Shown: positions 1 through 64,000 of the stretch, in pieces
Layout of the letters: the number at the start of each line of letters is the position of its first letter
How positions within the stretch are numbered: position 1 is the stretch's first letter
DNA from: an uncultured Anaerolineales bacterium
Lineage (GTDB): Bacteria > Chloroflexota > Anaerolineae > Anaerolineales > UBA6663
NCBI GenBank assembly: GCA_964480865.1
Contig: CAYZRP010000006.1
Span: forward strand, 4,064 to 68,063
DNA length: 64,000 nucleotides
Direction: 5' to 3'
Notes under the pieces: generated by a model
What the model was told of the DNA's origin: nothing
The model's database searches: none
What the model saw: the letters and a program-made list of their open reading frames with translations, nothing else
Made by a program: the position numbers and the translations under genes

Positions 1-1
1 G

Positions 2-1144
2 GCACCGGATCTGACGCGCACACGCATCCCGCTCGTGTTGTGGTCGACGCAGCAGCTCTCGGCCGTGACCCCGGCCATCACGAACTGGGATCTCGAGGAA
101 AACCACGGCGTGCACGGGACGCAGGATCTGGCCAACGTCCTGCGTCGGGCCGGCCGCCGCTTCGCCGTTCTGGCCGGTCACTGGCAGGATCCGGCCACGC
201 TTCAGCAGTTGAGCGAGTGGTTTGCGGCGGCCCGCGTCCATCATGCGCTGCTCGGCGCGCGCGTCGGTCTGATCGGGCATCCGATGGAGCACATGGGCGA
301 CTTCGGGCTCGACGAAACGGCCTTCGAAACGCAGTTGGGCGTTCACGTGCAGCATCTTCCGCAGCGCGCTCTGGCCATGGCGGCGCGTGAAGCCCCGGCC
401 GATGTCGTCAACGACCTGATGCGGAGGGATCGCGATCGGTTCCGCGCGCATGAGAGCCTGACTGAGGCGCAACACGAGGCCGCTGTTCGCTTGGAGTGGG
501 CCATCCGCCAGACGCTCGAACGAGACCACCTGATCGGCTTCGCGTCGCACTTTCTGGCGATCGCGCAGGAAGGCCTGTTCGACACCTTGCCGTTCCTGGC
601 GGCCTCGAATCTGCTGGCCGTCGGCTACGGTTACGGCGGCGAAGGCGACGTCACCAGCGCGGTGGCCGTGTGGATCCTGCAGCAACTCGCGGGGGCTGCG
701 ACCTTCACCGAGATGTTCACCATGGATTTCGCCGGCGACAGCCTGCTGATGAGCCACATGGGTGAAGGTAACTGGCAATTGGCCCGGACCGACCATCCGA
801 TTTCGCTTCGATCGGATCGATTCGACCTGGCGGCGTTCGCGGCGGATCCCGTCTCGCTGACCTTCACGTTGCGCCCGGGGCCGGCCACGCTACTCAACCT
901 CACGGTCGGGCCGGAGGGCCGTGTGCAGTGGATCGTCACGGAGGGCGACGTCATCGATGCGCCGCCTTTGCCGCAGTTGACTCCGGTGCACCATCGCTTC
1001 CGGTTCGCGCACCCTGTGGCGCGCTTTGTCGAGCGGTATGCCGAGTTGGGCGGGTCGCACCATCAGGCCCTGGCATACGGTCACCGCGCCTCGCTGCTGG
1101 GCAAGCTGGCCCGGCTGCTCGACGTGCCGTTCCACGTCATCTGA
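2..1144 (+). CDS. L-arabinose/L-fucose isomerase-family sugar isomerase, 5'-partial
   Basis: The reading frame is open from the window edge, with no stop before the GTG at 35. The 369-aa ORF has an isomerase-family-like C-terminal region (..SHMGEGN..). An aldolase gene follows 24 nt later. Confidence 0.55.
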   Translation, partial: APDLTRTRIPLVLWSTQQLSAVTPAITNWDLEENHGVHGTQDLANVLRRAGRRFAVLAGHWQDPATLQQLSEWFAAARVHHALLGARVGLIGHPMEHMGDFGLDETAFETQLGVHVQHLPQRALAMAAREAPADVVNDLMRRDRDRFRAHESLTEAQHEAAVRLEWAIRQTLERDHLIGFASHFLAIAQEGLFDTLPFLAASNLLAVGYGYGGEGDVTSAVAVWILQQLAGAATFTEMFTMDFAGDSLLMSHMGEGNWQLARTDHPISLRSDRFDLAAFAADPVSLTFTLRPGPATLLNLTVGPEGRVQWIVTEGDVIDAPPLPQLTPVHHRFRFAHPVARFVERYAELGGSHHQALAYGHRASLLGKLARLLDVPFHVI

Positions 1145-1167
1145 TCACGCCGGGGGATCGATCACGC

Positions 1168-1995
1168 ATGAACACCAAAGTACGTCTCCATCGTCTGTTC
1201 GCCGAGGATGGTCGTTGCGTCAACGTCGCTGTGGATCACGGCTTTTTCGGTGAGTACCCGTTCCTCGAGGGCATCGAGTCGATGCCCCAGGTGGTCACGC
1301 GGCTGGCGGCCGCGCAGCCCGACGCGATCCAGCTGTCGCTCGGCATGGCGCCGCTGCTGCAGAACCTGCCGGGGAAGCACAAGCCAGCCCTGGTGATGCG
1401 CGTCGACACGGCGAACATCTATGGACCGGCCGTGCCGGCGCAGGCGTTCAATTACGTCGTCGCCGGCGCCGTCGAGCAGGCGCTCGCCCTCGACGCGGCC
1501 TGTCTGTGCGCCAATCTGTTTCAGGTGCCGGGGCATCCCGAAGTTCACGCGCAATGCGTGGCCAACATCAGCCAGCTGAAGCCGGAGTGCGAGCGGTATG
1601 GCCTGCCGTTGATGGTGGAACCGTTGGTCTTTCAACCGAACCCGACCGGCGGCTATGCCAGCGATGGCGACCTGCGCAAGATCATGGCGAATGTGCGCCA
1701 GGCGGTTGAGCTCGGCGCCGATGTGATCAAAGCCGATCCGTGCAGCGACCTTACAGCCTATGGCCGCGTCATCGAAGTAGCCTCGGGTTGCCCGGTGTTG
1801 GTGCGCGGCGGCAGCAAGGCGCCGGAGGCCGAGCTGCTGCGACGAACCCAGGCGGTGCTGGCGCAGGGCGCGGTCGGCATCGTGTACGGCCGCAACATCA
1901 TCCAGCACCCGACACCGTCGAAAATCGTTCGATCCTTGATGGCTGTGGTGCATGAAGGCACGTCTTCCGAAGACGCGATTGAGTTGCTGGCCTGA
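1168..1995 (+). CDS. DeoC/LacD/FbaB-family class I aldolase
   Basis: ATG at 1168, in frame with track ORF 928..1995. The N-terminal extension of that ORF overlaps the upstream gene and is rejected. The family assignment is by sequence resemblance only, judged by eye (e.g. ..VAVDHGFF.., ..GADVIKA..). Confidence 0.65.
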   Translation: MNTKVRLHRLFAEDGRCVNVAVDHGFFGEYPFLEGIESMPQVVTRLAAAQPDAIQLSLGMAPLLQNLPGKHKPALVMRVDTANIYGPAVPAQAFNYVVAGAVEQALALDAACLCANLFQVPGHPEVHAQCVANISQLKPECERYGLPLMVEPLVFQPNPTGGYASDGDLRKIMANVRQAVELGADVIKADPCSDLTAYGRVIEVASGCPVLVRGGSKAPEAELLRRTQAVLAQGAVGIVYGRNIIQHPTPSKIVRSLMAVVHEGTSSEDAIELLA

Positions 1996-2028
1996 GCCGG
2001 CGTTTCGTTCAATCTGAAGAGGTCAACC

Positions 2029-3639
2029 GTGGACACTGTTGTGAACTCTCCGGCCGCGATGCTGGCCAGCCCCCACTTTTCGCTGGCCGCTTTGTTGGGC
2101 CGACCCTACGTTGAAGCGGTTTGCCAGGCCCGTGCCCTCCTGACCCATGAAGATCCCACGCAATTAGCGGCGATCGCAAACGAGGAAGTCGATTTCTTCC
2201 CGGTCGATCTTCAGGACCAGCTGGCCGAATTGATCGGATGCGTCGGCCAGGCGGTGGCTCCGGCGCTGGCGCAAACCAGCCCGGGAGCCGGGACGATCGC
2301 CTTCAACCGAGCCACTCAGTCGAGAATGGCGCCGGTCTCGGCCCTCGGGTTCATCCGGATCGGCGAAGACGGCAAGGCCTACCTGACCTCCAAGAGCGAG
2401 CACTACCACGCGTCGCTCGGGCACGGCTTCCCCGGCTATCGCCTGATCGATCTGGCCCGCCGACTCGGGGTGCCGAACGCTACGCACAACAACACGCGCG
2501 GCTACATCACGCGTCGACTGGAGGAGGATCTGATCCGGGTTGCCAACGGCCTGGCGGCGACGGATGCCGACGGTCTGCAGCGCGTGTTGAGTTCGCAGGA
2601 ACCGCACGTGCTCAACCGGGTGATCAACCTTGAGACGGGCAGCCTGGCGGTGGAGGCGGCGGTGAAAATGATGCTCGCCCGCTTCTATCGCCACGACGAG
2701 ACTCAGCCGGTGCCGCTGTACCAGGGCAGGATCCCGGTCTTCCTGGTGATCGGCGATCGGGCGGGGGGCACGAAGGCCAATTACCACGGCACCACGATGT
2801 TCACGCAATTCCTGCGCGGCATGTGGCCCGAACTGGCCGGGATGCTGGAACAGCATGGGCTCATGCTGGTCAGGCCTGTGCGCATTAATGACGCCGCGCA
2901 TTTCGAGGAGGTGCTGAAGGAGTACGATCGCCCGCCGTACAAGGTCGCCGGGTTCGCACACGAGATCGTGCTGATGAATTATGGCGGCATCCTGCTCGAC
3001 AAGACATTCCTGCAGGGCGCCTACCGGGCCTGCCAGGCCCATGACGTCCCGACGCTGGTGGACGAAATCCAGTCGTGCATCTGGTCGCCGGAGATGTTCA
3101 TGTTCCGCGAGTACGGCCTGGCGCCGGATTTCGTCTCGGTGGGCAAGGGTTTCCCGGGCGGCGAATACGCGGCGTCGCGCATTTTGACCACCTATCCCAT
3201 GGACAGCCTGACCCAGTTCGGCGCCCTGGTGACCAATGGCCAGGAGGAACTGGCCTCGCTGGCCTACCTGGTGACCATGAGGTTCCAGGAAGCCAACCGC
3301 GACTACATCAACGCGGTGGGCGAGTATTACGAGGCCGAGCTCAAACGCCTGGCGAAGCAGTACCCGGCATTGATCCAGTCGATCGAAGGCGCGCGCCACC
3401 TGTCGTCGATCTTCTTCTGGGAAGCTGAGCCGTCGCTGACGTTCATTCGTGCGCTCAATGCTGCCGGGATCGATATCAGTTCGCAGACGTACAAGGCGGA
3501 TTGTCCGCCTGCTGTGCTGAGCAAGATCCCGCTGATCGCGACGCCGCAGGTCGTGGACCATCTGATCAGGGTGATGCGTCAGGCGCTGGATGACCTGAGC
3601 TTGTCGACTGCGGATCAACCCGGCGCGCGCTCAGGCTGA
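2029..3639 (+). CDS. class-III PLP-dependent aminotransferase-like protein
   Basis: 536-aa ORF containing VDEIQSCIW and SVGKGFPGG (candidate PLP lysine), as in class-III aminotransferases. The long antisense ORF 2164..3618 is a shadow. Confidence 0.65.
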   Translation: MDTVVNSPAAMLASPHFSLAALLGRPYVEAVCQARALLTHEDPTQLAAIANEEVDFFPVDLQDQLAELIGCVGQAVAPALAQTSPGAGTIAFNRATQSRMAPVSALGFIRIGEDGKAYLTSKSEHYHASLGHGFPGYRLIDLARRLGVPNATHNNTRGYITRRLEEDLIRVANGLAATDADGLQRVLSSQEPHVLNRVINLETGSLAVEAAVKMMLARFYRHDETQPVPLYQGRIPVFLVIGDRAGGTKANYHGTTMFTQFLRGMWPELAGMLEQHGLMLVRPVRINDAAHFEEVLKEYDRPPYKVAGFAHEIVLMNYGGILLDKTFLQGAYRACQAHDVPTLVDEIQSCIWSPEMFMFREYGLAPDFVSVGKGFPGGEYAASRILTTYPMDSLTQFGALVTNGQEELASLAYLVTMRFQEANRDYINAVGEYYEAELKRLAKQYPALIQSIEGARHLSSIFFWEAEPSLTFIRALNAAGIDISSQTYKADCPPAVLSKIPLIATPQVVDHLIRVMRQALDDLSLSTADQPGARSG

Positions 3640-3766
3640 TTCTTTTCGACCGCCGCTTTGCAGAACCCGGATAGGGCGACAACGATCCACCCAGCAAGGC
3701 TCAACCGGTGTTCTCGCGGTTGGGCTTCGGTGGGGCCGACAGACGCCTTGGGATCGAGAACGGCGT

Positions 3767-4075
3767 CTATCGGCGATAGGCGCGGTAGGCCTCACCAAAG
3801 CGCAGGGTGAGTTCGCGCGTCTCGTGCACCGCGATATCGCGCAGGAGGCCGGTGACGATGACCACGGTCGAGGCGATGACGAAGCCTGAGCCGAGACCCA
3901 TACCCAGTCCCAAAAGAATGATCAGCGCGCTCAGCGTCATCGGGTTGCGACTCCAGGCGTAAGGTCCTGTCGTTACTGGCCGCTGTGTCGCCACCTGCGG
4001 CGCCGGTATGCCGTGTTCCTCGGTGTACTGTACGCCGATGGGCCCGAGCACCAGTGCCAATCCCACCAGTTCCAA
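3767..4075 (-). pseudogene. isoprenylcysteine carboxyl / phospholipid methyltransferase-family fragment (C-terminal ~100 aa only)
   Basis: TTGPYAWSRNPMTLS and ..ETRELTLRFGEAYRAYRR match the C-terminal half of the ICMT/PEMT family. The usual N-terminal TM helices are missing. The fragment abuts the 3' end of the tnpB relic. Confidence 0.45.
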
Positions 4076-4172
4076 CGCGGCACCGCACTCCGAAGTGTTA
4101 TCGTTTAGCGCAAGGCCAAACGAGCGTCGGTTCCTGCTTCCACGCTGGGCACCTGGCGAGCCCCATGGCTCG

Positions 4173-5359
4173 TCATGGACATCTCCGCTCCACAGGCGTC
4201 ACTTCCCGCGGCATGCCGCCGGAACTCGCGGTACGTTTCGTCACCAGCTGTGCCAGGTTCTGGGCGGCGTTCCAATCGCGGTCGTGCTCGGCGCCACAGC
4301 TCGGACAGGTCCAGCGCCGCACGTCCAGCGCCAGCTCCTCCAGCTTGTGCCCGCAGAGGTGGCACAGCCTGCTGGACGGATAGAACCGATCCGCCAGCAC
4401 CACCTGCCCGCCGCTCCACGCCGCCTTGTAGGTGAGCTGTCGCTTGAACTCCGCCCAGCTCACATCCGCGATCGCGTGCGATCGTGCGCGATCGCCGCCG
4501 CCAACCGATGGTTCTTCTGCATCCCGCGCAAATTCAGGTCTTCCACCACGAGCACGGCAGTACTCTGCCGCACCGACTTGGTTTTCGTCAGCCTCGTCGT
4601 CGCTTGATGCAATGTCTCTCGTCGGATGTTCGCCACCCGCGCATGCGCCTGCGCCAGCCGCTCGCGCGCCTTCTTTCGGTTCGCTTCGCCGCCCTTCTGG
4701 CGTCGGCTCACCCGCCGCTGCAGACGCTTCACCTGGCGCATGGCCGTCTTCAGCGGCCGCGGGTTGGCGATCACGGTCCCGGCGGCAGAGTACTGCCGAC
4801 ACTCGCCGTCGCCAGCGCCGTCAGCCCCGAGATCCACGCCCGCCATCGGCCTGTCGTTCGGCTTCGGATCCGGGAGCGTCTGCTCGACCTGCACGGCCAC
4901 GAACCAGCGCCCGGTCTTCTCGCTCACCGTGGCGCTGAGCACCTTCACCTCGGGCGTGCCGTCTACCGGCACGTAACCGCGCTGCTTGAGCCGCAGCTTG
5001 CCTAGGCGCGGCAGCTGGATGTGCCGCTCACCGATCCGGATCGTGCCGGTGAGCCGAAAGCTCCCGAGCCCGTGTTTCTTTGTCTTCGGTTTGGGAAAGC
5101 CGACATCGCCTTGCGCAGCGCTTCTCGCGGCGCGCACTTGGAGACGTCGTACATCCAGGGCACGACGGTCCGCTTGAGTTGATTGAGCCTGCGGTGTAGC
5201 TCCATCGCATACGGAGTCGGCTCACCCTGCTCATAGGCGGCGATGCGGACCGCCAGCCCCCAGTTGTACGCCCAACGCGCCGCCCCGGCATGCTGGACAC
5301 ACGCCCGGCGCTGCGCCGCCGTCAGGTCGAGCTCAGTCTGGTAGGCGCGGTGAATCACC
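4173..5359 (-). pseudogene. tnpB: IS200/IS605-family TnpB (OrfB) RNA-guided endonuclease gene, at least 2 frameshifts
   Basis: Three consecutive minus-strand frames carry TnpB segments in order. N-terminal: [23 protein letters not shown]. Middle: GFPKPKTKK..GVDLG..VVVEDLNLRGM. C-terminal: SWAEFKRQLTYKAAW..SSRLCHLCGHK..CPSCGAEHDRDWNAAQNL. No tnpA is present. Confidence 0.8.
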
Positions 5360-5650
5360 CTGGCGGTGCAGGGACAACCGCGGCTGGATTGCGCGCGGGC
5401 AAACCCAGTGTCAATTGCTCGTTTCTCCGCGACCAGCCGTTTTGGGGCTGGGCGATTCATGAGGCTGGCGCCGGCCGGGCCGCATCCCATTCCTCAAAAC
5501 AAGCTGACGATCGGACAACTCGCAACGGCGCTATCGACTGCGGTGCGCGACACGACTATTCGTGGGCGTGCCGCGCGGCTCGGGGATAAGATCAGAGCGG
5601 AAAACGGTGTCGCCCGCGCTATCGGGATCATCGAGACGGTGGCGCCCTAA
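5341..5650 (+). pseudogene. GT1-family (UDP-glycosyltransferase/MGT-like) C-terminal fragment with one frameshift
   Basis: [30 protein letters not shown] in one frame continues in a second frame as [45 protein letters not shown]. There is no N-terminal domain. Confidence 0.5.
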
Positions 5651-5745
5651 CGGCGCAAGAGCGTACCCGTGGCGTCTTCAGCTCGCATGATGTTGGCCGG
5701 GACAGGCCAAGACGGCCACGGTTTTCTCCCAAGATAACATCGTTG

Positions 5746-5774
5746 TTGACATCCACCGTCATTGGCCCTATCTT
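5746..5774 (+). promoter_or_regulatory. sigma70-like promoter of sRNA copy A
   Basis: TTGACA (5746-5751), a 17-nt spacer, then TATCTT (5769-5774). The conserved transcript block starts 7 nt downstream. Confidence 0.6.
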
Positions 5775-5780
5775 GAACCC

Positions 5781-5960
5781 CAACAACATCGATTGCCGGG
5801 CTCCCCACAACCACACCTCTCCGGGTTTTCGCTGCGCCGTGGCCCAACGGTCTGAAATGCGCGGCGACAGGATGGCAACTCATAACCCGGAGGTCGTAGG
5901 TTCGAATCCTGCCCCCGCTACTGAAAAGGCCGTGATCGATTGCGATCACGGCCTTTATAT
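5781..5960 (+). ncRNA. unclassified small RNA with tRNA-fMet 3'-half tail, copy A
   Basis: One of four aligned paralogues. The 3' part CTCATAACCCGGAGGTCGTAGGTTCGAATCCTGCCCCCGCTA is an initiator-tRNA 3' half (T-arm at 5896-5912). No 5' acceptor strand is present. It has its own promoter and terminator. Confidence 0.7.
5928..5960 (+). terminator. intrinsic terminator of sRNA copy A
   Basis: GGCCGTGATCG / CGATCACGGCC forms an 11-bp stem with loop ATTG, followed by TTTATATT. Confidence 0.7.
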
Positions 5961-5996
5961 TGCCACTGGCGCCGCGGAGAGACCTGGAATGGACTC

Positions 5997-7025
5997 TCAA
6001 TTGGCGAATTGAAAAGTCCAGAGAAAATCGGTCAAAGCCCACGTCTGTTCCTCAGTCAGGATCGGCCCCCAGAACGGCATCCCGGTCCCCATGCCGCCGC
6101 GGATGATCTTGCCCTGAAGACGAGCCGGGCTGAGGCCAAGCATGTGCTTGGCATCGGTGAAATCGGTCGGCGGCATCGTCATGTGCCCGAACATGGCCTG
6201 CACCGCGTCATTGCGGGCCGTCAGCGCCGGCGCCGCGATGCCATCTCCGCTACCCGTGTCGCCATGGCAGACGGCGCAGTTGTTGGCATACAGCGCTCGT
6301 CCCTCTTCGACGCGCTCCGGCGTCGTCTGGGCCTTCCAGAGGTACGCGACCACGTCCCACAGCGCTAAGTCGGAGACGGCGTACAGTGCATCTTCCTTCC
6401 GCAGGCGTTGCCAGATCTGCGCCGGGCTTTGTGAGCGCCAGGTAATTGGTGACTCAAAAGGCCAGGGGATCGAGGCTGCCAGCGCCTCGCCGCGTGAAAC
6501 CGAAGGACGGGCTGCGGGCAGGATCGCGGCCGGTGTTTGGACGGACTCATCCAGGTCGATGCCGAGTTGGGCGTAGAGGGGTGGCTCTGGCGGTGGTGGG
6601 CTGGCCGAGGACGTCTCTCCGTCCTCCGTGACCTCGATCGTCCCGCGCATGCGCCAATGCCCCATCCCGCACCAACGCGTGCAGTAGTACGTGTACCGCC
6701 CGGGCCGCTCGAAGACGAGCATCGTCTCCATCGGCGTGTTCGGCTTGAGTTCGATCTCGGGCCAGTCCATCTGGCCGACGGCGAAGCCGTGAGTCATGTC
6801 GTCCGAGACGAGCCGAAGACGCAGTGGCTCGCCCACCGTGGCGGTCAGGCCCGCGGACGACCACCCGCCCGCCTCGGCGATCCGGGCATGGACCTCGACG
6901 ACCTGCGCCCGGTCAAGCGCGTAGAGGGTCAGCGGGATGGTGATCGCCGCGACCACCGCCGCGGTGGCCAGGCCGTGTGCTCGCGTCAGGCGACGCGAAG
7001 AGAACAGCAACCCTTGAGTCGTCAC
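5997..7025 (-). CDS. CuA-type cupredoxin domain fused to a C-terminal cytochrome c domain (cytochrome oxidase subunit II-like, orphan)
   Basis: N-terminal TM helix. CuA ligands are present: ..MTHGF.. and YYCTRWCGMGHWRM (C-x3-C-x3-H-x2-M). A Pro-rich linker leads to the heme motif CAVCH. No subunit I gene is adjacent. Confidence 0.75.
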   Translation of the reverse strand: MTTQGLLFSSRRLTRAHGLATAAVVAAITIPLTLYALDRAQVVEVHARIAEAGGWSSAGLTATVGEPLRLRLVSDDMTHGFAVGQMDWPEIELKPNTPMETMLVFERPGRYTYYCTRWCGMGHWRMRGTIEVTEDGETSSASPPPPEPPLYAQLGIDLDESVQTPAAILPAARPSVSRGEALAASIPWPFESPITWRSQSPAQIWQRLRKEDALYAVSDLALWDVVAYLWKAQTTPERVEEGRALYANNCAVCHGDTGSGDGIAAPALTARNDAVQAMFGHMTMPPTDFTDAKHMLGLSPARLQGKIIRGGMGTGMPFWGPILTEEQTWALTDFLWTFQFAN

Positions 7026-7034
7026 GATCGATCC

Positions 7035-7484
7035 TCAGGGCAAGTTAGACGGGCCATAACGCGAGTAGGTGCCGTCGACATAGGCGCGGATGTCCTTCAG
7101 CGATTTGCCTTCCCTCAACAAACGCATGGCGTCCTGAGTGATGTCCACACAGATGCCGCAGCCCAGCGCATGTCCATCAAACGAGAGCGCGCCGGACGCC
7201 TCGGTTCCGGCGATGTAGCAATCGTAATTGCTCTTGTGCCCGATCGGGCCGCAGCCGCAGTAGCAGGGCAGCGCTCGCAGCGTGTCCGCATTGACGGCCG
7301 CGAACCGGTAGGCCTGGCTCACGGTGATGGCCGCCGATTGAACCTCCTCAGGCATATCGCCCATCGCGGCCATCGCGAGCATGTCGTGATCGCTGCCGGC
7401 TGTAGAGACCGGTGCGTTCGAACAACCGGCCGCAACGAAGCCGACCAGACTCAGCATCACAACGATGGACAGGGGGATACGCAT
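7035..7484 (-). CDS. PCYCGC-motif lipoprotein (putative metal-binding)
   Basis: Signal peptide with lipobox (VAAGC). The literal PCYCGCGP motif is present, plus GCGIC. Confidence 0.75.
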   Translation of the reverse strand: MRIPLSIVVMLSLVGFVAAGCSNAPVSTAGSDHDMLAMAAMGDMPEEVQSAAITVSQAYRFAAVNADTLRALPCYCGCGPIGHKSNYDCYIAGTEASGALSFDGHALGCGICVDITQDAMRLLREGKSLKDIRAYVDGTYSRYGPSNLP

Positions 7485-7510
7485 CGGCTTTACCCTCAGG
7501 GCAATGGTGG

Positions 7511-8008
7511 TTACGGCAGCCAGTTGGACAGAATCGTCACGGACTGAATGGATCCGGCGCCGTTGTTGTTGGCAATGTGCACGCGGAAGTTGTGCTTGCC
7601 GCCCATGTCGCCATGCATCATGAATGACACCGAAAGGGTGGTGCTCTCACCTGGCTTCAAGGACATCGACCCGATCGTCGGCGTGGGCGGGCAACAGCCT
7701 TCGACAACCTCGACGTACGGCGTTTCGGTGAAGGTCAGGGGCTGATCGCCGACGTTGGTCAACGTGAAGTCGACCTTCACGGTCTTGCCGAGTTGGACCA
7801 CACCGAGCTCAACTAGCTCGCGATCGACGCGCAGCCGCGGCGATCCGCTGACCTCGATGGCCGCGGCGGGTGCAGCCCGACCCGCTGTGAGAAAGTACAC
7901 GGCCAGCACCAGGAGCCCGGCCGCCACAATGAGCAGTGTGATGGGCCAGGGTGAACGGCCCGTCAGACCCTGCGGGCGACGGCTGCGAATGTGACGAAGC
8001 TGGCTCAT
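7511..8008 (-). CDS. DUF1573-like membrane-anchored beta-sandwich protein with Met/His-rich tail
   Basis: ATG at 8008 preceded by GAGGAG. One TM helix. FTLTNVGDQPL is a DUF1573-like motif. MMHGDMGGKH lies near the C-terminus. The upstream 154 aa of track ORF 7511..8470 are rejected. Confidence 0.65.
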   Translation of the reverse strand: MSQLRHIRSRRPQGLTGRSPWPITLLIVAAGLLVLAVYFLTAGRAAPAAAIEVSGSPRLRVDRELVELGVVQLGKTVKVDFTLTNVGDQPLTFTETPYVEVVEGCCPPTPTIGSMSLKPGESTTLSVSFMMHGDMGGKHNFRVHIANNNGAGSIQSVTILSNWLP

Positions 8009-8046
8009 GGAGGTCTCCTCAGGTTGTGGGTGTACGCCGGCGACCG

Positions 8047-8523
8047 TCACGCCATCAGCAACGCCGGGTTGAGCATGCCGAAGATCATGGCGACGTGCGC
8101 CACAACCAGAAAGAGACCGACGAAGCCGGCATGCACCTTGAGGTGGCCCTGATTGTCGAGGCCGCGACCAAGCACGCCGAGTTCGAGCAGGGCGATGCCG
8201 CCCAACGGCACGACGCCAAGCAGATAAAAGCCCACGGCGATCACGTCCGCGATGCCGCGCCAGGCGCCAGTGGTCGTGATCGGCCACACCGCATTCACCA
8301 TCAGATAGCCGAACACTCCCAGGAAGTACACGCCTACAGCGATGCCGGCCCAGCGGTTCAATCGGCGCCAGAGACCGGTGTAATCGCGCGAGAACAGGAT
8401 ATAGAGCTCGGTTATGGCGATAAACTCCGCCAGAACCACCGGAATGGCCATGAACAGGATCAGGTTCCACGGCTGGTTGCTGGCCAGAAGTTCCATGTAG
8501 TGAGTCATCGGAGTGTCATGCAT
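8047..8523 (-). CDS. hypothetical integral membrane protein
   Basis: ATG at 8523 preceded by AAGGA. About five hydrophobic helices. Same strand as, and adjacent to, the copper-cluster genes. Confidence 0.55.
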   Translation of the reverse strand: MHDTPMTHYMELLASNQPWNLILFMAIPVVLAEFIAITELYILFSRDYTGLWRRLNRWAGIAVGVYFLGVFGYLMVNAVWPITTTGAWRGIADVIAVGFYLLGVVPLGGIALLELGVLGRGLDNQGHLKVHAGFVGLFLVVAHVAMIFGMLNPALLMA

Positions 8524-8730
8524 GGTGAATTCCTTATCGGGCGAATGATGATGTCGATGAATTGAGTATAGGGAACGGTCCCTGGCTCCCAAACGGCCAG
8601 ATGACTGCGCGGCGTTACGCCGTTTCGCCGATCACAATTGCCATGGGTCGAGCATGACGAATGTCAGACACAGTGAAGCAGAGGGGCGGAGCCGCGTGGG
8701 CCAAGGGCGAGGCAGCGCCGGGCCGATCGA

Positions 8731-10434
8731 TCAAGTCGGCAAGTGGATGTCGATCGTCGTGCCCTGACCGGGCGAGGCGTGGACCTCGAGTTGAGCGCCA
8801 ATAAGGTCGGCCCGTTCGTGCATGCCCATGAGCCCGAAGTGCCCGTCCTGGCTCAAGCTGCTCAACCGCTCCGGTGGGGTGAAGCCCTGGCCGTCGTCGG
8901 CGATGTGGAGATGAAGCGCCCGATCCGTGAACGTCGCCCGGACCTGGATCGCGTGAGCGTGGGCATGTCGCGCGGCGTTGGCCAGGGCTTCCTGAACGAT
9001 CCGGTACAAACCGATCTCCTGAGCCGCCGCGAGCCGCTTCACCGGCCCGTCTACCGCGTAGGCCACCGGAATGCCGCTGGCTGTCTCAACATCGCGAGCC
9101 AGCATTTCGATCGCGGGCAGCAAGCCAAGGTCTTCGAGATAGATTGGGCGCATCGCACGGATGACGCGTCGAATGTCGGCGATGAGCGTCGAGGTCATCG
9201 AGCGCACCTCTTCGAGCCTGGCCCGCGTGGCGGGTGTGGCCTGGGCCGCGGCGCGTTGGGCCAGTTGAGCGCGCTGGTCGAGCGCGATCAGCGACTGCAC
9301 GGTATCGTCGTGAAGCTCGCGCGCCAGCCGCCGGCGCTCCTCCTCCTGTCCCGCCGTCATCGCCCCGAGGTAACCGCGCAAACCGGCCTGCGCCTGCTGC
9401 ACTTTGGCCGCCATGCGCGCCAGTTCGGCCTGAAGCCGCTGGATCTCGGTGATGCCTCCAACAGGTCGCTCGATCGCGGCGAAGTTCCCCTGGCCCAGGT
9501 CTGCCGCCTGACGCTCGAGCGCGCGTAGCGGCTGGACGATCTGACGCAGCCCAAAGGCCAGCACGACCAACGCCAGGATGATGGCGGGGATCAGGATCAG
9601 CGGCGCGATGAGCGAGCTCCTGAGGAGCGGCCCCTCGACCTGATCCCAGGGTTCTTCGGTCAGCAATGCCCAGGGCGTCCCCGAAACCGGGGCGTATGCC
9701 ACCACGTGCTCCTGCCCGTTTTCGCCCGGCAGAAACTGTGTGCCGCTGACGCCGCGCAAGGCATCGGCCACCCCCGGATGTTCCATCAGCGGGTCTTCCG
9801 ATAGGAGTTCGCCCTGCTTGAAGAGGAGGTTGCCCTGCGCCTCGACCAGGACCCACGACAGGCTCATGGTCATGCCCATGTCAGAGTCAAGAGCCAGGCC
9901 GCCGCGCACGAGGCCCTCCGGCGCAAAGGCGCCGACCACGAGGCGTTCGGCGTCGATACGAGTCGCCATCAAGACGCGCCGCAGGCCATCCGCATCCGGG
10001 AAGGACGCTGTCACGAAGGTCGGCGCTTCGGCCGGCCATTTGGCGAGAAGGCTCTGAAGGGGGCGGCTCGCCCAGGTTGCCGTGTCGCCGCTGGCCTCGA
10101 TCACAGTTCCATCCGACGTCAGCACGGCCACGCCGCCCTCGAAGCCGGCGGTCGTGCTTCCCAGCGTGGTCAACGACACGCGATTGTTTGGCGCTCTCAG
10201 AACCTGAGCCAGGCCTTCGAGCAGTTGCCGTCGATCGGTGACCTGCGCGGCGATGGCGGCTGCCGACGACTGGATCGAGCGCGCGTCACGCTCGGCGACC
10301 ATGGCGCGCATGGCCTGTTGATGGACCCACTGGCTGCCAAGCGCTACAGCGACGAGCGCGGTGGTCAACGGCAGGACGACGAACAGGAAGAACTGGCTGG
10401 TCAGGCCCTGACGCCAACCGATCCAGCGTCTCAT
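8731..10434 (-). CDS. sensor histidine kinase (NarL-partner, HisKA_3 type)
   Basis: Two TM helices flank an extracytoplasmic domain. H-box ARELHDDTVQSL. ATPase boxes DDGQGF and GLMGMHERA. Confidence 0.85.
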   Translation of the reverse strand: MRRWIGWRQGLTSQFFLFVVLPLTTALVAVALGSQWVHQQAMRAMVAERDARSIQSSAAAIAAQVTDRRQLLEGLAQVLRAPNNRVSLTTLGSTTAGFEGGVAVLTSDGTVIEASGDTATWASRPLQSLLAKWPAEAPTFVTASFPDADGLRRVLMATRIDAERLVVGAFAPEGLVRGGLALDSDMGMTMSLSWVLVEAQGNLLFKQGELLSEDPLMEHPGVADALRGVSGTQFLPGENGQEHVVAYAPVSGTPWALLTEEPWDQVEGPLLRSSLIAPLILIPAIILALVVLAFGLRQIVQPLRALERQAADLGQGNFAAIERPVGGITEIQRLQAELARMAAKVQQAQAGLRGYLGAMTAGQEEERRRLARELHDDTVQSLIALDQRAQLAQRAAAQATPATRARLEEVRSMTSTLIADIRRVIRAMRPIYLEDLGLLPAIEMLARDVETASGIPVAYAVDGPVKRLAAAQEIGLYRIVQEALANAARHAHAHAIQVRATFTDRALHLHIADDGQGFTPPERLSSLSQDGHFGLMGMHERADLIGAQLEVHASPGQGTTIDIHLPT

Positions 10435-10446
10435 AGGATCATGGGT

Positions 10447-11130
10447 TCAGGCGGTGGGTGGGCTGCCGAGGTCGGCCGGCAACCAGCCGAGCGCGACGGC
10501 GCGCATTACGGCCTCGGTGCGGCTGGCGACTTGAAGCTTGTCGTAGATCCGGGCCAAGTGCGCCTGGGCGGTGCGGTCGCTGATGTCGAGCTCAACGCCG
10601 ATGGCCTTGTTGGTCAGGCCCCGCGCCGCCAGCCGCAGCACGTCGAGCTCGCGCTCCGACAACGGCTCGGCCGCCGTGTCCGCGCCGACGCGCTCACTCG
10701 TGAACTGGCGCACCAGCAACTGCGCGATCTGCGGTGACAACGCCGACTGGCCTTCGTGCACGGCATGGACGGCGTCGACGATATCCTGGGCCTCGGCCGA
10801 TTTCAGCACATAGCCGTTGGCCCCCGCCGTCAAAACGGCTTTGACGTAGGGTGGATCGTCGAAGGCGGTGAGGATGAGAATGCCGACCTGGAGTTTCTCG
10901 GCGCGGATCGCGCGCGTGACGTCGATCCCGGAGCGACCCGGCATCTGGATGTCGAGGACGGCCACATCGGGGTTGTGTTCACGGATGCCCTCGAGTGCGG
11001 CGTTGCCGTTGTTCGCTTCCGCGACGACCTCGATAGTGCCGTTCATCTCAAGGAACTCGCGAATGCCCTTGCGCACGACGGCGTGATCGTCGGCCAACAG
11101 CACCCGAATCCGAGAAGGGGAATCGTTCAT
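10447..11130 (-). CDS. response regulator, NarL/LuxR family
   Basis: ATG at 11130 ([16 protein letters not shown]). Receiver domain plus LuxR HTH ([22 protein letters not shown]). Confidence 0.85.
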
Positions 11131-11639
11131 GGTTGCGTGCCCTGGGTCGTGACGGTCATCCACCATTGATACTCGCGATGCTCACGGCTCCAATGGCTCT
11201 TGATGAAGTCCAGGATGTCGCTGACCTGCGCCTCGGTCAGGGTCGCTCCGAAGCCCGGCATGACGCCATTGTAGGCCGGATCGCCGCCGTGAGTCACGAT
11301 CGAGACGAGCAGTGGGTCAGGATGATGCCAGGTGTGCCCGCTGTCGTCGTGCGGCGGCGGGGGCAGCGAACCATTCGGCAGGCGCACTTTCCAGTTCGGC
11401 GCGCCTTGCAGCTCGGCCCCGTGGCAGGCGGCGCAATACTGGGCGAACAGAGCCGTGCCGGCTTTCACGCGCTGCGCATCCAGTGTGGGCAGCGGCGGGA
11501 CGGCCGTGTTGTTGATCACGACCGGGGCATTCGGGTCTTGGCCGCCCGATGCCAGATTCCAGGCCGCTCCACCGACCAGAATGACACCGACCAGGATCGC
11601 TCCCAGGGTCGTGAAACTCGATCTCCAGGCGGCCTTCAT
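11127..11639 (-). CDS. membrane-anchored c-type cytochrome
   Basis: ATG at 11639 (MKAAWR..). TM anchor and heme motif CAACHG. Overlaps the start of the response-regulator gene by 4 nt. Confidence 0.75.
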
Positions 11640-12397
11640 CAGGGGTGTTCCACGGCTTGCAGGTGTCGCACATGATCCCCCAGGGTGCCGAGTGCTGCGT
11701 CGAGATATGGATAGGCGAAGGCCACGATCGCCACACCGAACAGGCCGCCGGTGATCAGGCGCATCCACGAGTTGAACGAGCCGAGCGCGTCGCCGGAATA
11801 AAACATCGCCGGCAGGACGTGGTTCGTGAGAGTCGCCAGCCAGGCATTCGAGTCGCGGAACCCTTGCCCGAGCCCTGCCAGATCGCTGACGAAGTGCGTG
11901 CTGCCATCGATCACCATCGGCGCGGCGACGAGCAGTGCGATCCACCACGGCATCGGCTTTCCCGTGCGCCGGCTCAGGCCATAGCCCAGGCTCGCCACGA
12001 ACATGCCGCCATACAACGACACCATGCGATCCGACCACGCGACCTTCCAGCCCATCTCAGCATTCCCGATGAACTGTCGAAGGATGAACGGACTGCCTGT
12101 CGTCTGCCAGTGTTGTTGGATCTCGCTCAGCGACCACATCGTCTTGGGTCCAAACAAAAAGAACGAACGCTCGGGGAGTTGATGACACTGTGTGGAGTAA
12201 ATGAGGTAGATGATGGTTGCCGGGCCCGTCCAACCAAGCTTCATGAACACGGGCGCGAGCCAGGGCAGGCCGGTGTAGAGGCCGAAGAAGACGGTCAGGA
12301 CCAGCATCCAATGCTCTCGCAGCCAGGATCCCAGGTGATTGGGGCCACTGCTCACGGACGATGCGGGGCGCGAAACGGCTCCAGGCATCCGGTTCAT
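11639..12397 (-). CDS. DUF2085 family membrane protein
   Basis: CHQLPERSF motif and multiple TM helices. Overlaps the stop of the YHS gene. Confidence 0.7.
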
Positions 12398-12633
12398 CCT
12401 TTCCCGTCCGACGCGGGTTCGTTTGGTTCGAGAGGATCCTCACGGATCGGGTGCTCGATCTCGCCGGCCATGAACCGGTCCGGATCCAATCGAAACACGC
12501 GTCGACAGGCGCGAGTGCAGAAGTACACGATCTTGCCTCGATAGAGGTCCGTAGGATAACCCGCCGGGTCTTTCAAGATCCCGTCGCAGGCGGTTCGGAC
12601 CAGCCCTTGTGGTTGAGGGGATGAGGATGTCAT
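12394..12633 (-). CDS. YHS/TRASH-domain metal-binding protein
   Basis: ATG at 12633 preceded by GAAGGG. ..GKIVYFCTRACRRVFRLDPDRF is a YHS-type motif. Confidence 0.65.
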   Translation of the reverse strand: MTSSSPQPQGLVRTACDGILKDPAGYPTDLYRGKIVYFCTRACRRVFRLDPDRFMAGEIEHPIREDPLEPNEPASDGKG

Positions 12634-12659
12634 CGAGCCCTTCTCTGTCGGCAAGACTC

Positions 12660-14288
12660 TCAGGCCTCGGCCGCGAAGTTGCGCATCATACCCTGGTCGG
12701 CGTGCTCCAGGTTGTGGCAATGATAGACAAATAGACCCGCCTGATCGGGACAGCGCATCAGCACCTGCACGGTCTCGCCCGGCATCACGAGCACTGTGTC
12801 CTTCCAGCCGTCGTCGACGAAGCCGGCACTGACCGACTCGTAGCCCGGCGCGAACTCGGGATAGTCGGTGCGCAACGTGCGACCCAATACCTGGAACTGG
12901 ACGCCGTGAATGTGGAAGGGATGGGCCATCCCGAGCGGATCCATCATCTCGCCCGGGGTGACCTCGTTCACGATCTCCCAGACCTCGAGGCTGCCGGCCT
13001 TGACCTTCTCGTCGTCGGCGACCCCGTCCATCTCGAAGGTCCGGCCGTTGATCAGCCAGGTCATGTGCTGGTGCGTGATGACGACCTGCCGCGGTTGGCT
13101 CGCGTTGGCTGCCTCTTCGACGTTCAATGGATTCAGTGGAACAAGCCTGGATGGCAAGGTCAGCGTCTCGGCTTCCTGACGATCCACCTTGATGGTGAGC
13201 AGATCCTGGGCCGTTCCGAGCGCCGGCCCGCCGGACATGGCGCCCATCATGCCGCCGCCCATCATGCCGCCCATCGATCCGCCCGAGTTCGGCACGATCC
13301 CTTCGGCGCCGGTGAAGGTCTGGCTGACCAGCTTGAATTCGTCGTTGACAGCCCTGGAACTGAAGTCAGCCCACAGCTCGAGGCGCTCACCGGGGGCGAG
13401 CATGGCGTAGTCGCGCGTGACCGGCGCTGCGAGCAGACCCCCATCCGTGCCGATCACGCTGAGCGGCGTGCCGTCGCTCCAGGCCAGTTTGTAGATCCGA
13501 CTGTTGGAGCCGTTGAGCACACGGAAGCGATAGGCGCGCGTCGCGACGGGCAGCGTGAGATCGGCCTGCCCGTTGATCAGGATGCGGTCGCCCAGAAAGC
13601 CCATCATGGCCGTCATCATGTCCTGGCCATAGAGTAACTGGTTGTCGGCGTCGAAGGCGCGATCCTGGATGACGAGCGGGACATCGAAGTCGCCGGTCGG
13701 CAGGGCGACGTTGCTCTCCTTATCGTCGCTGACGATGAAGAGGCCGGCCAGCCCCTGGATGACTTGCGAAGCGGTCAATCCGTGTGGATGCGGATGGAAC
13801 CAGTAGGTGCCGGCGCGATCCGTGACCTCGAACTCGTATACGAACTGTTCGCCGGGGGCGATGGCATCGCGCGGATGACCATCCATGACGGCGGGCACAC
13901 GCAGGCCGTGCCAGTGGATGATCGTCTCCTGACCGGCCGGCAGATCGTTCTGCAGCGTGATGCGCACCTTCTGGCCCTTGCGCACGCGGATGATCGGGCC
14001 CAAAAAGGAGCCTGGGATTGTCTGAACGCTTGAGGAATCGCCTGTGATGACGGAGCCCTGGTAGACCCAGGCCTTGGTCGTTGATCCGGGCAGAATGGCG
14101 ACATCGCCGGGTGTGGCCTTGAGGACGAGCTCGAGGTCGGGCTTGAAGTCAACGCTGGGCGTGGGCGATACGGTCGTGGGCAACGGCGCGCGGCAGGCCG
14201 CGAGGAGTGGGGTACCCGTCAGCGCCGCGGCGGTCAGGCCGGTGAGGCGCAGAAAGGCACGACGATCGATCAAGGCTTTGGAAAGCAT
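12660..14288 (-). CDS. multicopper oxidase (CopA/CueO-like) with Tat signal and Met/Gly-rich insert
   Basis: Tat signal RRAFLRLTGLTAAAL. Copper-ligand motifs IHWHGL, WFHPHPHG, HPFHIHG and HCHNLEHADQGMM. Insert GGSMGGMMGGGMMGAMSGG. Confidence 0.9.
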   Translation of the reverse strand: MLSKALIDRRAFLRLTGLTAAALTGTPLLAACRAPLPTTVSPTPSVDFKPDLELVLKATPGDVAILPGSTTKAWVYQGSVITGDSSSVQTIPGSFLGPIIRVRKGQKVRITLQNDLPAGQETIIHWHGLRVPAVMDGHPRDAIAPGEQFVYEFEVTDRAGTYWFHPHPHGLTASQVIQGLAGLFIVSDDKESNVALPTGDFDVPLVIQDRAFDADNQLLYGQDMMTAMMGFLGDRILINGQADLTLPVATRAYRFRVLNGSNSRIYKLAWSDGTPLSVIGTDGGLLAAPVTRDYAMLAPGERLELWADFSSRAVNDEFKLVSQTFTGAEGIVPNSGGSMGGMMGGGMMGAMSGGPALGTAQDLLTIKVDRQEAETLTLPSRLVPLNPLNVEEAANASQPRQVVITHQHMTWLINGRTFEMDGVADDEKVKAGSLEVWEIVNEVTPGEMMDPLGMAHPFHIHGVQFQVLGRTLRTDYPEFAPGYESVSAGFVDDGWKDTVLVMPGETVQVLMRCPDQAGLFVYHCHNLEHADQGMMRNFAAEA

Positions 14289-14342
14289 GTCTGGGTATTT
14301 GCTCCAGGACGTGACGTGTTGGTCATTCTGGGGATCTGGATC

Positions 14343-14693
14343 TCACCGACGTCCTCGCGACGGCAGCTCGGCCAGGATCTCAACGACGGTTTCGGCAAGA
14401 TCGGGAGCGACTCGGGTGTCGCCATCGTGGGGCACGCAGACCTCGGTGCAGCCGCACCATCCAGAGACAATAACAGGCAGAGGCTCTGCCCCTGATCCGT
14501 AGACCAGCAGCACCGCATATTGAACTGCTGAGGTCTCGCTGACCGCCTGTGAGCCGGATGTATCTGCCAGGCCTCGTCTCGAATCTTGCAGGTCGAAGCT
14601 TCGAACGACTGTGAACCCTCGCTGCGTCAGGGTATTGGCCATCGCTTCGAGGAACTCTCGGCCGTCAGCATTGAAAGTGAGCGTGGCGGGCAT
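14343..14693 (-). CDS. hypothetical small Cys-containing protein
   Basis: ATG at 14693, 116 aa, with a GWCGCTEVC cluster. The upstream 48 aa of the track ORF are rejected. Confidence 0.45.
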   Translation of the reverse strand: MPATLTFNADGREFLEAMANTLTQRGFTVVRSFDLQDSRRGLADTSGSQAVSETSAVQYAVLLVYGSGAEPLPVIVSGWCGCTEVCVPHDGDTRVAPDLAETVVEILAELPSRGRR

Positions 14694-14760
14694 GGCTGTC
14701 TCCCATTGGCAGTCTACGCGGGCTCTAATGCAGGCCGTAGCGCTGTTCGGCGGTGGCCGA

Positions 14761-14775
14761 TTAGGCCAAATGGCG
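14761..14775. promoter_or_regulatory. TTAGGCCAAATGGCG box, site 1
   Basis: A recurrent 15-nt motif containing the small inverted repeat GCCA-AA-TGGC. This site lies about 70 nt upstream of the 14693 start. Confidence 0.4.
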
Positions 14776-14866
14776 GGTTGCGACGGCCGGACAACGTGAA
14801 CGGCGTCCAGGGCAGGGGGCCCGGACGCCGTTCGCACTGAACTCGCGTTGGAGGCAGCCTCGCCGA

Positions 14867-15463
14867 TTACGGCACGGCCTGCGGAGTCACGGTGATCATA
14901 TGTCGCCCAGGCCCATATCCGCCGCCCATCGCACCCATATTCGCGAACATCGCTGCGCCCTGGGCGTTCATGTGGGTCGACATTTGATCGGCTTGAGCCT
15001 GGGTCAACACGCCGTCGGCGACAGCCTGCTTGAGCTCGTCGGCCATGGCGGACTGCAGCACCATCGTGAGTTGATCCTGGCTGACGTCCTGAGCCTCGGC
15101 GACCTCGGCCAACGTCTTGCCCGCCGCCAGCTGAGCCGACAGCTCATCCGGAGTGAGGTTCAGCGCGCCGGCCAGGCTGGCCCAAATCTCGGTGTGCATG
15201 CCACCCGTTTCGGTCATCCCCGCATGCATGGCGTTCATGTCCACGCCGGCCATCATCCCCTGTCCGGTTCCACGCATCCCGTAGCCGCCCATCATGCCGG
15301 GGCCCATGCCCGGGTAGGGCGTTACGGTGCCGGACATCATGCCGAAGCCGCCCCAGGGCGAACCGCCCTGAGCCTGCGCGAACCCGGCGCCCATAAGCGC
15401 GAAGGCGCCGATCACGACGGTGGCGGCGGCGGCTGCCGCGGCGATTTTGAGAGAAGTCTTCAT
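14867..15463 (-). CDS. secreted Met/Gly-rich protein (putative periplasmic Cu(I)-binding)
   Basis: ATG at 15463 preceded by AAGGAAG. Signal peptide. Long run of GMM/GMG repeats (GFGMMSG..GMGPGMMGGYGMRGTGQGMMAGVDMNAMHAGM). Confidence 0.7.
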   Translation of the reverse strand: MKTSLKIAAAAAAATVVIGAFALMGAGFAQAQGGSPWGGFGMMSGTVTPYPGMGPGMMGGYGMRGTGQGMMAGVDMNAMHAGMTETGGMHTEIWASLAGALNLTPDELSAQLAAGKTLAEVAEAQDVSQDQLTMVLQSAMADELKQAVADGVLTQAQADQMSTHMNAQGAAMFANMGAMGGGYGPGRHMITVTPQAVP

Positions 15464-15686
15464 CTTTGTTCTTCCTTCGGGCAAGCGCCCTGATGGTGTC
15501 GAGCGAATTGGCCACAGGATAGAGCCGGCGTTTGGAGAAGTTATGAAGACCGGATGCGCTTTGCGTGAAGGGCTGGCTGCCCCGGCTTTCACGAAATGTG
15601 GGCAGATCGTTCATGGGTTCTTCACAACTCTCCGCCAGACTCGCGAAGACGCCGCGGCTGTTCACCCGTCGGCGAGGGGAGAGATC

Positions 15687-16055
15687 ATGTCGAAAACACT
15701 GCAATGGATGGTGGGCGTGGCAGCCCTGTTGTTGGTTCTGGCTTTCGCTGCTGTGATGATCCTGCCCTTCTTCTTCCCGGCGACGGGCGGGTACGGCATG
15801 ATGGGCCAGGGCATGCTGGGACGCGGCATGATGGGCGGCTGGGGCCGCATGGGTGGCTTCGGTTCGGGGATGTTCATCTGGCCGCTGATCCTGATCGGGA
15901 TCGTTGTGGCCGTGGTCTTCTGGGTGGGGCGTGGCCAGCGGCCGGCCCCCGCGCCATCCGCCGCAGCACCTATCGCCTTGCCGGTTTGCAAGGCATGCGG
16001 CCAGACGTTGCAGCCGGACTGGAAGGCCTGTCCTCACTGTGGTGAACGCGTGTGA
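15687..16055 (+). CDS. Met/Gly-rich membrane protein with C-terminal zinc-ribbon
   Basis: ATG at 15687 preceded by GGGGAGAG. Two TM helices flank GGYGMMGQGMLGRGMMGGWGRMGG. The C-terminus carries CKACG..CPHCG. A response-regulator gene follows 18 nt later. Confidence 0.65.
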   Translation: MSKTLQWMVGVAALLLVLAFAAVMILPFFFPATGGYGMMGQGMLGRGMMGGWGRMGGFGSGMFIWPLILIGIVVAVVFWVGRGQRPAPAPSAAAPIALPVCKACGQTLQPDWKACPHCGERV

Positions 16056-16073
16056 AGTCTTATACTGACGCAT

Positions 16074-16751
16074 ATGCAAACGATCCTGGTCGTCGATGAT
16101 GAGCCGCAGATCGTCAAGGTCGTGCGCGGCTACCTGGAGCAGGCAGGCTTTCGAGTGGTCACGGCCAGTGATGGCCCCGCTGCCCTGGCTCAGTATCGGC
16201 ACGAGAAGCCGGACCTTGTCGTCCTCGATCTGAACCTCCCGGGCCTGGATGGCCTCGACGTCGCCCGTCAGATCCGGGCCCGAGACGCTACGCCGATCGT
16301 GATGTTGACGGCTCGCGCGGATGAGAGCGACCGACTCGTCGGTCTGGAGCTCGGCGCCGACGACTACGTGCTCAAACCGTTCAGTCCGAAAGAAGTCGTG
16401 GCACGGGTGCGGGCGGTGCTCCGCCGCAGCGCGACAGCGCCGCAGCCCAAAGTATTGCGCCTGGGCGACCTTGTCATCGACACGGATCGGCACGCCGTCC
16501 TACGTGGTGAGGACGTCCTGGAGCTGACGCCCACCGAGTTCAGACTCCTCTTGGTCTTGGCGCGCGAACCTGGCAGGGTGTTCAATCGCATGCAACTCCT
16601 GGAAGCCGTTGAAGGCGACTCCTTTGAGGGTTATGAGCGCACGATCGATGCGCACGTGAAGAACCTGCGCGCCAAGATTGAGCGCGATCCCAAAAAGCCG
16701 GTCTATGTCCTGACAGTGTTTGGCGTAGGCTATAAGGCTGTGGAAGGCTGA
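16074..16751 (+). CDS. response regulator, OmpR family (CopR/CusR-like)
   Basis: Receiver domain (ILVVDDE..DLVVLDLNLPGLDG) plus a winged-helix output domain (..YVLTVFGVGYK). Confidence 0.85.
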   Translation: MQTILVVDDEPQIVKVVRGYLEQAGFRVVTASDGPAALAQYRHEKPDLVVLDLNLPGLDGLDVARQIRARDATPIVMLTARADESDRLVGLELGADDYVLKPFSPKEVVARVRAVLRRSATAPQPKVLRLGDLVIDTDRHAVLRGEDVLELTPTEFRLLLVLAREPGRVFNRMQLLEAVEGDSFEGYERTIDAHVKNLRAKIERDPKKPVYVLTVFGVGYKAVEG

Positions 16752-16754
16752 GCC

Positions 16755-18113
16755 ATGCGACTGATGGCCAAACTCCAGTTGGCTTTCCTGGCCGTGGTCG
16801 TGGTGGGCATCGGCGTGGTTTCGCTTCTGGCGAACCAGGCGGCTGAGCGCGAGGTCCGCGCCTACATGCTCGGGAGCGGCATGGCCACGGCCAGCCAGCT
16901 CGCCCAGGATCTCGCCGACTACCGCGATCGCGAAGGATCCTGGGCCGGCGTCGAAACGCTGCTGGCCAGCGGCAACACCCATGGCATGGGCGGTATGGGC
17001 ATGGACCAGCGCCTGACGCTGACCGACCTGCAGGGCAACATCATTGCGGACAGCACGGGGACCGCTCCCGGGACGCCTTACGCCTCGACGTCCGCGACGT
17101 CGGTCGCCGTCACGCACTCGGGCGGTACCCTGGCGACCTTGTGGGTGGACGGTGGCATGTCGATGGGTGGCGGCGGCGATGCGCTGGGACTGCTCGATCG
17201 AGTCAATCGGGCCATCTGGCTGGCTGCGTTGGCGGCCGGCGCCGTGGGCCTGGCCCTCGGCGCGGCCTTCTCCTATGGTTTGACGCGTCCGTTACAGCGT
17301 CTCACCGCGGCCACGCGGGCTATCGCGGCCGGTGACTTGAGTCACCGTGTGGCGTCCGACTCTCGCGACGAGATCGGGGAGTTGGCTGGTTCTCTGGACT
17401 CCATGGCGGCCGCGTTGCAAAGAGCTGAACAGCAACGGCGTAGCCTGACGGCCGACATCGCCCACGAACTGCGTAACCCCCTGGCGGTCTTGCAAGGCAA
17501 CCTCGAGGCCCTCAACGACGGCGTGTTGCCGCCCACGCCCGAGAACCTCCAGCCGCTCATCGACCAATCGCGGCTGCTGGCCCGCATCGTCGACGATCTG
17601 CGCACGCTATCGCTGGCCGAAGCCGGCGAACTCCGCCTGGAGCGCGTGGATACGGCTCCCGACGAACTCGTCCGTGCCGTCGTCGCGCGCTTCCAAACTC
17701 AGGCCATGGCCCGGTCGATCGCGCTGAGTGTTGATGCCGATGGGTCATTGCCGGAGGTTGCCATCGACCCGCAACGTATTGAACAGGTGCTGGGCAATCT
17801 GCTCAGCAATGCGTTGCGTCACACCCCTGACGGCGGGCGCGTGACCTGTCGCGTGCAGCGAACCGCTTCGGATCCGGGAAGCATCGAGTTCTCGGTGGCG
17901 GACAGCGGACCCGGCATTCCGCCCGAGGCCCTGGCGCAGGTCTTCGATCGTTTCTATCGCGTCGATCGGGGGCGCGCTCGTGCGGATGGCGGAACGGGGT
18001 TGGGTCTGGCGATCGCCAGACAACTCGTGGCCGCCCACGGCGGCTCGATCCGAGCCGCGAACCAGCCAGGCGGAGGGGCGTGTGTGACATTCACGCTGCC
18101 CGTCCGCCGCTGA
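16755..18113 (+). CDS. sensor histidine kinase (CopS/CusS-like)
   Basis: Two TM helices, a HAMP domain, H-box IAHELRNPL and ATPase boxes (DSGPGIP, GGTGLGLAIA). Confidence 0.85.
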   Translation: MRLMAKLQLAFLAVVVVGIGVVSLLANQAAEREVRAYMLGSGMATASQLAQDLADYRDREGSWAGVETLLASGNTHGMGGMGMDQRLTLTDLQGNIIADSTGTAPGTPYASTSATSVAVTHSGGTLATLWVDGGMSMGGGGDALGLLDRVNRAIWLAALAAGAVGLALGAAFSYGLTRPLQRLTAATRAIAAGDLSHRVASDSRDEIGELAGSLDSMAAALQRAEQQRRSLTADIAHELRNPLAVLQGNLEALNDGVLPPTPENLQPLIDQSRLLARIVDDLRTLSLAEAGELRLERVDTAPDELVRAVVARFQTQAMARSIALSVDADGSLPEVAIDPQRIEQVLGNLLSNALRHTPDGGRVTCRVQRTASDPGSIEFSVADSGPGIPPEALAQVFDRFYRVDRGRARADGGTGLGLAIARQLVAAHGGSIRAANQPGGGACVTFTLPVRR

Positions 18114-18177
18114 AAGACGCCTGCCACACATCACGCGGGGTTTCCCGCTGGCCTGCCGCCCAGTAAAGAGGGTTGCG

Positions 18178-18192
18178 TTAGGCCGAATGGCC
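18178..18192. promoter_or_regulatory. TTAGGCCGAATGGCC box, site 2
   Basis: A variant of the recurrent box, about 105 nt upstream of the DUF305 gene start. Confidence 0.35.
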
Positions 18193-18297
18193 TAGACCCC
18201 CCGGCCTGTACGCCGACTCGATCTGTCAGCTTGTCCGATGTCTCTTTTTCGCCAACGCTCCTAGGGTTGGGGGAGGTCTGTATCCCCAAGGAGGTTC

Positions 18298-18741
18298 GTG
18301 ATGACGTACCGGAAGCTGGCGCTTGCCCTCTTGATCAATGCCGTGATCATGTATCTGGTCATGTACGTGATGATCGACAAACTGGAGTCCTTCTACCTCA
18401 ACATCAACAACGTCTACATGACGGTGATGATGGTGGCGCCGATGCTCATCGTCATGCTGCTCCTCATGCGCAGCATGTATCCGAACCCGCGCCTGAACAC
18501 CGGCCTGATCGCCACAGCCGCGCTGCTCTTTTTGGGGTGCTTTTTCTTGACCCGCCAGCAATGGCCGGTGGGCGACGTCCAGTTCCTGCGATCGATGATC
18601 CCACATCACTCCGGTGCGATCTTGATGTGCGGCCAGGCTCAGATCACCGATCCCGAGATCAAAACCTTGTGCGGTCAGATCATCGAGTCGCAGCAATCGG
18701 AGATCGATCAGATGCGAGCAATCCTGGATCGCCTGCGCTAG
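18298..18741 (+). CDS. DUF305 family protein
   Basis: TM-rich N-terminus followed by LRSMIPHHSGAILMC..IIESQQSEIDQM, typical of DUF305. Confidence 0.75.
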   Translation: MMTYRKLALALLINAVIMYLVMYVMIDKLESFYLNINNVYMTVMMVAPMLIVMLLLMRSMYPNPRLNTGLIATAALLFLGCFFLTRQQWPVGDVQFLRSMIPHHSGAILMCGQAQITDPEIKTLCGQIIESQQSEIDQMRAILDRLR

Positions 18742-18762
18742 GCGCCGCGACGACGATTGTCG

Positions 18763-21342
18763 CTAACGGTTGAGGCGCGCGTTGCGCAGCAGCACCGCAT
18801 TGACGGCCACCAGGATCGACGAGCCCGACATGAGCAGTGCGCCGAATGCGGGCTGCAGCAACCAGCCAAACGCCGGATACAGAAGCCCGGCCGCCAGCGG
18901 GATCGCCAGACTGTTGTAACCCACCGCCCAGGCCAGGTTCTGCTTCATCTTTCCAACGGTGGCGCGGCCGAGGCGGACGGCGCGGGCGATGTCGAGCGGA
19001 TCCGAGCGCATGAGCACGACGTCGGCGGTCTCCACGGCCACATCGGTGCCGGCGCCGATGGCGATGCCGAGGTCGGCCTGGGCCAGAGCGGGCGCGTCAT
19101 TGACTCCGTCCCCGACCATCGCGACCCGAAGCCTGGTCTGACCGTTCAAGCCGCCCTGCAGTTCCTTGACCCGCGCCGCCTTTTGATCCGGCTTGACCTC
19201 GGCCAGGACCGTGTCGATGCCCAGGTCCTGGGCGATGCGCTCCGCCGTGGCCCAGTTGTCGCCGGTGAGCATCACGGGTTTGAGGCCCAGGTCGCGAAGC
19301 TCGGCGATGGCCTGGCGAGCGGTCTCACGTGGCGCATCGGCGACCGCGATCAGCGCGGCGATCCTTTGATCCAGAGCGACGTAGACCACCGTGCGACCGC
19401 CGCCCGCGAGGGATGGTGCGCGATCCCCGAGAGCGCCGAGCTCGATGGTCGCATCGTCAAGCAACGCCCGATTGCCGATTAAGACCGATTGCTTCCCGAC
19501 GTGCGCGCGCAGGCCGTAGCCCGGCACCGCTTCGAAATGGTGGACAACTGGGAGTTCGAGGCCGCGGGCCTTTGCGGCCTGAACGATCGCGTGAGCCAGA
19601 GGATGCTCGCTGCCGGACTCGGCGGCTGCCGCGACGGCCAGCACATCTTCCACAGTGACTCCGTGTTCCTCGGCGAGGATGATCTCCACGACCTCGGGTT
19701 CGCCCTTGGTGAGCGTGCCGGTCTTATCGAGGACGATCACGTCGAGGCCGGCCGCGGCCTCGAGGGCTGCGGCGTCCTTGAAGAGGATGCCGTGCTGCGC
19801 GCCCAGGCCGGTCCCGACCATGATGGCGGTCGGGGTCGCCAGCCCAAGCGCGTCGGGGCAGGTGATCACCACCACCGTGATCGCGAACGTGAGCGAAAAA
19901 ACCAGCGGATCCAGGCCCTGCGGCATGTAGAGTGGGGCGAGCCAGAAGTACCAAAGCAAAAAGGTCAGCACGCCGGCGGTGACCGCCACGATGACCAGGT
20001 AGTGGGCGGCACGATCGGCCAGGCGCTGCGCCGGAGCCTTCGAGTTCTGAGCGGCCTGAACCAGCTTTACGATCTGGGCCAGGGCCGTGTCGGATCCGAC
20101 CTTCGTCGCGCGGAACGTGAAGGACCCGGCCTTGTTGAGCGTGGCGCCGATGACGGCGTCGCCCGGGCTTTTCTTGACCGGCGCCGATTCGCCCGTGAGC
20201 ATGCTCTCGTCCACGGTCGACCCGCCCTCGATCACGACTCCGTCGACGGCGACTTTCTCGCCGGGCCGCACTCTCACGACGTCGCCGGGCACGATCTGTT
20301 CGGTGGCGATCAGGTACTCCTGGCCATCCCGCAGGATTGTGGCTTTGGGTGGCGCGAGCTGCAGCAAGGCGCGCAAGGCCTGGCTCGTGCCGCGACGTGC
20401 GCGCATCTCCATCCAGTGGCCGAAGAGCACGAAGGTCACCAGCATGGCGGCTGCTTCGTAGAAGACCTCGCCCCTGAAGAGGAAGGTCGCGGCCACCGAG
20501 AACAGGTAGCCCGTGAGCACGCTGAGCGCGACCAGGACGCTCATGTTGAGCACACCCTGGCGCAGGCCGTTGCGTGCGCCGACGTAGAAGGGCCAGGCAC
20601 CATAGAGGACGACCGGCGTGGTCAGGAGGAAGCCGAAGAGCCGATCGTCAAGGCCGAAGGGCAGGGGCAGATGCAGCCCAAGGATCTGGGTCGCCAGGTG
20701 CGAGAACAGAAAGACCGGGATCGTCAACACCAGCGACAGCAGGAAACGGTTGCGCATGTCCCGCTCCATATCGGCCGCGGACATCCCTGCCTTGCCGCCG
20801 TGCGCCGAGTGGTCTTCGTGAAGCTCCGTGGCGGCTGCCGCCGCGGATGCCCCATGCGCGCCGTGGTCCATGGATTTGCCATGACTCTCGTGTGAGGAAG
20901 GCGTGGCTGGCGCGGGGGCATGGTGTTGATGAGCGTTGCTCTCTTCACGAACGGCGAGTGGCGCCATCTCGTGCCCGGCATGCTCGTCCGACGATGTGTT
21001 AGGTGAACGTGAACCCGGTGTGGTCGCGTGAAGGCCCGCGGCCGGGGAGTGCATGTTTGCTGGTGAGTCCGACGCCTGCAGACGGTCGGCTTCATAGGCG
21101 CTCGACTCATGTCGATGATGATCGGGTCGTGACTCGCCCTGGCAGACGTAGCCACAATCGCCGATCGACACCTCCAGCGCAGACGCCGTGACCTGCCGCT
21201 CATCGTAGTACACGGTGACGGTGCCGCTCAGGTAGTTGGCTGTCGCGTGGTGGACGCCGGGCGTTCGCGCCAGCGCGCGTTCGATCGTCGCGGCGCAGCC
21301 GGCATTGACAAAACCCTCAACCCGAAATGTATCCTCGCGCAT
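18763..21342 (-). CDS. P1B-type heavy-metal ATPase with His-rich N-terminus (CopB-like) and atypical CPD transmembrane motif
   Basis: DKTGTLT, TGDN and [11 protein letters not shown] motifs. An HMA-like N-terminal domain without CxxC ([12 protein letters not shown]). His-rich stretch. The TM6 motif reads [13 protein letters not shown]. Confidence 0.85.
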
Positions 21343-21366
21343 CGTGCTCTTCCCTTCGACCCCCCG

Positions 21367-21380
21367 TTGGCCGAATCACT
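21367..21380. promoter_or_regulatory. TTGGCCGAATCACT partial box, site 3
   Basis: A partial copy of the box, 25-40 nt upstream of the ATPase start (21342, minus strand). Confidence 0.25.
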
Positions 21381-21511
21381 CGGCGGGCAATCTATTTGAC
21401 GAAGACACCTTATCTGGTGCCAGGGGCGAACGGTAGCGCCGAGTCCTCTACGTCAAACGGCGGAGACTGGGCCATCGCTCAGCGCCACTTGGCCATGCAG
21501 CGCTACCCCAC

Positions 21512-21525
21512 CTGGCCAAATGGCG
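21512..21525. promoter_or_regulatory. CTGGCCAAATGGCG box, site 4
   Basis: A copy of the recurrent box. A related TTGGCCATGCAGCG lies 23 nt upstream (21489-21502). Confidence 0.35.
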
Positions 21526-21559
21526 CTCGACACAGACTGAGGAGCGCCCTACGCTTGAG

Positions 21560-21982
21560 TTGATCGGTGCTTCGATTTCGCATCCGAAGCTGGAGAGCCA
21601 TGCGCCCTACTCATCGGCCGTTCTGACCCTGGGTGGTGCCCTTTTGATGGGGCTGGGCGTCTATTTTGTGGCGCTGCGGCCGCCCTTGCTGGCGGAGGAC
21701 CTGCGCTTCATCGGGCTCTCACTCGGGGAGGTCTAGCGAGACGCCCCCGGTCTGTTCCACTGGCTGCCGCATGTGTTCTCCGTGCTGGGCGGTCAGGCCC
21801 TGGCGGCCGGGCTGCTGACCATCTATCTTGCGCAGACCACCTTTCGGCGGCGCGAGCGCGGCGCCTGGCTAATGGCGGCCCTCTCGGGAGCCGGTTCGCT
21901 GGCCGGGATGGCGCTCGTTATCTTCGGCCCGCGGCTTCTGGCCTGTACGGCTTCGAACGCCCTCGGACCGAGCCCAGGCTAA
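21560..21982 (+). pseudogene. small membrane protein gene interrupted by an in-frame TAG
   Basis: A single frame reads ..VLTLGGALLMGLGVYFVALRPPLLAEDLRFIGLSLGEV-TAG-RDAPGLFHWLPHVFSVLGGQALAAGLLTIYL... The start is uncertain (TTG at 21560). Confidence 0.35.
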
Positions 21983-22407
21983 GGCGCTTTGACAGTCAAG
22001 GTGCCGTGCATGCCCGCCTCCTTGTGGCCGGCCACGGTGCAGAAGTACTCGTAGGTGCCAGGCTTCGAAGGCGTGAACTCGATCTGGGAGGAGCCGCCTG
22101 CGGGGGCGGCCGCGTGTAGTTCAGGCTGCACGGTCAGGTTGCTCATGTCATGGCCCGCCATGGACTCGGAGCTCTCCGACATATGGCTCGTGGGGATTTC
22201 CAAGATGCTGAAGTCGTGTTCGACCGTGTCATCGTTCTTGAAGATGAGCCGAACGGGTTGGCCGGCCGTGACTTCAAAGGACGCGGGTTCGTATTGCATC
22301 GCCTTGGCGTCGATCGTGATCTCCTGGACCACGGGGCTGCTCGAGCAGGCGCTGAGGAGCCCCGCCAGGAGGGCCAAGGTGAGGAAGCTCAAACGTGACC
22401 GTCGCAT
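21979..22407 (-). CDS. blue-copper (type 1 cupredoxin) lipoprotein
   Basis: ATG at 22407 preceded by AGGAGAAAG. Lipobox LLSAC. Copper ligands VEHDF and YFCTVAGHKEAGMHG. Confidence 0.8.
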   Translation of the reverse strand: MRRSRLSFLTLALLAGLLSACSSSPVVQEITIDAKAMQYEPASFEVTAGQPVRLIFKNDDTVEHDFSILEIPTSHMSESSESMAGHDMSNLTVQPELHAAAPAGGSSQIEFTPSKPGTYEYFCTVAGHKEAGMHGTLTVKAP

Positions 22408-22470
22408 GTGTTCTTTCTCCTGTCTGTTGACTTCGACTAAACCATACAAAAGAAGTCCATTTATGCGTAG

Positions 22471-22485
22471 CGCCATTTGGCCTAA
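22471..22485. promoter_or_regulatory. CGCCATTTGGCCTAA box (reverse orientation), site 5
   Basis: Exact reverse complement of site 1, about 65 nt upstream of the cupredoxin start. Confidence 0.4.
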
Positions 22486-22750
22486 CGCCCTTTCCAACCA
22501 GGGTCGATCCAGGACTCAGCCGACCATGGCGATGAGCGCTGGCGAGCCCTGATCTGTCCCACAGACTGTTGAAAAGACGAACGTCTCGCACTCCGAATAC
22601 GGCCCGAGGAGAGGCCAGGCTGGCTCACTCGTGTGGCTTAATGTCCCAGCCCAGATGGGACCCGTGCCAGTGTCGCTGTCTTCCTTCCACGTCTACAGTG
22701 TTGCTCAATCGCTTTCGTTCAAGTCCGATAGGGCTCCCTAGGAGGATGAG

Positions 22751-23302
22751 ATGCATCTCACAGATCGTGAACTCTGGACGTTGGTCCATGGCATGGGCTT
22801 CGGAGCGTTGTACCTCCTGGCCTTCGCCGGCGGCATCGCCGGCCTGTACAGCCTGCGCACCAAACTGGTGACGGTCGAAGGCATTATCGATCGCGTCAGC
22901 CGCCTGCGCTGGGGCAGCGCCGTCATGGCGGTCTGCGTCTGGCTGACCGTGATCGTCGGCACTTTCATCGTCTACCCCTGGTATCGCGCGAAGCCGCCGG
23001 AAGCCATCGACACCAAGGCCCAATCGGCCGAGTTGATGGACTACCCGCGCTACTGGCTGCTGGCCAGCGAAGAGACGGCGGAGTATCACCACTTCGGCAT
23101 GGAGTGGAAGGAACACGTGGCCTGGATCACGCCCTTCCTGGCGACGGCGGTGGCGGTGGGCGTCTTCGCCTATGGCAAGGAACTCTCGACCGATCGGCGC
23201 GCGCGCTTCATCCTGATGGGCCTGTTCATCCTGTCGTTCGCGCTCTCGGGGGTGGCGGGCCTCTTCGGAGCCCTGATCACCAAAGCGGCGCCCATCATCT
23301 GA
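22751..23302 (+). CDS. hypothetical membrane protein
   Basis: ATG preceded by TAGGAGGATGAG. Four or five TM helices. I recognise no family. Confidence 0.55.
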   Translation: MHLTDRELWTLVHGMGFGALYLLAFAGGIAGLYSLRTKLVTVEGIIDRVSRLRWGSAVMAVCVWLTVIVGTFIVYPWYRAKPPEAIDTKAQSAELMDYPRYWLLASEETAEYHHFGMEWKEHVAWITPFLATAVAVGVFAYGKELSTDRRARFILMGLFILSFALSGVAGLFGALITKAAPII

Positions 23303-23335
23303 TCCAGACCCTGACCAACTCCAGAGGACATCACC

Positions 23336-23722
23336 ATGGCTACACAATCCGTTCCCGCCGACAAGGTTGTTGAGAAGGCTGCCGGGTACGTCAGCGCCGC
23401 CGACCGCGTGATGAACGCGGCCATGATCGCCAGCGGCGTCGGCTCGGCTGTGCTCGGCCTGATGGTCGTCGGCGCCGAAATGAACGCGGGCCTCAAAGCC
23501 TTCCTGACCTGGGACACGGGCGTCGGTCCGCTGGCCGGCAAGGCCGGCGTCGCCGTGATCGCTTTCTTGATCAGCTGGGTGGCGATGCACGTCGCCTTCC
23601 AGAAGCAGTCACCCAAGCTCATGACCGCGCTCTGGATCACGATCGGGCTGCTGGTCGTGGGCGTGGCCCTGACCTTCCCGCCGATCTATATGGGCATTGC
23701 CGCGGCGTTTGCACCCCAATAA
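23336..23722 (+). CDS. hypothetical membrane protein
   Basis: 128 aa with three TM helices, in tandem with the preceding gene. Confidence 0.5.
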   Translation: MATQSVPADKVVEKAAGYVSAADRVMNAAMIASGVGSAVLGLMVVGAEMNAGLKAFLTWDTGVGPLAGKAGVAVIAFLISWVAMHVAFQKQSPKLMTALWITIGLLVVGVALTFPPIYMGIAAAFAPQ

Positions 23723-23828
23723 GCCAATCGCCTGACCGCAGGGGCGCCTCATGGCGAGGCGCCCCTGATTGCGTTCTGGCCCCCGTTGAGGTGACAATGG
23801 GTCAGGCGCCCTGGATGGGCCGGTCGTC

Positions 23829-25211
23829 ATGAACCCAGGCTTCTTCGTCTTCAACCGCCCGCTGGTATTGTTCGGCTATGGTTTGACGTTCTTCGTCATG
23901 GGCCTGGCGATCTTTCTCCAGTCGCGGCGCTACAGCCGGCTGCGTCTGGCGCGCGATCTGCGCTGGTTGGCCGGCTTCGGCATCTTGCACGGCATCTATG
24001 AGTGGGGGGCCCTCTTCATCCCCATGCAGATCGCCGAACTGTCCCGCCCGGTGGTCGAGCTTCTGTTCACGGTGCAAATTGTGTTGCTGGGCGCGTCCTT
24101 CGCGTGTCTGGTCTTGTTCGGCGCCGCGGCCACCGAGGGACGCTGGGGACGCCTGCATTGGCTCGGTGTAGGCGCCATCGGCGTGTGGGGGGCGAGTTTC
24201 TGGTTCTCCTTCTACCTCTTTCAGTCGACGGAGCAATGGCTCCTGGCCGGGAATGTCTGGGCGCGCTATCTGCTGGGGTTCACCGGGAGTTTACTCTCCG
24301 CGTTCGGTCTGTATCGCTTGGCCCGGGAGACGGTCGCGCCGCTTGGCGCGAACTATCTGTATCGTTCCCTCCAGGTGGCCGGTACGGCGCTGGTTGCGTA
24401 TGGCGTGGTCGCCGGATTGGTCGTTCCAGCGATGCCCTTTCCGCCGGCCGTTTGGATCAATCGAGACACGGTTCAGGCCCTCGTCGGCGTCCCGATTGAA
24501 GTCTTCCGCTCGTTGGCCGGGCTGGTGTTGGCGGTTGCGATCATCCGAGCCCTTGAAGTGTTCGAGGCTGAACTGGATGAGATGATTGGAACCATGGAAG
24601 CCGAGCGGATCCAGAGCGCAGAACGCGCCCGGATCGGCCAGGAGATCCACGACGGCGCCCTGCAGGGCGTGTACTCGGCATCCTTGATTCTCTCCACGCT
24701 GACGCCCCAACTCGAGGGCCAGCCCGACGCCCTCCGCCGGCTTGAACAGGCGCAACAGGTCTTGAGCCACGCCAACCATGATCTGCGCGCCTACATGGGC
24801 ACCTTGCGGGCCGAGGAAGCGCCGGTCTCGATTGTCGAGGCCTTGCGGGTCATGATCCGCGATCCCCGTTACCGTGGCCTCGTGGACATCCAGCTTGAGT
24901 GCAAGGGCGATTGCGTCCTGCACAATGGCCAAGCCCATCATGTTCTGGCCATCGTTCAGGAGTGTCTGGCCAACGTGATCCGACACGCTCAGGCCGAGCG
25001 CGTCTGGATCACGCTCACCCGGCGCGCGGAAGGCCTTGAGGTCCAGGTTCGGGATGATGGGCACGGGTTCGATCCGGATGCGATTGCGCCCGGCTGGGGG
25101 CTGCGAGCCATGCAAGACCGCGCGAAGCTGGCCAGTGGCCAACTCACGATTGAGAGCCAACCTGGGCAGGGGACCACGGTCACGTACCTGGCGCCCGAGG
25201 AGCCGGCATGA
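23829..25211 (+). CDS. polytopic sensor histidine kinase (HisKA_3 type)
   Basis: About six N-terminal TM helices. H-box QEIHDGALQGV. ATPase boxes DDGHGF and GLRAMQDRA. Confidence 0.85.
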   Translation: MNPGFFVFNRPLVLFGYGLTFFVMGLAIFLQSRRYSRLRLARDLRWLAGFGILHGIYEWGALFIPMQIAELSRPVVELLFTVQIVLLGASFACLVLFGAAATEGRWGRLHWLGVGAIGVWGASFWFSFYLFQSTEQWLLAGNVWARYLLGFTGSLLSAFGLYRLARETVAPLGANYLYRSLQVAGTALVAYGVVAGLVVPAMPFPPAVWINRDTVQALVGVPIEVFRSLAGLVLAVAIIRALEVFEAELDEMIGTMEAERIQSAERARIGQEIHDGALQGVYSASLILSTLTPQLEGQPDALRRLEQAQQVLSHANHDLRAYMGTLRAEEAPVSIVEALRVMIRDPRYRGLVDIQLECKGDCVLHNGQAHHVLAIVQECLANVIRHAQAERVWITLTRRAEGLEVQVRDDGHGFDPDAIAPGWGLRAMQDRAKLASGQLTIESQPGQGTTVTYLAPEEPA

Positions 25212-25864
25212 AACGAACCTTGCGGATCGTCCTGGCCGACGACCATGACGTGGTGCGCCTCGGGCTCAAGATGGTGCTGGAGCAAGATGAGGCCAACCGC
25301 GTCGTCGCGGAGGCGGCCACCGCCGAAGCCGCGCTGCAGGCCTGCGAAGCCCATCAGCCCGACGTTGTCATTCTCGACATCCGAATGCCGCCAGGCGCCA
25401 GCGGGCTCGAGGCCTGTCGCACGATCGTCGCGCGCTGGCCCGAAACCCAGGTCATCATGCTGACGTCGTACGCCGACGATGCGGTCATCGCCGACGCGGT
25501 CGAGGCCGGGGCAGTGGGGTATCTGCTCAAAGCCGGTGATCCCCGCGAACTGATCCGGGCGCTGGACGCCGTGCGCGAAGGTGCCTCGGTGCTCGATCCG
25601 ACTGTGACGCGCCGGGTGCTGGCGCTGCTGCGCGGACGATCGAAGGCGACGCCCGATCCGCTTGGCGTCCTCACCACCCGCGAACGCGAGATCCTGGCGT
25701 TGGTGGCCGAAGGCCGCTCCAACGCCGACATCGCCGAACGGCTGGTGCTCAGTGAGAAGACCGTCCGCAACCACCTCAGCGGCGTGTTCGAGAAGCTGGG
25801 TGTGAGCAACCGCATCGAGGCCGCCGCCCTGGCGGCGCGCCATCGCCTCCCGCCGACTAGCTGA
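25208..25864 (+). CDS. response regulator, NarL/LuxR family
   Basis: Overlaps the kinase stop by 4 nt. Receiver domain plus LuxR HTH (LTTREREILALVAEGRSNADIA). Confidence 0.85.
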   Translation: MKRTLRIVLADDHDVVRLGLKMVLEQDEANRVVAEAATAEAALQACEAHQPDVVILDIRMPPGASGLEACRTIVARWPETQVIMLTSYADDAVIADAVEAGAVGYLLKAGDPRELIRALDAVREGASVLDPTVTRRVLALLRGRSKATPDPLGVLTTREREILALVAEGRSNADIAERLVLSEKTVRNHLSGVFEKLGVSNRIEAAALAARHRLPPTS

Positions 25865-25908
25865 CCGCCGCTCAACGGTTTCTGTCTCTGACGCATGGAA
25901 CCCTCCTC

Positions 25909-25937
25909 TTGACTCTTGGCTAACCGTGTCTTATTAT
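25909..25937 (+). promoter_or_regulatory. sigma70-like promoter of padR
   Basis: TTGACT (25909-25914), a 17-nt spacer, then TATTAT (25932-25937), within an AT-rich patch. Confidence 0.55.
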
Positions 25938-25962
25938 CGAATACCGATAACGGAATTCGATA
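25935..25962. promoter_or_regulatory. inverted repeat TATCGAAT-N12-ATTCGATA (candidate PadR operator)
   Basis: Perfect 8-bp arms at 25935-25942 and 25955-25962. A nested TTATCG-N5-CGATAA is also present. The repeat overlaps the -10 element and the 5' UTR of padR. Confidence 0.5.
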
Positions 25963-25973
25963 TAGGAGGCTGC

Positions 25974-26291
25974 ATGGCCCTGACCCGCGACCTATTCCTT
26001 GGCTTTATTCGACTGCATGTCCTTCACCACGCGGCGCAGGAGCCGATCTTTGGGCTGGACATGATCCGCGAGCTGGCCCGGCACGGCTATGACCTCAGCC
26101 CCGGCACGCTCTACCCGATCCTGCACAGCCTCGAGCAGGCTGGCTGGCTGGCCAGCGAGAAACAGGTTGTTGGCGGCAAGACGCGCAAGTACTACACGGC
26201 CACGCGCAAGGGCAAGACGGCCTTGAAGGAGGCCCGGATCAAGGCCCGTGAGCTGCTCGCCGAACTCGATGAACCTCCACCCCGAAAGTGA
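25974..26291 (+). CDS. PadR family transcriptional regulator
   Basis: ATG at 25974 preceded by AGGAGG. GYDLSPGTLYPILHSLEQAGWL is a PadR winged-helix signature. Confidence 0.85.
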   Translation: MALTRDLFLGFIRLHVLHHAAQEPIFGLDMIRELARHGYDLSPGTLYPILHSLEQAGWLASEKQVVGGKTRKYYTATRKGKTALKEARIKARELLAELDEPPPRK

Positions 26292-26297
26292 CACCCG

Positions 26298-27542
26298 ATG
26301 ACCACCCTGTCTGAAACCACCACACCCTCTGAGCCGCAACCCGCGCCACTCTCCGCCGGTCGGGCGCTGAGCTTTGTCGTGTTGCTTGGCGTCGTCAGCC
26401 TGTTCGCCGATCTGACCTACGAGGGCGCTCGGGGCCTGAACGGCCCGTATCTGAGCTTCCTGGGCGCCAGCGCCACGGCGGTCGGGCTGGCGGCGGGCGC
26501 GGGCGAATTGCTCGGCTACGCGCTGCGCTTCTTCACAGGCTATCTCTCCGATCGGACGCAGCGCTACTGGGCCATGACCTTTGCGGGCTATCTCGTCAAC
26601 CTGCTGGCCGCGCCGGCGCTGGCGCTGGTGGGGCGCTGGGAGTGGGCCGTCGGCCTGATCTTCGCCGAGCGGATCGGCAAGGCCATCCGCAACCCGGCCC
26701 GCGACGCCATGCTCTCCTATGCATCCTCGCAGCTCGGCGCCGGCAAGAGCTTTGGCCTGCACGAGGCGCTGGACCAGATCGGCGGCGTGCTGGGCCCGAC
26801 CTTCGTCGCCGTGGTGCTCATGACCCGGGCGCCGGGCGCGGTTGGCCTGGAGACCTATCACGTCGGCTATGCCCTGCTTCTGATCCCGGCGGTCGTGGCG
26901 CTGGCGATCCTGACTGTCGCGCGCTGGCGCTTCCCGCACCCGGCTCAACTCGCCAGCAAGACGCCGCGGATCGCGGCGCACGGATACGCGCCGGCCTACT
27001 GGTGGTACCTGGCCGCAGCCGGTCTAGTGGCGGCCGGCTTCGCCGACTATCCGCTCATCGCCTACCACTTCGAGAAGGTGGGGCGTCTCGGTGTGGAATG
27101 GATCCCGGCGCTGTATGCACTGGCGATGGCCATGGACGCCGTGGCGGCGCTGCTGCTCGGGCGCTGGTTCGATCAGAAGGGGCTGGTGATCGTCATCGGC
27201 GCCTTCGCGGTCTCGGCGCTGGCGGCGCCGCTGGCGTTCTTTGGCGACGCCACGGTGGCCGTGATCGGCGTGATCCTGTGGGGCGTGGGCATGGGCGCCC
27301 AGGAGTCGGTGCTGCGGGCGGCGCTGGTGGGTTTTGTGCCGACCGAGCGTCGCGCCACGGCCTTCGGGCTGTTCCACACCGTCTTCGGGGTCTGCTGGTT
27401 TGCGGGCAGCGCGCTGATGGGCATCCTCTATGACCGATCCTTGTTCGGGGTCGTCCTGTTCTCGGTGGCCGCGCAGGTCGCTGCGTTGCCGCTCTTCTGG
27501 ATCGCGGCCTGGCGGGCTCGCTCACAGGCTCTGGCGAAGTAA
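26298..27542 (+). CDS. MFS transporter
   Basis: 414 aa with about 12 TM helices, 6 nt after padR. Confidence 0.8.
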   Translation: MTTLSETTTPSEPQPAPLSAGRALSFVVLLGVVSLFADLTYEGARGLNGPYLSFLGASATAVGLAAGAGELLGYALRFFTGYLSDRTQRYWAMTFAGYLVNLLAAPALALVGRWEWAVGLIFAERIGKAIRNPARDAMLSYASSQLGAGKSFGLHEALDQIGGVLGPTFVAVVLMTRAPGAVGLETYHVGYALLLIPAVVALAILTVARWRFPHPAQLASKTPRIAAHGYAPAYWWYLAAAGLVAAGFADYPLIAYHFEKVGRLGVEWIPALYALAMAMDAVAALLLGRWFDQKGLVIVIGAFAVSALAAPLAFFGDATVAVIGVILWGVGMGAQESVLRAALVGFVPTERRATAFGLFHTVFGVCWFAGSALMGILYDRSLFGVVLFSVAAQVAALPLFWIAAWRARSQALAK

Positions 27543-27545
27543 GCA

Positions 27546-28217
27546 ATGAACGGGCGTCTGACTCGCTGGCTGGGGTGGCTCCTGCTTGGCATCATCGGCG
27601 TTGGCGTGCTCTGGCGTTGGGCCAGCCGTCAGCGCTCACTCCCCTTTCCCAGCTGGCTGGCCGTATTGATCAACAACCCGCTCGCCGATTGGCTCGGCGG
27701 CACAACGACGACGCTGGACCGTATTGGCCTGCGCCCGGGCGATCACGGCCTGGATGTAGGTTGCGGCCCCGGCCGGCTCAGCCTGCCGGCGGCCCGACGC
27801 GTTGGGCCCGAGGGCGCGATCACGGCGCTGGACGTGCAGGAGGGGATGGTGGCCCGTGTGCGCCGACGGGCCGCCGAGCTCGGTCTCACGAATATCCGCA
27901 CGCTGTGCGGCGATTGCACTGAGCCGGGTCTGCTGCCTGAGGACACGTTCGACCGCGCCTGGTTGGTGACGGTGTTGGGCGAGATCCCGGATCAGGTGGC
28001 TGCCCTGCGCCAGATCTATGAGGCGCTGAGGCCCGGCGGGACCCTGGCCGTGGCCGAGGTCTTTGGCATCGACCCACACTATCAAAGTCCCCAAACGGTG
28101 CTACGTCTGGGTCTGGCTGCAGGCTTCGAGCCAGGCGCAAGGCTCGGTCCCTGGTGGTTCTTCACGCAGCGGTTAACCAAGCCGCTGAGGATCGTGGAAG
28201 GGCATCTGGATGTCTGA
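27546..28217 (+). CDS. class I SAM-dependent methyltransferase with N-terminal TM helix
   Basis: Motif I LDVGCGPGRLS, followed by post-I and post-II acidic residues. Confidence 0.75.
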   Translation: MNGRLTRWLGWLLLGIIGVGVLWRWASRQRSLPFPSWLAVLINNPLADWLGGTTTTLDRIGLRPGDHGLDVGCGPGRLSLPAARRVGPEGAITALDVQEGMVARVRRRAAELGLTNIRTLCGDCTEPGLLPEDTFDRAWLVTVLGEIPDQVAALRQIYEALRPGGTLAVAEVFGIDPHYQSPQTVLRLGLAAGFEPGARLGPWWFFTQRLTKPLRIVEGHLDV

Positions 28218-29352
28218 ACCCGACACGCGCAGCGCTCGCCTCCGCGAGGTCATCGGGCTGTTTCTCAAGCTCGGTGCGACGGCCTTCGGTGGACCCGCGG
28301 CACACATCGCTCTGATGCGGGACGAGGTGGTGCGGCGTCGGCGTTGGATCGATGATCAGCACTTCCTCGACCTTCTGGGCGCCACCAACCTGATCCCGGG
28401 GCCGAACTCGACCGAGATGGCGATCCACCTGGGCTACCTGCGCGCCGGCTGGCCCGGGCTGATCGCGGCTGGTGTGAGTTTCATCGCGCCCGCGATGCTG
28501 ATCGTGCTGGCCCTGGCCTGGGCGTACGCCACCTACGGCACGACGCCGGCGGCCGGCGGCCTGCTGTACGGCATCAAGCCGGTGGTGATCGCGATCGTGG
28601 CGCAGGCGCTCTGGGAGCTTGGCCGAAAAGCCGTAAAGGGGCCGCTCACGGCCATCGTCGGCGCGACCGCCCTGATCCTCTATCTGCTTGGCCAGAATGA
28701 GATCGCGCTCCTGGTGGCCGGAGGCCTGGCCGTGATGCTGATCGCCAATCGCGACCGATGGCGGCGAACGCCGCTCAGGGTCGTGGCCCCGCTAGGGCTT
28801 GTGGTGGCGCCGCTGGCCGCTGAGCCGTTCGGGCTGGCGCCATTGTTCTGGATCTTCCTCAAGATCGGGTCGGTGCTGTATGGCAGCGGCTACGTGTTGC
28901 TGGCGTTTCTGCGCGCCGACTTTGTCGTTCGGCTCGGCTGGCTGACCGACGCGCAGCTGATCGACGCCATCTCGATCGGCCAGGTCACGCCAGGCCCGGT
29001 GTTCACCACCGCGACCTTCGTCGGCTATCTGTTGGGCGGTGTGCCGGGCGCCTTGCTCGCGACGCTCGGCATTTTCCTGCCCTCCTTTGTGTTCGTGGCC
29101 ATCAGCAACCCGTTTGTGGCCAGGCTGCGCAACTCGCCCTGGACGTCGGCGTTGCTCGATGGCGTGAATGTCGCCTCGCTGGGGTTAATGGCGGGCGTCA
29201 CGCTCGAGCTCGGTCAGGCGGCGCTGGTGGACCCGCTCACGGTTGTCATCCTGGTGGCCACGGGCGTGGCGCTGGTCCGCTTCAAGCTCAACGCGACCTG
29301 GCTGGTGCTGGCTGGTGGGGTGGTGGGGTTTGTGAAGATGGCGGTGGGCTGA
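28210..29352 (+). CDS. chrA: chromate transporter (CHR family)
   Basis: FGGPAAHIALMRDEVVRRRRWI and GQVTPGPVFTTATFVGY are CHR-family signatures. Duplicated 2x ~190-aa architecture. Confidence 0.85.
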   Translation: MSEPDTRSARLREVIGLFLKLGATAFGGPAAHIALMRDEVVRRRRWIDDQHFLDLLGATNLIPGPNSTEMAIHLGYLRAGWPGLIAAGVSFIAPAMLIVLALAWAYATYGTTPAAGGLLYGIKPVVIAIVAQALWELGRKAVKGPLTAIVGATALILYLLGQNEIALLVAGGLAVMLIANRDRWRRTPLRVVAPLGLVVAPLAAEPFGLAPLFWIFLKIGSVLYGSGYVLLAFLRADFVVRLGWLTDAQLIDAISIGQVTPGPVFTTATFVGYLLGGVPGALLATLGIFLPSFVFVAISNPFVARLRNSPWTSALLDGVNVASLGLMAGVTLELGQAALVDPLTVVILVATGVALVRFKLNATWLVLAGGVVGFVKMAVG

Positions 29353-29410
29353 TCGCGAGGCACGGTAGGGGCAAGTTCCCACCGTGCCTCGGCTCGCCGC
29401 AACACGATGT

Positions 29411-30223
29411 ATGGCGATCGACATCCAGGGTCTGTGGGATTTTGAACAGCCGGCCCTCAGCGAGGCGCGTTTTCGCGCGGCGCTGGCCGACGCCTCCGCC
29501 GAGGAGCGCCTCATCTTGCAGACGCAGATCGCGCGTTCCTATGTCCTCCGTGGCGATCTGGCCCGGGCCATGGGAATCCTCGAGTCCATGGCGGACGAGA
29601 TCGTGGCGGCCGGCGTCGAAGCCCAGGTGCGCTATGAACTGGAGCGTGGACGCGCGCAGGCCTCTCCCACGCATCCGCCCGAAACCCTGACCTGGCGCGC
29701 CCTCGCCGAGGCTCGCCAGGCCTTCGAGCGCGCGTTCCGGCGGGCCAAGGCGGCGGAACGGGATGCTCTGGCGATCGAGGCACTGCATGGGTGGGCCTTC
29801 ACCGAGACCGACCCTCAACGCCAGCTCGACCTGGAGCAGGATGCGCTCCGGTTCATTGAACATTCCTCGCAGGAAACCGCGCAGCGCTGGGGCTGCGCCA
29901 TCCGGATCGGGATCGCCCAGGCATTGATCAAGCTACAAAGACAGGATGAAGCCATCGCTGAGCTCCAGGCCGCTGCCCTCATCGGAGAACGACTGGGCGC
30001 GACCCCCTGCCCCCATCATGCCCGGTGGCTCCTCGGCTGGATCTACCGGATGATGGGACGGGTGCACGATGCGCTCGAGCTTCAGCTCAGGCTGGAGCAA
30101 GCGGTGTCTTCGCCGTACCTGCGTCGCGCTGTGTTCGATGAGATTGAAAGACTCTATCGGGCCTTGAGCGACGACGAACAGGCGCACCGGTATCGTGCGA
30201 AAGCCCTGGCGCTATCAGATTGA
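29411..30223 (+). CDS. TPR-like helical repeat protein (hypothetical)
   Basis: Helical-repeat composition. The start is ambiguous (alternative start at 29384, ATG at 29411). Confidence 0.5.
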   Translation: MAIDIQGLWDFEQPALSEARFRAALADASAEERLILQTQIARSYVLRGDLARAMGILESMADEIVAAGVEAQVRYELERGRAQASPTHPPETLTWRALAEARQAFERAFRRAKAAERDALAIEALHGWAFTETDPQRQLDLEQDALRFIEHSSQETAQRWGCAIRIGIAQALIKLQRQDEAIAELQAAALIGERLGATPCPHHARWLLGWIYRMMGRVHDALELQLRLEQAVSSPYLRRAVFDEIERLYRALSDDEQAHRYRAKALALSD

Positions 30224-30235
30224 ACGACCCTGGGC

Positions 30236-30457
30236 TTACTTCTTCCAGACGGTTTCAGAGCGCTGCTCATAATGCTCGTACGCCGTGAGAAGGCCCTGCA
30301 ATACCTCGGCTGTGACCTCAAACAGCGCTTGAGCTTTGGGGTCAGTGACCTGACCGGTGTCTTCCCGCACGTGGCCCTGGATCTCGTTCAACATCCGTTT
30401 GATGTTGCCTGTGTGATGCCTGGGGTCTGACGTGTTTGAAGGGGATGTCGACGTCAT
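30236..30457 (-). CDS. hypothetical small protein
   Basis: ATG at 30457 preceded by GGAGGA. 73 aa. No family recognised. Confidence 0.4.
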   Translation of the reverse strand: MTSTSPSNTSDPRHHTGNIKRMLNEIQGHVREDTGQVTDPKAQALFEVTAEVLQGLLTAYEHYEQRSETVWKK

Positions 30458-30774
30458 GGTGTCCTCCACGCAAAGAGATCGGGGATGGAGGCGGCTCAGC
30501 GTCGAGGGCAGGGGCAAGACGGTGATCGGGCACTACTCCAAGTGATGGAAAGCGATTCTATCAATCGCACACGAGAGCGTCCAACTGCGTGAGCGATGTG
30601 GCCGATGCGGGCGGTCTTCTCGCCCAATATCGCCGATGAGAGCGGTGAGCGATACGTTTTGAACACACGTTTTCGTCGAAGCCCTCTGTGGCTGAGGGTG
30701 TGAGTTCGAACCGGCCTTTCCGTCTAGGTGTTCAAACACAGGACGTGGACAACCGGGCCGGCGTGGAGAGCGAC

Positions 30775-33417
30775 ATGGTAGAACAAGGCAGCGCGCCCGC
30801 TGATCAGCGGGTAAGCCCATCCTGGTGGTCACAGCCGGCCGACGAACTCCTTCAAACACTGAGCCTTGATCCGAAACGAGGGCTGTCTCAGGATCAGGTC
30901 GCCCGGAATCGAGAGCTATACGGCAGCAACCACCTCGGCGAAAACGGGCCAACAAGTCTTTGGGTGCTTCTGGGGGAGAGCGTCAAGTCTCCGATGATGG
31001 TGTTACTCCTGGTGATCGCCGGGATCTCGCTTGCGCTCGGGCAGACGCGTGAGGCCGTCGTGATGGCCGTGGTCGTGGCGATGTACGTCGGCATCCATCT
31101 GCTCAACAAGGCCCGATCGGATCGCACGATGGCCCGGCTTCGGGAGGTGCAGGCACAAAAGGCCACAGTGCTGCGCGCTGGAGATCAGCGGGAGGTTGCG
31201 ATCGACGAGGTCGTCGTCGGCGACATCTTGCCGCTGCGTTCGGGCATCCGGATCCCCGCTGACGCTCGGCTGATCGAGTCGGCCGGCCTGATCGTCAGCG
31301 AGAGTGCACTGACCGGCGAGTCGGCACCGGTCCACAAAGAGGCCGTGGCCGAAGTCCCCGAGAAGGCGCCGCTTGCGGAGCGCCCCACCGCGCTCTTCGC
31401 CGGCACGACCGTGCTGGACGGCGATGGCCACGCCCTGGTCATGGCCGTTGGCGCGCAGAGCGAGCTCGGCCAGGTCGCCGGGCTGTCCACACCGCACGAC
31501 AACGAGCCGACCCCGTTGCAGGCGGAAATGAACGATCTGGCACGAACACTGGCGTTTGTGGCCGTCGGAGTCAGCCTGCTGATCCCGTTGGTGGGCGTGC
31601 TGCGCGGCTTTGACCTCCAGCAAATGATCCTGACCTGGCTGTCATTGACGTTCTTGATGGTCCCTGGCCAGCCCCCCATCATCATCGCCCTGGCTCTGGC
31701 CCTGGCTGCTCTGGAACTGGCGCGCCGGCAGGTCATTGTCCGCCGCCTACAGGGCGCCGAGACGTTGGGATCTGTCAACGTCGTGCTCAGCGACAAAACC
31801 GGAACTCTGACACAGAACAAGATGGAGCTCTCCGGCGTCTTGCTGCCCGACGGAAAGCTGATCCAGTTCAACGATCCGACAGAGAGCGACCGCAACCGGC
31901 TGGTGGAGTTCCTGCGTGCGGCGTTGCCGGCCATCCCACAAAACGCGAATGATCCGACCGACCTGGCCATTGTTCAGGCGGCTGATCGGTTGGGCGATGC
32001 CAAACGAACGCAACAGGGCGTCGTAACGAATGCCCTTGGTTTTTCGCGGACCGGAACGTTTCGCAGCCTCGAGTACCGCCAGAACGGCACCGACCAGGTG
32101 TACCTGACCGGCCGGCCCGATTACCTCATTGATCGATCTGAACACTGGATTCAACCTGACCATGGAATGGACGCGGCGCATGCGTGGAGTCCGAAGGATC
32201 GGGCCGCACTGAAGTCGAGGATCACCGAGTTGGCGGGGCAGGGGAATCGAATGGCGGCCTACGCTCTTCGATCGGGACCCGTGGCGGAGGGTGAGCCGCA
32301 AGGGCTCTCGTTCGTGGGCGTGGCGGTGATCAGCGATCCGATCCGTCCCGAAGTCAAGGGTGCCGTACAAAAGCTCAAGGAAGCCGGCGTGCGAACAGTA
32401 ATGGTTACCGGCGATATTCTGGAGACTGCCGCGTCGGTGGCACGCCAGGTGGGTCTGGACGATCGCAAGCCCGTGGCGGGCAGAGACCTGGAGGGCAAGA
32501 GCCAGGAGGAGCTCGAGGCCATTGTTCAAGAGACGGAGGTGTTCGCCCGGATCGCGCCAGATCAGAAACTGAACCTTGCGCAGGCCTGTCAACGGCTGGG
32601 CCAGGTGGTGGCGGTCACCGGTGACGGCATTAACGATGCGCCCGCCTTGACTGCGGCGCACATCGGAATCGCCATGGGCCAGAAAGGAACCGATGTCGCC
32701 CGGGAGGCGGCTGATCTGGTCTTGACCGATGACAATCTCGCGCACTTGCCGGATGGCGTCGCCATCGGACGCAAGGCCTACGACAATTTCCGTAAGGGGA
32801 TCACCTACTATCTATCTGCCAAAGCGATCCTGTTGACGATCTTTGTCGTGCCGATGCTGGCTGGCGTTCCGTTCCCATTGGCACCGATACAGATCATCTT
32901 CACGGAGCTCTTGATGGACCTGGCCTCGTCGACCATTTTCGTCACGGAAGCGGCCGAGCCTGACGTGATGAAACGTAAGCCCCGCACACGAGGCCGTTTT
33001 CTGACGTGGCAGGTCGCCCTCCGGATCTTGCGAAACATGTCGGGGCTGACGATCGCCATTCTGTTGGTCTACTTCGGTTCGCTGGCCCTGGGTCTGGCGA
33101 TCGACAGCGCCCGCACCGCAGCATTTGCGACCTGGCTTCTTGGACACATCGTGCTGGCGCTCAATCTCAAGCAAGACCGGATACCGCTTCTCCGTCAGGG
33201 CCTGCTGTCCAATCGATTCGCTGCCGCCTGGCTGGCGGGGATGAGCGTCCTTGTCGTCGTCATGACCCTGTTCCCCGGGGCTCAGTCTGTGTTTCAGACC
33301 ACGAGCCTGGAACCCATCCAGTGGGGCATGGTGATTGCCGCCGCTTTGCTGGGGAGCATGTGGATGGAGATCCTCAAGTGGTTACGGCAAGATCGGAATG
33401 ACCACGTAGCCCGTTGA
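30775..33417 (+). CDS. P-type cation ATPase (P2/P3-like architecture) with non-canonical TM4 motif PGQPP
   Basis: ATG at 30775 preceded by GGAGAG. Cation_ATPase_N-like N-terminus. DKTGTLT, TGD and VTGDGINDAPAL motifs. TM4 reads MVPGQPPII where PEGLP is expected. Confidence 0.85.
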   Translation: MVEQGSAPADQRVSPSWWSQPADELLQTLSLDPKRGLSQDQVARNRELYGSNHLGENGPTSLWVLLGESVKSPMMVLLLVIAGISLALGQTREAVVMAVVVAMYVGIHLLNKARSDRTMARLREVQAQKATVLRAGDQREVAIDEVVVGDILPLRSGIRIPADARLIESAGLIVSESALTGESAPVHKEAVAEVPEKAPLAERPTALFAGTTVLDGDGHALVMAVGAQSELGQVAGLSTPHDNEPTPLQAEMNDLARTLAFVAVGVSLLIPLVGVLRGFDLQQMILTWLSLTFLMVPGQPPIIIALALALAALELARRQVIVRRLQGAETLGSVNVVLSDKTGTLTQNKMELSGVLLPDGKLIQFNDPTESDRNRLVEFLRAALPAIPQNANDPTDLAIVQAADRLGDAKRTQQGVVTNALGFSRTGTFRSLEYRQNGTDQVYLTGRPDYLIDRSEHWIQPDHGMDAAHAWSPKDRAALKSRITELAGQGNRMAAYALRSGPVAEGEPQGLSFVGVAVISDPIRPEVKGAVQKLKEAGVRTVMVTGDILETAASVARQVGLDDRKPVAGRDLEGKSQEELEAIVQETEVFARIAPDQKLNLAQACQRLGQVVAVTGDGINDAPALTAAHIGIAMGQKGTDVAREAADLVLTDDNLAHLPDGVAIGRKAYDNFRKGITYYLSAKAILLTIFVVPMLAGVPFPLAPIQIIFTELLMDLASSTIFVTEAAEPDVMKRKPRTRGRFLTWQVALRILRNMSGLTIAILLVYFGSLALGLAIDSARTAAFATWLLGHIVLALNLKQDRIPLLRQGLLSNRFAAAWLAGMSVLVVVMTLFPGAQSVFQTTSLEPIQWGMVIAAALLGSMWMEILKWLRQDRNDHVAR

Positions 33418-33585
33418 GTGGCTGTCCCTGGACCTCATCTCGGATGTCGCGAAGCCTCGTGGTTCGCCTCTCGGGTGAATCTGGTACACCGCATTGAAGT
33501 ATGCTCCCGGTGACCCGACTGTTGGACGAGTCGAGAAACCTTGCTGTTCGAGGTGCGCAATTGAGAATCATTCTACAGTCTGACG

Positions 33586-33614
33586 TTGACATGCCCTTGA
33601 AGTAGCCGTACAGT
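33586..33614 (+). promoter_or_regulatory. sigma70-like promoter of sRNA copy B
   Basis: TTGACA (33586-33591), a 17-nt spacer, then TACAGT (33609-33614). Confidence 0.6.
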
Positions 33615-33620
33615 AAGCCC

Positions 33621-33797
33621 CAACAACATCGATTGCCGGGCTCCCCACAACCCCACCTCTCCGGGTTATCCCTGCGCCGTGGCTCTACGGTCTGAAATCG
33701 CGCGGCGACAGGATGGCAACTCATAACCCGGAGGTCGTAGGTTCGAATCCTGCCCCCGCTACTGAAAGGCCGTGATCTTGCGATCGCGGCCTTTTTC
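33621..33797 (+). ncRNA. unclassified small RNA with tRNA-fMet 3'-half tail, copy B
   Basis: Aligns with copy A end to end, with a few substitutions and a 1-nt insertion. The terminator stem 33768-33777/33782-33791 is followed by TTTTT. Confidence 0.7.
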
Positions 33798-33845
33798 TTG
33801 GCCAGCTGTTCTTCTCCACGTTCAGTACGTGCAAAGGCAAGAACC

Positions 33846-34724
33846 CTATAGGCCTTCTTGTTCATCGAGCATTCGGCGAGCCATTCCCAAAGGCTCGCCG
33901 ACGTACGCGTAGATCTTCTCAACGACGGTGGCCAGTGAAGGCGCCTCGAGCCCATTCTTGGTTAAGAACGCCTCCCACTGAGTTGTTCTCTCTGAGTCTG
34001 TCGAGTACTCAGCGGTGAGGCCCAGGGGAGTCGTGGGTGGCAAGGTCGTGGCCCGCCGACGAAACGTCGCCGCGATCGCTGAGGCGATCTCGGTCGGATC
34101 GAGGGTGTTTTCGGCGGCAAGGACGTACAGGTCAAAGTAGTCTTTGAGGCGCGTGTTGGCCATGCCGAAACTGACGATGATCTCAAGTTTCTCGGCGATG
34201 ACGGTGGCACGGGGATACGTCCGCAGTTCGACGGGCGGAAGATCGGGCAATAACGAGGGAAGGCTCGCTTCGACGGGCCCGGGCGTCACGGCATCGCCGA
34301 AGCCAATATCCAGTTGCACCGTGATCCGGGCACTGCCAAGCTTTCCGACGAGCCGGACGCGTAGCCCCTGGTACCGCGATGCCTCACGGATCTCCTCGAT
34401 CCGAGCGGTGGTCGGATCAAAGGTCATTCCATCCGCCGTGTCGACGGCGCAGGCCGCGTGGATCACTCGTTCCAGACTCTGAGCACTCCAATCACCGAGG
34501 CCAAGCAGGTCCGCGTCGCGTGTCGGACGATGAGGGGTATCGAACCACAGTTCAAACAAAAGAGCGCCCTTCAGAAGAAAGGTGTGGCGTTCAGGAAGCT
34601 GTGTGAGACGGTAGAGAAATCGCTCAAGCGCAAACCGTGTCAGAACGAGATTGAAGTCCTCGCGGCGTTGTCGAGCGAGACTCAGCAAACGCGCATGAAT
34701 GGACGCGGCGTTTGGGGTCGTCAT
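33846..34724 (-). CDS. abiEii: AbiEii/AbiGii-family nucleotidyltransferase toxin (DUF1814)
   Basis: ..FALERFLYRL..LLKGALLFELW..RPTRDADLLG.. matches the DUF1814 NTase family. A 4-nt ATGA overlap links it to the upstream antitoxin gene. Confidence 0.85.
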   Translation of the reverse strand: MTTPNAASIHARLLSLARQRREDFNLVLTRFALERFLYRLTQLPERHTFLLKGALLFELWFDTPHRPTRDADLLGLGDWSAQSLERVIHAACAVDTADGMTFDPTTARIEEIREASRYQGLRVRLVGKLGSARITVQLDIGFGDAVTPGPVEASLPSLLPDLPPVELRTYPRATVIAEKLEIIVSFGMANTRLKDYFDLYVLAAENTLDPTEIASAIAATFRRRATTLPPTTPLGLTAEYSTDSERTTQWEAFLTKNGLEAPSLATVVEKIYAYVGEPLGMARRMLDEQEGL

Positions 34725-35320
34725 GCGAGCGACTCCAGGTACGGGCGCATGACATTGGCGACGCGCTGCAGCCTGGCGTATCGCCAGAGGTCATCCAGAC
34801 GAATGTGGCGATCGCGATAGGCCTCACGCAGGGCTTCGATGGCCACCTCAAGCCCGATCTTGTTCCTGAACTTGAAACAGTCCACCACGGTCCGGGCCGG
34901 GTTGGTCAGCCGGATCGTCACGCCATCCACTTTGCGGGCCTCGACTCCCTCCACAAGCGCTTGCGCCGAGAACCGCACCGCGCGGAGCGGGGGATAGGCT
35001 ATGCGAGGCGGGTAATCCTTGTTCGCGATGGCGATCCAGACTTCGTGCGGCGCTTGGGTTGTCAGGTCATGTAGGCGTAGGGCGGTTAGCAGGCAAAAGA
35101 CCACCTCGGGTTTTCGGCCAGCCACCAGTGCGACGGCGCCATGTTCGCCGAGTTGATGGTCCGGAAGCGCATACACGCCACGATCGACGGGGACGAGAAC
35201 GCCTGCGCGTTTCAGGCGCGTGATCTGGCTGCGTGTCAGGCCCTTGGCGACAAGATCTCGGGATCGTGCGGTCCCCTGACGGGCGAGCCAGTTGCGGAGA
35301 GGAGCCGTGAGATCTGTCAT
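34721..35320 (-). CDS. abiEi: AbiEi-family type IV antitoxin / transcriptional autoregulator
   Basis: ATG at 35320 (MTDLTAPLRNWLARQGTARSRDLV..RLKRAGVLVPVDRGVY), an N-terminal wHTH. The track ORF's 36-aa extension runs through the operator palindrome and is rejected. Confidence 0.8.
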   Translation of the reverse strand: MTDLTAPLRNWLARQGTARSRDLVAKGLTRSQITRLKRAGVLVPVDRGVYALPDHQLGEHGAVALVAGRKPEVVFCLLTALRLHDLTTQAPHEVWIAIANKDYPPRIAYPPLRAVRFSAQALVEGVEARKVDGVTIRLTNPARTVVDCFKFRNKIGLEVAIEALREAYRDRHIRLDDLWRYARLQRVANVMRPYLESLA

Positions 35321-35328
35321 AGGGGAAT

Positions 35329-35376
35329 TGTTCCATAGTTTCGGTAAATGCGCAAATTTACCGAAACTATGGAACA
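35329..35376. promoter_or_regulatory. perfect 21-bp inverted repeat (candidate AbiEi operator)
   Basis: TGTTCCATAGTTTCGGTAAAT (35329-35349), spacer GCGCAA, then ATTTACCGAAACTATGGAACA (35356-35376). It begins 9 nt upstream of the abiEi start. Confidence 0.65.
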
Positions 35377-35455
35377 GTTCGATTAAGGCCTTCTCCTGGC
35401 TACATCCCGATTCGCGTAAGGGCTTCAAGACGTGAGCGATCTACTCCTCGGGGCG

Positions 35456-35484
35456 TTGACAATTGGTGGAAGAGGCCGTAGTGT
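35456..35484 (+). promoter_or_regulatory. sigma70-like promoter of sRNA copy C
   Basis: TTGACA (35456-35461), a 17-nt spacer, then TAGTGT (35479-35484). Confidence 0.6.
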
Positions 35485-35490
35485 GTTTGC

Positions 35491-35680
35491 CAACAACATC
35501 GATTGCCGGGCTCCCAACAACCACACCTCTCCGGGTTTTCGCTGCGCCGTGGCTTTACGGTCTGAAGTGCGCGGCGACAGGATGGCAACTCATAACCCGG
35601 AGGTCGTAGGTTCGAATCCTGCCCCCGCCCGAAATACAGAAGGCTCGCCTCTGGATGGAGGCAAGCCTTCTTGTTCGTTC
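35491..35680 (+). ncRNA. unclassified small RNA with tRNA-fMet 3'-half tail, copy C
   Basis: Near-identical to copies A and B up to CCTGCCCCCGC. It then has a different terminator (AAGGCTCGCCTC/GAGGCAAGCCTT, 35640-35669) followed by CTTGTTCGTT. Confidence 0.7.
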
Positions 35681-35793
35681 TCCTGACAGTGTCCAGGGTC
35701 TTGCACCGGAGCTTATTGCCGTTAGTTCTGTTGTCCATCGTGGCCCGTTGCCACACTGTTCTGTGCCAGGCGACGAGGTTGGATAGGCTTGTC

Positions 35794-37086
35794 CTAGGTT
35801 GGCGACAACAGCCAATCGGCAATGGACTGCACATGAATCGTGCCGGCGGACACCGAAATGGGCGCAGCGTTGACATTCGTCAGCAAGAGCCCCGCCGGGA
35901 GGTTCAAGGCCCGCATACCCTCATCCAACGACCGTAGCTCGCGTTCGCGGGTTGTCGGTTGGTCAATCGAAGCGGAAACTTGGATGAGCAGCTTCTTCTC
36001 GGGCACATAGAAGTCCACTTCCTGGCCTGATGGCGCCGCCCAATAGTACACACTCTGTTCGAGTCGCCTCAGCGCCAAAAACACAAGGTTCTCAAGCAAG
36101 TGGCCAGTGTTTGGAGACGCGGCGTAACCAACGGCCTGAGTCAAACCGGTATCAATGGCATAGACTTTTTTGGGCGCGATCTGCTGGCGCCTGACAGATG
36201 GATCATAAACGTTCGTCGTGAGGAGCAGCCAGCTGTTTTCCAGATACTCGATGAAATTCTTGACTGTGTTGACGCTACCGAGTTGCAGCTGCGCTTTCAG
36301 TTTGTTGAAAGAAATTAACCGAGAGGGATTGCTCATCAGGTAGAAAGCCAATTCCTTCAGTTCGCGCACGGCTTCCAATCGATAACGTGTCGCAATGTCG
36401 CGGTAAAGCACGTCTTCATACAAACGGCGTCTCAAATCGATCTCCGGATATCTCAGGAACTCCGGCAAGCCCCCTTGGCGAAGATAATCGGCGAGCAAAC
36501 CCTGCAAGCGGCCTGCATCGGCGGTGGTGCGTGGTGTCGGGAAGGGGGCGTCGACGCCGCGCCAGTGGAGATACTCGCCAAACGAAAACGGAAACAGCTC
36601 GACCTGCTGGTAGCGACCGGTCAAGCGTGTGCCCAGTTCGCCACTCAACAGGGCCGCATTGGAGCCCGTGATGAAGAATTTGTGCCCGAGGTCCATAAAG
36701 CGGCGCACGAATCGCTCCCAACCCGGGATGTTCTGGATCTCATCGACGATGAAGATGCGCCGTTCGCCATAGAGCTCAACCAGGTGTTGATAGAGGTGGG
36801 AAGCGTCATCCGCTTGGAAGCCCAGGAAACGATCGTCTTCGAAGTTGATGTAATAGAAGCGTTCCTCGCCCAACCGGTGAGCGAGCTGGGCCAAGAGCGT
36901 GGACTTGCCGACCCGGCGCAACCCAGAGATGATGACCGCATGCGGGATGGTTTCGGCTTTCATGACTTCACTCAACCGATCGCGCACAAGGCCGACATCT
37001 CTGCTCCAAAAGGCCTGACGCTGTTCAATCAACATGGCTTTGAGTTGATCAGGATCCCATTTGGCTCGCCAATTGTTTTCATTCAT
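35794..37086 (-). CDS. AAA+ ATPase with DUF4143 domain (COG1373-like)
   Basis: Walker A GLRRVGKST and Walker B IFIVDEIQ. C-terminal DUF4143-like region. Confidence 0.8.
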   Translation of the reverse strand: MNENNWRAKWDPDQLKAMLIEQRQAFWSRDVGLVRDRLSEVMKAETIPHAVIISGLRRVGKSTLLAQLAHRLGEERFYYINFEDDRFLGFQADDASHLYQHLVELYGERRIFIVDEIQNIPGWERFVRRFMDLGHKFFITGSNAALLSGELGTRLTGRYQQVELFPFSFGEYLHWRGVDAPFPTPRTTADAGRLQGLLADYLRQGGLPEFLRYPEIDLRRRLYEDVLYRDIATRYRLEAVRELKELAFYLMSNPSRLISFNKLKAQLQLGSVNTVKNFIEYLENSWLLLTTNVYDPSVRRQQIAPKKVYAIDTGLTQAVGYAASPNTGHLLENLVFLALRRLEQSVYYWAAPSGQEVDFYVPEKKLLIQVSASIDQPTTRERELRSLDEGMRALNLPAGLLLTNVNAAPISVSAGTIHVQSIADWLLSPT

Positions 37087-37107
37087 AGTGAAATAATATT
37101 ACAAATA

Positions 37108-37128
37108 GTTTTCATTGTCAATGAAAAC
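37108..37128. promoter_or_regulatory. palindrome GTTTTCATTG-T-CAATGAAAAC upstream of the ATPase gene
   Basis: Perfect 10-bp arms in an AT-rich patch, 22 nt upstream of the 37086 start. Confidence 0.35.
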
Positions 37129-37292
37129 AATAGCATTCCGCCAGGGTCAGCTGCGACCCCATAGCCAGGCTCTTCGCTATAGGGTGAGCGTCCTGAGGCG
37201 AAAGTGACCTAATTGCCATTAGGTCCAGAGGATAGGACTCGGACTGATACTAGAGAAATGGATTTCGACGTTCAGTATGTCTGCGCGAGCTG

Positions 37293-37859
37293 GTGCAGGC
37301 CGGCCTGGCTGCTGGCGAGGATCCGATGGTCCTCATGGCGGACTGCCGGGAGGGCATGGCCGGCGTCGGCAAGCGCTACGAAAGCGGCGAGTACTTCGTC
37401 TCGGACCTGATCATGGCTGGCGAGGTCTTCAAGGAAGTCATGGCCCTGATCGGCACTCGCTTCCAGGGCGACACCGGCACCAAACGCGGGGCCGTCGTGG
37501 TCGGGACGGTCAAGGGTGACATCCACGACATCGGCAAGGACATCGTCGTCAGCCTGCTGCGCGCTGGGAACTACGACGTGGTGGATCTGGGCGTGAACGT
37601 GCCGGCGGAGAAGTTCGTCGAGTCTGTGCAACAAAGCGGGGCTTCAGTGGTCGGCCTCTCCGGGCTGTTGACGATCTCGTTCGACGCCATGAAAGAGACG
37701 GTGGCGGCCCTGGCCGCGGCCGGGCTTCGCGAGAAGGTCAAGATCATGGTCGGCGGTGGGCCTGTCAACGAACAGGTGCGCGAGTTGGTCGGCGCTGACG
37801 CGCTGGGCGGGGACGCTCAGGCGGCGGTGAACCTCTGTGACATGTGGATCGCAGCCTAA
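37293..37859 (+). CDS. cobalamin-binding corrinoid protein (MtaC/MtbC-like), N-terminus short or uncertain
   Basis: B12-binding motif GDIHDIGKDIV (DxHxxG) and a helical cap ..LVQAGLAAGEDP... The frame opens only at 37254 after a TAG stop, and the first usable start is GTG at 37293. Confidence 0.7.
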   Translation: MQAGLAAGEDPMVLMADCREGMAGVGKRYESGEYFVSDLIMAGEVFKEVMALIGTRFQGDTGTKRGAVVVGTVKGDIHDIGKDIVVSLLRAGNYDVVDLGVNVPAEKFVESVQQSGASVVGLSGLLTISFDAMKETVAALAAAGLREKVKIMVGGGPVNEQVRELVGADALGGDAQAAVNLCDMWIAA

Positions 37860-37871
37860 GGAGAAGAGAAC

Positions 37872-39005
37872 ATGGAAAACGTGGCGCTGATGGAAGAACG
37901 CCTTGAGCGCATCCGCAAAGTCATCCGGTTCGAGCCGGTCGACCGTCTGCCGATCATCCAGAACGCCTCGGCCTGGGGGCCGCGCTACACCGGCCATACC
38001 GTGGCCGAGTTCTGCACCGTCAACGAAGCCTCAGCCCGGATCACGATCGAAGCGATGGACAAGCTTGGCGGCGTGGACGGAGTCAATATGGCGATGGTCG
38101 GGCGCACCCCGGCGATTCTGACCACCGCCTGGCTGTCGCGCATCGGCGTGCCCGGCCGCGATCTGCCGCCCGACAGCCTGTGGCAGGTGCGCGAGGCCGA
38201 GGTCATGACGCTCGAGGACTACGACACCATCCTTGAGAAGGGCTGGCCGGCGTTCCTCGACGGCTATATGCCGCGGGTGATCGACCCGGCCGACCTGGGC
38301 GACGCCCTGGGCTTTCTGATGGGCAACCTGAACCCGATGCTGCAGACGTACCACCAGCACGGCTATGTCACCATGGCCTCGACGGCGATCGCGACGCCGT
38401 TCGACTACCTGTGCGGCGGCCGATCGATGTCGCGGTTCTTCGTCGATCTGCACCGCATACCGGACAAGATCCAGGCTGTCATGGACGTCAGCCTTCCGGC
38501 CATCATCGGCCAGGGCATCGGCATCTCGAAGTCAGCCGGTGTGCCCGGCATCTGGATCGGCGGCTGGCGCACGGGGAGCGCGCTTGTGGCGCCGAAGCTG
38601 TGGAACCGCTTTGTCTGGCCGTATCTGGTGCAGTGCGTGCACGTTGTCGCGGCGGCGGGCCTCATCCCGATCTTGCACCTGGATCAGGACTGGACGCGTG
38701 ACCTAGCCCGGTTCCGCGAGTTGCCAGCCAAGACCTGCGTGATGAACCCTGACGGCCTGACCAGCCCGACGAAGTTCAAGGAGATCCTGGGCGATCACAT
38801 GACGTGGATGGGCGACACGCCCGCCACCCTGTTCGCGGCCGGCACGCCGGATGACATCTACGCCTACGTGCGCGATCAGGTCCAGCTGTTTGAGGGCCGC
38901 GGCCTCATCATCGCCCCCGGTTGCGATGCTCCGATCAACACGAAAACCGAGAACATGGAGGCCTTTGTCGCGGCCGCGAAAGAATTTGGCGCGGTGACGG
39001 CGTAG
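37872..39005 (+). CDS. uroporphyrinogen decarboxylase-family methyltransferase (MtaA/CmuA-like)
   Basis: 377 aa, URO-D-like, 12 nt after the corrinoid protein gene. This is the typical pairing in a corrinoid methyltransfer system. Confidence 0.7.
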   Translation: MENVALMEERLERIRKVIRFEPVDRLPIIQNASAWGPRYTGHTVAEFCTVNEASARITIEAMDKLGGVDGVNMAMVGRTPAILTTAWLSRIGVPGRDLPPDSLWQVREAEVMTLEDYDTILEKGWPAFLDGYMPRVIDPADLGDALGFLMGNLNPMLQTYHQHGYVTMASTAIATPFDYLCGGRSMSRFFVDLHRIPDKIQAVMDVSLPAIIGQGIGISKSAGVPGIWIGGWRTGSALVAPKLWNRFVWPYLVQCVHVVAAAGLIPILHLDQDWTRDLARFRELPAKTCVMNPDGLTSPTKFKEILGDHMTWMGDTPATLFAAGTPDDIYAYVRDQVQLFEGRGLIIAPGCDAPINTKTENMEAFVAAAKEFGAVTA

Positions 39006-39090
39006 GGAGGACAGTCACAATAGACACGAATTCACGGCGAATGGGCGCGAGGGACGCGTGGCGATGGTCCCAGGTCTCGGGTATGTGATT

Positions 39091-39176
39091 GGCGCTCATC
39101 ACGCAGAGGTCGCAGGTTGGAATCCAGTCTTCCGCTGGAAAAACACAAGGCCCGCCTCTGGATGGAGGCGGGCCCT
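39091..39176 (+). repeat. degenerate relic (R1) of the sRNA/tRNA-fMet tail plus copy-C-type terminator
   Basis: GGCGCTCATCACGCAGAGGTCGCAGGTTGGAATCCAGTCTTCCGCT aligns with the tRNA-like tail. The hairpin GGCCCGCCTC/GAGGCGGGCC and the next ~60 nt (CTTGTTCGTTCTCCTGACA..) are homologous to 35640-35740. Confidence 0.6.
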
Positions 39177-39230
39177 CTTGTTCGTTCTCCTGACATTATC
39201 CCAGGTCATGCATTAGAGCTACTTACCATT

Positions 39231-39305
39231 GGGTCCGGTGTAGAGCAAAGGCAGCACGTCGGGCTGTTCCCTCGGAGGTCGTCAGTTCGAATCTTGTCCC
39301 CGCTA
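39231..39305 (+). pseudogene. decayed initiator tRNA-Met gene (R2)
   Basis: ..GTAGAGCAAAGGCAGCACGTCGGGCTGTTCCCTCGGAGGTCGTCAGTTCGAATCTTGTCCCCGCTA keeps a tRNA-fMet-like D region and GTCGGGCT. The anticodon loop (CTGTTCC), the T-stem and the acceptor pairing are all broken. Confidence 0.55.
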
Positions 39306-39311
39306 CTTGAA

Positions 39312-39345
39312 AGGCCTGGATCTTGAAGAGATCCGGGCCTTTTTG
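39312..39345 (+). terminator. intrinsic terminator after R2 (homologous to copy B terminator)
   Basis: GGCCTGGATCT / AGATCCGGGCC forms an 11-bp stem with one G-U pair, followed by TTTTTGTTTG. Confidence 0.6.
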
Positions 39346-39818
39346 TTTGTCTCACCAGCCTGCTTGGCGCCCATAACCGGCGGGTCGAAGGTCCGAATCT
39401 CAGTTGGAGCGAATTGTGACCATCAGACTGCTCACACGTGGGCTGATCAATTTGGTTTGCCTCAACGAAACAGCGCGGCCAATAGCCGGTCGCTGCGTCG
39501 ATCGCGGTGGTGTGGTCGCGAGACGCCGATCCACGGCCACAACCTCAGTCATAGACCCAGATCCAGATAGGTTTCGTGACCCGGACAAACGAGCTGCAGG
39601 ACCCTGGCGGATATCGTCGGTTGGACGCGATACTCCGTGGTTGAACCCGTGTGCCTGTTGGCCGCCGACGAAGCATGTCCGATCCAGAAAAGGCGCCCAC
39701 CTCCTTAGAGGCCAATGCCCGATGCCCGGGTCAACGGCGGAGTGAACTTCATTACAATGGGCGTAACCGGACGTATCCGTTGAGGCCGCTCCCTATCGGA
39801 GCCAGCAGGGCGCTGACG

Positions 39819-40607
39819 ATGACGATCGCGTTTCAGAAGCTGCCAGGAGAACCTCACCTGGGTGTTGCGTTCTTCTGGCGCCTGGCCATCCACACCCCTC
39901 GGCCCGCCACGCGCATCGACCATTTCATCCCGGAGCTGTTCTACGACTACTTCCTGGTCGAGACAGGCGCCGTCCATGTGCGGCTGGTGCCAGGCCCACA
40001 CTCCGATCGGCTGCCCGACCAGTCGCTGAAGACACTCCATACGCACCCATTGACGTTTGTCTTCACCACGCCGCTCGTCTTGTATGGCGCACGCTTCACG
40101 CTGCGTTTTGCCGAACTGTGCTGGGAGCCGCGGCTGAGTGCCAACCGTTTCATTGAGGAGTCGTGGGTATCGCCCAAGCCTCGTAAGCTGTCGGTCTTTG
40201 CCGACCAACTCACCCGCCATCTGCGGGCGCACCAGACTCGCCGACACCCCTACCCGCTGCTTGCGCCGGGGCTGCGGGAATGTGACGAGCTCGCTCATCT
40301 GTCGGCCAGACACAAGCGCCGACTTTACCAGTCGACCTTCGGCGTCAGCCGCCAGGCCCTCCAGCGCCTCGCTTCCATTCAAGCCTTCTTGCAGCAAACC
40401 TGCGATTTTGGCGATGAAACGCCGCACATCATCAGCCACCTGGACCCCGATGTGTTCTATGACCAGGCACATCTCAATCACACCTTCAAGCGGCTCACGG
40501 GATTTTCGCCGAGCGAGTACTTCCAAGCGAACTCGATCCTGCAGGACAACCTGATGGCCGTTTCGTACAATGAGCTGCCGGCTGACCAGACTAGACTGGC
40601 TTCATGA
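39819..40607 (+). CDS. AraC family transcriptional regulator
   Basis: ATG at 39819. C-terminal HTH (..VFYDQAHLNHTFKRLTGFSPSEYF). Confidence 0.7.
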   Translation: MTIAFQKLPGEPHLGVAFFWRLAIHTPRPATRIDHFIPELFYDYFLVETGAVHVRLVPGPHSDRLPDQSLKTLHTHPLTFVFTTPLVLYGARFTLRFAELCWEPRLSANRFIEESWVSPKPRKLSVFADQLTRHLRAHQTRRHPYPLLAPGLRECDELAHLSARHKRRLYQSTFGVSRQALQRLASIQAFLQQTCDFGDETPHIISHLDPDVFYDQAHLNHTFKRLTGFSPSEYFQANSILQDNLMAVSYNELPADQTRLAS

Positions 40608-40963
40608 ATGACATCCCATCCCAAAACGACATCGTTAACGAGTATCTGGCTGCGCTCGACCCCACGATCGCGCCCCTCTTTCACGCGGTTCGCGCCGTGA
40701 TCCTGACCGCCGGCCCGGCCCTCCATGAGAGCATCAAGTGGAAGAATTGCCTGGTGTATGGCACCACCCGCAACCACATCCAGACAGTGGTCGGCAAAGG
40801 CAAGATTTCGCTGATCTTCCTGGAGGGCGTCGCGCTGGACGACACGTATGGGCTCCTCGAAGGCGACGGCAACAAGGCTCGCACCCTGCGCATCACGTCA
40901 CCGGACTTCAATCAGCCGGCTCTGCGCAACTACGTCAGGCAGACCCTGGCCAGAAACAAGTAG
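40604..40963 (+). CDS. DUF1801 (YdhG-like) domain protein
   Basis: ..LHESIKWKNCLVYG.. is a DUF1801-type motif. Overlaps the AraC stop by 4 nt. Confidence 0.65.
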   Translation: MNDIPSQNDIVNEYLAALDPTIAPLFHAVRAVILTAGPALHESIKWKNCLVYGTTRNHIQTVVGKGKISLIFLEGVALDDTYGLLEGDGNKARTLRITSPDFNQPALRNYVRQTLARNK

Positions 40964-40977
40964 CGGGAGTCGTCACA

Positions 40978-41400
40978 GTGAAGAGATACGCTGCCGCCAT
41001 TACCATCCAGGCTGCTCCTGAGGTTGTCTGGAAGATCCTCACCGACGCCGCCGGCTATCCGCGCTGGGACAAGACCATGAACCGTATTGAGGGCCGGTTG
41101 GCGTCCGGCGAGAGGGTGACGTTTCATACCAGGTTGAGTGACCAGGCCTTTCCGGTGCGCGTGACCGAGTTCCGCCCGATGGAGAAACTGGTGCTCACCG
41201 GTGGAATGCCGCTGGGCTTGTTTAGGTCAGAGCGCACCCACCGCCTGGCGGCGGTTGGAGACGGACAAACCAGATTCACGACCGAAGAGATTTTCAGCGG
41301 GCTGCTGTTGCCGATCTTCGGCAAGAATATCCCGGACCTGACGGAAAACTTCCAGGGGTTTGTGGTCGCGCTTAAGCAGGCGGCGGAACAGGGAATCTGA
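40978..41400 (+). CDS. SRPBCC (START/polyketide cyclase-like) family protein
   Basis: GTG at 40978 preceded by GGGAG. ..APEVVWKILTDAAGYPRWD.. is SRPBCC-like. Confidence 0.65.
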   Translation: MKRYAAAITIQAAPEVVWKILTDAAGYPRWDKTMNRIEGRLASGERVTFHTRLSDQAFPVRVTEFRPMEKLVLTGGMPLGLFRSERTHRLAAVGDGQTRFTTEEIFSGLLLPIFGKNIPDLTENFQGFVVALKQAAEQGI

Positions 41401-41415
41401 TCCCATAGCAAGCGA

Positions 41416-41640
41416 TCAGGCGGGTGTAAAGATCGGGGTGTGGGGCTTACGCAGCACCATGTCGCTTGCCTCCGGCGCCAGCCGCGCCATCAGTGCATCC
41501 GTGTGGACGCGACAACATATGTTGCCGTTGATCAGAAATGCCACGCCGCCGAACACCGCTTCTCGACAAGCCCATCCTGATCTGCCAGTTGCTTTCGCAT
41601 GCGTTCGGCCAGCGTATCGTCGAATGCCATGTGGTCCCTC
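41416..41640 (-). pseudogene. TfoX N-terminal-domain protein gene with 1-nt frameshift
   Basis: MAFDDTLAERMRKQLADQDGLVEKR, then shifted by one nt, MFGGVAFLINGNICCRVHTDALMARL... The shift lies near 41555/41556. Confidence 0.5.
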
Positions 41641-41823
41641 CCATCAACCAGAGGCCTTGCATGCGCGCCCGAGTTTGTCGGCTGACGGCGGTTGGGCACG
41701 CAGCATACAGCCAACATGGCCACTGTCTGGCGGTGCCACCAACGTGCCTGCTATGAGTTACCGGGGGCGAGCCTGAAGGCAGCATCCCAACCGGCTCTTG
41801 CGCCAGAACCTCGCTTGGCTGAT

Positions 41824-43053
41824 CTACGCTGATGAGAGTCGACGCCGGAGGAGATCGCGCACGGCCGATGTCGGAGCGGACTCCAGGGCAGCGGCTTTGA
41901 AACGTCGCGCTGTGTCAACGTCGCCGGTTCGGCGGTGCAAGTCCGCCAGAACTGCCAGCCACATGTAGTTGCCTGCCAGCCACGCAGGGGGTTCGAAACC
42001 TTTGAGGACCTCGAGGCCGGCGGCCGGCCCACACCACTCGGCGATAGCCACCGCCCGGTTGAGGCGATGTAACGCCGATGAAGTCAGGTGCTCGAGAAGT
42101 GCATAGCATTCCGCGATGCGATCCCAACGTGTCTCAGCATAGCTGGCGGCCAGACAATGTTCCGCAGCGATCGCGGCCTCGGCATGGTAGCGCGAGAAGT
42201 GGTCGCCTTGCGCGGACCGGGCCAGCCAGGTCATCCCGGCCTGGATGCGATCGGGTTCCCAGAGCGAACGGTCCTGCTCTTCCAGAAGCAGCAGCCCGCC
42301 AGATGCGTCCTGGCGCGCGGAGAGCCTCGCCCTGTGAAAGTGCATCAGGGACATCAACGCAAACATCTCGGGTGTGCGGCCGACGGGATGCTCGGCCAAC
42401 AGCGTTCCAAGCCGCAGCGCCTCGTCACACAACTCGCGTCGAATCGATTGCACCTGATGAGCGGAGAGGTAGCCTTCGGTGAACAGGAGATACAGAACCT
42501 GCAGCACGGCGGGAAGACGTCGGGCGTGTGGCTCGCTATTCAGCGCGAGCGGCAGACCTCTGTGTTCGCGCAGCCAGGCCCGCCCCCGGCTGTAGCGTTT
42601 GTAGACGTTGGCCTCGCTCAAGAATAATCTCAACCCGATCTCTCGCACGTCGAAGCCGCAAAGGATCTTGAGCGCAAGGACGAGCTGAGACTCGACCGGG
42701 ATGGCTTCGTCACAACAGACGAAGAGCATGCGAAGGAGATCGTCGCCGACGGCGCTGATCGGGAGATCATCCTCGATGACCTCAGGCTCGACGTTTTCCG
42801 CCAGGATGCGCTGTCGTCGAGCCTGTTGCCGAAGTTCTCCGATCACGCGGTTGTAGGCAACCCGGTAGAGCCAGGCCGACGGATTGTCCGGTTCGCCGGT
42901 CCGCGTCCAGGTCTCGAGAGCAGCGAGGAGCGCCGATTGGACGGCGTCTTCGACAGAGTCCAGATGGACGAGGCCGACCCGGCCCACGAGTATGGCCACC
43001 AGGCGGCCATACTCGTGGCGGAAGAAGTGCTCGACGAGCGGGGCGCCGGTCAA
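41824..43053 (-). CDS. ECF sigma factor with long C-terminal helical-repeat extension (ECF42-like)
   Basis: Sigma region 2 (..AVQSALLAALETW..PSAWLYRVAYNRVIGELR) and region 4, followed by about 220 aa of TPR-like extension. A 4-nt overlap links it to the upstream YCII gene. Confidence 0.8.
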   Translation of the reverse strand: MTGAPLVEHFFRHEYGRLVAILVGRVGLVHLDSVEDAVQSALLAALETWTRTGEPDNPSAWLYRVAYNRVIGELRQQARRQRILAENVEPEVIEDDLPISAVGDDLLRMLFVCCDEAIPVESQLVLALKILCGFDVREIGLRLFLSEANVYKRYSRGRAWLREHRGLPLALNSEPHARRLPAVLQVLYLLFTEGYLSAHQVQSIRRELCDEALRLGTLLAEHPVGRTPEMFALMSLMHFHRARLSARQDASGGLLLLEEQDRSLWEPDRIQAGMTWLARSAQGDHFSRYHAEAAIAAEHCLAASYAETRWDRIAECYALLEHLTSSALHRLNRAVAIAEWCGPAAGLEVLKGFEPPAWLAGNYMWLAVLADLHRRTGDVDTARRFKAAALESAPTSAVRDLLRRRLSSA

Positions 43054-43403
43054 AGGGCCGCGAACTCCCGGATCTCAAGGCTGGCGCCAGGCGCGATCAC
43101 GCCTGGGCACTGCCGCGCCACATCGATCGCCTCCTCGATCGTGGCGGCGGAGAGGATCATGTAGCCGCCCACCACTTCTTTGACCTCCACGAAGGGGCCA
43201 TCGCTCACCCCTTCAGGCGTGACCACGCGCGCGGCCTCGGTCAACTTGCCGCCCAAATCGACGATATTCGCCTGGAACCTCTCGCGCCAGGCGTTGAAGC
43301 GCGCGTACATCTCTTCCATTTGAGCCGGGGAGGGCATGGCGCCTACGGCTTGCGGATCAGGCTGGCCGGGTTGGCTGCGGCGGATGCAAAGGTACTTGGG
43401 CAT
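43050..43403 (-). CDS. YCII/DGPF-domain protein
   Basis: ATG at 43403. ..VSDGPFVEVKEVVGGYMIL.. is the DGPF signature. Confidence 0.75.
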   Translation of the reverse strand: MPKYLCIRRSQPGQPDPQAVGAMPSPAQMEEMYARFNAWRERFQANIVDLGGKLTEAARVVTPEGVSDGPFVEVKEVVGGYMILSAATIEEAIDVARQCPGVIAPGASLEIREFAAL

Positions 43404-43653
43404 GGTGGGTCCTTTTCTCGATCGGATGGATCGCCCTGACAACCCTATGACGCGCGACAGGCCCGACCTTGGACACTTGGGAGCGCCCACATATCGCCCT
43501 GACAGGATGATCGTCCACCGTTCGGGTGAGAAACGTCAGTGTAACCCGAAGTCTGATCGCGGGCATCCTAGTTAGGGCCTGACCCGCGCAGCATGGCTCT
43601 CGTTGCCAACCGTGCCTGGAGCAGACGTGCGTACTCCTTCTTTGTCCCACTTC

Positions 43654-45228
43654 ATGGATGCAATCCTGGCTGTGCCGGTCCAGTACAAGATCATCGGCAT
43701 TGTGATGCTGCCCGTGTTGATCCTGGGCTTGACGCTCAATTACTGGATTACCACGGGGCTTTCCGACTGGCTGTCCTACTTCGTCATGGATCAGCGTGTG
43801 CAGGCAGCGATGGCGAACGGCAGCCGCAGCGTTCTGCTGGTGACGCTGCTCTCGGCCGCGGGCAGCATCGTCTTCGCTTACCTGTTGATCTTTTTGCTCA
43901 CCCGACCCCTGGCCGAGCTGCGCCAGGTGGCCGAGGACGTCAGCACGGGCCGCCTCGACGCCCGCGCCCGTGTGTACACCGACGACGACATCGGCAAGGT
44001 GGCCGGCTCGGTCAACACGATGCTCGACCGTCTGGTCGAGACCCAGCGCAGCCTGGGGGAGGCCAACCAGCGCCTCGAAGTGATGAACCGTGTCGCGATG
44101 GCCGCCGGCCGCGAGCAGGAGCTCCCGGAAGTGCTCGACGCGATCCTGCAGGGCTTCGAGCATCTCGGGCTCGATCGTGGGTGGATCTATCTGCGCGACA
44201 GCGACACCGGCGCGTTCTATCTGGCGCACCAGCGCAACCTACCTAAGGAGGCGCTCGTGCACCTGGCCGCGCAGGATGATGGGCCGGCCCTGTGCGCGTG
44301 CCAGAAGGATCTCGTTGGCGCGGGCCTCGACCACGCCATGATGCGGACCTCGTGTCGTCGGCTCGGCCAGGCGATCGGCGACGATACCGCCACGCACATC
44401 AGCATCCCGATGACGGCGCGCGGCCAGGCGATGGGGATCGTCAACCTGTGGTGCCCGGACGGCTACGCGCCCAGCTCGGCGGACTTCGACATGCTCACCG
44501 CGACGGGGACTCAGGCGGCCGAAATCGTCAGCAATGCCTGGTTACGCGCGCGTCTTGTGGAGAAGGAAGCCGCGCGCCGCGCCCTGCTCGAATCTCTGGT
44601 GCGCACACAAGAGGCCGAGCGATCGCGTCTGGCGCGTGAGCTGCACGACGGCGCCGGGCAGACCCTGACGACGTTGCTGGTGCGGCTCAAGGCCCTCGAA
44701 CGCCAGGCCAGCGGATCCCAACAGGCCGATCTGGCGCGCCTGCAGGAGCTTGTCGCCGACAGCATCGAACAGGTGCGCGATCTGTCGTACCAGCTGCGGC
44801 CCGCAACGCTCGAGGAGTTCGGCCTCGCCCGCGCGCTGGACCATCTGGTGAACGAGACCGTGCGCCAGGCCGGACTGGAGGTGGTGACCCAGCTTCACAT
44901 CCGACGCAGCCTGCCGGGCGAGGTCGAGACCGCCCTGTATCGCATCGCCCAGGAGGGGCTTGCCAACATCCTCAAGCACGCGCACGCCTGGAAGGTCGAG
45001 GTCGAGCTCCTCGAGACGCCGTTCGGCGTGGCGCTGCGCATCGAGGATAACGGCCGCGGCTTCGACCCTTCGACTGTCGCTCAACGTGCTGACCGCCCAC
45101 ATCTGGGCCTGATCGGCATGCAGGAGCGGGTCGAGCTGCTCGGCGGGTCGCTAACCGTGGAGGCCGCTCCCGGCGCCGGGACCTCGGTGCAGGTGCGCAT
45201 CCCGATCCTCGAGGGAGAGGGGACATGA
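43654..45228 (+). CDS. sensor histidine kinase (TM-HAMP-GAF-HisKA_3-HATPase)
   Basis: ATG at 43654 (a TTG at 43603 is also possible). HAMP domain, GAF-like middle region, H-box ARELHDGAGQTL, ATPase box EDNGRGF. Confidence 0.85.
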   Translation: MDAILAVPVQYKIIGIVMLPVLILGLTLNYWITTGLSDWLSYFVMDQRVQAAMANGSRSVLLVTLLSAAGSIVFAYLLIFLLTRPLAELRQVAEDVSTGRLDARARVYTDDDIGKVAGSVNTMLDRLVETQRSLGEANQRLEVMNRVAMAAGREQELPEVLDAILQGFEHLGLDRGWIYLRDSDTGAFYLAHQRNLPKEALVHLAAQDDGPALCACQKDLVGAGLDHAMMRTSCRRLGQAIGDDTATHISIPMTARGQAMGIVNLWCPDGYAPSSADFDMLTATGTQAAEIVSNAWLRARLVEKEAARRALLESLVRTQEAERSRLARELHDGAGQTLTTLLVRLKALERQASGSQQADLARLQELVADSIEQVRDLSYQLRPATLEEFGLARALDHLVNETVRQAGLEVVTQLHIRRSLPGEVETALYRIAQEGLANILKHAHAWKVEVELLETPFGVALRIEDNGRGFDPSTVAQRADRPHLGLIGMQERVELLGGSLTVEAAPGAGTSVQVRIPILEGEGT

Positions 45229-45887
45229 GCGCGCAACCGCTGCGGATCGTCCTCGTCGACGACCACCAGATCCTGCGGGACGGCATCCGGGTGCTGCTCG
45301 AGGGTGAGCCCGGCGTTCGAGTGATCGGCGAGTGCGGCTCGGGCGTCGAGGCGCTTGAGTTGTGCGCGCGCGAGCAGCCCGACCTTGTCGTCCTCGACCT
45401 GAGCCTGCCCGACATGAGCGGGCTCGACGTCCTGCATCAACTCCAGGAGAAACAGCCGGCCGTGCGCGTGGTGGTGCTGTCGATGCACACCCAGCGCGAG
45501 TTCGTCCTGCAGGCCCTGGCCGGTGGCTGCGCGGCCTACGTGCCCAAGGCCACGGCCCACACCAGCCTGGTCGAGGCGATCCAGGCGGTGCGGCGCGGCG
45601 AGCGCTTCCTGCACCCCAAGGTCGCGGCCGTCCTGCTCGAGTCCTTTGGCGGCGACATGAGCGAAGTCCAGCAGTTCCAGGCGCTGTCGGACCGCGAGCG
45701 GGACGTGCTGCAGATGACGGCCTGGGGTTTCAACAGCCGCGAGATCGGCGAAAAGCTGGCCCTCAGCCCCAAGACCATCGAGACCTATCGGCAGCGCGCC
45801 ATGGAGAAACTCGGTCTTGAGCACCGGACGGATCTGATCCGCTTTGCCCTGCGAGCCGGCATTCTGGGCGAGCACGGCCCGGGCTGA
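45225..45887 (+). CDS. response regulator, NarL/LuxR family
   Basis: Receiver domain plus LuxR HTH (LSDRERDVLQMTAWGFNSREIG). Overlaps the kinase stop by 4 nt. Confidence 0.85.
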   Translation: MSAQPLRIVLVDDHQILRDGIRVLLEGEPGVRVIGECGSGVEALELCAREQPDLVVLDLSLPDMSGLDVLHQLQEKQPAVRVVVLSMHTQREFVLQALAGGCAAYVPKATAHTSLVEAIQAVRRGERFLHPKVAAVLLESFGGDMSEVQQFQALSDRERDVLQMTAWGFNSREIGEKLALSPKTIETYRQRAMEKLGLEHRTDLIRFALRAGILGEHGPG

Positions 45888-45995
45888 TCCCAACGGGTCC
45901 ACTCATTGCGCAACCCGAAGGAATCAGCGCGGGAAGCGGGTGCTCCGCCTGTCCCTTCCCGGCATGGCTGTGCAGTTCCGCCGGGTCGGGAAAAT

Positions 45996-46025
45996 CCGGA
46001 CAGGATTTCAGGTTTCGCCGGACAG
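45996..46025 (+). promoter_or_regulatory. direct repeat CCGGACAG x2 (22-bp phasing) upstream of rdhA
   Basis: CCGGACAG at 45996-46003 and 46018-46025. The first copy overlaps the inverted repeat AAATCC-N5-GGATTT. The sites lie about 100-125 nt upstream of the rdhA ATG. Confidence 0.3.
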
Positions 46026-46122
46026 AGAATCGGGTCTTTCCGCTCAGAGCGTTGCGTCGAAACCGTTACAGTCGTATCGACCCCTGGTCACAACGTATTC
46101 ATCATACCCAAGGAGGGAGTCG

Positions 46123-47544
46123 ATGAGCGACACAGACAAGGCCAAGCGGAAGTTTGGCCGACGAGAGTTCTTCAAGATGGCCGGCCTTGGCACCGGCGCG
46201 GCGGTGGCCGCGTCGTCGCTGCAACCGGTCAAGACGGCCAACGCCTCGGCCGCGCCGTACACGGATCCCGCTGGCCGGCCGGCCCGCCCGTGGTGGGTCA
46301 AGACGGTCGATCAGCCCACGACCGAGATCGACTGGGCCAAGATGAAGCGCTACAACGAGCGCTACGTCCAGGAAGAGGGCGCGGGCACGGTGCGCGGCGG
46401 CGGGTTTGCCGGTTATCTCGGCAAGGAAGAAGCCGAACGCCTGGTCAAGATGGGCGACGACAAGAACCTGCAACGGATCCGCGACAACGTCGACGGCTAC
46501 ACGCTCAAGGACTTCGCCCTGAGCGCCGGTCAGTCGGCCACAAGCGTCGGGCGCAGCTTCCTGGGCCCGCAGAAGGCCCAGACCCCCGAAGAGCGCGGCG
46601 TTCCGGCCTGGAAGGGCACGCCGGCCGAAGCGGCCAAGATGCTCCGCGCGGCGATGCGGCACATGGGCGCCTCGACGATCGGTTTCGTCGAGCTCGATGA
46701 CAACACCCGCAAGCTGATCTACTCGATCGATCCCGACGGGCACATCATGGAGTTCACCGACGACCCGGTGGCCTCCGAGACCGAGACGCATCGCTACATC
46801 CCCAATAGCTGCAAGTACGCGATCGTCTACACGGTCCAGATGTCGGAAGAGGCGATGAAGCGCTCGCCCACGATGACGGCTTCGCAGACGACGACCGGCG
46901 CGTATTCGCGCGGCGCGCAGATCGCGGCCGGCACCCAGGAGTTCCTGCGCTCGCTCGGATATCAGTGCCTGAGCGAGGCGTCGACAAACGCACTGGGCAT
47001 CGCCCCGGCCTTCGGTGTGCTCGCCGGCCTGGGCGAGATGTCGCGCATGAACCGCATGATCTCGCCCGAGTTCGGGCCCATGGTGCGCGTCTTCAAGATG
47101 CTCACCGATCTGCCGGTCGAGGTCGACAAGCCGATCAACGCCGGGATCATGGAGTTCTGCAAGTCTTGCAAGAAGTGCGCTGAGGCGTGCCCGTCGGGCG
47201 CCCTGAGCTTTGAGAGCGAGCCGTATTGGGAAACCAAGGGCGGCTGGAACAACCCGGGTCACAAGGCCTGGTTCGAAGACGCCGTCAAGTGCCGCACGTA
47301 CTGGGTCTCAGAGGCCGGCACGAACTGCGGCATCTGTTTCGGGGTGTGCCCGTTCTCCAAGAAGGACAAGGCCTGGATCCACGACTGGGTCAAGGCCGGC
47401 ACAAGCAGCGCTCCGTTCCTCGCGTCCTTCTTCCGCAGCATGGACGATGCCTTTGGGTACGGCGTCCAGAAGAGCGGCGAGGAATGGTGGAACCTGGATC
47501 AACCGGAATACGGCGTTGACAGTTCGATTGTCGTGAAGGGGTGA
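46123..47544 (+). CDS. rdhA: reductive dehalogenase catalytic subunit
   Basis: ATG at 46123 preceded by AAGGAGGGAG. Tat signal RREFFKMAGLG. Fe-S motifs CKSCKKCAEACP and C-x13-CGICFGVCP. Confidence 0.85.
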   Translation: MSDTDKAKRKFGRREFFKMAGLGTGAAVAASSLQPVKTANASAAPYTDPAGRPARPWWVKTVDQPTTEIDWAKMKRYNERYVQEEGAGTVRGGGFAGYLGKEEAERLVKMGDDKNLQRIRDNVDGYTLKDFALSAGQSATSVGRSFLGPQKAQTPEERGVPAWKGTPAEAAKMLRAAMRHMGASTIGFVELDDNTRKLIYSIDPDGHIMEFTDDPVASETETHRYIPNSCKYAIVYTVQMSEEAMKRSPTMTASQTTTGAYSRGAQIAAGTQEFLRSLGYQCLSEASTNALGIAPAFGVLAGLGEMSRMNRMISPEFGPMVRVFKMLTDLPVEVDKPINAGIMEFCKSCKKCAEACPSGALSFESEPYWETKGGWNNPGHKAWFEDAVKCRTYWVSEAGTNCGICFGVCPFSKKDKAWIHDWVKAGTSSAPFLASFFRSMDDAFGYGVQKSGEEWWNLDQPEYGVDSSIVVKG

Positions 47545-47548
47545 GGCC

Positions 47549-47767
47549 ATGAAGTCCTATACGCTTCAAATCGCAAAGCGCCCGTGGTACGAATGGGCGT
47601 TGTGGGTGGTGTGGTTCCTGGTCGAGATCTTTATCCTGCAGAACGCGATCGCCAGCGGCGCCGAGCTTGAGCCGCGCGCGGCCTCGATCTTCTGGATGAC
47701 CTTCATCGTCCTGTTGTTGGGCGGTGGCATCGTCTGGTTCGTGCGACGCGCGCGCCTGGCGAAGTAA
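47549..47767 (+). CDS. rdhB: reductive dehalogenase membrane anchor-like protein
   Basis: 72 aa with two hydrophobic helices. Starts 4 nt after the rdhA stop. The position and size are typical of RdhB. Confidence 0.65.
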   Translation: MKSYTLQIAKRPWYEWALWVVWFLVEIFILQNAIASGAELEPRAASIFWMTFIVLLLGGGIVWFVRRARLAK

Positions 47768-47797
47768 TTCCGCTCGAAGGCAAGCGTCTGATATCTG

Positions 47798-47823
47798 GAG
47801 AGGAAGGGCGATCCCTTCCTCTC
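47798..47823 (+). terminator. perfect 11-bp hairpin after rdhB (attenuator/stabiliser or weak terminator)
   Basis: GAGAGGAAGGG-cgat-CCCTTCCTCTC followed by CTTTC. It lies between rdhB and rdhC. Confidence 0.45.
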
Positions 47824-47838
47824 CTTTCGGCTACAGAG

Positions 47839-49071
47839 ATGACATCGATCCCGCCGACAGCCCCCGAGACCGATCGCGCCCCCGCCGGGCCGCGCGCCGA
47901 AAAATCGCGCCGCCAGCGCTGGCTGGTGCTCGCCACCCTGCTCGCCGTCGTGGCGGCCTGGGTCTATGGATGGCTGACGGCGGGCTTCGACGTGGCGCCC
48001 GAGGCCCTGGCGGCCATCGCCGGCGCCACCCGGGTTGAGGCTCGCGGTTCGATCTACTACGGCTACGACGGCGCCGGGCAGTTGGTCGGCTATGCGGGGA
48101 AGGGCGAGGCGCCGGGCTACGGCGGCCCGATCACGCTTGTCGTCGGGCTGGATCTCGCCGGCGCCGTGACCGAGGTGCGGGTCGTTCAGCAGCGCGAGAC
48201 ACCCAGCTTCTTCAGGCTGCTGGATCGCGAGGGCTACTACGACCAGTTCCAGGGTCAGCCGTACGACGCGAACTTCCAGCTCGGCCAGGGCATCGACGGA
48301 GTCAGCGGCGCGACCTTCAGCGCCGATGGCGTCGCCGCGGCGACGCGGCAGGCCATCCGGTCCGTGGCAGCCGAGGGTCTCGGGCAATCGCTGCCCGCCG
48401 ACGATGTCCCGATCCGTTTCGGCATCCCAGAAGTCGTCCTCATCCTGCTGTACGTTGTCGGCTACATCGGACACCGCCTGCGCAGCGCCCTCTGGCGCAC
48501 ACGTGTGCGCTGGGCGACGCTCCTGACCGGCCTTGTTGTCGTCGGCTTCATCTACACCATGCCGTTCACGATCACGCAGGTCGTATCGCTTCTCAGCGGC
48601 TACTGGCCCGACTGGCGCACCAACCTGTACTGGTACCTGCTCCTGGGCGGCATCGCCTTCGTCACGACGGTCGACGCCAAGAACCCGTACTGCAGCTGGT
48701 TCTGCCCGTTCGGAGCCTTTCAAGAGTGCCTGGGCACGATCTCGGGCGCGAAGCTGTATCGTCCCAGACAATGGGCTTCTGCGCTCACCTGGCTCCAGCG
48801 CGGGTTGGCCGGTGTGGCCATCGTGCTGGGGCTGGCGCTACGCCGACCGGGCGTGGCCGGGTATGAGCCCTTTGGCACGCTCTTCGATCTGCGCGGCACG
48901 ACCGTGCAGTGGGCCTTCCTGCTGCTCGTCGTGCTCGCCAGTCTTGTGATCTACCGACCGTTCTGCAACTACCTGTGCCCGATCGACCCCGTGGTGGAGT
49001 TCATCGCCGAGGTCCGGCGACAGGTCCGGGAAGGATGGCGCCGATGGCAGAGCCGCCACGCAAAGATCTGA
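47839..49071 (+). CDS. rdhC: RdhC/PceC-like membrane flavoprotein (FMN-binding domain + NosR/NapH-type polytopic Cys-motif domain)
   Basis: FMN_bind motif GIDGVSGATFS, about six TM helices, and the motifs CSWFCPFG and CNYLCP. Confidence 0.75.
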   Translation: MTSIPPTAPETDRAPAGPRAEKSRRQRWLVLATLLAVVAAWVYGWLTAGFDVAPEALAAIAGATRVEARGSIYYGYDGAGQLVGYAGKGEAPGYGGPITLVVGLDLAGAVTEVRVVQQRETPSFFRLLDREGYYDQFQGQPYDANFQLGQGIDGVSGATFSADGVAAATRQAIRSVAAEGLGQSLPADDVPIRFGIPEVVLILLYVVGYIGHRLRSALWRTRVRWATLLTGLVVVGFIYTMPFTITQVVSLLSGYWPDWRTNLYWYLLLGGIAFVTTVDAKNPYCSWFCPFGAFQECLGTISGAKLYRPRQWASALTWLQRGLAGVAIVLGLALRRPGVAGYEPFGTLFDLRGTTVQWAFLLLVVLASLVIYRPFCNYLCPIDPVVEFIAEVRRQVREGWRRWQSRHAKI

Positions 49072-49283
49072 AGCGGCCGTTCTTCGTCGCCTGGCTGGCG
49101 TTCTGCCTGGTGCTCGTGGTCCTGGTCTGGGTCGACAACCTCGGACCGGGCGAGGTTGCAGCGCCGCAGCCGGGCTTCGTGCGCAGCACCGCGCCGGTCA
49201 GCGTCGGCACGGTGACGCCAACTGTCAGCGTCGTGGCCACACCCGGCGAGGCGCCCACTCAAGATGTCACCGATGATCAGTGA
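49035..49283 (+). CDS. hypothetical small membrane protein
   Basis: ATG at 49035, one TM helix, and overlaps with both neighbouring genes. Weak call. Confidence 0.3.
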   Translation: MAPMAEPPRKDLKRPFFVAWLAFCLVLVVLVWVDNLGPGEVAAPQPGFVRSTAPVSVGTVTPTVSVVATPGEAPTQDVTDDQ

Positions 49284-50295
49284 GATAGCCCGTGTGAACA
49301 CTCATCCTGCCCGGGGTATCCGAGGCGTCTCGCGCCGCCGTTTTCTGAGGATCGTGGCGTTTGGCGGCCTCGCCGCCGGCCTCGGTGCCGCGACGGTCCG
49401 CCGACTGGCGCCGACAGCTGCGCGGGCCAGCCGGGTGCTGATGGGCACCGTGGTCAATCTGGCGATCGTCAGCGACGATGAACGCCGGGCAACCGAGGGC
49501 CTGACCGCGGCCTTCGCCGAGATGGAACGCCTGATTGCGCTGTTTGACCACCGCCGCCCGGAGAGCACGCTGGGGCGCCTCAACGCGTCAGGGTCGTTGA
49601 GCGAGCCGCCGGCCGAGTTTGTCGAGGTCCTGGCGCATGCGCTGGCCCTCAGTGCGTTGACCGACGGCGCTTTCGATGTCACAGTCCAACCCGTGATCGA
49701 CGCCTACCGCGACGGCATGACGATGGTTGACAGCCTGCGTGAGAGGATCGACTATCGACTGGTCGCGCTGAGCGATCGCGAGGTGCGCCTCGGCCGTCCC
49801 GGCATGGCGCTGACGTTCGATGGCCTCGCCAAGGGCCGCGTCGTCGACGGCGCGGTGGGCGCGTTGCGCTCGCTGGGCTTCGAGCGAGTCCTTGTCGAGG
49901 CCGGCGGCGACCTGTTTGCGTCGCGCACCGGCATCGATGGCCAACCCTGGCGCATCGGCATCCGTGACCCGCATGGCGCAGCCGACAATGCCGTCCTCAC
50001 ATTCGGGGCGGCCGATCTTGCCGTGGCGACGTCCGGCGACTATCTCAACGCCTTCACGATCGATCACGCGCTGCACCACATCATCGACCCGCGAACCCTG
50101 CGGTCGCCGGCGGAACTATCCAGCGCGACGGCGCTTGCGCCCACGGCCATGGCCGCCGATGCCCTGAGCACGGCCCTGCTCGTGCTCGGCGTCGATGCGG
50201 GCCTTGCCCTGGCGGAGTCGTTGCCGGGTGTAGAGGCCTTGCTGATCACCAAGGACGACCGACGTGTCGCCACGTCGGGCTTTCCGACTGCGTGA
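49264..50295 (+). CDS. apbE: FAD:protein FMN transferase (ApbE family) with Tat-type signal
   Basis: RRRFLRIVAFGGLAAGLG signal. ApbE-like core (..AFDVTVQP..ATSGDYLNAF..HIIDPRT). Confidence 0.8.
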   Translation: MSPMISEIARVNTHPARGIRGVSRRRFLRIVAFGGLAAGLGAATVRRLAPTAARASRVLMGTVVNLAIVSDDERRATEGLTAAFAEMERLIALFDHRRPESTLGRLNASGSLSEPPAEFVEVLAHALALSALTDGAFDVTVQPVIDAYRDGMTMVDSLRERIDYRLVALSDREVRLGRPGMALTFDGLAKGRVVDGAVGALRSLGFERVLVEAGGDLFASRTGIDGQPWRIGIRDPHGAADNAVLTFGAADLAVATSGDYLNAFTIDHALHHIIDPRTLRSPAELSSATALAPTAMAADALSTALLVLGVDAGLALAESLPGVEALLITKDDRRVATSGFPTA

Positions 50296-50317
50296 CAGGT
50301 GCGCTCAAGAGGATCCC

Positions 50318-51445
50318 ATGACCGATCACCCCACAGACCCGACCCTGGCCGAACCGTCGAGCGTCGCCCTCAAGGCTGCACTGGCGCGCGCTGAAGTTGA
50401 CGGCGACCTCGCTGCCCAGAACGTGCTCGCCGGAAAGCTCGGCCGCGCCCTGTTGGACGAGAACGAGGCGCTGCCGGCGTTGGCGTATTTCGAGCAGGGC
50501 GTCAAGATCGCGCAGCAACTTGACGACAAGGAGTCGGGCGCGCGGCATCTTGCCAATCAGGGCCTGGCGCTCGGTCAGATCGGGAACTACACCCTGGCCA
50601 TGCGCGCTTTCCGGAAAGCCTACGGTTTCGCGCGCGAGCTCTCGGACGATCCGCTGACGTTCGACCTGTTGCTGCGAATGGCGGAACTTGAGCGGGCCCG
50701 CAAGAACCCTGAGAGCGCGATCGGCCATCTCGAGGAGGCGCTCGACATCGCCAACCGTCATCGGAGCATCAGCCGCGCCCTGCGCGTCCATCTTGAGCAC
50801 GGCCAGGCGAGCTGGGATCTCGACGAGACCGACGTCGCCGTCGAGCACTTCGAGACGGCTCTGCGACTGGCGCGGGATGCCGGGGACGTCGCCGCACAGG
50901 GTCAGTGCCTGAACACCCTGGGCGCCTTCGCGCGCTCGCGTCGCGACATGAAGGGAGCCGCCGATTATTTCGCCGCGGCGCTGGCGCTCTCCCCGGCCGC
51001 GCTCTCAAAGCCGCAGCGATTGGCCCTCCTGGCTCAGCTCGGCGACATCCGCTTCAGCCAGGGCGAGTTTGACGCTTCGCGCGAGCTCTTCACCGAGGGG
51101 TTGACGATCGCCCAGAGCCTCGGCGATCGCGCCTCCGAATGCCGGATCCTGGGGAGCCTCGGCCTGATTGCGGCTGATCTCGGGGACTCAGACGAGGCCC
51201 TGCGCCTCGCCAATCAGGGCGTGGCCCTGGCCCGCGAGTTGGGCGATGCCCGGCTGCAGGGCGAACAACTGCTGTACCAGTCCATGGCGCTGAGCGACCA
51301 CGGCCTTGCTGAACAATCGCTTGAGGCCTGCGACGCGGCCATCGCCCTGTTTGAGAGCATCGAGGCCTCGTCACTTGTCCAGAAGGCGTACGAGCTGCGA
51401 GAAAAGCTGGTCAGCGAACCGGCTGACGATGCCGAAGACCTCTGA
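50318..51445 (+). CDS. tetratricopeptide-repeat protein
   Basis: ATG at 50318. Repeated ~34-40-aa helical units (..A..Y..AL.IA...GD...). Confidence 0.65.
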   Translation: MTDHPTDPTLAEPSSVALKAALARAEVDGDLAAQNVLAGKLGRALLDENEALPALAYFEQGVKIAQQLDDKESGARHLANQGLALGQIGNYTLAMRAFRKAYGFARELSDDPLTFDLLLRMAELERARKNPESAIGHLEEALDIANRHRSISRALRVHLEHGQASWDLDETDVAVEHFETALRLARDAGDVAAQGQCLNTLGAFARSRRDMKGAADYFAAALALSPAALSKPQRLALLAQLGDIRFSQGEFDASRELFTEGLTIAQSLGDRASECRILGSLGLIAADLGDSDEALRLANQGVALARELGDARLQGEQLLYQSMALSDHGLAEQSLEACDAAIALFESIEASSLVQKAYELREKLVSEPADDAEDL

Positions 51446-51745
51446 CCGGTCCGTGTTGGCCCACCCGTAGGGCGCGGTCGCACCACCCCAATCGTCTGGA
51501 ACCGTCCCGCTGACGCCGGGCGCGATCCGGTGACACGCTCGGCGCGACGGTAAACCTCGCCTCACGGCCTCCAACCGCTGTCTCTCGAGGCGCTTGCTCC
51601 TCAGGCGTCGGGCGCATCGCCGCGGTTGCCGGCTCTCCGCAGACGCACAACCGAGGTAAGGATTTCGGGCATCACCCCGTCTATACGCCAGAACCCGCAG
51701 GCCTGTTCGGGTGGCAACGCCTGCCTGCTGACGCTGGAGGTTGCG

Positions 51746-53470
51746 ATGGACATGATCCCCGAGCGCTATTCGGTCGCCATCATCGGTTCGGGCATGGGTG
51801 GCTCGACGCTGGCCAGCGTCCTCGCCCGGCAGGGGCTTTCGGTGATCGTCTTCGAGGGCGGGGTGCATCCACGCTTCACCATCGGCGAGTCCATGATCCT
51901 CGAGACGTCCGAGGCCATGCGGGCATTGGCCGAGTTCTACGACGTGCCTGAACTGGCCTACTACTCGTCCGAGAATTTCTACACCGACATCGGCACCTCG
52001 CACGGCGTCAAGCGCCACTTCAGCTTCGTCCATCACACGCCGGGCCGGCCCGCCACGGCCGAGCGCAGCCTGCAGGCCGTCATCCCGCGGATGCCGTACG
52101 GGCACGAGATCCACATCAACCGGCAGGACTCCGACTACTTCCTGACCTCGGTGGCCGTCTCGTACGGCGCCGACGTGCGCCAGGGCACATTGATCCAGGA
52201 TGTGCGCATCGGGCCGGACGGCGTCGAGATCGTGACCCAGAAGGGCGAGGTCTTCCACGCCGACTACGTCATCGATGCCGGCGGGATGAAGTCGCTCCTG
52301 GCTCAGCAGTTCGGGTGGCGTCATCGGGACATGCTGACCCACTCGCGCACGATCTTCACGCACATGATCGACGTGCCGTGCTTCACCGAGGTCTCGGCCG
52401 GGATGCGCGCCTCCGGCCATCCGTTTCGATTATCGGAGGGCACGCTGCATCATCTTTTCCGCGGGGGCTGGCTGTGGGTGATCCCGTTCAACAATCATCC
52501 GGCCGCCACGAACCCGCTGTGCAGCGTCGGCCTGCAGCTGGATCCGCGGCTGCATCCGCAACGACCCGACCTGTCGCCGGAGGCCGAGTTCCTGGACTTC
52601 ATTAAGGATTACCCCGATGTGCAGGCCCAGTTCGCGGGAGCCCGGGCGGTGCGCGACTGGATGCGCATCGATCGGCTGCAGTATTCGGCTCACCACATCG
52701 TTGGCGATCGCTGCGCGCTGCTGGCGCACGCCGCCGGGTTCGTCGATCCGCTGTACTCGAAAGGCCTGTACGTCACCCATGCCAGCCTGTTCCTGTTGGC
52801 GGACCTGCTGATCAAGGCGCACCGGACCGGGGATTATTCGGCAGCGGCGTTCGCGCCGCTCGAGCGCATGACCCTCGATTACGTCGGCATGCACGACAGG
52901 CTGGTCGCCAGTTCATTCAAGTCGTGGCGCAACTTCAAACTCTGGAACGCCTATGAGGTCCTCTGGCTGTTGGGGGCGTACCTGGAATACCTGCGCCTGA
53001 TCATCAACCGCTACCGCGCGAAGGGCGACCGCGGTCGTTACCTGGAGCTGATGCGGTCGCACCGGCTCGTCGGGGGCGGGTTCGACAAGTTCTTCGACGT
53101 GCAGGAGAAGATCGATGCGATCCTGGACGCCGTCGATCCCGATGACGAAGCCGCTGTCGATCGCGCGGTCGCGGCGATCAAGGCCGAGTTCGCGCGCTTT
53201 CCGTGGATCCCGACGACGATCCGCGACCTCCTGGAGGGCAAGAACCATCTGCCCGACAACAAGCTGCGCCTCAACCTGCTCAACCCGAAGACGGGCTTCT
53301 TCGGCGATGGCCCTTACCGCGAACACTTCTTCGGCGAGGCTACGCCGGTCGAGCTCCTGGCGCGGGCCGGGCAAGACCAGCTGCGCTACTCGGTTCCCGC
53401 GCTGAGAAACCGGCGTCGGCGCCGTGCCCGATTGGCCTGGCAGAGCCCCTCGGAGCGCCGACATGTTTGA
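51746..53470 (+). CDS. flavin-dependent halogenase
   Basis: ATG at 51746 preceded by GGAGG. GxGxxG (IIGSGMGG), WxWxIP (GGWLWVIPF) and FxxPxxSxG (FVDPLYSKG) motifs are all present. Confidence 0.8.
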
Positions 53471-54062
53471 CACCACGTTGCGCCAGGCCAAGGATCGCGT
53501 CGGAACGCCGCTCGCGTTGCGTCTCGGCGCCGTCTCGCCGAACGCCGTGTCGGTCGGCGGGTTCGTGGTCGGGCTCATCGCGGCCTGGCAGGCCAGCCAG
53601 GGGAACGGCGTCGCGGCCGTGATCCTGTGGCTGTTCAGCCGGATCCTCGACGGCCTCGACGGCCTGATCGCGCGCCTGCACGGAAAGCAAAGCGACTTCG
53701 GCGGCTACCTCGACATCGTGCTGGACTTCGTCGTCTACGCGGCCGTGCCAATCGGGTTGACGCTGAACGAGCCCGGACTGGATCGCTTCATCGCGCTTGC
53801 CGTTATGCTGTCGAGCTTCTACGTCAACGCGGCCTCGTGGATGATGCTGGCCGCGATCCTCGAGAAGCGCGGGCGTATCGAGGACGGGCTCACGACGGTC
53901 ACGATGCCGCCCGGCCTGATCGGCGCCCTCGAGACCATCGCGGCCTACACCGCCTTCTTGCTCTGGCCCGAGCAGACGGTGTGGTTGTTCAGTGTCTTCG
54001 CGGCCCTGGTGGGTGCCACGATCATCCAGCGACTCGTCTGGGCCTGGCGCCATCTGCGCTGA
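53463..54062 (+). CDS. CDP-alcohol phosphatidyltransferase family protein
   Basis: ATG at 53463 overlaps the halogenase 3' end by 8 nt. Motif [26 protein letters not shown] (DG-x2-AR-x8-G-x3-D-x3-D). Confidence 0.8.
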
Positions 54063-54085
54063 GGCTGAACAAGAGGGAACCTTTG

Positions 54086-54643
54086 ATGACTCATCTGCGA
54101 CTGGGCGAGCCCGCACCGGATTTCACGTTGACAACTGTGGAAGGCGAAGCGCTCACGCTTCGCGACGTTCTGGCGGACGGACGTTCGGTCGTGCTTGTCT
54201 TCCTCCGTCACCTGGGGTGTCTGCCCTGCCGCGCGCATGTGACCGAGTTGTGCAACCGAAGCCATACGCTCTCGGCCCTGAACGCTCGCGTGCTGGTTGT
54301 TTCGTTCGGGACGCTGCCGGCCGTGCAGCGCTGGCTCGCCGAGACCTGCGGCGAGTTTCGCGTCGGCATTGATCGCGATCGCTCGGTGTACACGGCCTAC
54401 GGCCTCGAGCGATCGTTCTGGCGCTCGCGCAGCCTGCGCACGCGCTGGTTCTACTTCCGCGCCTGGCTGGCCGGGACGCCGACCCACACGTCGCAGGGCG
54501 AGGACCTGTCGCAGCTCGGCGGCGACTTCATCGTCGATCCCGCCGGTCGGCTGCGCCTGGTCCACCCGAGCCGCGAGCCTGTCGATCGGCCCTCGGTCGA
54601 CCAGTTGATCGACTCGCTCACGGCGATCAAGGTTGAGTCTTAA
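54086..54643 (+). CDS. AhpC/TSA (redoxin) family thioredoxin-fold protein
   Basis: ATG at 54086. ..APDFTLTTVEGEALTL..VVLVFLRHLGCLPCRAH.. is redoxin-like. The 150-aa N-terminal extension in the track ORF is rejected. Confidence 0.7.
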   Translation: MTHLRLGEPAPDFTLTTVEGEALTLRDVLADGRSVVLVFLRHLGCLPCRAHVTELCNRSHTLSALNARVLVVSFGTLPAVQRWLAETCGEFRVGIDRDRSVYTAYGLERSFWRSRSLRTRWFYFRAWLAGTPTHTSQGEDLSQLGGDFIVDPAGRLRLVHPSREPVDRPSVDQLIDSLTAIKVES

Positions 54644-54879
54644 GTTTCACACGTGCTGCCGCTTGAAGGTCCACGGATTCTGGCCGCTCATTTCGCGAAT
54701 GGATGAGCTTCAACCCCAGTGGCTTTGCAGGGACCAGTTCGCGTCATTCGCGATATTCGCGGCAAGAGAACTCTGACCTGCCGGGAGGGTGTGTCGAACT
54801 GCAAGATCCCTCCCAATCGAGGTTGTTCATAGCCGGAGCGTGGTGTCATCCAGCCAATCCCGGGATCGACCGAGATCAG

Positions 54880-55917
54880 TCAGGCTTCGAGCGCGAAGAG
54901 GTGCTCGGCCGGAAAGCCGACGTGGACCGACGCGCCGTGCGCGAACATCGGTGCCGGCATCGCCAGCCGTGCCCGCACGACGAGATCCCCGACCGCGATC
55001 GTGTATTCCAACTGCTCGCCGCGAAACACGCACTCCACGACGGTTCCGACCCAGGTATTCGGCCCCGGCTCGGCCTGCACCTTGATGTGCTCCGGGCGGA
55101 TGGCAAAGAGGCCGTGTCCCGCGGGCAGGTCCGTGCCCAGGTGAAGCCGACCATGCGCGGTCTCGAGCCAGTCTGCCTCACGCCGCCCGCTGATGAAGGT
55201 CGTGATGCCCATGAAGCCGGCCACCGGTCGATGGGCCGGTCGATGAAAGAGGCGTTGCGGAGCGTCAAGGCCGATGATGGCGCCGTCTTGGATCACGGCC
55301 ATTCGATCCGACATCGCCATCGCTTCGCCGAGGTCGTGGGTTACCAGGATCGTCGTGATGGCGAGCTCGCGCTGCAGACTTCGGATCGCGGATTGCAGAT
55401 GCTGGCGCGCGGCGGTGTCGAGGCTGCTGAGGGGTTCATCCAGCAGGAGCACATTGGGCCGTGTGACGAGCGCCCGTGCCAGCGAGACGCGCTGTTGCTC
55501 GCCGCCTGAGAGTTGCGCGGGCCGCCGGCGCTCGATCCCGGGCAGGCCGATCAGGTCGAGCATCCGGCCGACCTCGCGCTGGATGTCGCGGGCGCTGTGC
55601 CCCTTGACCTTGAGCCCGAACCCGATGTTGTCGGCCACCGAGAGAAACGGGAACAGATACGCCTTCTGGAACATGAACACGGCGCCGCGCTTGTTGGGTG
55701 CGAGATCCAGGATCGACTCGCCATCGAAGTGCACGTCACCGGCATCGGGCCGTTCGAGGCCCGCGATCACTTTGAGCAGCGTGGACTTCCCCGCGCCTGA
55801 GGGGCCCAGGAGCGCGACAAGCTCGCCGGGCACCACCGACAGAGACAGGTCGGCCAGCACCGGTGCGCCGCGGCCGGGATAGCGTTTATGGAGGGCGATC
55901 AGGTCGACGCGGGTCAT
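54880..55917 (-). CDS. ABC transporter ATP-binding protein (PotA/FbpC-like)
   Basis: ATG at 55917. Walker A GPSGAGKST, signature LSGGEQQR, Walker B LLLDEP. C-terminal TOBE-like domain. Confidence 0.85.
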   Translation of the reverse strand: MTRVDLIALHKRYPGRGAPVLADLSLSVVPGELVALLGPSGAGKSTLLKVIAGLERPDAGDVHFDGESILDLAPNKRGAVFMFQKAYLFPFLSVADNIGFGLKVKGHSARDIQREVGRMLDLIGLPGIERRRPAQLSGGEQQRVSLARALVTRPNVLLLDEPLSSLDTAARQHLQSAIRSLQRELAITTILVTHDLGEAMAMSDRMAVIQDGAIIGLDAPQRLFHRPAHRPVAGFMGITTFISGRREADWLETAHGRLHLGTDLPAGHGLFAIRPEHIKVQAEPGPNTWVGTVVECVFRGEQLEYTIAVGDLVVRARLAMPAPMFAHGASVHVGFPAEHLFALEA

Positions 55918-56714
55918 CAGAAGGGCTCGTGGATGGGACCGTCGGGCTGGCGCAGCTGCCACGCGGTCGCGGCGATGACCACCAAAGGCGGCCCCAGAAA
56001 GATGAGCGAGAGCGCGGCGGTCGTGGCCGGGTTGCCGCCGGCTGCGGCCGAGAAGACGAGCACGGGCAGAGTCAGGATGCGTCCCGAGCCCACCAGCAAC
56101 GTCAACAGGTACTGGCTCCACGAGATCAGGAACGCAAACAACCCGGCCACCAGCAGGCCCGGCGCGAGCAGGGGCAGGCTGATCGTGAGCAGCGTGCGCA
56201 GGCGGCCCGCGCCCAGGGCCAACGCCTGATGCTCGAAACCTTCGTCATAGCGGGCAAAGGCCCCGGCCAGCGTGAAGATCACGTAGGGCAGGGTCGGGAC
56301 GAGATGGGCGAGGATGACGCCGATGAGCGTGCCGGCCAGCCCGGCCCTGAGGAAGAAGATGTTGAGGCCCATGCCGATGGCCAGCGGCGGCACCACGGTC
56401 GGGAGGAAGAGCAAGGTCCAGGCCGCCTGACGTCCCGCGAACCGGCGCAGGCCCAGCACGCGCGCGGCCGGGTAACCGATCGCGAGCGACAACGCCGTGA
56501 CAGCGATCGCGATCGTCAGACCGTCGCGAGCACCGGCGATGACCTGCGGGTCGCTCAGGGTGCGTTGCAGAGTCGTGATCGTCCACTCGGTCGGAAACGG
56601 CTGCGGGTAGAACCAGCGCAGCGACAACGCCGACAGCGCGAAGACCCCCAGCGGCGCGAGCAGCGCGACCGCCAGGCCGCCTCGCCCGGCTCGGTGCAGC
56701 AGCGCGCGCCTCAC
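55917..56714 (-). CDS. ABC transporter permease
   Basis: 265 aa with six TM helices. Overlaps both neighbouring genes. Confidence 0.8.
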   Translation of the reverse strand: MRRALLHRAGRGGLAVALLAPLGVFALSALSLRWFYPQPFPTEWTITTLQRTLSDPQVIAGARDGLTIAIAVTALSLAIGYPAARVLGLRRFAGRQAAWTLLFLPTVVPPLAIGMGLNIFFLRAGLAGTLIGVILAHLVPTLPYVIFTLAGAFARYDEGFEHQALALGAGRLRTLLTISLPLLAPGLLVAGLFAFLISWSQYLLTLLVGSGRILTLPVLVFSAAAGGNPATTAALSLIFLGPPLVVIAATAWQLRQPDGPIHEPF

Positions 56715-57649
56715 GCGTCAGCACTCCGGCGCTGAGCCAGCAGCGCCACGCCAACCACGAACAGCGTGACGATCAGGCTGATCGCCATCCCATCCGCGCG
56801 CGCGTGAAGATCGGGGTCGTTGAAGAAGCGCAGCGCCAGCACCGGCAACATCCGCGGATACGTGACACCGAGCAGCGCGGGCACCTCATAGCTGCTGAAC
56901 ACAAAGCCGAAGACCAGCAACGCGCCGGACGTCAGCGCCGGCGCGATCAGGGGCAAGGTGACGAGGCGCAGCCGCTGCCAGCGTGTCGCGCCCAGGTTCT
57001 CGGCGACCCACCCATAGGCGCCGGGCTGAGCGCGCAGGACGGCCAACAGCAACAGGGTCAGAAAGGGCGTCTCCTTGGTCACGTACTGCAGCAGGATCCC
57101 GATCCCAAACCGATCGCGAACCAGGACCGGGAAGTCCGCCGGGATCTGGATCCAACCCAGCGCCGCAACCCACCGCGCGAGGAGGCCGCTCTGAGCCAGC
57201 AGGAGCAGGAGCAGCACCGACCACACGAGATGCGGGAACGCCAGGTTCCAGTTCAAGACGAACGTGACGCTCGGCGAAGCCGCCTGACGCCGTTCGGTCA
57301 GCCAGAGCGCCAGCGCCACGGCCAACGCCGAAGCGAGAACCGTGGATCCGGCGCTGACCCAGAGCGAGAAGGCGAGCGAGCCCCAGAACTCACGCCCGGC
57401 CAGGCCTTCGCCGAGCGCGAGCTGGCGATAGGCCTCGAGGCTCGGCGTGGTCTGCCCGATCTCGGGCTGAAATCCGACGCTCTGCGCCACGCCATAGCCG
57501 AGGCCGACGCCGACCAGCACAGTCACCAGGACCAGAGCCGGGGCCAGCGCCAACCACGGCGCCAGGAGCGCGCCGCGTGAGACACGCGCGCCGGGCCGAA
57601 CACGCGCCTCGCGTGGAACACGCGCCTCGCGTGGAACACGCGCCCTCAC
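56711..57649 (-). CDS. ABC transporter permease (true start probably downstream of 57649, e.g. TTG at 57553)
   Basis: Six TM helices. The first ~30 codons of the ORF are the tandem palindromic repeat directly after the SBP stop and are unlikely to be coding. Confidence 0.7.
   Translation of the reverse strand: MRARVPREARVPREARVRPGARVSRGALLAPWLALAPALVLVTVLVGVGLGYGVAQSVGFQPEIGQTTPSLEAYRQLALGEGLAGREFWGSLAFSLWVSAGSTVLASALAVALALWLTERRQAASPSVTFVLNWNLAFPHLVWSVLLLLLLAQSGLLARWVAALGWIQIPADFPVLVRDRFGIGILLQYVTKETPFLTLLLLAVLRAQPGAYGWVAENLGATRWQRLRLVTLPLIAPALTSGALLVFGFVFSSYEVPALLGVTYPRMLPVLALRFFNDPDLHARADGMAISLIVTLFVVGVALLAQRRSADA
57598..57645. repeat. 18-nt tandem repeat (2.7 copies), each unit an inverted repeat CACGCG-cct-CGCGTG
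   Basis: GAACACGCGCCTCGCGTG at 57598-57615 and 57616-57633, with a partial third copy running to 57645. It abuts the SBP stop codon (57646-57648). Confidence 0.7.
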
Positions 57650-58935
57650 TTCTGCACCACCTCCGCCAGCCAGCCCTGTTCGACAAGGTTCTGGTATTCG
57701 GCGGCCGTGTCGCCGACCAGCGAACGCGCGAGATCCGCCGCCGGCGTGGCCGAGTCGCCCAGGCGCGTGGCCGAGGACTTGAGGTGCTCGATGGCGGCCG
57801 ACCCGCTGACTCGAGTCACGTCGATGGCATAGCCCAGGCCGAAGCCGTTCTCGGGCAGGATCTGCGCGGCCTGGAACTCGGGCTCGAGGAGCAGGTTGGC
57901 GAGCACCAACGCCGCGGCCTTGTGCGGCGCGTTGGCCGGGATCGCGACGTAGTTGAAGTCGCCGATCATGTTCGCATCGAAGACGAAGGCCCGCGATGTC
58001 GCCGGGAGCAGCCCGGCCTGGATGCCCGTGCCCGCGCCGGTGATGTCGTTGGTCATGCTGAAGTCGACCTCGCGATTGGCGAACAGGCCCTTGAGCTCCG
58101 CTTCATCCTTTGGATAGGTCTCGCCCTGGCGCCACAGGCACGGCTCGAGCCCGTTGAGGTATCCCCACAACTCAGACGCCCAGCGCTCCCACGTCGCAGG
58201 ATCGAACGACTGCCACGCGGCGGGGCCACCGCTGAGTTCGTACAGCGCGCCCTTGACGAACCGGGTCCCGAGGAAGCCGCCCGGCCCGGGCGCGATGTAC
58301 GTGAACCGGCCCGGGTGTTCGCAGGCCCAGGTCTTGAGCTCCGCGTAGGAGCGGGGCAGATCGGCCGCCGTCATTCGTTCGGAGTCGTAGACGAACTGGA
58401 ACTGCGCCGACGACCACGGGCTCTCGTAGGTCTCGACGGGGTGCCCGAAGTCGAGGTTGAGGGCCGGGTTGTCCCAGTCGACAAGGGCGCTGTTGGGCAG
58501 ACGGCGAGACCAGCCGCCATAGAGCAGGTCGGCCTGCCGCAGGGTGAAGAAGTTCTCACCGTTGATCCAGATCAGATCGACGACGCCCGGGTCGACGCCG
58601 GCCTGCTTCTCGCTGAGCACCTGGTTGACGGCGTCGACCGTGTCGGCCACCGGAACGCGGTTGAGCGTGATGCCGTAGCGTTCCTTCAGGGCCTTGCCGT
58701 AGAAGCCGTCGACGAAGGCGTTGATGCTGTCAGAGCCGCCCCAGATGTACCAGTTGACGGTCTGGCCGCGAGCTGCAGCGATGACGCTGTCCCAGTCGTC
58801 GAGAGCCGGGTCCGAGCTGGTGGTCTCGTGGGTTGGCGCCGGCACGGTTGTGGGCGCCGTGGGTTGGGGCGGCGTGCCAGCGCAAGCCGCCAGGAAGGCA
58901 GCGATCAGGATCAGAAGACTGGGTCGCAATCGCAT
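57646..58935 (-). CDS. ABC transporter substrate-binding lipoprotein
   Basis: ATG at 58935 preceded by AAGGGAG (MRLRPSLLILIAAFLAAC lipobox). Family-1 solute-binding-like. Confidence 0.8.
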   Translation of the reverse strand: MRLRPSLLILIAAFLAACAGTPPQPTAPTTVPAPTHETTSSDPALDDWDSVIAAARGQTVNWYIWGGSDSINAFVDGFYGKALKERYGITLNRVPVADTVDAVNQVLSEKQAGVDPGVVDLIWINGENFFTLRQADLLYGGWSRRLPNSALVDWDNPALNLDFGHPVETYESPWSSAQFQFVYDSERMTAADLPRSYAELKTWACEHPGRFTYIAPGPGGFLGTRFVKGALYELSGGPAAWQSFDPATWERWASELWGYLNGLEPCLWRQGETYPKDEAELKGLFANREVDFSMTNDITGAGTGIQAGLLPATSRAFVFDANMIGDFNYVAIPANAPHKAAALVLANLLLEPEFQAAQILPENGFGLGYAIDVTRVSGSAAIEHLKSSATRLGDSATPAADLARSLVGDTAAEYQNLVEQGWLAEVVQK

Positions 58936-58958
58936 CAGTTGGGCTCCCTTTTGCATGA

Positions 58959-60389
58959 CTATTTTGAACCGACGACCGGTCGTGCGAAACGGTAGCGCAG
59001 GTAGGCGCCGATCTCGCGGCTCAGGTGGGTCAACGTCTCGCGCAGGAAGAGATCGCCGACCTTGAGGATCCCGCTCGAGTAGGTGGGATAGGGGTACACC
59101 AGCCGCTGCAGCTGATAGAGCGAGATCCGCTGGCTCATCGCGAGGGTGAAGAGCGAGATCATCTCCGACGCGCGTGGCCCGACGATGGTGGCGTGCAGGA
59201 TCTGGCCGGTCAGGCGCACCGCATCGACGATGATGAAGCCGTTTTCGACGTCGTCGGTGTAGCCGCGATCGGTCTGCGTCTTAAAGTCCACGCGCACGCG
59301 GGTGACGGCCTCTGGGTGACAGCGCTGCGCGAGCTGCTGCGCCGACAGGCCGACCGTGGCGACCTCGGGGTCGCTGAAGGTCGCGCTCGGGAACAGCGGC
59401 TCCTGGCGCGCGAGCGGCAGCCACGGGAAGGCGATCCGTTGGGTCACGCGCCGGCCCTGGGCGTTGGCCGAATGCGTGAAGGCCGAGGTGGGTGTGACGT
59501 CGCCGATAGCGTAGACGCCCTTGACGCTGGTCTCTCCGTAGCTGTTCACCAGGATGCCCTGTCGCGGATCGGTGCGGATCCCGGCGGTTTCGAGGCCGAG
59601 CTGATCGATGTTGCGCACGCGCCCGACGGCGACCAGGACTTTGTCGACGTCCGTCAGCGTGATCTCGTCTGAGCCGGTCTCGATTGTGAGCGCCCGCGTC
59701 GCAGCATCGAATCTTTTCGCGGCGGAATCGCAGTGCAGGGTGATCCCGCGCCGACATAGTTCGGCCTGGATGGCTTCCGAGGCTTCGGGGATCGCTCTGG
59801 CCAATGGCCGCCGGTCGCGCGTGCACAGAGTGACGCGGGTGCCGAGCTTGTGGAACGCGAACGCCATCTCGAGCGCGATCACGCCGGCGCCGACGATCAC
59901 GAGATGCTCGGGCACCGCGCGCAGATCGAACAGGCTCTCGTTGGTGAGGATCATCTCGGCCGGCATTCCCGGGATGTCGATCAGACGCGGGCGGGCGCCG
60001 GTGGCGATGACGATGTGATCGCCCGACATCTGGCGCGTGCCTTCCGGACCGGTGACCTCGAGCGTCTTCGGCCCGACGAAGCGTGCCCGGCCGCGCACGA
60101 AGGTCAGGTTCGGCGTGTGTTCGACCTCCTCGGTCTCCTTGTCGCGTAACGCGTCGCGCTTGCGGGTTACCTCGCGCGCGACAGCATCTGGATCCATGCC
60201 GGGCTTGAAGTGCCTGGCCAGGTGGATGAGCGTCTTCGAGGGCACACAGCCGACGTTGGTGCAGTCGCCGCCGACGTGAAGGGCTTCGATCAACGTCACG
60301 GGCCGGCCGAGGCCCGCGAGCCCGATGGCGACCGTCATCCCGCCTGAGCCGGACCCAATGACGATATGGGGGTGATGTTCGGTTGTCAT
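58959..60389 (-). CDS. class I pyridine nucleotide-disulfide oxidoreductase (dihydrolipoamide dehydrogenase / mercuric reductase-like)
   Basis: ATG at 60389. FAD motif IVIGSGSGG, redox disulfide GGDCTNVGCVPSK, NAD motif VIVGAGVIALE. Confidence 0.85.
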   Translation of the reverse strand: MTTEHHPHIVIGSGSGGMTVAIGLAGLGRPVTLIEALHVGGDCTNVGCVPSKTLIHLARHFKPGMDPDAVAREVTRKRDALRDKETEEVEHTPNLTFVRGRARFVGPKTLEVTGPEGTRQMSGDHIVIATGARPRLIDIPGMPAEMILTNESLFDLRAVPEHLVIVGAGVIALEMAFAFHKLGTRVTLCTRDRRPLARAIPEASEAIQAELCRRGITLHCDSAAKRFDAATRALTIETGSDEITLTDVDKVLVAVGRVRNIDQLGLETAGIRTDPRQGILVNSYGETSVKGVYAIGDVTPTSAFTHSANAQGRRVTQRIAFPWLPLARQEPLFPSATFSDPEVATVGLSAQQLAQRCHPEAVTRVRVDFKTQTDRGYTDDVENGFIIVDAVRLTGQILHATIVGPRASEMISLFTLAMSQRISLYQLQRLVYPYPTYSSGILKVGDLFLRETLTHLSREIGAYLRYRFARPVVGSK

Positions 60390-61114
60390 GCGGACGTCCC
60401 TTCGCGTCGGCGGAACCATTGAGCCAGGAGCAGGCTGAGCGCAAACACGGCCAGCGATGACAGCAAAGTCACCGGGTTGAGCGTCGGCAGTGAGCCATCG
60501 AACCGTTCGATCGAAGCGCCGAACCCGACGAAGGCCAGGGTGCCCGGGATGGAACCCAGCGCCGTCGCCAACAAGAACGGGAGGAACTTGATGCGCAGGA
60601 AGCCGGCCACATACGTGACGAGATCGTAGGGCAGGAAGATGAACCGCATGATCAGGACGGTCTCAAAGCTCCTGTCGCGCAGCCGGGCCGTGTAGCGCTC
60701 GATCCAGTTCGTCGTGCCGGCTTCGGGGATCAGGCCCTTGCCGAAGAAGCGCCCGAGCAGATAGGCCAGGGCCGTCGAGGCGTTGCTGGCCAGGATCGTG
60801 TAGAGGACACCCAGCGTGGGCCCGAACACATGACCGCCCAGCACGGTCAGCACCGTGGAAGGGAAGAAGATGAACGGGCGGACCACATACAGCACGATAT
60901 AGAGCAGCGGCCCCCAAAACGACGACCGGAGGAAGTCCGCCAGGCGTGTGGCCACGTCGAGCGGCGACAGATTCTGGCTCAGGGTGTACCCGAAATACGT
61001 CGCCAGAAGACCGAGCCACACGCCGCCCGCGACAATCTGAAGAAGGTGGCGTCTGGCCCAGCCCGGGCCGGATCGAGAAGGCGAACTCAAAGTCGGTGTT
61101 TCCATGATCCCCAT
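60386..61114 (-). CDS. TVP38/TMEM64 (DedA-related) family membrane protein
   Basis: ..FFPSTVLTVLGGHVFGPTLGVLYTILASNASTALAYLLGRFFG.. A 4-nt overlap links it to the oxidoreductase gene. Confidence 0.8.
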   Translation of the reverse strand: MGIMETPTLSSPSRSGPGWARRHLLQIVAGGVWLGLLATYFGYTLSQNLSPLDVATRLADFLRSSFWGPLLYIVLYVVRPFIFFPSTVLTVLGGHVFGPTLGVLYTILASNASTALAYLLGRFFGKGLIPEAGTTNWIERYTARLRDRSFETVLIMRFIFLPYDLVTYVAGFLRIKFLPFLLATALGSIPGTLAFVGFGASIERFDGSLPTLNPVTLLSSLAVFALSLLLAQWFRRREGTSA

Positions 61115-61169
61115 TCAGACTCATTCATCAGACAAAAACCTTACGTACGGGTGACAGTCGATTCGTCAT

Positions 61170-61359
61170 CTACCCGACGGCTGTCGCGCAGCGCCTGACA
61201 CTCGAGGTGGTCGAGACCGCATACGGCACGATCGCCGTCAACGTGATTCGGAAGGCGCGGGCCCCCGTCGATCTCGCCGCGTAGGAGAGCCGCGCCATGG
61301 TTGATGGCAGTCAGCAGACAACCGACGGCCAGGGCTGCGAGGGCCGCGCGCCGGACCAC
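61170..61359 (-). pseudogene. NrtS-like small membrane protein gene with frameshift in a G/C homopolymer
   Basis: VVRRAALAALAVGCLLTAINHGAALLRGEIDGG, then in another frame ARAFRITLTAIVPYAVSTTS. The shift falls at GGGCCCCC (61259-61266). Confidence 0.35.
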
Positions 61360-61555
61360 TATTGGAGTGGTCGCCAGCGGGAGCCAGGTCGGTCGCTGGT
61401 TAGCCGTTATCGGATCGCGTCCATCTGGCGAACTGGATCGGCGGCTATTGGGCTCTAGACGACGTGAACAGGGCGATTCTTACCCCGCGGGCCTATGGTG
61501 AGCAGCCCGTCGTCAGGGCGTGATGGAGTTGGGGAGGGTCGACGGAGGCGAGCGG

Positions 61556-61873
61556 TCAGGCAGTCAGATCGGTGTGGCTGTTCTTCAGCACGCGAAGCAA
61601 GGCCTCGAATTCGTCATGACAGTCGGGACAGTGGTCCAGATGGTGCTGGACGAGGGGCATCAGCGCGGCGGCATCCTCGCCGCGGAGGGCCGATTCCGCG
61701 AACTGGTCGAGGACCGCGAGCACGTCGTCGCAGGACAACTCGATCTCGCGTGTGTCCTCGAGTTGAGACAGCAGCATGATCGTCGCGTCGCTGCGAGGCG
61801 CGCGGGTGGGCTCGGGATGTCTCCGCCTGAGCCAGTTGAGTAGCCGATCAAAGAGCTCCATCGTGTCCTTCAC
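61556..61873 (-). CDS. anti-sigma factor (zf-HC2 type)
   Basis: HLDHCPDCHDEF is the H-x3-C-x2-C motif. It lies immediately downstream of the ECF sigma gene. Confidence 0.7.
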   Translation of the reverse strand: MKDTMELFDRLLNWLRRRHPEPTRAPRSDATIMLLSQLEDTREIELSCDDVLAVLDQFAESALRGEDAAALMPLVQHHLDHCPDCHDEFEALLRVLKNSHTDLTA

Positions 61874-61900
61874 ATCTAGACGTCTTTGGTAAGCCGCCTC

Positions 61901-62635
61901 TTACTTCGCCGCGAAAATCGTCAGGGCCTCGGCCGGCGTCAGGCCTTCGCGCTCCAGACGGCGCTTGAGCCTGACGCGAGCGTCGTGGAGCAGCTTATAG
62001 AGCGCATTTCGTTCGGTGCCCATGCGGCGCGCCACTTCCTCAAGCGGGAGCCCCTGGATCGCCAGGGCCACCATCGCCTGCCGCTGGCGATCGGTCAGTT
62101 CTTCCTGAAGCATGCGCTCCACCCGGGTGAGCAAATCGTTGCGTTCGGTGAGCGTCTCGGGGCCGGCTGCCGGGTCCGCAGCCCAGTGCGGCTCCTCGGC
62201 CGAGGGCGTGCTCTCCATCTGCGCCTCGAGCGAGACATCCTGCCACTTACGACGTCGCAGTTCTGTCAGGGCGATGCGAACGGCGATTTTGTGGACCCAG
62301 GTGGTGAACTGGCTGCGACCTTCGAAAGAGTCAAGGCGTTCGAGGACGCGCACCAACGTGTTCTGCGCGACTTCGTCGGCAAGCGGGCTGAACGCCGGAT
62401 CGTCGGGTTTGAGCCAGGTGGAGAGGGCGTAGGGCAGGCCGCTCAGGACGATCGCGCGCAAATCGGCGAGCGCAGCATCCCGGGTCGGTTCGGCCCCGCG
62501 AAGGTCGTGCAGCCATTCGTCGTTTGAGCGATGAACCACGCTGGCATTGTAGTCGGCCCGCGCAACACAGTGACCGTTCCGCAGACGTTCGTACAACGCT
62601 CGCCGATGAGATAAGGGATCGTCAGCCCATGGCAT
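61901..62635 (-). CDS. ECF (sigma-70 family) sigma factor
   Basis: Region 2 (..FTTWVHKIAVRIALTELRRR) and region 4 (LTDRQRQAMVALAIQGLPLEEVARRMGTERNALYKLLHDARVRLK). The N-terminal start is uncertain. Confidence 0.8.
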   Translation of the reverse strand: MPWADDPLSHRRALYERLRNGHCVARADYNASVVHRSNDEWLHDLRGAEPTRDAALADLRAIVLSGLPYALSTWLKPDDPAFSPLADEVAQNTLVRVLERLDSFEGRSQFTTWVHKIAVRIALTELRRRKWQDVSLEAQMESTPSAEEPHWAADPAAGPETLTERNDLLTRVERMLQEELTDRQRQAMVALAIQGLPLEEVARRMGTERNALYKLLHDARVRLKRRLEREGLTPAEALTIFAAK

Positions 62636-62681
62636 CCAGAGGGGATTCGGCTATGTCGGCCGATCTCCTGAGGAACGACTC

Positions 62682-63110
62682 ATGTCGACCCTGACTTTGA
62701 AGGCGAACACGACCCATCACATTCTGTCCGGTGCGTTGGCCGGGCTGATCGGTGGCGCGGTCTTCGGAGTGCTGATGACGGGCATGCTGCCGAGGGTCGG
62801 AAGGCTCGTGGGGCAGGAGAAAAACATCGTTGGTCTGACCGTGCATCTCGCAATCAGCGCGATCATCGACGTGATCCATGCCGTAGCTGCGGCTCGCTTG
62901 CTCGCGGGCCGACTCCCGGCCGTCCTGACGGGCATGGCCAACGGCGGGATATGGTGGGCATTGGGCGTTGTCGTGCTCATGCCGCTCGGGCTGGGGATGC
63001 CGCAGATGGTCTTCGCCCTGGGCATGCCCCAGTGGATGAGTCTGATGGGCCATCTGATCTTCGGCATCGTTTCCGCCCTGGCGTTGGCGCCCATTCAGAA
63101 GCGGATCTGA
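62682..63110 (+). CDS. hypothetical membrane protein
   Basis: 142 aa with four TM helices, divergent from the sigma operon. Confidence 0.5.
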   Translation: MSTLTLKANTTHHILSGALAGLIGGAVFGVLMTGMLPRVGRLVGQEKNIVGLTVHLAISAIIDVIHAVAAARLLAGRLPAVLTGMANGGIWWALGVVVLMPLGLGMPQMVFALGMPQWMSLMGHLIFGIVSALALAPIQKRI

Positions 63111-63250
63111 CAGATCCTGACGGGCGGGGCTGCGTCGTCGTAGGGGTCGCCGCACCCAAAGGTCCAAACGATCCTGTTGATCGGGTTTGCACGGGTTGAA
63201 CCCGAATGATCAATCCGACCTGCGGATGATCTGGACTCGCATCGACAGCG

Positions 63251-63279
63251 TTGATATATGCCCAGCCGGGCTGTACTGT
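63251..63279 (+). promoter_or_regulatory. sigma70-like promoter of sRNA copy D
   Basis: TTGATA (63251-63256), a 17-nt spacer, then TACTGT (63274-63279). Confidence 0.55.
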
Positions 63280-63285
63280 ATCTGC

Positions 63286-63465
63286 CAACAATGCACTTTG
63301 CCGGGCTCCCCATAACCCCGCCTCTCCGGGGTTTCGTCGCGCCGTGGCTCAACGGTCTGAAATGCGCGGCGACAGCATGACAACTCGTAAGCCGGGGGTG
63401 TAGGTTCGAATCCTGCCCGTGCTTCTTAAATGCCGTGATCGATTGCGATCACGGCATTCTTCTTT
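63286..63465 (+). ncRNA. unclassified small RNA with tRNA-fMet 3'-half tail, copy D (diverged)
   Basis: Collinear with copies A-C but carries many substitutions (CTCGTAA instead of CTCATAA). The T-arm GTAGGTTCGAATCCTGC is intact. The terminator is TGCCGTGATCG/CGATCACGGCA (63431-63456) followed by TTCTTCTTT. Confidence 0.6.
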
Positions 63466-63692
63466 GCCTGCTGGTGATCTTGGGCGCTCGTCATCAGCGG
63501 GCAGCAGCTCAATGCCCAATTGCCGACGTTCACTGGATCGGGCCGGCGCACCTCGTGTCTTTTCTTCTATCAGGATGTTGCCGCACGCCTGGAAGAAGTG
63601 GTTCGCGACCAGTTCATGCAAGGCCCAGCGAATGGCCGGAATGCGCGATAATCCCGCATCGTTACAGTCACGGCCAAGAGATAGGAGAGCCG

Positions 63693-64000
63693 ATGAAATT
63701 CCTCATGACGTACATCCCCTCGACTGATCCCTCCACAGCAGAGCCGGACCTGGCAAAGCTGGTCGAGATCCAACGCCTGACCAAGGAGATGATGGATGCC
63801 GGTATCGTGAAAGTGACCGGCGGGCTGCTCCCACTGAGCCAGGGTGGCGCACGCGTGCGCTCTCGCCGGGGCAAGTTTGAAGTCGTGGACGGACCTTACG
63901 CAGAGGCTAAGGAAGTGGTCGTGGGCTTTTCGATCGCTGAAGCCGAATCGCTCGAGCAGGCGATCCTACTGACTCAACGCTTCATGGCCGTGGCTGGCGA
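63693..64000 (+). CDS. YCII/DGPF-domain protein, 3'-partial at window edge
   Basis: ATG at 63693 preceded by TAGGAGAG. ..VVDGPYAEAKEVVVGFSI.. is DGPF-like. It runs off the window. Confidence 0.65.
   Translation, partial: MKFLMTYIPSTDPSTAEPDLAKLVEIQRLTKEMMDAGIVKVTGGLLPLSQGGARVRSRRGKFEVVDGPYAEAKEVVVGFSIAEAESLEQAILLTQRFMAVAG

Follow-up and report, generated by a model that had tools for sequence, protein, structure and literature searches.

The window examined here, a 64,000-nucleotide stretch of DNA (G+C ~65%) from an uncultured Anaerolineales bacterium, carries several copies of a unit in which a promoter-like element and a leader of non-tRNA sequence are joined to the 3' half of an initiator tRNA-Met gene. 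How does half a tRNA gene come to stand behind a foreign leader, and are such units genes, scars of recombination, or both? tRNA genes are classic landing sites for genomic islands, and the fragments displaced from them are usually treated as inert scars. That displaced tRNA halves occur at island ends is well known, and an anticodon-centred crossover together with a displaced 3' fragment of the tRNA gene is the common island signature (PMC4383910; Williams 2002, cited there). Among the 3919 islands of Islander, a displaced 3' fragment occurs in 3760, the anticodon loop is the commonest sublocation of integration (2083 islands), and only 4 stand in tandems of 3 or more (PMC4383910).

The answer towards which we lean is that the units are promoter-driven chimeric RNA genes, which reuse a tRNA-fMet 3' half and stand at the junctions of stacked accessory islands. 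What is new is the coupling of tRNA halves to two kinds of conserved promoter-bearing leader, and the fact that the resulting units are kept intact in an integrase-less array.

Copies in the window and in other genomes

An earlier reading of the window from its letters (hereafter the sequence-only reading) described four plus-strand copies, and alignment, a repeat finder and a covariance model of the family all bear this out. Copies A, B, C and D align over ~240 nt (Table 1) and form a single repeat family with spacings of 27840, 1870 and 27795 nt; the T-arm 19-mer GTAGGTTCGAATCCTGCCC occurs four times in the window versus 0.02 times expected. Scored with the covariance model, A, C, B and D reach 181, 174, 169 and 148 bits, respectively, and a scan of the 64-kb window returned no full copy beyond these four. 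D, which had already been singled out as clearly more diverged, has the lowest score of all; its anticodon is now CGT, and its body has suffered a 1-nt deletion. The array as a whole comprises at least six units within 64 kb, four of them intact and two decayed.

Each unit consists of TTGAC/TA, a 17-nt spacer, TAnnnT, a body of ~141 nt and a hairpin terminator, and the mean column identity of the body over 141 nt in seven full copies (four here and three described below) is 94%. In copy A, the leader runs from the CAACAA start through GCCGGG, a G-free C/A-rich stretch and CUCCGGGUU to a 39-nt hairpin. Its terminator has an A-run 5' of the hairpin, which makes it usable from both strands.

Table 1. 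Coordinates of the units and associated features in the window, with the basis of each assignment
Feature	Position	Strand	Basis or composition
Copy A promoter, TTGACA-17 nt-TATCTT	5746..5774	+	Promoter scanner 10/12; hexamers kept in seven copies, spacers diverged
Copy A non-tRNA leader, 98 nt	5781..5878	+	Alignments and pair counts; true tRNA 5' half not significantly similar
Copy A 3' half of initiator tRNA-Met, 42 nt, CTCATAA to discriminator A	5879..5920	+	Same as tRNA-Met of contig L025; BLAST
Copy A terminator, hairpin and T-run	5925..5962	+	Fold; compensatory changes at eight pairs among copies
Copy B	33586..33800	+	Promoter 33586-33614, body 33621-33761, CTCATAA at 33720, terminator about 33766-33797
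AbiEii/AbiEi toxin-antitoxin pair, between B and C	33846..35428	-	Pfam; synteny with MAG, L010 and L025
Copy C	35456..35628	+	Promoter 35456-35484, body 35491-35628; own terminator displaced to 39307-39345
Inserted 3.6-kb block at the 3' end of C	35629..39232		Repeat D2, alignment, missing from MAG, Pfam
Decayed E-type unit, leader remnant and mutated tRNA 3' half (CTCATCA...)	39063..39131	+	Alignment to L010 leader
Decayed full-length tRNA-fMet (39233-39306) and original terminator of C	39233..39345	+	Aligns with L025 tRNA including leader
Copy D, most diverged	63251..63465	+	Promoter TTGATA-17-TACTGT 63251-63279, body 63286-63425, terminator 63429-63458

Searching other genomes for the core of the unit yielded three more complete copies and a partial one. 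A degenerate 26-nt leader pattern, run over 185,579 species genomes, recovered the three full copies on one Anaerolineales MAG contig, in the contiguous loci L004, L002 and L003, where neighbouring copies are spaced by 9.2 kb, while a second pattern recovered the incomplete copy in a metagenome collection. Within each genome, window and MAG, all copies are co-oriented. The remaining pattern matches were ordinary tRNA-Met genes with a chance match upstream, or coding sequence, and pattern scans of viral contigs gave chance matches only. BLAST of copy A against plasmid and phage collections returned nothing beyond nt 97-148, where all matches were tRNA-Met 3' halves, and exact-protein look-ups yielded near-identical short contigs only. 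On this evidence the window belongs to a relative of the MAG that carries the three copies, and the family is represented by very few sequences.

An initiator tRNA half with an exchangeable left side

The tail of copies A, B and C is identical, at 42 of 42 positions, to the 3' half of a tRNA-Met on contig L025, and BLAST matches the tail to tRNA-Met only; its earlier assignment to the 3' half of an initiator tRNA is thereby secured. L025, which carries an AbiEii gene 76% identical to that of the window, has at the position of copy B a true tRNA-Met(CAT) called by ARAGORN, with the GGG/CCC anticodon stem typical of initiators and a mismatch at 1:72. Behind this tRNA gene come the terminator, the spacer and the AbiEii gene that also follow copy B. 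Nucleotide homology between L025 and the window extends from 34765 to 33720 and ends at the first C of CTCATAA; that is, homology to the true tRNA locus begins exactly at CTCATAA, as in a displaced tRNA fragment.

A second contig, L010, matches the window at 99.8% identity between 37225 and 33720. To the left of 33720 it has an unrelated leader of ~90 nt (E-type) with a promoter of its own, TGGACA-17-TACAAT. The E-type leader of L010 is matched by a relic in the window (score 34 versus 13.7 +/- 2.2 for shuffles). Homology between the E-type leader and that of copies A to D (A-type) was considered and rejected as not significant, only CCGGGTTT being in common (p = 0.16). Descent of the A-type leader from the 5' half of a tRNA-fMet, its D arm having mutated, was likewise rejected, the alignment scoring 11 versus 11.7 +/- 1.8 for shuffles; similar segment lengths had prompted that idea.

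At the B locus, three different left halves (a true tRNA 5' half, an A-type leader and an E-type leader) are joined to the right side at one nucleotide, which is the signature of recombination at the tRNA anticodon loop. The former picture of dispersed paralogues is incomplete in this respect, since a true tRNA-fMet occupies the B locus in a relative and the left side can be exchanged. In the window itself, ARAGORN finds no intact cognate tRNA-fMet, and only a decayed, co-oriented gene is present (Table 1). Metagenome contigs end inside the repeated tRNA half.

Promoters and terminators

The -35 and -10 hexamers, at an exact spacing of 17 nt, are present in all four window copies and in the three MAG copies, and across these seven copies the hexamers are retained while the spacers have largely diverged. 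CAACAA, where the conserved body begins, lies 6 nt after TAnnnT. A simple promoter scanner gives A and B 10/12 and places C and D just under its cut-off. The promoter that the sequence-only reading had assigned to each copy, sigma-70-like in type, holds good on these grounds, and the MAG homologues have not lost it either. What does not hold is its statement that homology on the 5' side stops at CAACAA: weak homology reaches to about -60 in B, C, D and the MAG copy at L002. The transcribed 98 nt are much more conserved than the 60 nt upstream.

A GC-rich hairpin and a T-run stand behind all the copies, and the terminator stems have compensatory changes at eight pairs among copies. As to the terminators, then, the earlier description was right about their presence; one correction concerns copy C, where the hairpin differs because a 3.6-kb block has been inserted at the 3' end. 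The conservation is bounded by the unit's own promoter and intrinsic terminator, as in a stand-alone small-RNA gene. Judged by comparison of the copies, selection on the expression signals and on the RNA body appears to be supported, and the conserved signals suggest that an RNA is produced.

Structure and conservation of the RNA body

An alignment-based structure comprises five helices: an acceptor-like helix (columns 15-20 with 135-140), CUCCGGG with CCCGGAG (39-45 with 108-114), a 9-bp helix that closes the hairpin, a shorter one of 4 bp within that hairpin, and the T arm. In the seven sequences, 95% of cells in this structure are paired. The pairs of the T arm show no variation. In five pairs a single side varies, and each of these stays a standard pair through a C/U or A/G wobble switch facing a base that does not change; since the G-U pairs would be C-A mismatches on the other strand, this pattern fits an RNA made from the plus strand. 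The seven full sequences, which come from two closely related genomes, contain no double compensatory change in the body.

Variable columns are rarer among paired (9 of 62) than among unpaired positions (27 of 81; Fisher p = 0.012, or p = 0.09 without D). Columns 15-45 are nearly invariant (4 of 31 variable), and the insert adjoining the tRNA half is the most variable part (17 of 55), so that the conservation is not a simple gene-conversion gradient. Some of it may nonetheless be overstated: two MAG copies have GCGCAATGG versus GCGCCGTGG in all window copies, and variants common to the copies of one genome point to concerted evolution, which inflates apparent conservation.

The whole RNA folds better than shuffled sequences (z = -4.4), and a tRNA-like fold is less stable than the minimum-free-energy structure by no more than about 2.4 kcal/mol. 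A perfect 9-nt inverted repeat links CUCCGGGUU of the leader with AACCCGGAG of the tRNA half, the GCCGGG of the leader can pair with CCC.CGC of the tRNA half, and 52 nt separate CCGGG from CUCAUAA. Of the features of a tRNA, the T arm, the variable loop, the 3' acceptor strand and the discriminator are present. A cloverleaf with a D arm and an uninterrupted anticodon arm is absent: the position of the D arm, whose canonical form had been reported missing, is occupied by the G-free stretch, which is unable to pair, and the 52 nt interrupt the anticodon arm.

ARAGORN called no tRNA and no tmRNA in the window, and Rfam at gathering score gave no match over the whole window. A permissive scan with RF00005 gave 17.3 bits for copy A and 26.6 bits for the E-type unit, both below the gathering score of 29. 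These checks, proposed with the original description, thus returned neither a family match nor a tRNA or tmRNA call. A known RNA family was rejected on this basis, the only signal being a sub-threshold tRNA, and so was a tmRNA, which ARAGORN did not call and for which a conserved reading frame is lacking, given the frame shifts caused by the indels. The indels described in B (+1) and D (-1) are both real, and a third occurs in the MAG copy at L002. Together with GC3-based gene calling, which supports no overlapping ORF, these frame-shifting changes agree with the claim that the units are non-coding.

A frameshifted IS605 OrfB (TnpB) gene adjoins copy A. The idea of a TnpB guide RNA was discarded, since the RNA sits 5' of a divergent IS605 OrfB, an arrangement that does not fit. 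The G-free stretch CUCCCCACAACCACACCUCUCC, with CACCUC and CCUCUCC in it, resembles anti-Shine-Dalgarno sequences. Seed pairing to mRNA starts was not enriched on the 52 start regions of the window, where the mean duplex energy was -10.45, compared with -10.70 for internal controls and -10.11 +/- 0.66 for shuffled seeds, in a test of low power confined to window genes. An anti-Shine-Dalgarno-like seed was rejected on this result.

Insertion, decay and turnover around the copies

The 3.6-kb block at copy C follows ...CCCCCGC, and the MAG locus L004 represents the empty site. An imperfect 30-nt repeat of the tRNA tail flanks the block, which contains genes for an AAA_14/DUF4143 ATPase, a B12-binding protein and a URO-D-like protein, as well as an E-type relic; Pfam detects no integrase in it. 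It brings a different terminator (35640-35675), and the original terminator of C now stands behind the imperfect tRNA-tail repeat.

The decayed tRNA-fMet beyond the block is a weak covariance-model match, and it matches MAG sequence downstream of the L004 copy. At L003, too, a decayed true-type tRNA-fMet fragment lies just downstream of the copy. These neighbouring relics, the E-type unit and the tRNA pseudogene, represent what unselected decay looks like.

The MAG and the window have just four things in common: the RNA copies, the left flank of A (75% identity), the AbiE module (93% identity) and ~100 nt of terminator-containing sequence, which lie downstream of the MAG copies and correspond to window positions 39273-39386. 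To the right of A and of C, the DNA differs between the MAG and the window, which do have the RNA gene and its left flank in common; at B, it is the left flank that differs between genomes. The copies stand at boundaries of variable DNA, as judged by these flanks and by the absence of the 3.6-kb block from the MAG. A link to AbiE was considered and rejected: AbiE adjoins only two of the four copies, and more distant AbiE homologues are without the unit.

Search for a recombinase and its sites

No integrase or recombinase was found with Pfam (Phage_integrase, Resolvase, Recombinase) among ~55 gene-sized ORFs scanned in the window or among the 10 of 18 ORFs scanned in a 24-kb stretch of the MAG; a few ORFs had no Pfam match at all. 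The ORFs of the window encode copper, mercury and chromate resistance, two-component systems and ECF sigma factors, and in addition a reductive dehalogenase (in one interval between copies), AbiE and the frameshifted TnpB. Repeated motifs of the kind expected for integrase arm-type sites were absent, as nothing of 7 nt or more recurs in every unit. Unlike in a classical core site, the sequence left of CTCATAA is not an inverted repeat of the right side.

Discussion

In the model that we favour, accessory blocks would have become stacked at an initiator-tRNA gene, with the units marking the junctions between blocks. The 42-nt tRNA half, which the true tRNA gene and all the units carry in one orientation, would serve as the exchange substrate, a role for which there is direct comparative evidence in the contigs compared, and the partly similar terminators may accompany it in exchange. 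Recombination in the tRNA half would insert, delete or swap DNA between copies. Because every partner carries the same tRNA half, each exchange would leave intact genes on both sides. Which recombination enzyme acts is something we infer: one route would be site-specific, at the anticodon loop, with an integrase encoded elsewhere, and the other would be homologous recombination within the 42-nt identity.

As for the product, the leader would supply the promoter and the terminator of the tRNA gene would end the transcript, giving an RNA of ~145-180 nt in which the leader pairs back onto the tRNA half and the 3' part consists of the T arm, the acceptor strand and the terminator. The pattern of conservation, set against the decayed relics nearby, suggests that this RNA is selected for a function of its own. 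Our preferred guess is a regulatory role of the pseudo-tRNA type or mimicry of tRNA-fMet, by analogy with tRNAOther (see below).

We are rather doubtful that the units are only recombination scars or sites of the attR type, left by integrase-less islands that are mobilised in trans or dead, with an RNA that, if it is made at all, has no function. With a common core of 42 nt and a conserved stretch of ~260 bp, the unit would suit such a site, being sized like known attP sites such as those of phages L5 and lambda. The tail begins exactly at the anticodon loop, two unrelated leaders are joined at the same nucleotide, left sides are exchangeable, blocks between copies are variable, and the seed-target test was negative, all of which is in keeping with this account and with the Islander principle (PMC4383910). 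It would also have the promoter-like hexamers be either incidental or of use to the island, which we doubt to the same degree. However, hexamers that are perfect or close to it, exactly 17 nt apart, recur in seven A-type copies and in the unrelated E-type leader while spacers have diverged, and the transcribed 98 nt are far more conserved than the 60 nt upstream. Moreover, variation is lower in the paired columns, where the changes preserve pairing, and true relics nearby have decayed. Neither repeated arm-type motifs nor, among the ~55 window ORFs scanned, an integrase came to light. A scar accounts for the junction data, but not for the maintenance of promoter and terminator in two unrelated leaders.

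Integron-like stacking, in which the recombination site of each accessory block is a complete, promoter-driven pseudo-tRNA-fMet gene, one per block, seems to us unlikely. The leader of a circle, joined to CTCATAA, the tRNA half and the terminator, would make up an intact gene. A recombinase whose gene lies elsewhere could then insert, swap or excise blocks from 1.9 kb (the AbiE pair) to 28 kb, with any of the copies or the true tRNA-fMet gene as the site. The A-type and E-type leaders, at least two families, would mark different cassette lineages, and the RNA might possibly take part in the reaction or regulate it.

It is quite improbable that the units are an ordinary trans-acting small-RNA family that arose by duplication, with the tail as a stabilising 3' domain and the rearrangements as by-products of recombination between repeats. 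Conservation of promoter, terminator and body, the fold z-score of -4.4 and the lack of a recombinase nearby would all suit such a family, as would the anti-Shine-Dalgarno-like CACCUC and CCUCUCC in the G-free stretch. On the other hand, predicted targets are not enriched, the locus is occupied in a relative by a true tRNA-fMet, the break falls precisely on the anticodon loop, another leader of unrelated sequence is joined at this base, and the copies are co-oriented at the boundaries of variable DNA. A family of this kind accounts for the expression signals, but not for the exact breakpoints or for the true tRNA at the locus.

Hardly credible, finally, is an aberrant functional initiator tRNA, for which removal of the 52 nt would give CUCCGGG-CUCAUAA-CCCGGAG, a perfect initiator anticodon arm: perfect complementarity of 7-9 bp does flank the insert, GCCGGG could serve as a 5' acceptor strand and the tRNA-like fold is close to the minimum (within about 2.4 kcal/mol), but ARAGORN reports nothing, the Rfam tRNA score is 17.3 bits versus a cut-off of 29, the D-arm position is unable to pair, copy D has the anticodon CGU and mismatches, the leader is not significantly similar to a true 5' half, and we know of no bacterial splicing mechanism for a 52-nt insert.

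Chimeric RNA genes at island junctions, the interpretation we prefer, have partial parallels among known systems. In Streptococcus thermophilus, the ICESt1/CIME system includes integrase-less, cis-mobilisable elements that form accretion arrays next to integrative elements. These are likewise modules without a recombinase of their own, which have att sites at their ends and are stacked at a single target gene. Their att sites are short repeats, whereas the sites here would be promoter-driven RNA genes at the ends of modules that may be mobile. In Dehalococcoides, islands targeted to ssrA carry reductive dehalogenase genes together with a recombinase, and about 20 nt of the end of ssrA are repeated in them. 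The present array belongs to the same phylum and resembles them in its tandem accessory islands at a small-RNA gene and in the reductive dehalogenase of one interval; it differs in that the Dehalococcoides islands have a recombinase and use ssrA, and the target here is tRNA-fMet. As in tmRNA and the bacterial Y RNA (YrlA), a T arm and an acceptor-like end are attached to a non-tRNA domain. Unlike these mimics, the units have no ARAGORN tmRNA call and no Rfam match, and their tail is a literal tRNA-fMet half with its CAU loop.

Like the displaced fragments of Islander, the units have the orientation of the tRNA gene and mark the boundaries of variable DNA, and tandem arrays occur in both. They differ from those fragments in having a conserved 100-nt promoter-bearing leader before, and a maintained terminator after, the tRNA half, and intact units look selected rather than decaying. 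Moreover, no integrase was found among the ORFs scanned in the intervals between units, unlike in Islander islands, and the 64 kb contain no fewer than four intact units and two decayed ones, which sets the array apart from Islander tandems. tRNAOther of Bacillus cereus is reported as a tRNA-derived gene beside an island that is not used in translation and behaves like a regulatory RNA (PMC3399842). The likeness lies in a tRNA-derived gene flanking an island; tRNAOther is predicted as a whole pseudo-tRNA, whereas here a 3' half only is joined to an unrelated 5' leader (PMC3399842).

Since the repeated tRNA half breaks metagenome assemblies at these junctions, such arrays are systematically broken up in public data. 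Should the RNAs be produced and have a function, island junctions can be a source of new RNAs that regulate or mimic tRNAs. If the units are active recombination sites, an uncultured Chloroflexi lineage would be shuffling metal-resistance, toxin-antitoxin and dehalogenase blocks in the manner of cassettes, without island-borne integrases.

Genes and assembly breaks around the copies

The intervals between copies A to D, the four putative chimeric RNA genes of the window, carry accessory genes (see table below). The metal-resistance set between A and B comprises a multicopper oxidase, a cupredoxin, a DUF305 protein, a chromate transporter and two P-type ATPases, the first with an HMA domain. 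The same interval contains several two-component pairs of LuxR and OmpR type, which show internal paralogy (repeat families D3 and D5). The dehalogenase-FMN_bind/Fer4_5-ApbE genes fall within the variable block that extends from the region of C to D. Start-to-start distances are nearly equal, 27840 nt from A to B versus 27795 nt from C to D, and the repeat comparison within the window detected no sequence common to the two intervals; this near-equality is probably a coincidence. In public short-read assemblies of this population, contigs L011-L017 and L026-L033 end inside the repeated tRNA half, and the array is therefore fragmented in databases and easily overlooked.

Coordinates of features in and around the copies
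Feature	Position (window unless stated)	Strand	Remark
TnpB (OrfB) pseudogene, IS605-type	4100-5490	-	frameshifted
OrfB_IS605 part	4460-5137	-	frame differs from HTH part
HTH_OrfB_IS605 part	5002-5490	-	
AGGAT(T)GGC(AA/G)	5866-5878		
	L010 about 4011-4023	-	
	39086-39098		
AUGG...UCAU	5874-5885		same columns in all copies
Contig ends, L011-L017 and L026-L033	5897, 33730-33738, 35599		
Metal-resistance genes	12660-22497, 28210-33417		between A and B
AbiEii/AbiEi type IV toxin-antitoxin pair	33846-35428	-	B and C on either side
110-nt direct repeat	35625-35734, 39132-39241		78% identity
Reductive dehalogenase-like gene (Dehalogenase, Fer4), then FMN_bind/Fer4_5 and ApbE genes	45844-50295		

Immediate neighbors

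Copy A and the TnpB pseudogene are divergently oriented, and the initial ~130 nt of the pseudogene, together with the intergenic region, are 75% conserved beside the A-like copy of a related Anaerolineales genome. The AbiE module adjoins a true tRNA-fMet gene in L025, a contig of a relative. AbiEii-family enzymes are nucleotidyltransferases, some relatives of which modify tRNA 3' ends; the position of the pair beside tRNA-like genes may be significant or fortuitous.

The 110-nt direct repeat, which holds an alternative terminator and a promoter-like sequence (CTGACA...), occurs once after copy C and once after the decayed E-type unit (named for the second leader, fused at the same nucleotide in L010, a contig of a near-identical strain). 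Because the latter instance passes directly into a decayed tRNA-fMet gene, it may represent the original upstream region of that gene. At each of the seven full copies, the next downstream gene points toward the RNA gene (convergent orientation). An A-run precedes the hairpin of the RNA-gene terminator on the 5' side, so this terminator could end both convergent transcripts.

Elements adjoining CTCATAA

Directly 5' of CTCATAA, the A-type leader of copies A to D and the otherwise unrelated E-type leader have AGGAT(T)GGC(AA/G) in common. Farther upstream, both also contain CCGGGTTT, which lies 52 nt away in the A-type and 13 nt away in the E-type. AUGG...UCAU is capable of forming a 4-bp hairpin in which AUG pairs with the CAU anticodon, and its pairs are retained in copy D despite both substitutions (G to A and A to G). 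The elements common to the two leaders could be a core site bound by a protein, or else a feature of the RNA.

Follow-up and report, generated by a model that had tools for sequence, protein, structure and literature searches.

Why does a short repeat that ends in part of an initiator tRNA recur, always in one orientation, along a 64-kb stretch of DNA (hereafter 'the window', meaning all of the sequence analysed) that is rich in resistance, defence and metabolic genes? A repeat search and an nhmmer profile find four full copies, A to D (profile bounds 5735–5964, 33572–33808, 35445–35679 and 63240–63474; E 1e-70 to 1e-77), and three relics, R1 to R3 (39095–39185, 39273–39352 and 39371–39399), all on the plus strand; the initial annotation had already listed the four copies and the first two relics in a single orientation, and R3 is added here.

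Gene blocks between the units

Moving from left to right, the backbone stays syntenic with relatives as far as a truncated PEMT gene (3767–4085, minus strand; a fragment of the Pfam PEMT domain), inside which, at 4085 and not at copy A, the variable region begins. Contig L005, from a relative at 83% amino-acid identity, aligns to window positions 1630–4085 and has the full PEMT gene; L006 was aligned over 1705–3597. An araA-like gene, an aminotransferase gene and the PEMT fragment (Pfam) lie to the left of a frameshifted, IS605-family tnpB relic (4460–5490, minus strand; OrfB_IS605 4e-13 and HTH_OrfB_IS605 1.9e-12, in two overlapping ORFs), which forms part of the context and stands outside the repeat unit.

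Unit A (5746–5963, plus strand) is followed by island 1 (5964–33585), 27.6 kb of copper/chromate/P-type-ATPase metal resistance in which Pfam recognises cupredoxin/cytochrome c, PCYCGC, DUF6803, multicopper oxidase, a Cu P-type ATPase, DUF305, a chromate transporter, a cation P-type ATPase and three two-component systems. Unit B (33586–33799, plus) stands between this island and cassette 2 (33846–35428, minus), an AbiEii/AbiEi abortive-infection toxin–antitoxin system (Pfam AbiEii 4e-44 and AbiEi_4; PADLOC AbiEii 8e-95 and AbiEi 7e-75). After unit C (35456–35680, plus) comes cassette 3 (35794–39005; Pfam, PADLOC, NCBIfam), with a minus-strand AAA_14–DUF4143 ATPase gene matching PADLOC candidate defence gene PDC-S01 (2.5e-102), together with genes for a corrinoid (B12-binding) protein and a URO-D/MtaA-like methyltransferase; Logan contig L002 covers positions 35599–39365. 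The relics are packed into 39050–39403, three decayed cores within 350 bp, and lead into block 4 (39404–63250), a heterogeneous 23.8 kb whose Pfam content runs from AraC, DUF1801, SRPBCC, an ECF sigma factor with YCII, a histidine kinase/response regulator and RdhA, through FMN_bind/Fer4_5, ApbE, TPR, Trp_halogenase, CDP-OH transferase and AhpC, to an ABC importer, Pyr_redox_2, VTT and a further ECF sigma factor. Unit D (63251–63467, plus) and a YCII-family gene cut by the window end (63695–64000, plus; Pfam YCII 6e-8) complete the stretch; this right flank is common to contigs L034 and L035, with 96% nucleotide identity to L034 1991–2382.

Pfam agrees with the order of modules first described. 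The further claim that copies sit exactly at borders between unrelated modules is borne out from A to B, B to C and C to R1, whereas the block to the left of D is itself heterogeneous; the junctions of the metal island with B and of block 4 with D are read from the window sequence alone. GC content divides the segments: the small cassettes are lower in GC (60%, the value of the AbiE cassette), whereas the two large blocks (64.6% and 65.6%) resemble the backbone (64.6%) and are not compositionally foreign.

Anatomy of the unit and its tRNA-fMet-derived core

Each unit measures ~215–230 bp, longer than the ~190 bp first estimated, and comprises a promoter, a predicted RNA of ~140 nt and a terminator. 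All four copies carry TTGACA-17-TAnnnT (TTGATA in D) and a terminator hairpin with T-tract, as had been claimed; A and B alone pass the threshold of the promoter tool. In unit A, the -35 (TTGACA, 5746–5751) and -10 (TATCTT, 5769–5774) hexamers precede an RNA body at ~5781–5920, the last part of which is the core, 'O' (5879–5920), with a hairpin and T-tract of terminator type T1 behind it (5925–5956). Unit B has the same arrangement (TTGACA 33586–33591; TACAGT 33609–33614; O 33720–33761; T1 33765–33794). Unit C (TTGACA 35456–35461; TAGTGT 35479–35484; O 35589–35628), which is spanned by the independent contig L007, ends in a T3 terminator (~35639–35671) and is followed by a segment X (to 35734) that recurs downstream of R1. 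Unit D (TTGATA 63251–63256; TACTGT 63274–63279) is a diverged paralogue, 81–84% identical to A–C, with six changes and one deletion in its core and a T1 terminator (63429–63458) in which a G:C pair of A is replaced, in compensatory fashion, by U:A.

The predicted RNA joins a 90-nt lineage-specific 5' domain ('S') to the last 40–42 nt of an initiator tRNA. The proposed tRNA-fMet origin of the tails is upheld: O corresponds to the 3' half of the tRNA, from the anticodon loop (CTCATAA, its CAU followed by CCC) through the T-arm (GTAGG-TTCGAAT-CCTGC) and the acceptor 3' strand to the discriminator, with a partial match to the Rfam tRNA model. It is 100% identical among A, B, the L001 unit and the left unit of L007, and a Hamming scan with the 42-nt core gave no chance matches in shuffled windows; in A, B, C and L001 a 70-nt 3' stretch is identical. 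Three left arms all join this one core, from the anticodon loop: S; a second promoter-bearing arm, 'Y' (TGGACA-17-TACAAT), found in L007; and the tRNA-like 5' half seen in R2. On the other side, three unrelated terminator types (T1, T2 and T3) lie equally far 3' of O. In every locus the O-bearing units are co-oriented (seven in the window, three in L007, and two each in L023, L034 and L001). No intact tRNA-fMet was found by ARAGORN at either end of an array (0 for the window, L001, L007 and L023–L033).

The relics, all on the plus strand, retain pieces of the same architecture. R1 (39050–39241) consists of the O-proximal 32 nt of Y, a decayed O with 13 mismatches (39095–39136), a T3' terminator (39149–39174) and then X'. 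R2 (39234–39343) is a decayed, full-length tRNA-fMet shape (39234–39305) with a T2 terminator (39309–39343); it matches the Rfam tRNA model in full (1–71) with 20 bits, short of the 29-bit gathering score, and ARAGORN finds no tRNA there. R3 (39360–39403) is a partial core, GGCGCCCATAACCGGCGGGTCGAAGGTCCGAATC, and a homologous relic also lies 3' of the L001 unit (blastn, L001 4734–4848 versus window 39273–39386).

Conservation among the five intact units follows these parts. Averaged over pairs of units, identity rises from 27% in the upstream DNA to 93% at the -35 hexamer, falls to 42% in the spacer (fixed at 17 nt), is 100% at positions 1, 2 and 6 of the -10 hexamer, drops to 38% in the discriminator and stays above 90% once the predicted start site is reached. 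Judged by sequence, the units thus have the conservation footprint of a promoter plus transcript, i.e. they look gene-like, and are presumably transcribed; any cellular function of the RNA is likewise presumptive, and across seven units RNAalifold finds no compensatory pairs in the RNA body, hence no covariation support for the fold. Copies are not always maintained, since the L023 units, and in part the L034 unit, show disrupted T-arms and central hairpins together with decayed promoters.

Synteny breaks at units in related contigs

In three comparisons with related contigs (L007, L034, and L001 versus L023) gene content switches at the units; synteny breakpoints lie at units across genomes. 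Contig L007 is 99.8% identical to window positions 33720–37225, and its homology begins exactly at 33720, the first O base of B, in the anticodon loop; to the left of O it has the Y arm and a SCO1-like gene in place of the S arm of B and the metal island. It diverges again at 37225, where a truncated unit replaces the corrinoid/MtaA genes. The order in L034 is T1, DUF4143 ATPase cassette, unit, T1, YCII, such that ~26 kb of the window, block 4 included, is missing from the interval that separates the ATPase cassette from YCII. L001 and L023 have a common upstream flank (94%), units that are ~78% identical, different terminators (T2 versus T1) and entirely different downstream genes; L023 carries an 8.7-kb block between two co-oriented units, whilst the L001 unit occupies the position of the window's pseudo-tRNA-fMet and is followed by T2 and the R3 flank, as in the window. 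The initial annotation had proposed aligning relatives to see whether the presence of modules changes at copy boundaries: this is what L007, L034 and the L001/L023 pair display, and the first two contradict a single conserved ancestral block. Some breakpoints fall at the left edge of the unit, or exchange entire unit bodies (L001/L023; L034 versus D), and general homologous recombination explains these equally well.

Domains of the Phage_integrase, Resolvase and Recombinase families were absent from the called genes of the 64 kb and from six-frame fragments of the larger gaps, in agreement with the earlier statement that no tyrosine or serine recombinase is encoded there; no integrase or resolvase was found in the ~100 kb around 16 units (window plus related contigs), nor any integrase relic. 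The unit family is rare: a search of 185,579 species genomes gave a single match, and scans of JGI metagenomes and IMG/VR gave none.

Proposed recombination at the core and competing explanations

With a probability of about one half, we read the repeats as a family of sRNA genes derived from tRNA-fMet, in which the tRNA-like core acts as an att-type site, yielding an integrase-less array of CIME-like cassettes. Each unit would be a self-contained sRNA transcription unit (sigma-70-type promoter, ~140-nt RNA, intrinsic terminator) in which O doubles as a recombination site. Because both partners carry a complete unit, recombination in or beside O would restore a whole, chimeric unit at each junction and not a bare 3' tRNA scar. 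The DNA between two co-oriented O-bearing units would be an exchangeable cassette or island, and the window would therefore be a tandem accretion array, its cassettes being the Cu/chromate resistance island, AbiE, the PDC-S01 ATPase with the corrinoid methyltransferase genes and the rdh/halogenase/ABC block, with the decayed R1–R3 as a possible record of older events. Our preferred, hypothetical enzyme is a tRNA-fMet-specific tyrosine integrase acting in trans, from an ICE or prophage elsewhere; its identity, and the direction and order of events, are things we infer.

Crossover by RecA, with the 220–270-bp units as portable homology and no dedicated recombinase, is a possible but rather unlikely alternative. 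It would excise, insert or replace the DNA between units, for instance after DNA uptake or through Campbell-type integration of a looped-out circle, the tRNA-like core being a fossil of older integrase events. Complete units at both junctions are the expected product of crossover between whole copies, no integrase lies within ~100 kb, the divergence between L001 and L023 sets in at the unit's left edge, entire unit alleles have been exchanged at orthologous positions (L034 versus D), and the 70-nt identity is compatible with gene conversion. However, junctions of different arms (S, Y, tRNA-like) have only the 40–42-nt core in common, and forty nucleotides are marginal for RecA; the core starts exactly at the anticodon loop, a classical integrase sublocation (Williams 2002, as cited in PMC9897764), and the short decayed core arrays (R1, R3) look like att scars. 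We consider it improbable that the units are not genes at all. On that view S and Y would be the P-arms of ordinary integrative elements that target tRNA-fMet, every copy would be an attR or attL, its promoter-like hexamers would be either incidental or protein sites of the arm type, and the integrases would have been lost or would lie beyond the window. The ~240 bp of S, upstream box, O and terminator is a typical length for a complex attP, an identity block from anticodon loop to 3' end with an element-supplied terminator is what restoration of a tRNA gene predicts, the L001 unit at the pseudo-tRNA-fMet site, with its T2/R3 flank, is attR-like, and the L023 copies decay as scars would. Against this stand the uniform conservation over 140 nt from the predicted start, with only two hexamers at 17-nt spacing upstream; the lack of an intact tRNA-fMet at any array end in the ARAGORN searches, and of an integrase or its relic; and the inheritance of S separately from the DNA on its left (L001 versus L023). 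The initial annotation had left arm-type junctions and an sRNA hotspot side by side; the latter fits better, because conservation has a promoter-plus-transcript footprint and not that of patchy arm sites. Least credible, indeed very improbable, is a multicopy sRNA family that merely occupies intergenic DNA of a plastic segment, with no causal role in exchange: sRNA genes must lie between genes anyway, the stretch before D is heterogeneous and the large blocks have a native composition, but all seven window units are co-oriented, as in four other loci, synteny breaks at units in three independent haplotype comparisons, once precisely where O begins, and three decayed cores cluster within 350 bp.

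Non-coding RNA genes are familiar landing sites for foreign DNA: the Salmonella ryeA/ryeB locus and ssrA are insertion hotspots for horizontally acquired DNA, each a single-copy core gene receiving integrase-bearing prophages. Here, by contrast, the RNA gene itself exists in several copies, one at each junction, and its 3' half derives from tRNA-fMet. Integron arrays and CALINs offer a likeness of operation only, having co-oriented, dyad-symmetric repeats of ~100–200 bp between unrelated cassettes, in arrays that can be without an adjacent integrase; IntI was not found in window genes or gaps, R''/R' attC core motifs were not apparent, and here the cassettes reach 27 kb and have their own promoters, whilst the repeats carry promoter and terminator.

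Parallels also exist in another Chloroflexi lineage, in which tandem islands occupy tRNA/tmRNA genes and half are without integration modules; among the ssrA-specific islands of Dehalococcoides, dsiB is present on 16 of 31 (PMC3146451). As in those islands, co-oriented direct repeats here match a tRNA-like gene in its 3' part, and several islands follow in series with strain-specific cargo including rdhA, many lacking an integration module (PMC3146451); in line with the Williams 2002 sublocation classes for tRNA genes (cited in PMC9897764), identity starts in the anticodon loop. Unlike them, the repeat is a ~220-bp promoter-to-terminator unit with a non-tRNA 5' domain, not a 20–45-bp scar, no intact tRNA/tmRNA target gene heads the array, and no island has an integrase in 64 kb, or in ~100 kb including relatives. 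The CIME/accretion model is established (PMC5704250): Streptococcus CIMEs keep attL and attR without integration or transfer genes, and ICE/IME tandems grow by site-specific accretion, mobilised by the integrase of a related element (PMC5704250). The present array resembles both, but shows no sign of decayed ICE/IME modules, and its putative att site lies inside a separately transcribed (as predicted) chimeric RNA gene. R1–R3 belong with the partial tRNA genes at island borders that are mis-annotated as tRNAs (PMC9897764), whereas A–D are complete, conserved predicted transcription units, not fragments. In related Anaerolineae-type genomes, such units mark the points at which blocks of resistance, defence and metabolic genes are swapped.

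Anatomy of the repeated unit

A direct-repeat scan of the window returned a four-member family at 5780, 33620, 35490 and 63285, its members lying within units that we term A (5746–5963), B (33586–33799), C (35456–35680) and D (63251–63467), all on the forward strand. A profile built from the four copies scored these at E = 1e-70 to 1e-77 in a search of the window, and picked up three weaker same-strand matches at 39095–39185, 39273–39352 and 39371–39399, within a stretch of relics (R1–R3; 39050–39403); a mismatch (Hamming) scan with the 42-nt 3′ core of the unit gave no chance matches in 20 shuffled windows. Here and at the loci found in relatives, core-bearing units are co-oriented within each locus. 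The picture drawn by the initial annotation, of one-orientation repeats bordering accessory modules, is thereby reproduced for the family, its orientation and the order of genes, the last from Pfam assignments for all GC3-supported genes.

Working downstream through each of A–D, we see TTGACA (TTGATA in D), 17 nt and TAnnnT, then, after another ~7 nt, a conserved ~140-nt body ending in the 40–42 nt CTCATAACCCGGAGGTCGTAGGTTCGAATCCTGCCCCCGC(TA), with a hairpin and T-tract 5–8 nt downstream. The body joins a ~90-nt 5′ domain unrelated to tRNA (S) to a core (O) that corresponds to the anticodon loop (CAU, then CCC), variable region, T-arm and acceptor 3′ strand of an initiator tRNA. Among the five intact units (A–D plus one from L001, a related genome), mean pairwise identity is 27% in the upstream DNA, 93% in the -35 hexamer, 42% in the 17-nt spacer, 100% at positions 1, 2 and 6 of the -10 element (TAnnnT), 38% in the discriminator and over 90% in the body from the predicted start site. 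Spacer length is 17 in all five, and 16 in a further unit on contig L034; a promoter scan was passed by A, B and a unit with an alternative promoter-bearing 5′ arm (Y), the -10 hexamers of C and D being weaker. As far as sequence can tell, this profile is the footprint of a promoter followed by a transcript under selection and does not fit patchy arms for protein binding, and we infer that the units are transcribed. As in a small-RNA gene, the promoter stands at a fixed distance, conservation sets in at the predicted transcription start and an intrinsic terminator directly follows the conserved body. The terminators fall into three mutually unrelated sequence types: T1 after A, B and D (with one compensatory change, G:C to U:A, between A and D), T2 after R2 and the L001 unit, and T3 after C and R1. 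With a terminator behind the core in every unit, we rejected a Pcirc-like outward promoter serving element genes.

Single units fold better than their shuffled counterparts (z = -4.4 and -3.8), with a predicted helix of 9–11 bp pairing CTCCGGGTT of S with AACCCGGAG of O. A compensatory change is seen in none of the 37 predicted body pairs (RNAalifold covariation term +0.44, from just seven similar units), and the minimum-energy folds of A and D differ. Through one T-to-A substitution in its S, unit B gains two pairs in the predicted S:O helix, 11 bp instead of 9 (CTCCGGGTTAT / ATAACCCGGAG; 33659–33669 / 33723–33733), which then reaches into anticodon-loop bases.

ARAGORN reports no tRNA or tmRNA gene in the window, and Rfam no family at gathering thresholds, its E-value mode giving chance-level matches only; unit A scores 17.3 bits against RF00005, whose model aligns to the core with two large insertions, where the gathering score is 29 bits. 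By both ARAGORN and RF00005, neither the units nor R2 are canonical tRNA-fMet. We discarded a tmRNA, including the two-piece form, on the negative ARAGORN and Rfam results, the core being fMet-like (CAU loop) with no tag ORF apparent; an intron-containing tRNA was discarded on the same negatives, the 62-nt insertion not being a group I intron. A TnpB omega-RNA or IS605 end does not fit either: the tnpB relic lies on the minus strand (4460–5490), so that its 3′ end is near 4460, and unit A, encoded on the opposite (plus) strand, lies past the relic's 5′ end. The relic adjoins unit A only, with none near B, C or D. An integron or CALIN was dismissed for want of an integrase domain and, by eye, of RYYYAAC/GTTRRRY termini. 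Simple insertion of the MITE or SINE kind was likewise dismissed, since terminal inverted repeats are absent from the units and the synteny breaks are one-sided, with no clean insert between conserved flanks. Start to start, A and B are 27,840 bp apart and C and D nearly as far, at 27,795 bp, with contents that are not collinear; an ancient duplication of a ~27.8-kb segment was rejected, the only internal repeats being non-collinear response-regulator paralogues, and the similar spacing is probably a coincidence.

The family is rare. A pattern common to all copies matched one genome among 185,579 species representatives, the Anaerolineales MAG L001, and gave no match in scans of JGI metagenomes and IMG/VR. 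Units beyond L001 (on L023 and L034) were reached solely via neighbouring proteins, which brings the full units known to eight, from two lineages and with three decayed (L23a, L23b and, in part, that of L034). Exact-protein look-ups with four window proteins gave either no match or only short contigs ending at the repeats.

Relics, cargo and exchange at unit boundaries

In relic R1, a decayed O carrying 13 mismatches precedes a terminator of type T3, behind which comes a 110-nt segment (X′) also seen after unit C (as X). R2 has the full length and shape of a tRNA (72 nt; Rfam tRNA, a sub-threshold 20.0 bits); T2 follows it, and it lies inside the array, at the right end of the C–R1 stretch. 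R3 is a partial core. No intact tRNA is present, at an end of the island or array or elsewhere, in the window, L001, L007 or L023-L033. To the left, synteny with two backbone relatives ends at 4085 (L005) and 3597 (L006), both of which are free of units; a PEMT gene (3767–4085, minus strand), complete in L005, is cut short here at 4085, and the tnpB relic follows. A 12/13-bp hairpin (5668–5722) lies just upstream of the unit A promoter and could be either an IS left end or a terminator.

The initial annotation had described the 64 kb as devoid of recombinases, and this held: Pfam detects no Phage_integrase, Resolvase or Recombinase domain in the GC3-supported genes of the window or in stop-free six-frame fragments of its larger gaps. 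The same database finds no integrase at the L001, L007, L023 and L034 loci, and neither tRNA-fMet nor integrase is present over a further 9 kb upstream of the L001 site, as covered by L023. The frameshifted, IS605-family tnpB is the sole mobility-related relic in the window. A 355-aa ORF at 928–1995 (+), outside the GC3-supported set, appears by eye to be an aldolase-type backbone gene.

Among the cargo, PADLOC identifies AbiEii (8e-95) and AbiEi (7e-75), and matches the DUF4143 ATPase to its candidate defence family PDC-S01 (2.5e-102). This AAA_14-DUF4143 ATPase, found at 35794–37086 (-) in the window, 644–1936 in L007 and 204–1496 in L034, directly adjoins an S–O unit in all three haplotypes, with differing arms (T3–X or T1). 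Since the small cassettes adjoining units are defence genes, the locus is also a hotspot for defence and resistance. Composition, compared between segments as initially proposed, is native in the two large blocks, and for these a compositional proof of foreignness fails. Also in the window, at 45844–50295 and 51626–53470, RdhA (PF13486) is accompanied by ApbE and a membrane protein of the FMN_bind/Fer4_5 type, and, a few kb away, a Trp_halogenase-family flavoprotein adjoins a CDP-alcohol phosphatidyltransferase; genes for dehalogenation and halogenation thus share a block in this Anaerolineae-type genome of 64% GC. A YCII gene recurs beside an ECF sigma factor (DUF6596) and DUF1801, both in the R3-to-D stretch (‘block 4’) and to the right of D (41824–43490, 40604–40963 and 63695–64000; L034 2075–3815), possibly as sets of paralogous small modules.

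The suggestion that modules come and go at copy boundaries was borne out in relatives, where content changes at units in L007, L034 and L001/L023. L007, an independent ENA contig, is 99.8% identical to window 33720–37225; read in window orientation, the homology sets in with the O of unit B, at its first base. Left of this O, L007 carries an SCO1-like gene, a TGGACA-17-TACAAT promoter and the Y arm, where the window has S of unit B and the copper/chromate-resistance island lying between A and B; the last 32 nt of Y are found in the window too, preceding R1. On the right, the match ends at 37225, beyond which L007 has a decayed and truncated unit, its terminator T1-like, in place of the window's corrinoid and MtaA genes. 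Contig L016 (ENA ERZ22666005, from the same sample as L007) carries metal-island genes at 98.6% identity to window 6190–7668, reflecting either a second strain in the sample or a metal island elsewhere in that genome.

L034 starts at the end of an O and continues with T1, the DUF4143 ATPase (86.6% to that of the window), a full unit, T1 and a YCII flank (96% to window 63609–64000), so that ~26 kb (corrinoid/MtaA, R1–R3, block 4 and D) are missing between ATPase and YCII. Its unit, at the D-orthologous site, is nearer to A and C (84–86%) than to D (73%). The variable-loop region of this unit's core contains a 15-nt insertion (L034 1888–1902; GCGTCCGAAGGTCGT-like, a partial tandem duplication), and the window has a 123-nt insertion downstream of D relative to L034/L035 (63476–63598), with a terminator-like hairpin at 63545–63559.

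L001 has one unit, intact and 95% identical to A. Its setting is unrelated, with a GH2/ABC-permease cluster on one side and an SBP_bac_5 gene on the other, and behind it come T2 and a relic resembling R3. L023, a 95% relative of L001, has the upstream flank in common (94% identity); next to this are a unit allele that is decayed (78%) and terminated by T1, and downstream genes other than those of L001, with a second co-oriented unit 8.9 kb away. In its units (9286–9515, 18218–18447), the T-arm, the central hairpin and the promoter hexamers are broken, the orthologous unit in L001 being intact. Unit identity of 78% against ~94% in flanking non-coding DNA implies allele replacement rather than drift. 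An 80% relative with the same gene block has no unit. The metal-island-to-B and block-4-to-D junctions are known from the window contig alone.

Recombination at the core and its rivals

The repeats correspond to the 3′ part of a tRNA from the anticodon loop onwards; the 40–42-nt core CTCATAA...CCCCCGC(TA) is common to all junctions regardless of left arm, and presence/absence polymorphism is bounded by repeats (L007, L034 and L001 versus L023), as in integrative islands. At junctions with different left arms (S, Y or tRNA-like), the identity block extends from the anticodon loop to the acceptor 3′ strand, the classical sublocation of tyrosine-integrase att sites in tRNA genes (Williams 2002, cited in PMC9897764). 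We favour, with a probability of roughly 0.5, recombination at O by a trans-acting integrase of the tRNA-fMet type. In the simplest model, a full O-bearing RNA gene would be present in both recombining partners; exchange at O would restore two whole genes, both chimeric, and would turn any DNA caught between a pair of units into a cassette. An att site within a multiplied, tRNA-fMet-derived small-RNA gene would be a variant of island accretion of the tRNA/tmRNA type.

A rival to be taken seriously, if on balance an unlikely one, is exchange between units by RecA, which better explains both the whole-unit allele swaps and the breakpoints that fall at unit edges. The initial annotation had left two options, arm-type junctions of an element family or a small-RNA gene family acting as an insertion hotspot; the promoter/transcript footprint leads us to prefer the latter and weakens the former. 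That the units are purely att arms is distinctly doubtful, given not only that footprint but also the absence of both an intact tRNA and integrase relics, and the fact that S is not co-inherited with left-hand DNA. Coincidence as the explanation is barely credible.

It is a long shot that the S–O and Y–O RNAs are more than landmarks and are themselves working parts of an integrase-free or host-recombinase-driven cassette exchange, as a transcribed, tRNA-fMet-derived att module. Such a module could alone render any flanked DNA mobilisable, and would have its counterparts in attC sites or dif/IMEX, with the difference that it is made from an RNA gene. The transcript or tRNA-like fold might play a role in targeting or recombination control, or might counter defence toxins directed at tRNA, for instance the AbiEii-type nucleotidyltransferase encoded next to the units.

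Relation to known islands and significance

Islands that lack integration modules are known in tandem at ssrA of Dehalococcoides (PMC3146451) and in streptococci as CIMEs, elements that keep attL and attR without integration or transfer genes, arise by ICE/IME decay and are mobilised in cis by the integrase of a related element (PMC5704250). The A–B, B–C and C–R1 cassettes similarly lie between O-bearing units and carry cargo genes only, and no relics of ICE/IME modules were seen in the window. In contrast to both systems, every junction here has a whole unit, from promoter to terminator, whose 5′ domain is unrelated to tRNA, with neither target tRNA nor integrase in sight.

For annotation, these units warn that tRNA-like fragments can belong to larger conserved transcription units, and the S or Y arm plus 42-nt core would provide a sequence tag for island boundaries where integrase-based finders fail. 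The units are also a natural case for the exaptation of tRNA 3′ halves into new RNA genes, and raise a testable question of trans-mobilisation, namely which recombinase acts on these sites. If our reading is correct, a poorly studied Chloroflexota (Anaerolineae-type) lineage of wastewater and bioreactor metagenomes arranges its accessory genes—for metal resistance, phage defence, corrinoid methyltransfer, reductive dehalogenase and halogenase—as cassettes whose limits would be set not by bare att scars but by a small-RNA gene derived from tRNA-fMet.

Follow-up and report, generated by a model that had tools for sequence, protein, structure and literature searches.

An abiE toxin–antitoxin operon flanked by initiator-tRNA-derived units, probably the cargo of a small defence islet in an Anaerolineales bacterium

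The window, a stretch of 64 kb of DNA from an uncultured Anaerolineales bacterium, contains an abiEi-abiEii toxin–antitoxin operon bracketed by two direct repeats, B and C. Each repeat carries the last 40 bases of an initiator tRNA gene, and the pair therefore most likely marks the insertion of an islet. tRNA genes are classic landing sites of mobile DNA. The operon is probably the cargo of a small, low-GC defence islet that lacks an integrase and occupies an attachment site of initiator-tRNA origin; it would be located here because sequence of this origin is a hot spot of recombination. A sequence-only reading had suggested the repeat RNA as a partner of the toxin, a story that gives way to a testable genomic explanation.

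Anatomy of the repeat units and the abiE operon

The repeat family has four copies in the window, A to D, all on the + strand. Each is a chimeric unit rather than a plain sRNA gene, composed of a sigma-70 promoter, a 5' module of ~100 nt, a 40-nt core and a terminator. The sequence-only reading covered 33586-35680, from the -35 hexamer of B (33586) to the terminator end of C.

5746-5960, + strand: copy A, whole unit; promoter 5746-5774, RNA from ~5780 (5780-5924), core 5879-5918, T_A terminator
33586-33799, + strand: copy B, whole unit; RNA 33620-33765
33586-33614, + strand: promoter of B; TTGACA, 17-nt spacer, TACAGT; 10/12 consensus matches
33620-33719, + strand: 5' module of B, A-type; CA-rich leader, GCCGGGC, CCUCUCCGGGUU and a GCGCCG...CGGCGC hairpin with GGUCUGAA
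33720-33759, + strand: core of B, CTCATAACCCGGAGGTCGTAGGTTCGAATCCTGCCCCCGC (CTCATAA...CCCCCGC); 40/40 nt match to initiator tRNA-Met
33765-33799, + strand: terminator of B, T_A type; predicted fold with a 13-14 bp hairpin followed by a U run
35456-35679, + strand: copy C, whole unit; RNA 35490-35630
35456-35484, + strand: promoter of C; TTGACA, 17-nt spacer, TAGTGT; read from the sequence and aligned with the other promoters
35490-35588, + strand: 5' module of C, A-type; by alignment, profile HMM and identity to the other copies
35589-35628, + strand: core of C; same sequence as the B core, 1,869 bp downstream of it
35639-35734, + strand: terminator and flank of C, T_X type; 78% identical to 39132-39241 (flank of fragment R1, below), with a hairpin in the predicted fold
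63251-63468, + strand: copy D, divergent (~83%); RNA 63285-63428, promoter TTGATA-17-TACTGT, terminator 63429-63458

In an alignment of the window copies with that of locus L009, the -35 and -10 hexamers and their 17-nt spacing are kept and the spacer sequence varies; the promoter of C falls under the threshold of a consensus scan. The 5' module of B has no Rfam or ARAGORN match. The T_X terminator of C is unlike those of A, B and D, and the terminator sequence of B is also found 3' of a genuine tRNA-fMet in locus L018 and of an X-type unit in L001. A profile HMM finds the four window copies with E-values of 1e-44 to 7e-51, matches that hold by construction, since these copies and the L009 copy form its training set.

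The earlier description of B and C as near-identical direct repeats 1.87 kb apart is confirmed: they lie 1,870 bp apart, start to start, and are ~95% identical. The identity is 95% over 140 nt when window B is compared with copy C as carried by L001, which stands in for window C within a common block 99.7% identical to the window. Their longest exact common run is 60 nt (33700-33759), and exact runs of 60-68 nt are common to copies of the family. The 5' modules are 90% identical between B and C, 93% between A and B, 92% between A and C and 92% between C and L009, and that of B is 88-93% identical to those of A, C and L009. Judged by these identities, B and C did not arise as a pair by recent duplication, since they resemble A and L009 as closely as each other.

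The 40-nt core spans the anticodon loop (CUCAUAA), the 3' strand of the anticodon stem (CCC), the variable loop, the T arm (GUAGG-UUCGAAU-CCUGC) and the 3' acceptor strand. A, B, C, L009, the X-type unit of L001 and the genuine tRNA-Met of L018 all have the core at 100% identity, and among A, B, C and L009 this contrasts with differences of 7-12% between the 5' modules. The core of D (63384-63422) has six changes (CTCGTAA). The L018 gene is called by ARAGORN, reaches 61.4 bits with the Rfam tRNA model and has the initiator hallmarks in its sequence, i.e., GGG/CCC in the anticodon stem and a 1:72 mismatch.

The unit is not a canonical tRNA gene. ARAGORN finds no genes in the window, giving only inconsistent calls with 'introns' under relaxed settings, and Rfam reports no tRNA at the gathering threshold and, across 33400-35800, none at E <= 10. 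The X-type unit of L001 scores 26.6 bits against a gathering score of 29, and it aligns only with 16 extra nt in the anticodon loop. A tmRNA or a Y-RNA-like mimic (YrlA) was also rejected, as the tmRNA mode of ARAGORN returns nothing even when relaxed and Rfam gives no match. Read from the sequence, the acceptor strand is followed by ACUG and then the terminator, so that 3'-CCA is not encoded; its 5' partner in the RNA is imperfect. Between family types the T stem covaries (GUAGG/CCUGC versus GCUGG/CCAGC). For a tRNA-like fold, covariation analysis gives 0 compensatory pairs, and fold z-scores are only -0.1 to -1.0.

The interval between B and C and the adjacent gene contain the following features:

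33846-34724, - strand: abiEii, DUF1814 nucleotidyltransferase toxin, 292 aa; Pfam PF08843 1.1e-44, PADLOC AbiEii 7.8e-95
34721-35323, - strand: abiEi, antitoxin/transcriptional regulator, 200 aa; PF13338 1.5e-10, PADLOC AbiEi 4e-75
35325-35380, no strand: 25-nt inverted repeat, putative AbiEi operator beside the abiEi start; arms 35325-35349 and 35356-35380, 96% complementary
35794-37086, - strand: AAA_14/DUF4143 ATPase, candidate defence gene (PADLOC PDC-S01); PF13173 2.9e-36, PF13635 1.5e-18, PDC-S01 2.5e-102; GC3 0.68

As the sequence-only reading held, abiEi and abiEii are the sole genes with GC3 support between B and C, on the strand opposite to the repeats. They overlap by 4 nt, and gene calls on L001 place the abiEi start at the same position. 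AbiEi of Streptococcus agalactiae is reportedly autoregulated (work ascribed to Hampton and colleagues, 2018), and by analogy the inverted repeat is probably the AbiEi operator. By sequence similarity, close AbiEii homologues are widespread, some of those with ~60% identity being named by their sources as Burkholderiales or Gammaproteobacteria MAGs. The module is otherwise ordinary, its only oddity being a mosaic abiEii, whose C-terminal half is 97% identical to L018 (33720-34304) and whose N-terminal half, the rest of the gene, is ~55% identical. The GC3 of abiEii is 0.68, compared with 0.75-0.88 in neighbouring genes, and the block formed by abiE and PDC-S01 has a GC content of 0.57-0.60 versus 0.62-0.69 elsewhere. 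With its low GC, low GC3 and defence-type genes, this block looks foreign.

Junctions and module reassortment at the tRNA core

The DNA on the abiE side, from CTCATAA (33720) onwards, has three different 5' partners in three assemblies:

Window: A-type 5' module
L001: X-type 5' module with a different promoter
L018: 5' half of a real tRNA-fMet

All three junctions lie at the 5' edge of CTCATAA, where sequence identity also begins. The window and L018 are 97% identical over 33720-34304, and the tRNA 5' half lies to the left of CTCATAA in L018. The window and L001 have only ~33720-37222 in common (3.5 kb, 99.7%), a block with abiE, copy C and the PDC-S01 ATPase gene that is unbroken in L001, an independent assembly, and thus occurs in a second genomic context. 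Copy C and the left unit of L001 are reciprocal hybrids of two 5'-module and terminator types. The end of the block and, downstream of it, decayed pieces of the same family lie in the window as follows:

37222-37223, no strand: right end of the block in common with L001, where 99.7% identity stops
39063-39241, + strand: R1, decayed X-type unit (CTCATCA...) with T_X terminator and flank; 82.5% identical to the L001 X-type unit, nhmmer E = 0.0025
39236-39345, + strand: R2, decayed full-length tRNA-fMet pseudogene with L009-type terminator; 84% identical to L018 986-1075, nhmmer E = 1.5e-4; anticodon loop mutated to CTGTTCC
39365-39400, + strand: R3, decayed 3'-half fragment (GGCGCCCATAACCGGCGGGTCGAAGG...); aligns with a remnant 3' of the L009 copy, nhmmer E = 0.066

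A decayed, displaced fragment likewise lies downstream of the L009 copy, and a further one can be seen by eye in the sequence downstream of copy D. In L001, a decayed tRNA 3' half with a T_A-like terminator is found 45 nt past the block end (score 69 versus a shuffle maximum of 40).

In this small set, a family of only ~10 known members, reassortment has given the following pairs of 5' module and 3' flank; T_A and T_L009 may be a single terminator type that has diverged.

tRNA 5' part with T_A flank: L018
tRNA 5' part with T_L009 flank: R2
A-type 5' part with T_A flank: A, B, D, L012
A-type 5' part with T_X flank: C
A-type 5' part with T_L009 flank: L009
X-type 5' part with T_A flank: L001
X-type 5' part with T_X flank: R1

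The proposed islet and competing explanations

The B and C units can be read as the attL- and attR-like flanks of the islet. DNA exchange at the 40-nt core, either between two units or between a unit and a real tRNA gene, would join the 5' part of one partner to the 3' half, terminator and adjoining cargo of the other, so that an inserted segment would be bracketed by two complete direct copies. The logic would be the same as in genomic islands that target tRNA or tmRNA genes and in tandem accretion. A crossover between the cores of B and C would release a 1,869-bp circle with abiE and one hybrid unit, and loss of the circle would leave one hybrid unit in the chromosome. The reaction could be catalysed by a tyrosine integrase acting in trans, or by RecA on the 60-nt identical run. 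Mobilisation in trans has indirect support in that the block recurs in a second setting (L001) and the left end of abiE recurs at a true tRNA (L018). The enzyme, present-day mobility and the role of the A-type unit, as host attB gene or attP-borne end of the islet, are points that we infer.

A RecA-type event is no more probable than site-specific recombination at an att core in the anticodon loop; the two are inseparable here, since the breakpoints sit at the edge of the 40-nt identity block. Among ~55 window ORFs scanned, none matches an integrase/excisionase, Phage_integrase or a resolvase, and a site-specific step would therefore depend on an enzyme whose gene lies elsewhere or was present only in the past. 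L010, a distant family member, has a tyrosine integrase gene (PF00589, 1.1e-34) that starts ~40 nt past the RNA terminator on the same strand, and a second integrase-family ORF nearby. A third integrase-like ORF upstream was seen by eye only.

The idea that the operon is a cassette that could be gained or lost by recombination holds in substance, given the core-edge junctions and hybrids, but the recombining segment is the 40-nt tRNA half instead of a repeat of ~145 nt, and the unit in common with another genome is 3.5 kb long, extending beyond abiE to copy C and PDC-S01.

Further observations speak against the islet. The block end at 37222 lies away from any recognisable core in the window (score 19, like shuffles), and the remnant in L001 begins 45 nt past that end. 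The flanks are complete, promoter-bearing units, whereas ordinary tDNA integration leaves a 3' fragment; such flanks would require an attP that is itself a complete unit, or an array built by accretion.

It is unlikely that B and C are simply host copies of a lineage-specific, tRNA-derived sRNA, with abiE arriving by an unrelated route and the repeats significant only in that RecA might delete the DNA between them. The kept promoter hexamers and spacing amid variable spacers, together with conservation that starts sharply near the predicted transcription start, do argue for expressed genes under selection. That B and C resemble each other no more than they do A or L009 also fits paralogous genes, as does the lack of obviously mobile neighbours at A, D and L009, save a TnpB fragment near A. 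Such paralogy leaves unexplained why the DNA on the abiE side has its start precisely at the tRNA core, why it occurs with three different 5' partners, why C carries an X-type terminator and flank with the reciprocal hybrid in L001, and why the core is 100% identical between copies whose 5' modules are 7-12% apart.

A function of their own for the chimeric units (A-, X- and L010-type), as undescribed expressed RNA genes residing in att sites, appears doubtful. In such genes, recombination would have linked an exchangeable 5' module with its own promoter to the constant 3' half of initiator tRNA, and each integration or excision would rewire which 5' module is transcribed with it. Candidate roles would be a mimic or decoy of initiator tRNA for tRNA-targeting toxins, e.g., AbiEii, or a sensor or regulator of the integration state. 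If the units were expressed RNAs with such a role, they would represent a new kind of tRNA-derived bacterial RNA.

A mis-assembly, by which the ATPase gene and 5' module of B were joined to the abiE block at a multi-copy repeat in this metagenome-assembled contig, is highly unlikely. The true left flank of abiE would then be another unit, e.g., the X-type unit of L001. The copies do have exact runs of 60-68 nt in common, all Logan contigs break inside the repeat (independent short contigs L002-L008), and L001, the sole independent contig over the left junction, has a different partner, so the link from the ATPase gene through the B 5' module to abiE is present in the source assembly only; ATPase orthologues in relatives also lack such an RNA downstream. 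However, L001 differs on the right as well, at the non-repeated position 37222, where three independent contigs (L013-L015) bear out the window arrangement. L001 thus represents a different strain, and the window needs no correction from it. Were the B 5' module mis-joined, abiE would still lie between a tRNA-fMet 3' half and C, because the order abiE, copy C, PDC-S01 is independently confirmed.

Least credible of all is a functional partnership, in which the RNA would be a substrate mimic, decoy or specificity element of AbiEii, kept beside the toxin by selection. Its appeal is that MenT-type DUF1814 toxins extend tRNAs by nucleotides at the 3'-CCA end (PMC7450476, PMC10435456, bioRxiv 10.64898/2026.01.19.700257), that the RNA holds an intact T arm and the tRNA-fMet 3' acceptor strand, and that two copies flank the operon. 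In this small sample, however, the RNA is found beside abiE in only two of eight copies with readable flanks (B and C), i.e., without enrichment; the other six (A, D, L009, L010, L011, L012) have no abiE nearby. In agreement with the earlier observation, no toxin gene adjoins A, which has a TnpB fragment on one side and a cytochrome c gene on the other, or D, downstream of an ECF sigma factor gene. Three of the four nearest-relative abiE loci also lack the pairing: L016/L017 and L019, with AbiEii 72-74% identical, have neither such an RNA nor a tRNA, and hence relatives with abiE but without flanking copies exist. In L018 the same junction is occupied by a genuine tRNA, which is expected of an integration site. 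The unencoded CCA, the imperfect 5' acceptor partner, the 0 compensatory pairs, the fold z-scores of -0.1 to -1.0 and the missing ARAGORN and Rfam tRNA calls also count against a substrate mimic.

Comparison with known systems

The operon resembles other AbiE systems in its two overlapping genes, the nucleotidyltransferase domain of AbiEii, the HTH domain of AbiEi and an inverted-repeat operator, here putative. We know of no RNA component in the AbiE systems described, and none is supported for the operon in the window.

The att-bearing unit itself is unusual, being a promoter-driven, terminator-ended chimera with a perfect initiator-tRNA 3' half and not a tRNA gene. It has at least three types of 5' module, and its four copies in 64 kb lie on one strand between accessory gene blocks. 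Since ARAGORN and Rfam do not call such units, they are invisible to tRNA-based island finders. sRNA genes are also known as integration hot spots, as at the Salmonella ryeA/ryeB locus and tmRNA. The likeness lies in a non-tRNA RNA gene that serves as landing site for acquired DNA; here, by contrast, the RNA gene is a multi-copy derivative of a tRNA 3' half with interchangeable 5' modules.

A sublocation scheme for tDNA att sites is said to have been set out by Williams in 2002. Islands catalogued by Islander interrupt a tDNA and restore it, with a displaced fragment left behind, and 2,083 of 3,919 have an anticodon-centred attP (PMC4383910). The islet resembles them in the identity block that runs from the anticodon loop to the tRNA 3' end, in the 3' half and terminator on the cargo side that complete the unit, in displaced and decayed 3' fragments downstream in direct orientation, and in defence cargo of foreign composition. 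The B and C cores lie around abiE, R1-R3 are all on the + strand, and a fragment is found past the L001 block. An integrase directly 3' of the target is seen only in the distant relative L010, and none was found in the islet or the 64-kb window, so that we class the islet with remnants that lack an integrase or with cis-mobilizable-type elements, and not with autonomous islands. It also differs in that the target is a promoter-driven chimera whose 5' two-thirds are unrelated to tRNA, that complete units instead of a bare 3' fragment flank the cassette, and that several 5' module types occur on one core.

Tandem accretion and cis-mobilizable elements have been described at ssrA in Dehalococcoides, also a member of the Chloroflexota (PMC3146451), and streptococcal CIMEs are reviewed in PMC5704250. 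Features in common are same-strand att repeats at island-scale spacing, accessory cargo (here a metal-resistance cluster, abiE, PDC-S01 and a reductive-dehalogenase-like gene), units with att sites on both sides and no recombinase, and a composite of abiE, copy C and PDC-S01 that is common to another genome as one block. Like the att sites of CIMEs, complete units lie on both sides of abiE, and the interval contains only abiEi and abiEii. The Dehalococcoides islands have 20-bp repeats of the ssrA end and a serine recombinase (PMC3146451), whereas here a 40-nt tRNA-fMet half is embedded in a conserved unit of ~215 nt with its own promoter and terminator, and the islet is known from its sequence alone. 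If the units are real attL and attR junctions, the window is a tandem accretion array, comparable to the Dehalococcoides ssrA islands, but built on tRNA-fMet in Anaerolineales.

The repeat units and the abiE operon between them

The window contains four + strand copies (A, B, C and D) of a unit of about 145 nt, a promoter-driven chimera that includes the 3' half of a tRNA-fMet. They were aligned and scored with a profile HMM trained on these four copies and a fifth from an Anaerolineales MAG (L009), so that the scores of the window copies (E = 1e-44 to 7e-51) reflect matches by construction.

Features of the window (evidence in brackets)
5780-5924, +, copy A (profile HMM / alignment)
33620-33765, +, copy B (profile HMM / alignment)
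33846-34724, minus, abiEii (Pfam + PADLOC)
34721-35323, minus, abiEi (Pfam + PADLOC)
35490-35630, +, copy C (profile HMM / alignment)
63285-63428, +, copy D (profile HMM / alignment)

The sequence-only reading had described B and C as near-identical direct repeats 1.87 kb apart, and this holds: both lie on the + strand, 1,870 bp from start to start, with 95% identity over 140 nt and a longest common exact run of 60 nt. The sole genes between them are abiEii and abiEi, on the opposite strand and each identified by both Pfam and PADLOC, and examination of the flanking genes confirmed that neither A nor D adjoins a toxin gene. The coordinates of that reading span the -35 hexamer of B to the terminator end of C. 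A 25-nt inverted repeat (96% complementary, 35325-35380) immediately upstream of the abiEi start codon is probably the AbiEi autoregulatory operator.

Each copy consists of a promoter, a 5' module of about 100 nt, a 40-nt core and a rho-independent terminator hairpin. The promoters follow the pattern TTGACA (TTGATA in D), 17-nt spacer, TAnnnT; hexamers and spacing are kept across the copies with variable spacer sequence, and a consensus promoter scan picks up those of A and B. Strong conservation starts about 6-8 nt past the -10 hexamer. The identity of B to C does not exceed that of either to A or L009, so the two are not a recent duplicate pair.

Identity by segment, computed over A, B, C and the L009 copy
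Core, 40 nt: 100%
5' module: 88-93%
Promoter segment: 52-77%
Upstream flank: about 45-55%

The A-type RNA (the form with the 5' module of A-D and L009) has no Rfam match at the gathering threshold or at permissive E-values, and none in ARAGORN in tRNA or tmRNA mode. Folded singly, the core RNA does no better than shuffles (z = -0.1 to -1.0), the higher z-scores of full-length folds stem from the terminator, and RNAalifold over five copies found no compensatory pairs. A longer helix between the CA-rich 5' segment and the T-arm strand was considered and dropped, since B and D break it.

Junctions at the 40-nt core

The loci of the nearest AbiEii relatives were inspected for neighbours of the toxin gene. 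In one of them (L018), encoding an AbiEii 76% identical to that of the window, abiEii converges on a genuine tRNA-Met (ARAGORN; Rfam tRNA 61.4 bits) that shows two hallmarks of initiator tRNAs, a GGG/CCC anticodon stem and a 1:72 mismatch. Rightward from CTCATAA, the 5' edge of the core (33720 in copy B), L018 and the window are 97% identical over 585 bp, spanning anticodon loop, T arm, acceptor strand, terminator, spacer and the C-terminal half of abiEii; left of this motif, the tRNA 5' half of L018 stands in the place of the A-type 5' module. Over window 33720-34724 and L018 45-1047, the 97% identity of the abiEii C-terminal half thus continues through terminator and tRNA 3' half, while the N-terminal half of the gene is only about 55% identical. 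This mosaic suggests that recombination occurred inside the toxin gene, or that half of the gene belongs to a conserved island end.

A third 5' partner is found in L001, an independent MEGAHIT contig (k=127 assembly) encoding an AbiEii identical to that of the window. The two share only the stretch equivalent to about 33720-37222, at 99.7% identity. Left of CTCATAA, L001 differs in both promoter (TGGACA, 17-nt spacer, TACAAT) and 5' module, the latter termed X-type; under the Rfam tRNA model this unit scores 26.6 bits and needs 16 extra nucleotides in the anticodon loop. Its sequence 45 nt beyond the equivalent of 37222 holds a decayed tRNA 3' half and a terminator like that of the A-type units (T_A), and the window arrangement across 37222 is confirmed by three other contigs (L013-L015). 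L001 is thus a second genomic context of a 3.5-kb block. From the tRNA 3' half and its terminator, the block runs through abiEii and abiEi to the complete copy C and then to a DUF4143 ATPase gene, which PADLOC assigns to the candidate defence family PDC-S01. No recognisable core is present in the window at the right edge of the block (37222), and a decayed 5' module suspected by eye at 37100-37222 was rejected because its alignment score equals that of shuffles. The linkage of the B 5' module to abiE on its right and to another ATPase gene on its left is seen in the source assembly only.

Between the block and a group of decayed tRNA-fMet fragments lies a gene pair for a B12-binding protein and a URO-D/MtaA-like methyltransferase (37293-39005), native-like in GC3 (0.86-0.88) and missing in the L001 version. 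Two of the fragments bear on the 3' flanks of the units.

39063-39135, R1, decayed X-type unit, directly before the flank at 39132-39241
39236-39308, R2, decayed full-length tRNA-fMet pseudogene

The terminator and flank of copy C are unlike those of A, B and D and are 78% identical to 39132-39241. Since this is the flank of the X-type R1, C combines an A-type 5' module with an X-type 3' flank; the left unit of L001 is the reciprocal combination. The terminator of R2 and a remnant downstream (R3) match their counterparts at the L009 copy. With three 5' partners (tRNA, A, X) and three terminator types (T_A, T_X, T_L009), seven of nine possible combinations are seen, or five of six if T_A and T_L009 are taken as one type. 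Diverged copies (D, R1, R2), the hybrid long-read assembly of L009 and the k=127 assembly of L001 account for several of these combinations, and mis-joins at the 40-nt repeat are unlikely to explain them.

Several copies are followed, about 25 nt past the terminator, by a second and decayed fragment with the pattern GGCGCTCATAACC.GCGGGTC (window 63472-63505, L009 4728-4757, window 39365-39400 and possibly window 5962-6000), whose left edge is similar to the X-type module. The duplicated unit therefore seems to carry an old scar, about 110 nt long, of an earlier integration.

The decoy reading and distant relatives

The chimeric RNA had also been proposed as a substrate mimic or decoy of AbiEii, an idea that was reasonable beforehand, as MenT-type DUF1814 toxins act on the tRNA 3'-CCA end (PMC7450476, PMC10435456). 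Six of eight RNA copies nevertheless have no abiE neighbour, three loci of close AbiEii relatives lack such an RNA, and at L018, the fourth locus, the same junction is occupied by a real tRNA. CCA is not encoded, and a tRNA-like fold is without support. The association of the RNA with abiE is as predicted by integration-site preference; given the small sample, the decoy hypothesis is unsupported rather than disproved.

A strict pattern retrieved a single locus, L009, from a collection of 185,579 species genomes, a looser pattern retrieved three from the metagenome collection, and three patterns gave no match in viral contigs. With these patterns the family is rare, which weakens enrichment statistics. 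For the ATPase left of copy B the collection has P0121, a protein from the source contig that is shorter (807 aa) than the translated gene; its orthologues (71-72% identical, L020-L025) showed no synteny, RNA or tRNA downstream, and among these loci neither a B/C recombinant nor a relative with the ATPase followed by a single copy was found as an empty site. Plasmid and phage blastn matches are confined to the tRNA-Met 3' half. One of them, an intergenic match in Arthrobacter phage Brynnie at a distance of 2.4 kb from the phage integrase, is suggestive of an attP, although it is not evidence for the window case.

The metagenome scan also yielded a distant family type (L010 and L011) with another 5' module, the same 3' half and a covarying T stem. 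In L010, a tyrosine integrase gene begins about 40 nt past the RNA terminator on the same strand.

Recombination-related ORFs of L010
305-787, MerR/excisionase-like ORF
720-1844, second integrase-family ORF (Pfam 1.7e-07, just above Pfam's cut-off)
1899-2909, integrase-family ORF (Pfam 1.1e-34)
From about 4083, upstream, third integrase-like ORF (read by eye)

These integrase-type genes around one RNA gene (L010 1-4807) may represent a tandem array or a recombinase trio. No integrase was found among about 55 window ORFs scanned.

A probable mosaic defence islet and its parallels

The simplest account of the junctions is that the 40-nt tRNA-fMet half would be an att-type recombination core. The abiE operon would then be bracketed because it is the cargo between two cores, and recombination between the cores of B and C would release a circle of 1,869 bp. 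The earlier proposal of a cassette gained or lost by recombination was right in substance but needs refining: the recombination core, as placed by the L018 and L001 junctions, is probably the tRNA-fMet half and not the whole 145-nt repeat, and the common unit is probably a mosaic 3.5-kb defence islet with abiE, copy C and PDC-S01. A-type units may be host genes serving as attB or attP-bearing islet ends, and exchange at the core may be due to an integrase or to RecA. The core does not diverge at all, the adjoining 5' module by 7-12%; this is compatible with repeated exchange at the core as well as with stronger selection on it. A site-specific mechanism at the core is plausible.

Base composition in this region looks foreign: GC dips to 0.57-0.60 over 32-38 kb of the window and GC3 is 0.68 in abiEii, abiEi and the PDC-S01 gene versus 0.75-0.88 in neighbours. 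The intervals between copies hold accessory-type genes. Those between A and B (6000-33400) are mostly metal-related and form a metal-resistance cluster: cytochrome c / COX2-like, PCYCGC, DUF6803, multicopper oxidase, HMA-type P-type ATPase, cupredoxin, DUF305, a chromate transporter and three two-component pairs. This gene set is island-type cargo flanked by two att-like units. The C-D interval contains, besides accessory genes, a reductive-dehalogenase-like gene (45844-47544, PF13486 7.6e-36), with a histidine kinase / LuxR-type regulator pair upstream and FMN_bind/Fer4_5 and ApbE genes downstream.

The spacings are nearly equal (A-B 27,840 bp, C-D 27,795 bp), probably by chance; segmental duplication was rejected, as the intervals have only response-regulator paralogues in common. 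Upstream of copy A, and 640 nt from it, is a truncated IS605-type OrfB/TnpB gene (4460-5137, minus strand, PF01385 1.7e-13). The idea that copy A is a TnpB omega-RNA was rejected, because this gene fragment runs on the opposite strand and its 3' end is directed away from A.

The case is best read as tDNA-type island accretion at chimeric, non-tRNA units. On insertion, tRNA-targeting islands divide their target gene and make it whole again from the 3' portion that they carry, while the displaced piece stays behind at the distal end; in more than half of those mapped, the site is anticodon-centred (PMC4383910). Unusually, both recombination products here are complete, promoter-bearing units, as expected if both partners were complete; the reciprocal hybrids, copy C and the left unit of L001, suggest that they were. 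In Dehalococcoides, which also belongs to the Chloroflexota, ssrA is the site of tandem arrays and of integrase-less units mobilised in cis (PMC3146451), and the layout around the reductive-dehalogenase-like gene at 43603-50295 resembles the rdh clusters of these islands. The account of their integration module mentions a conserved, unannotated, complete 'tRNA-Gly-like structure' (PMC3146451), which may be a parallel to the RNA-like units associated with att sites.
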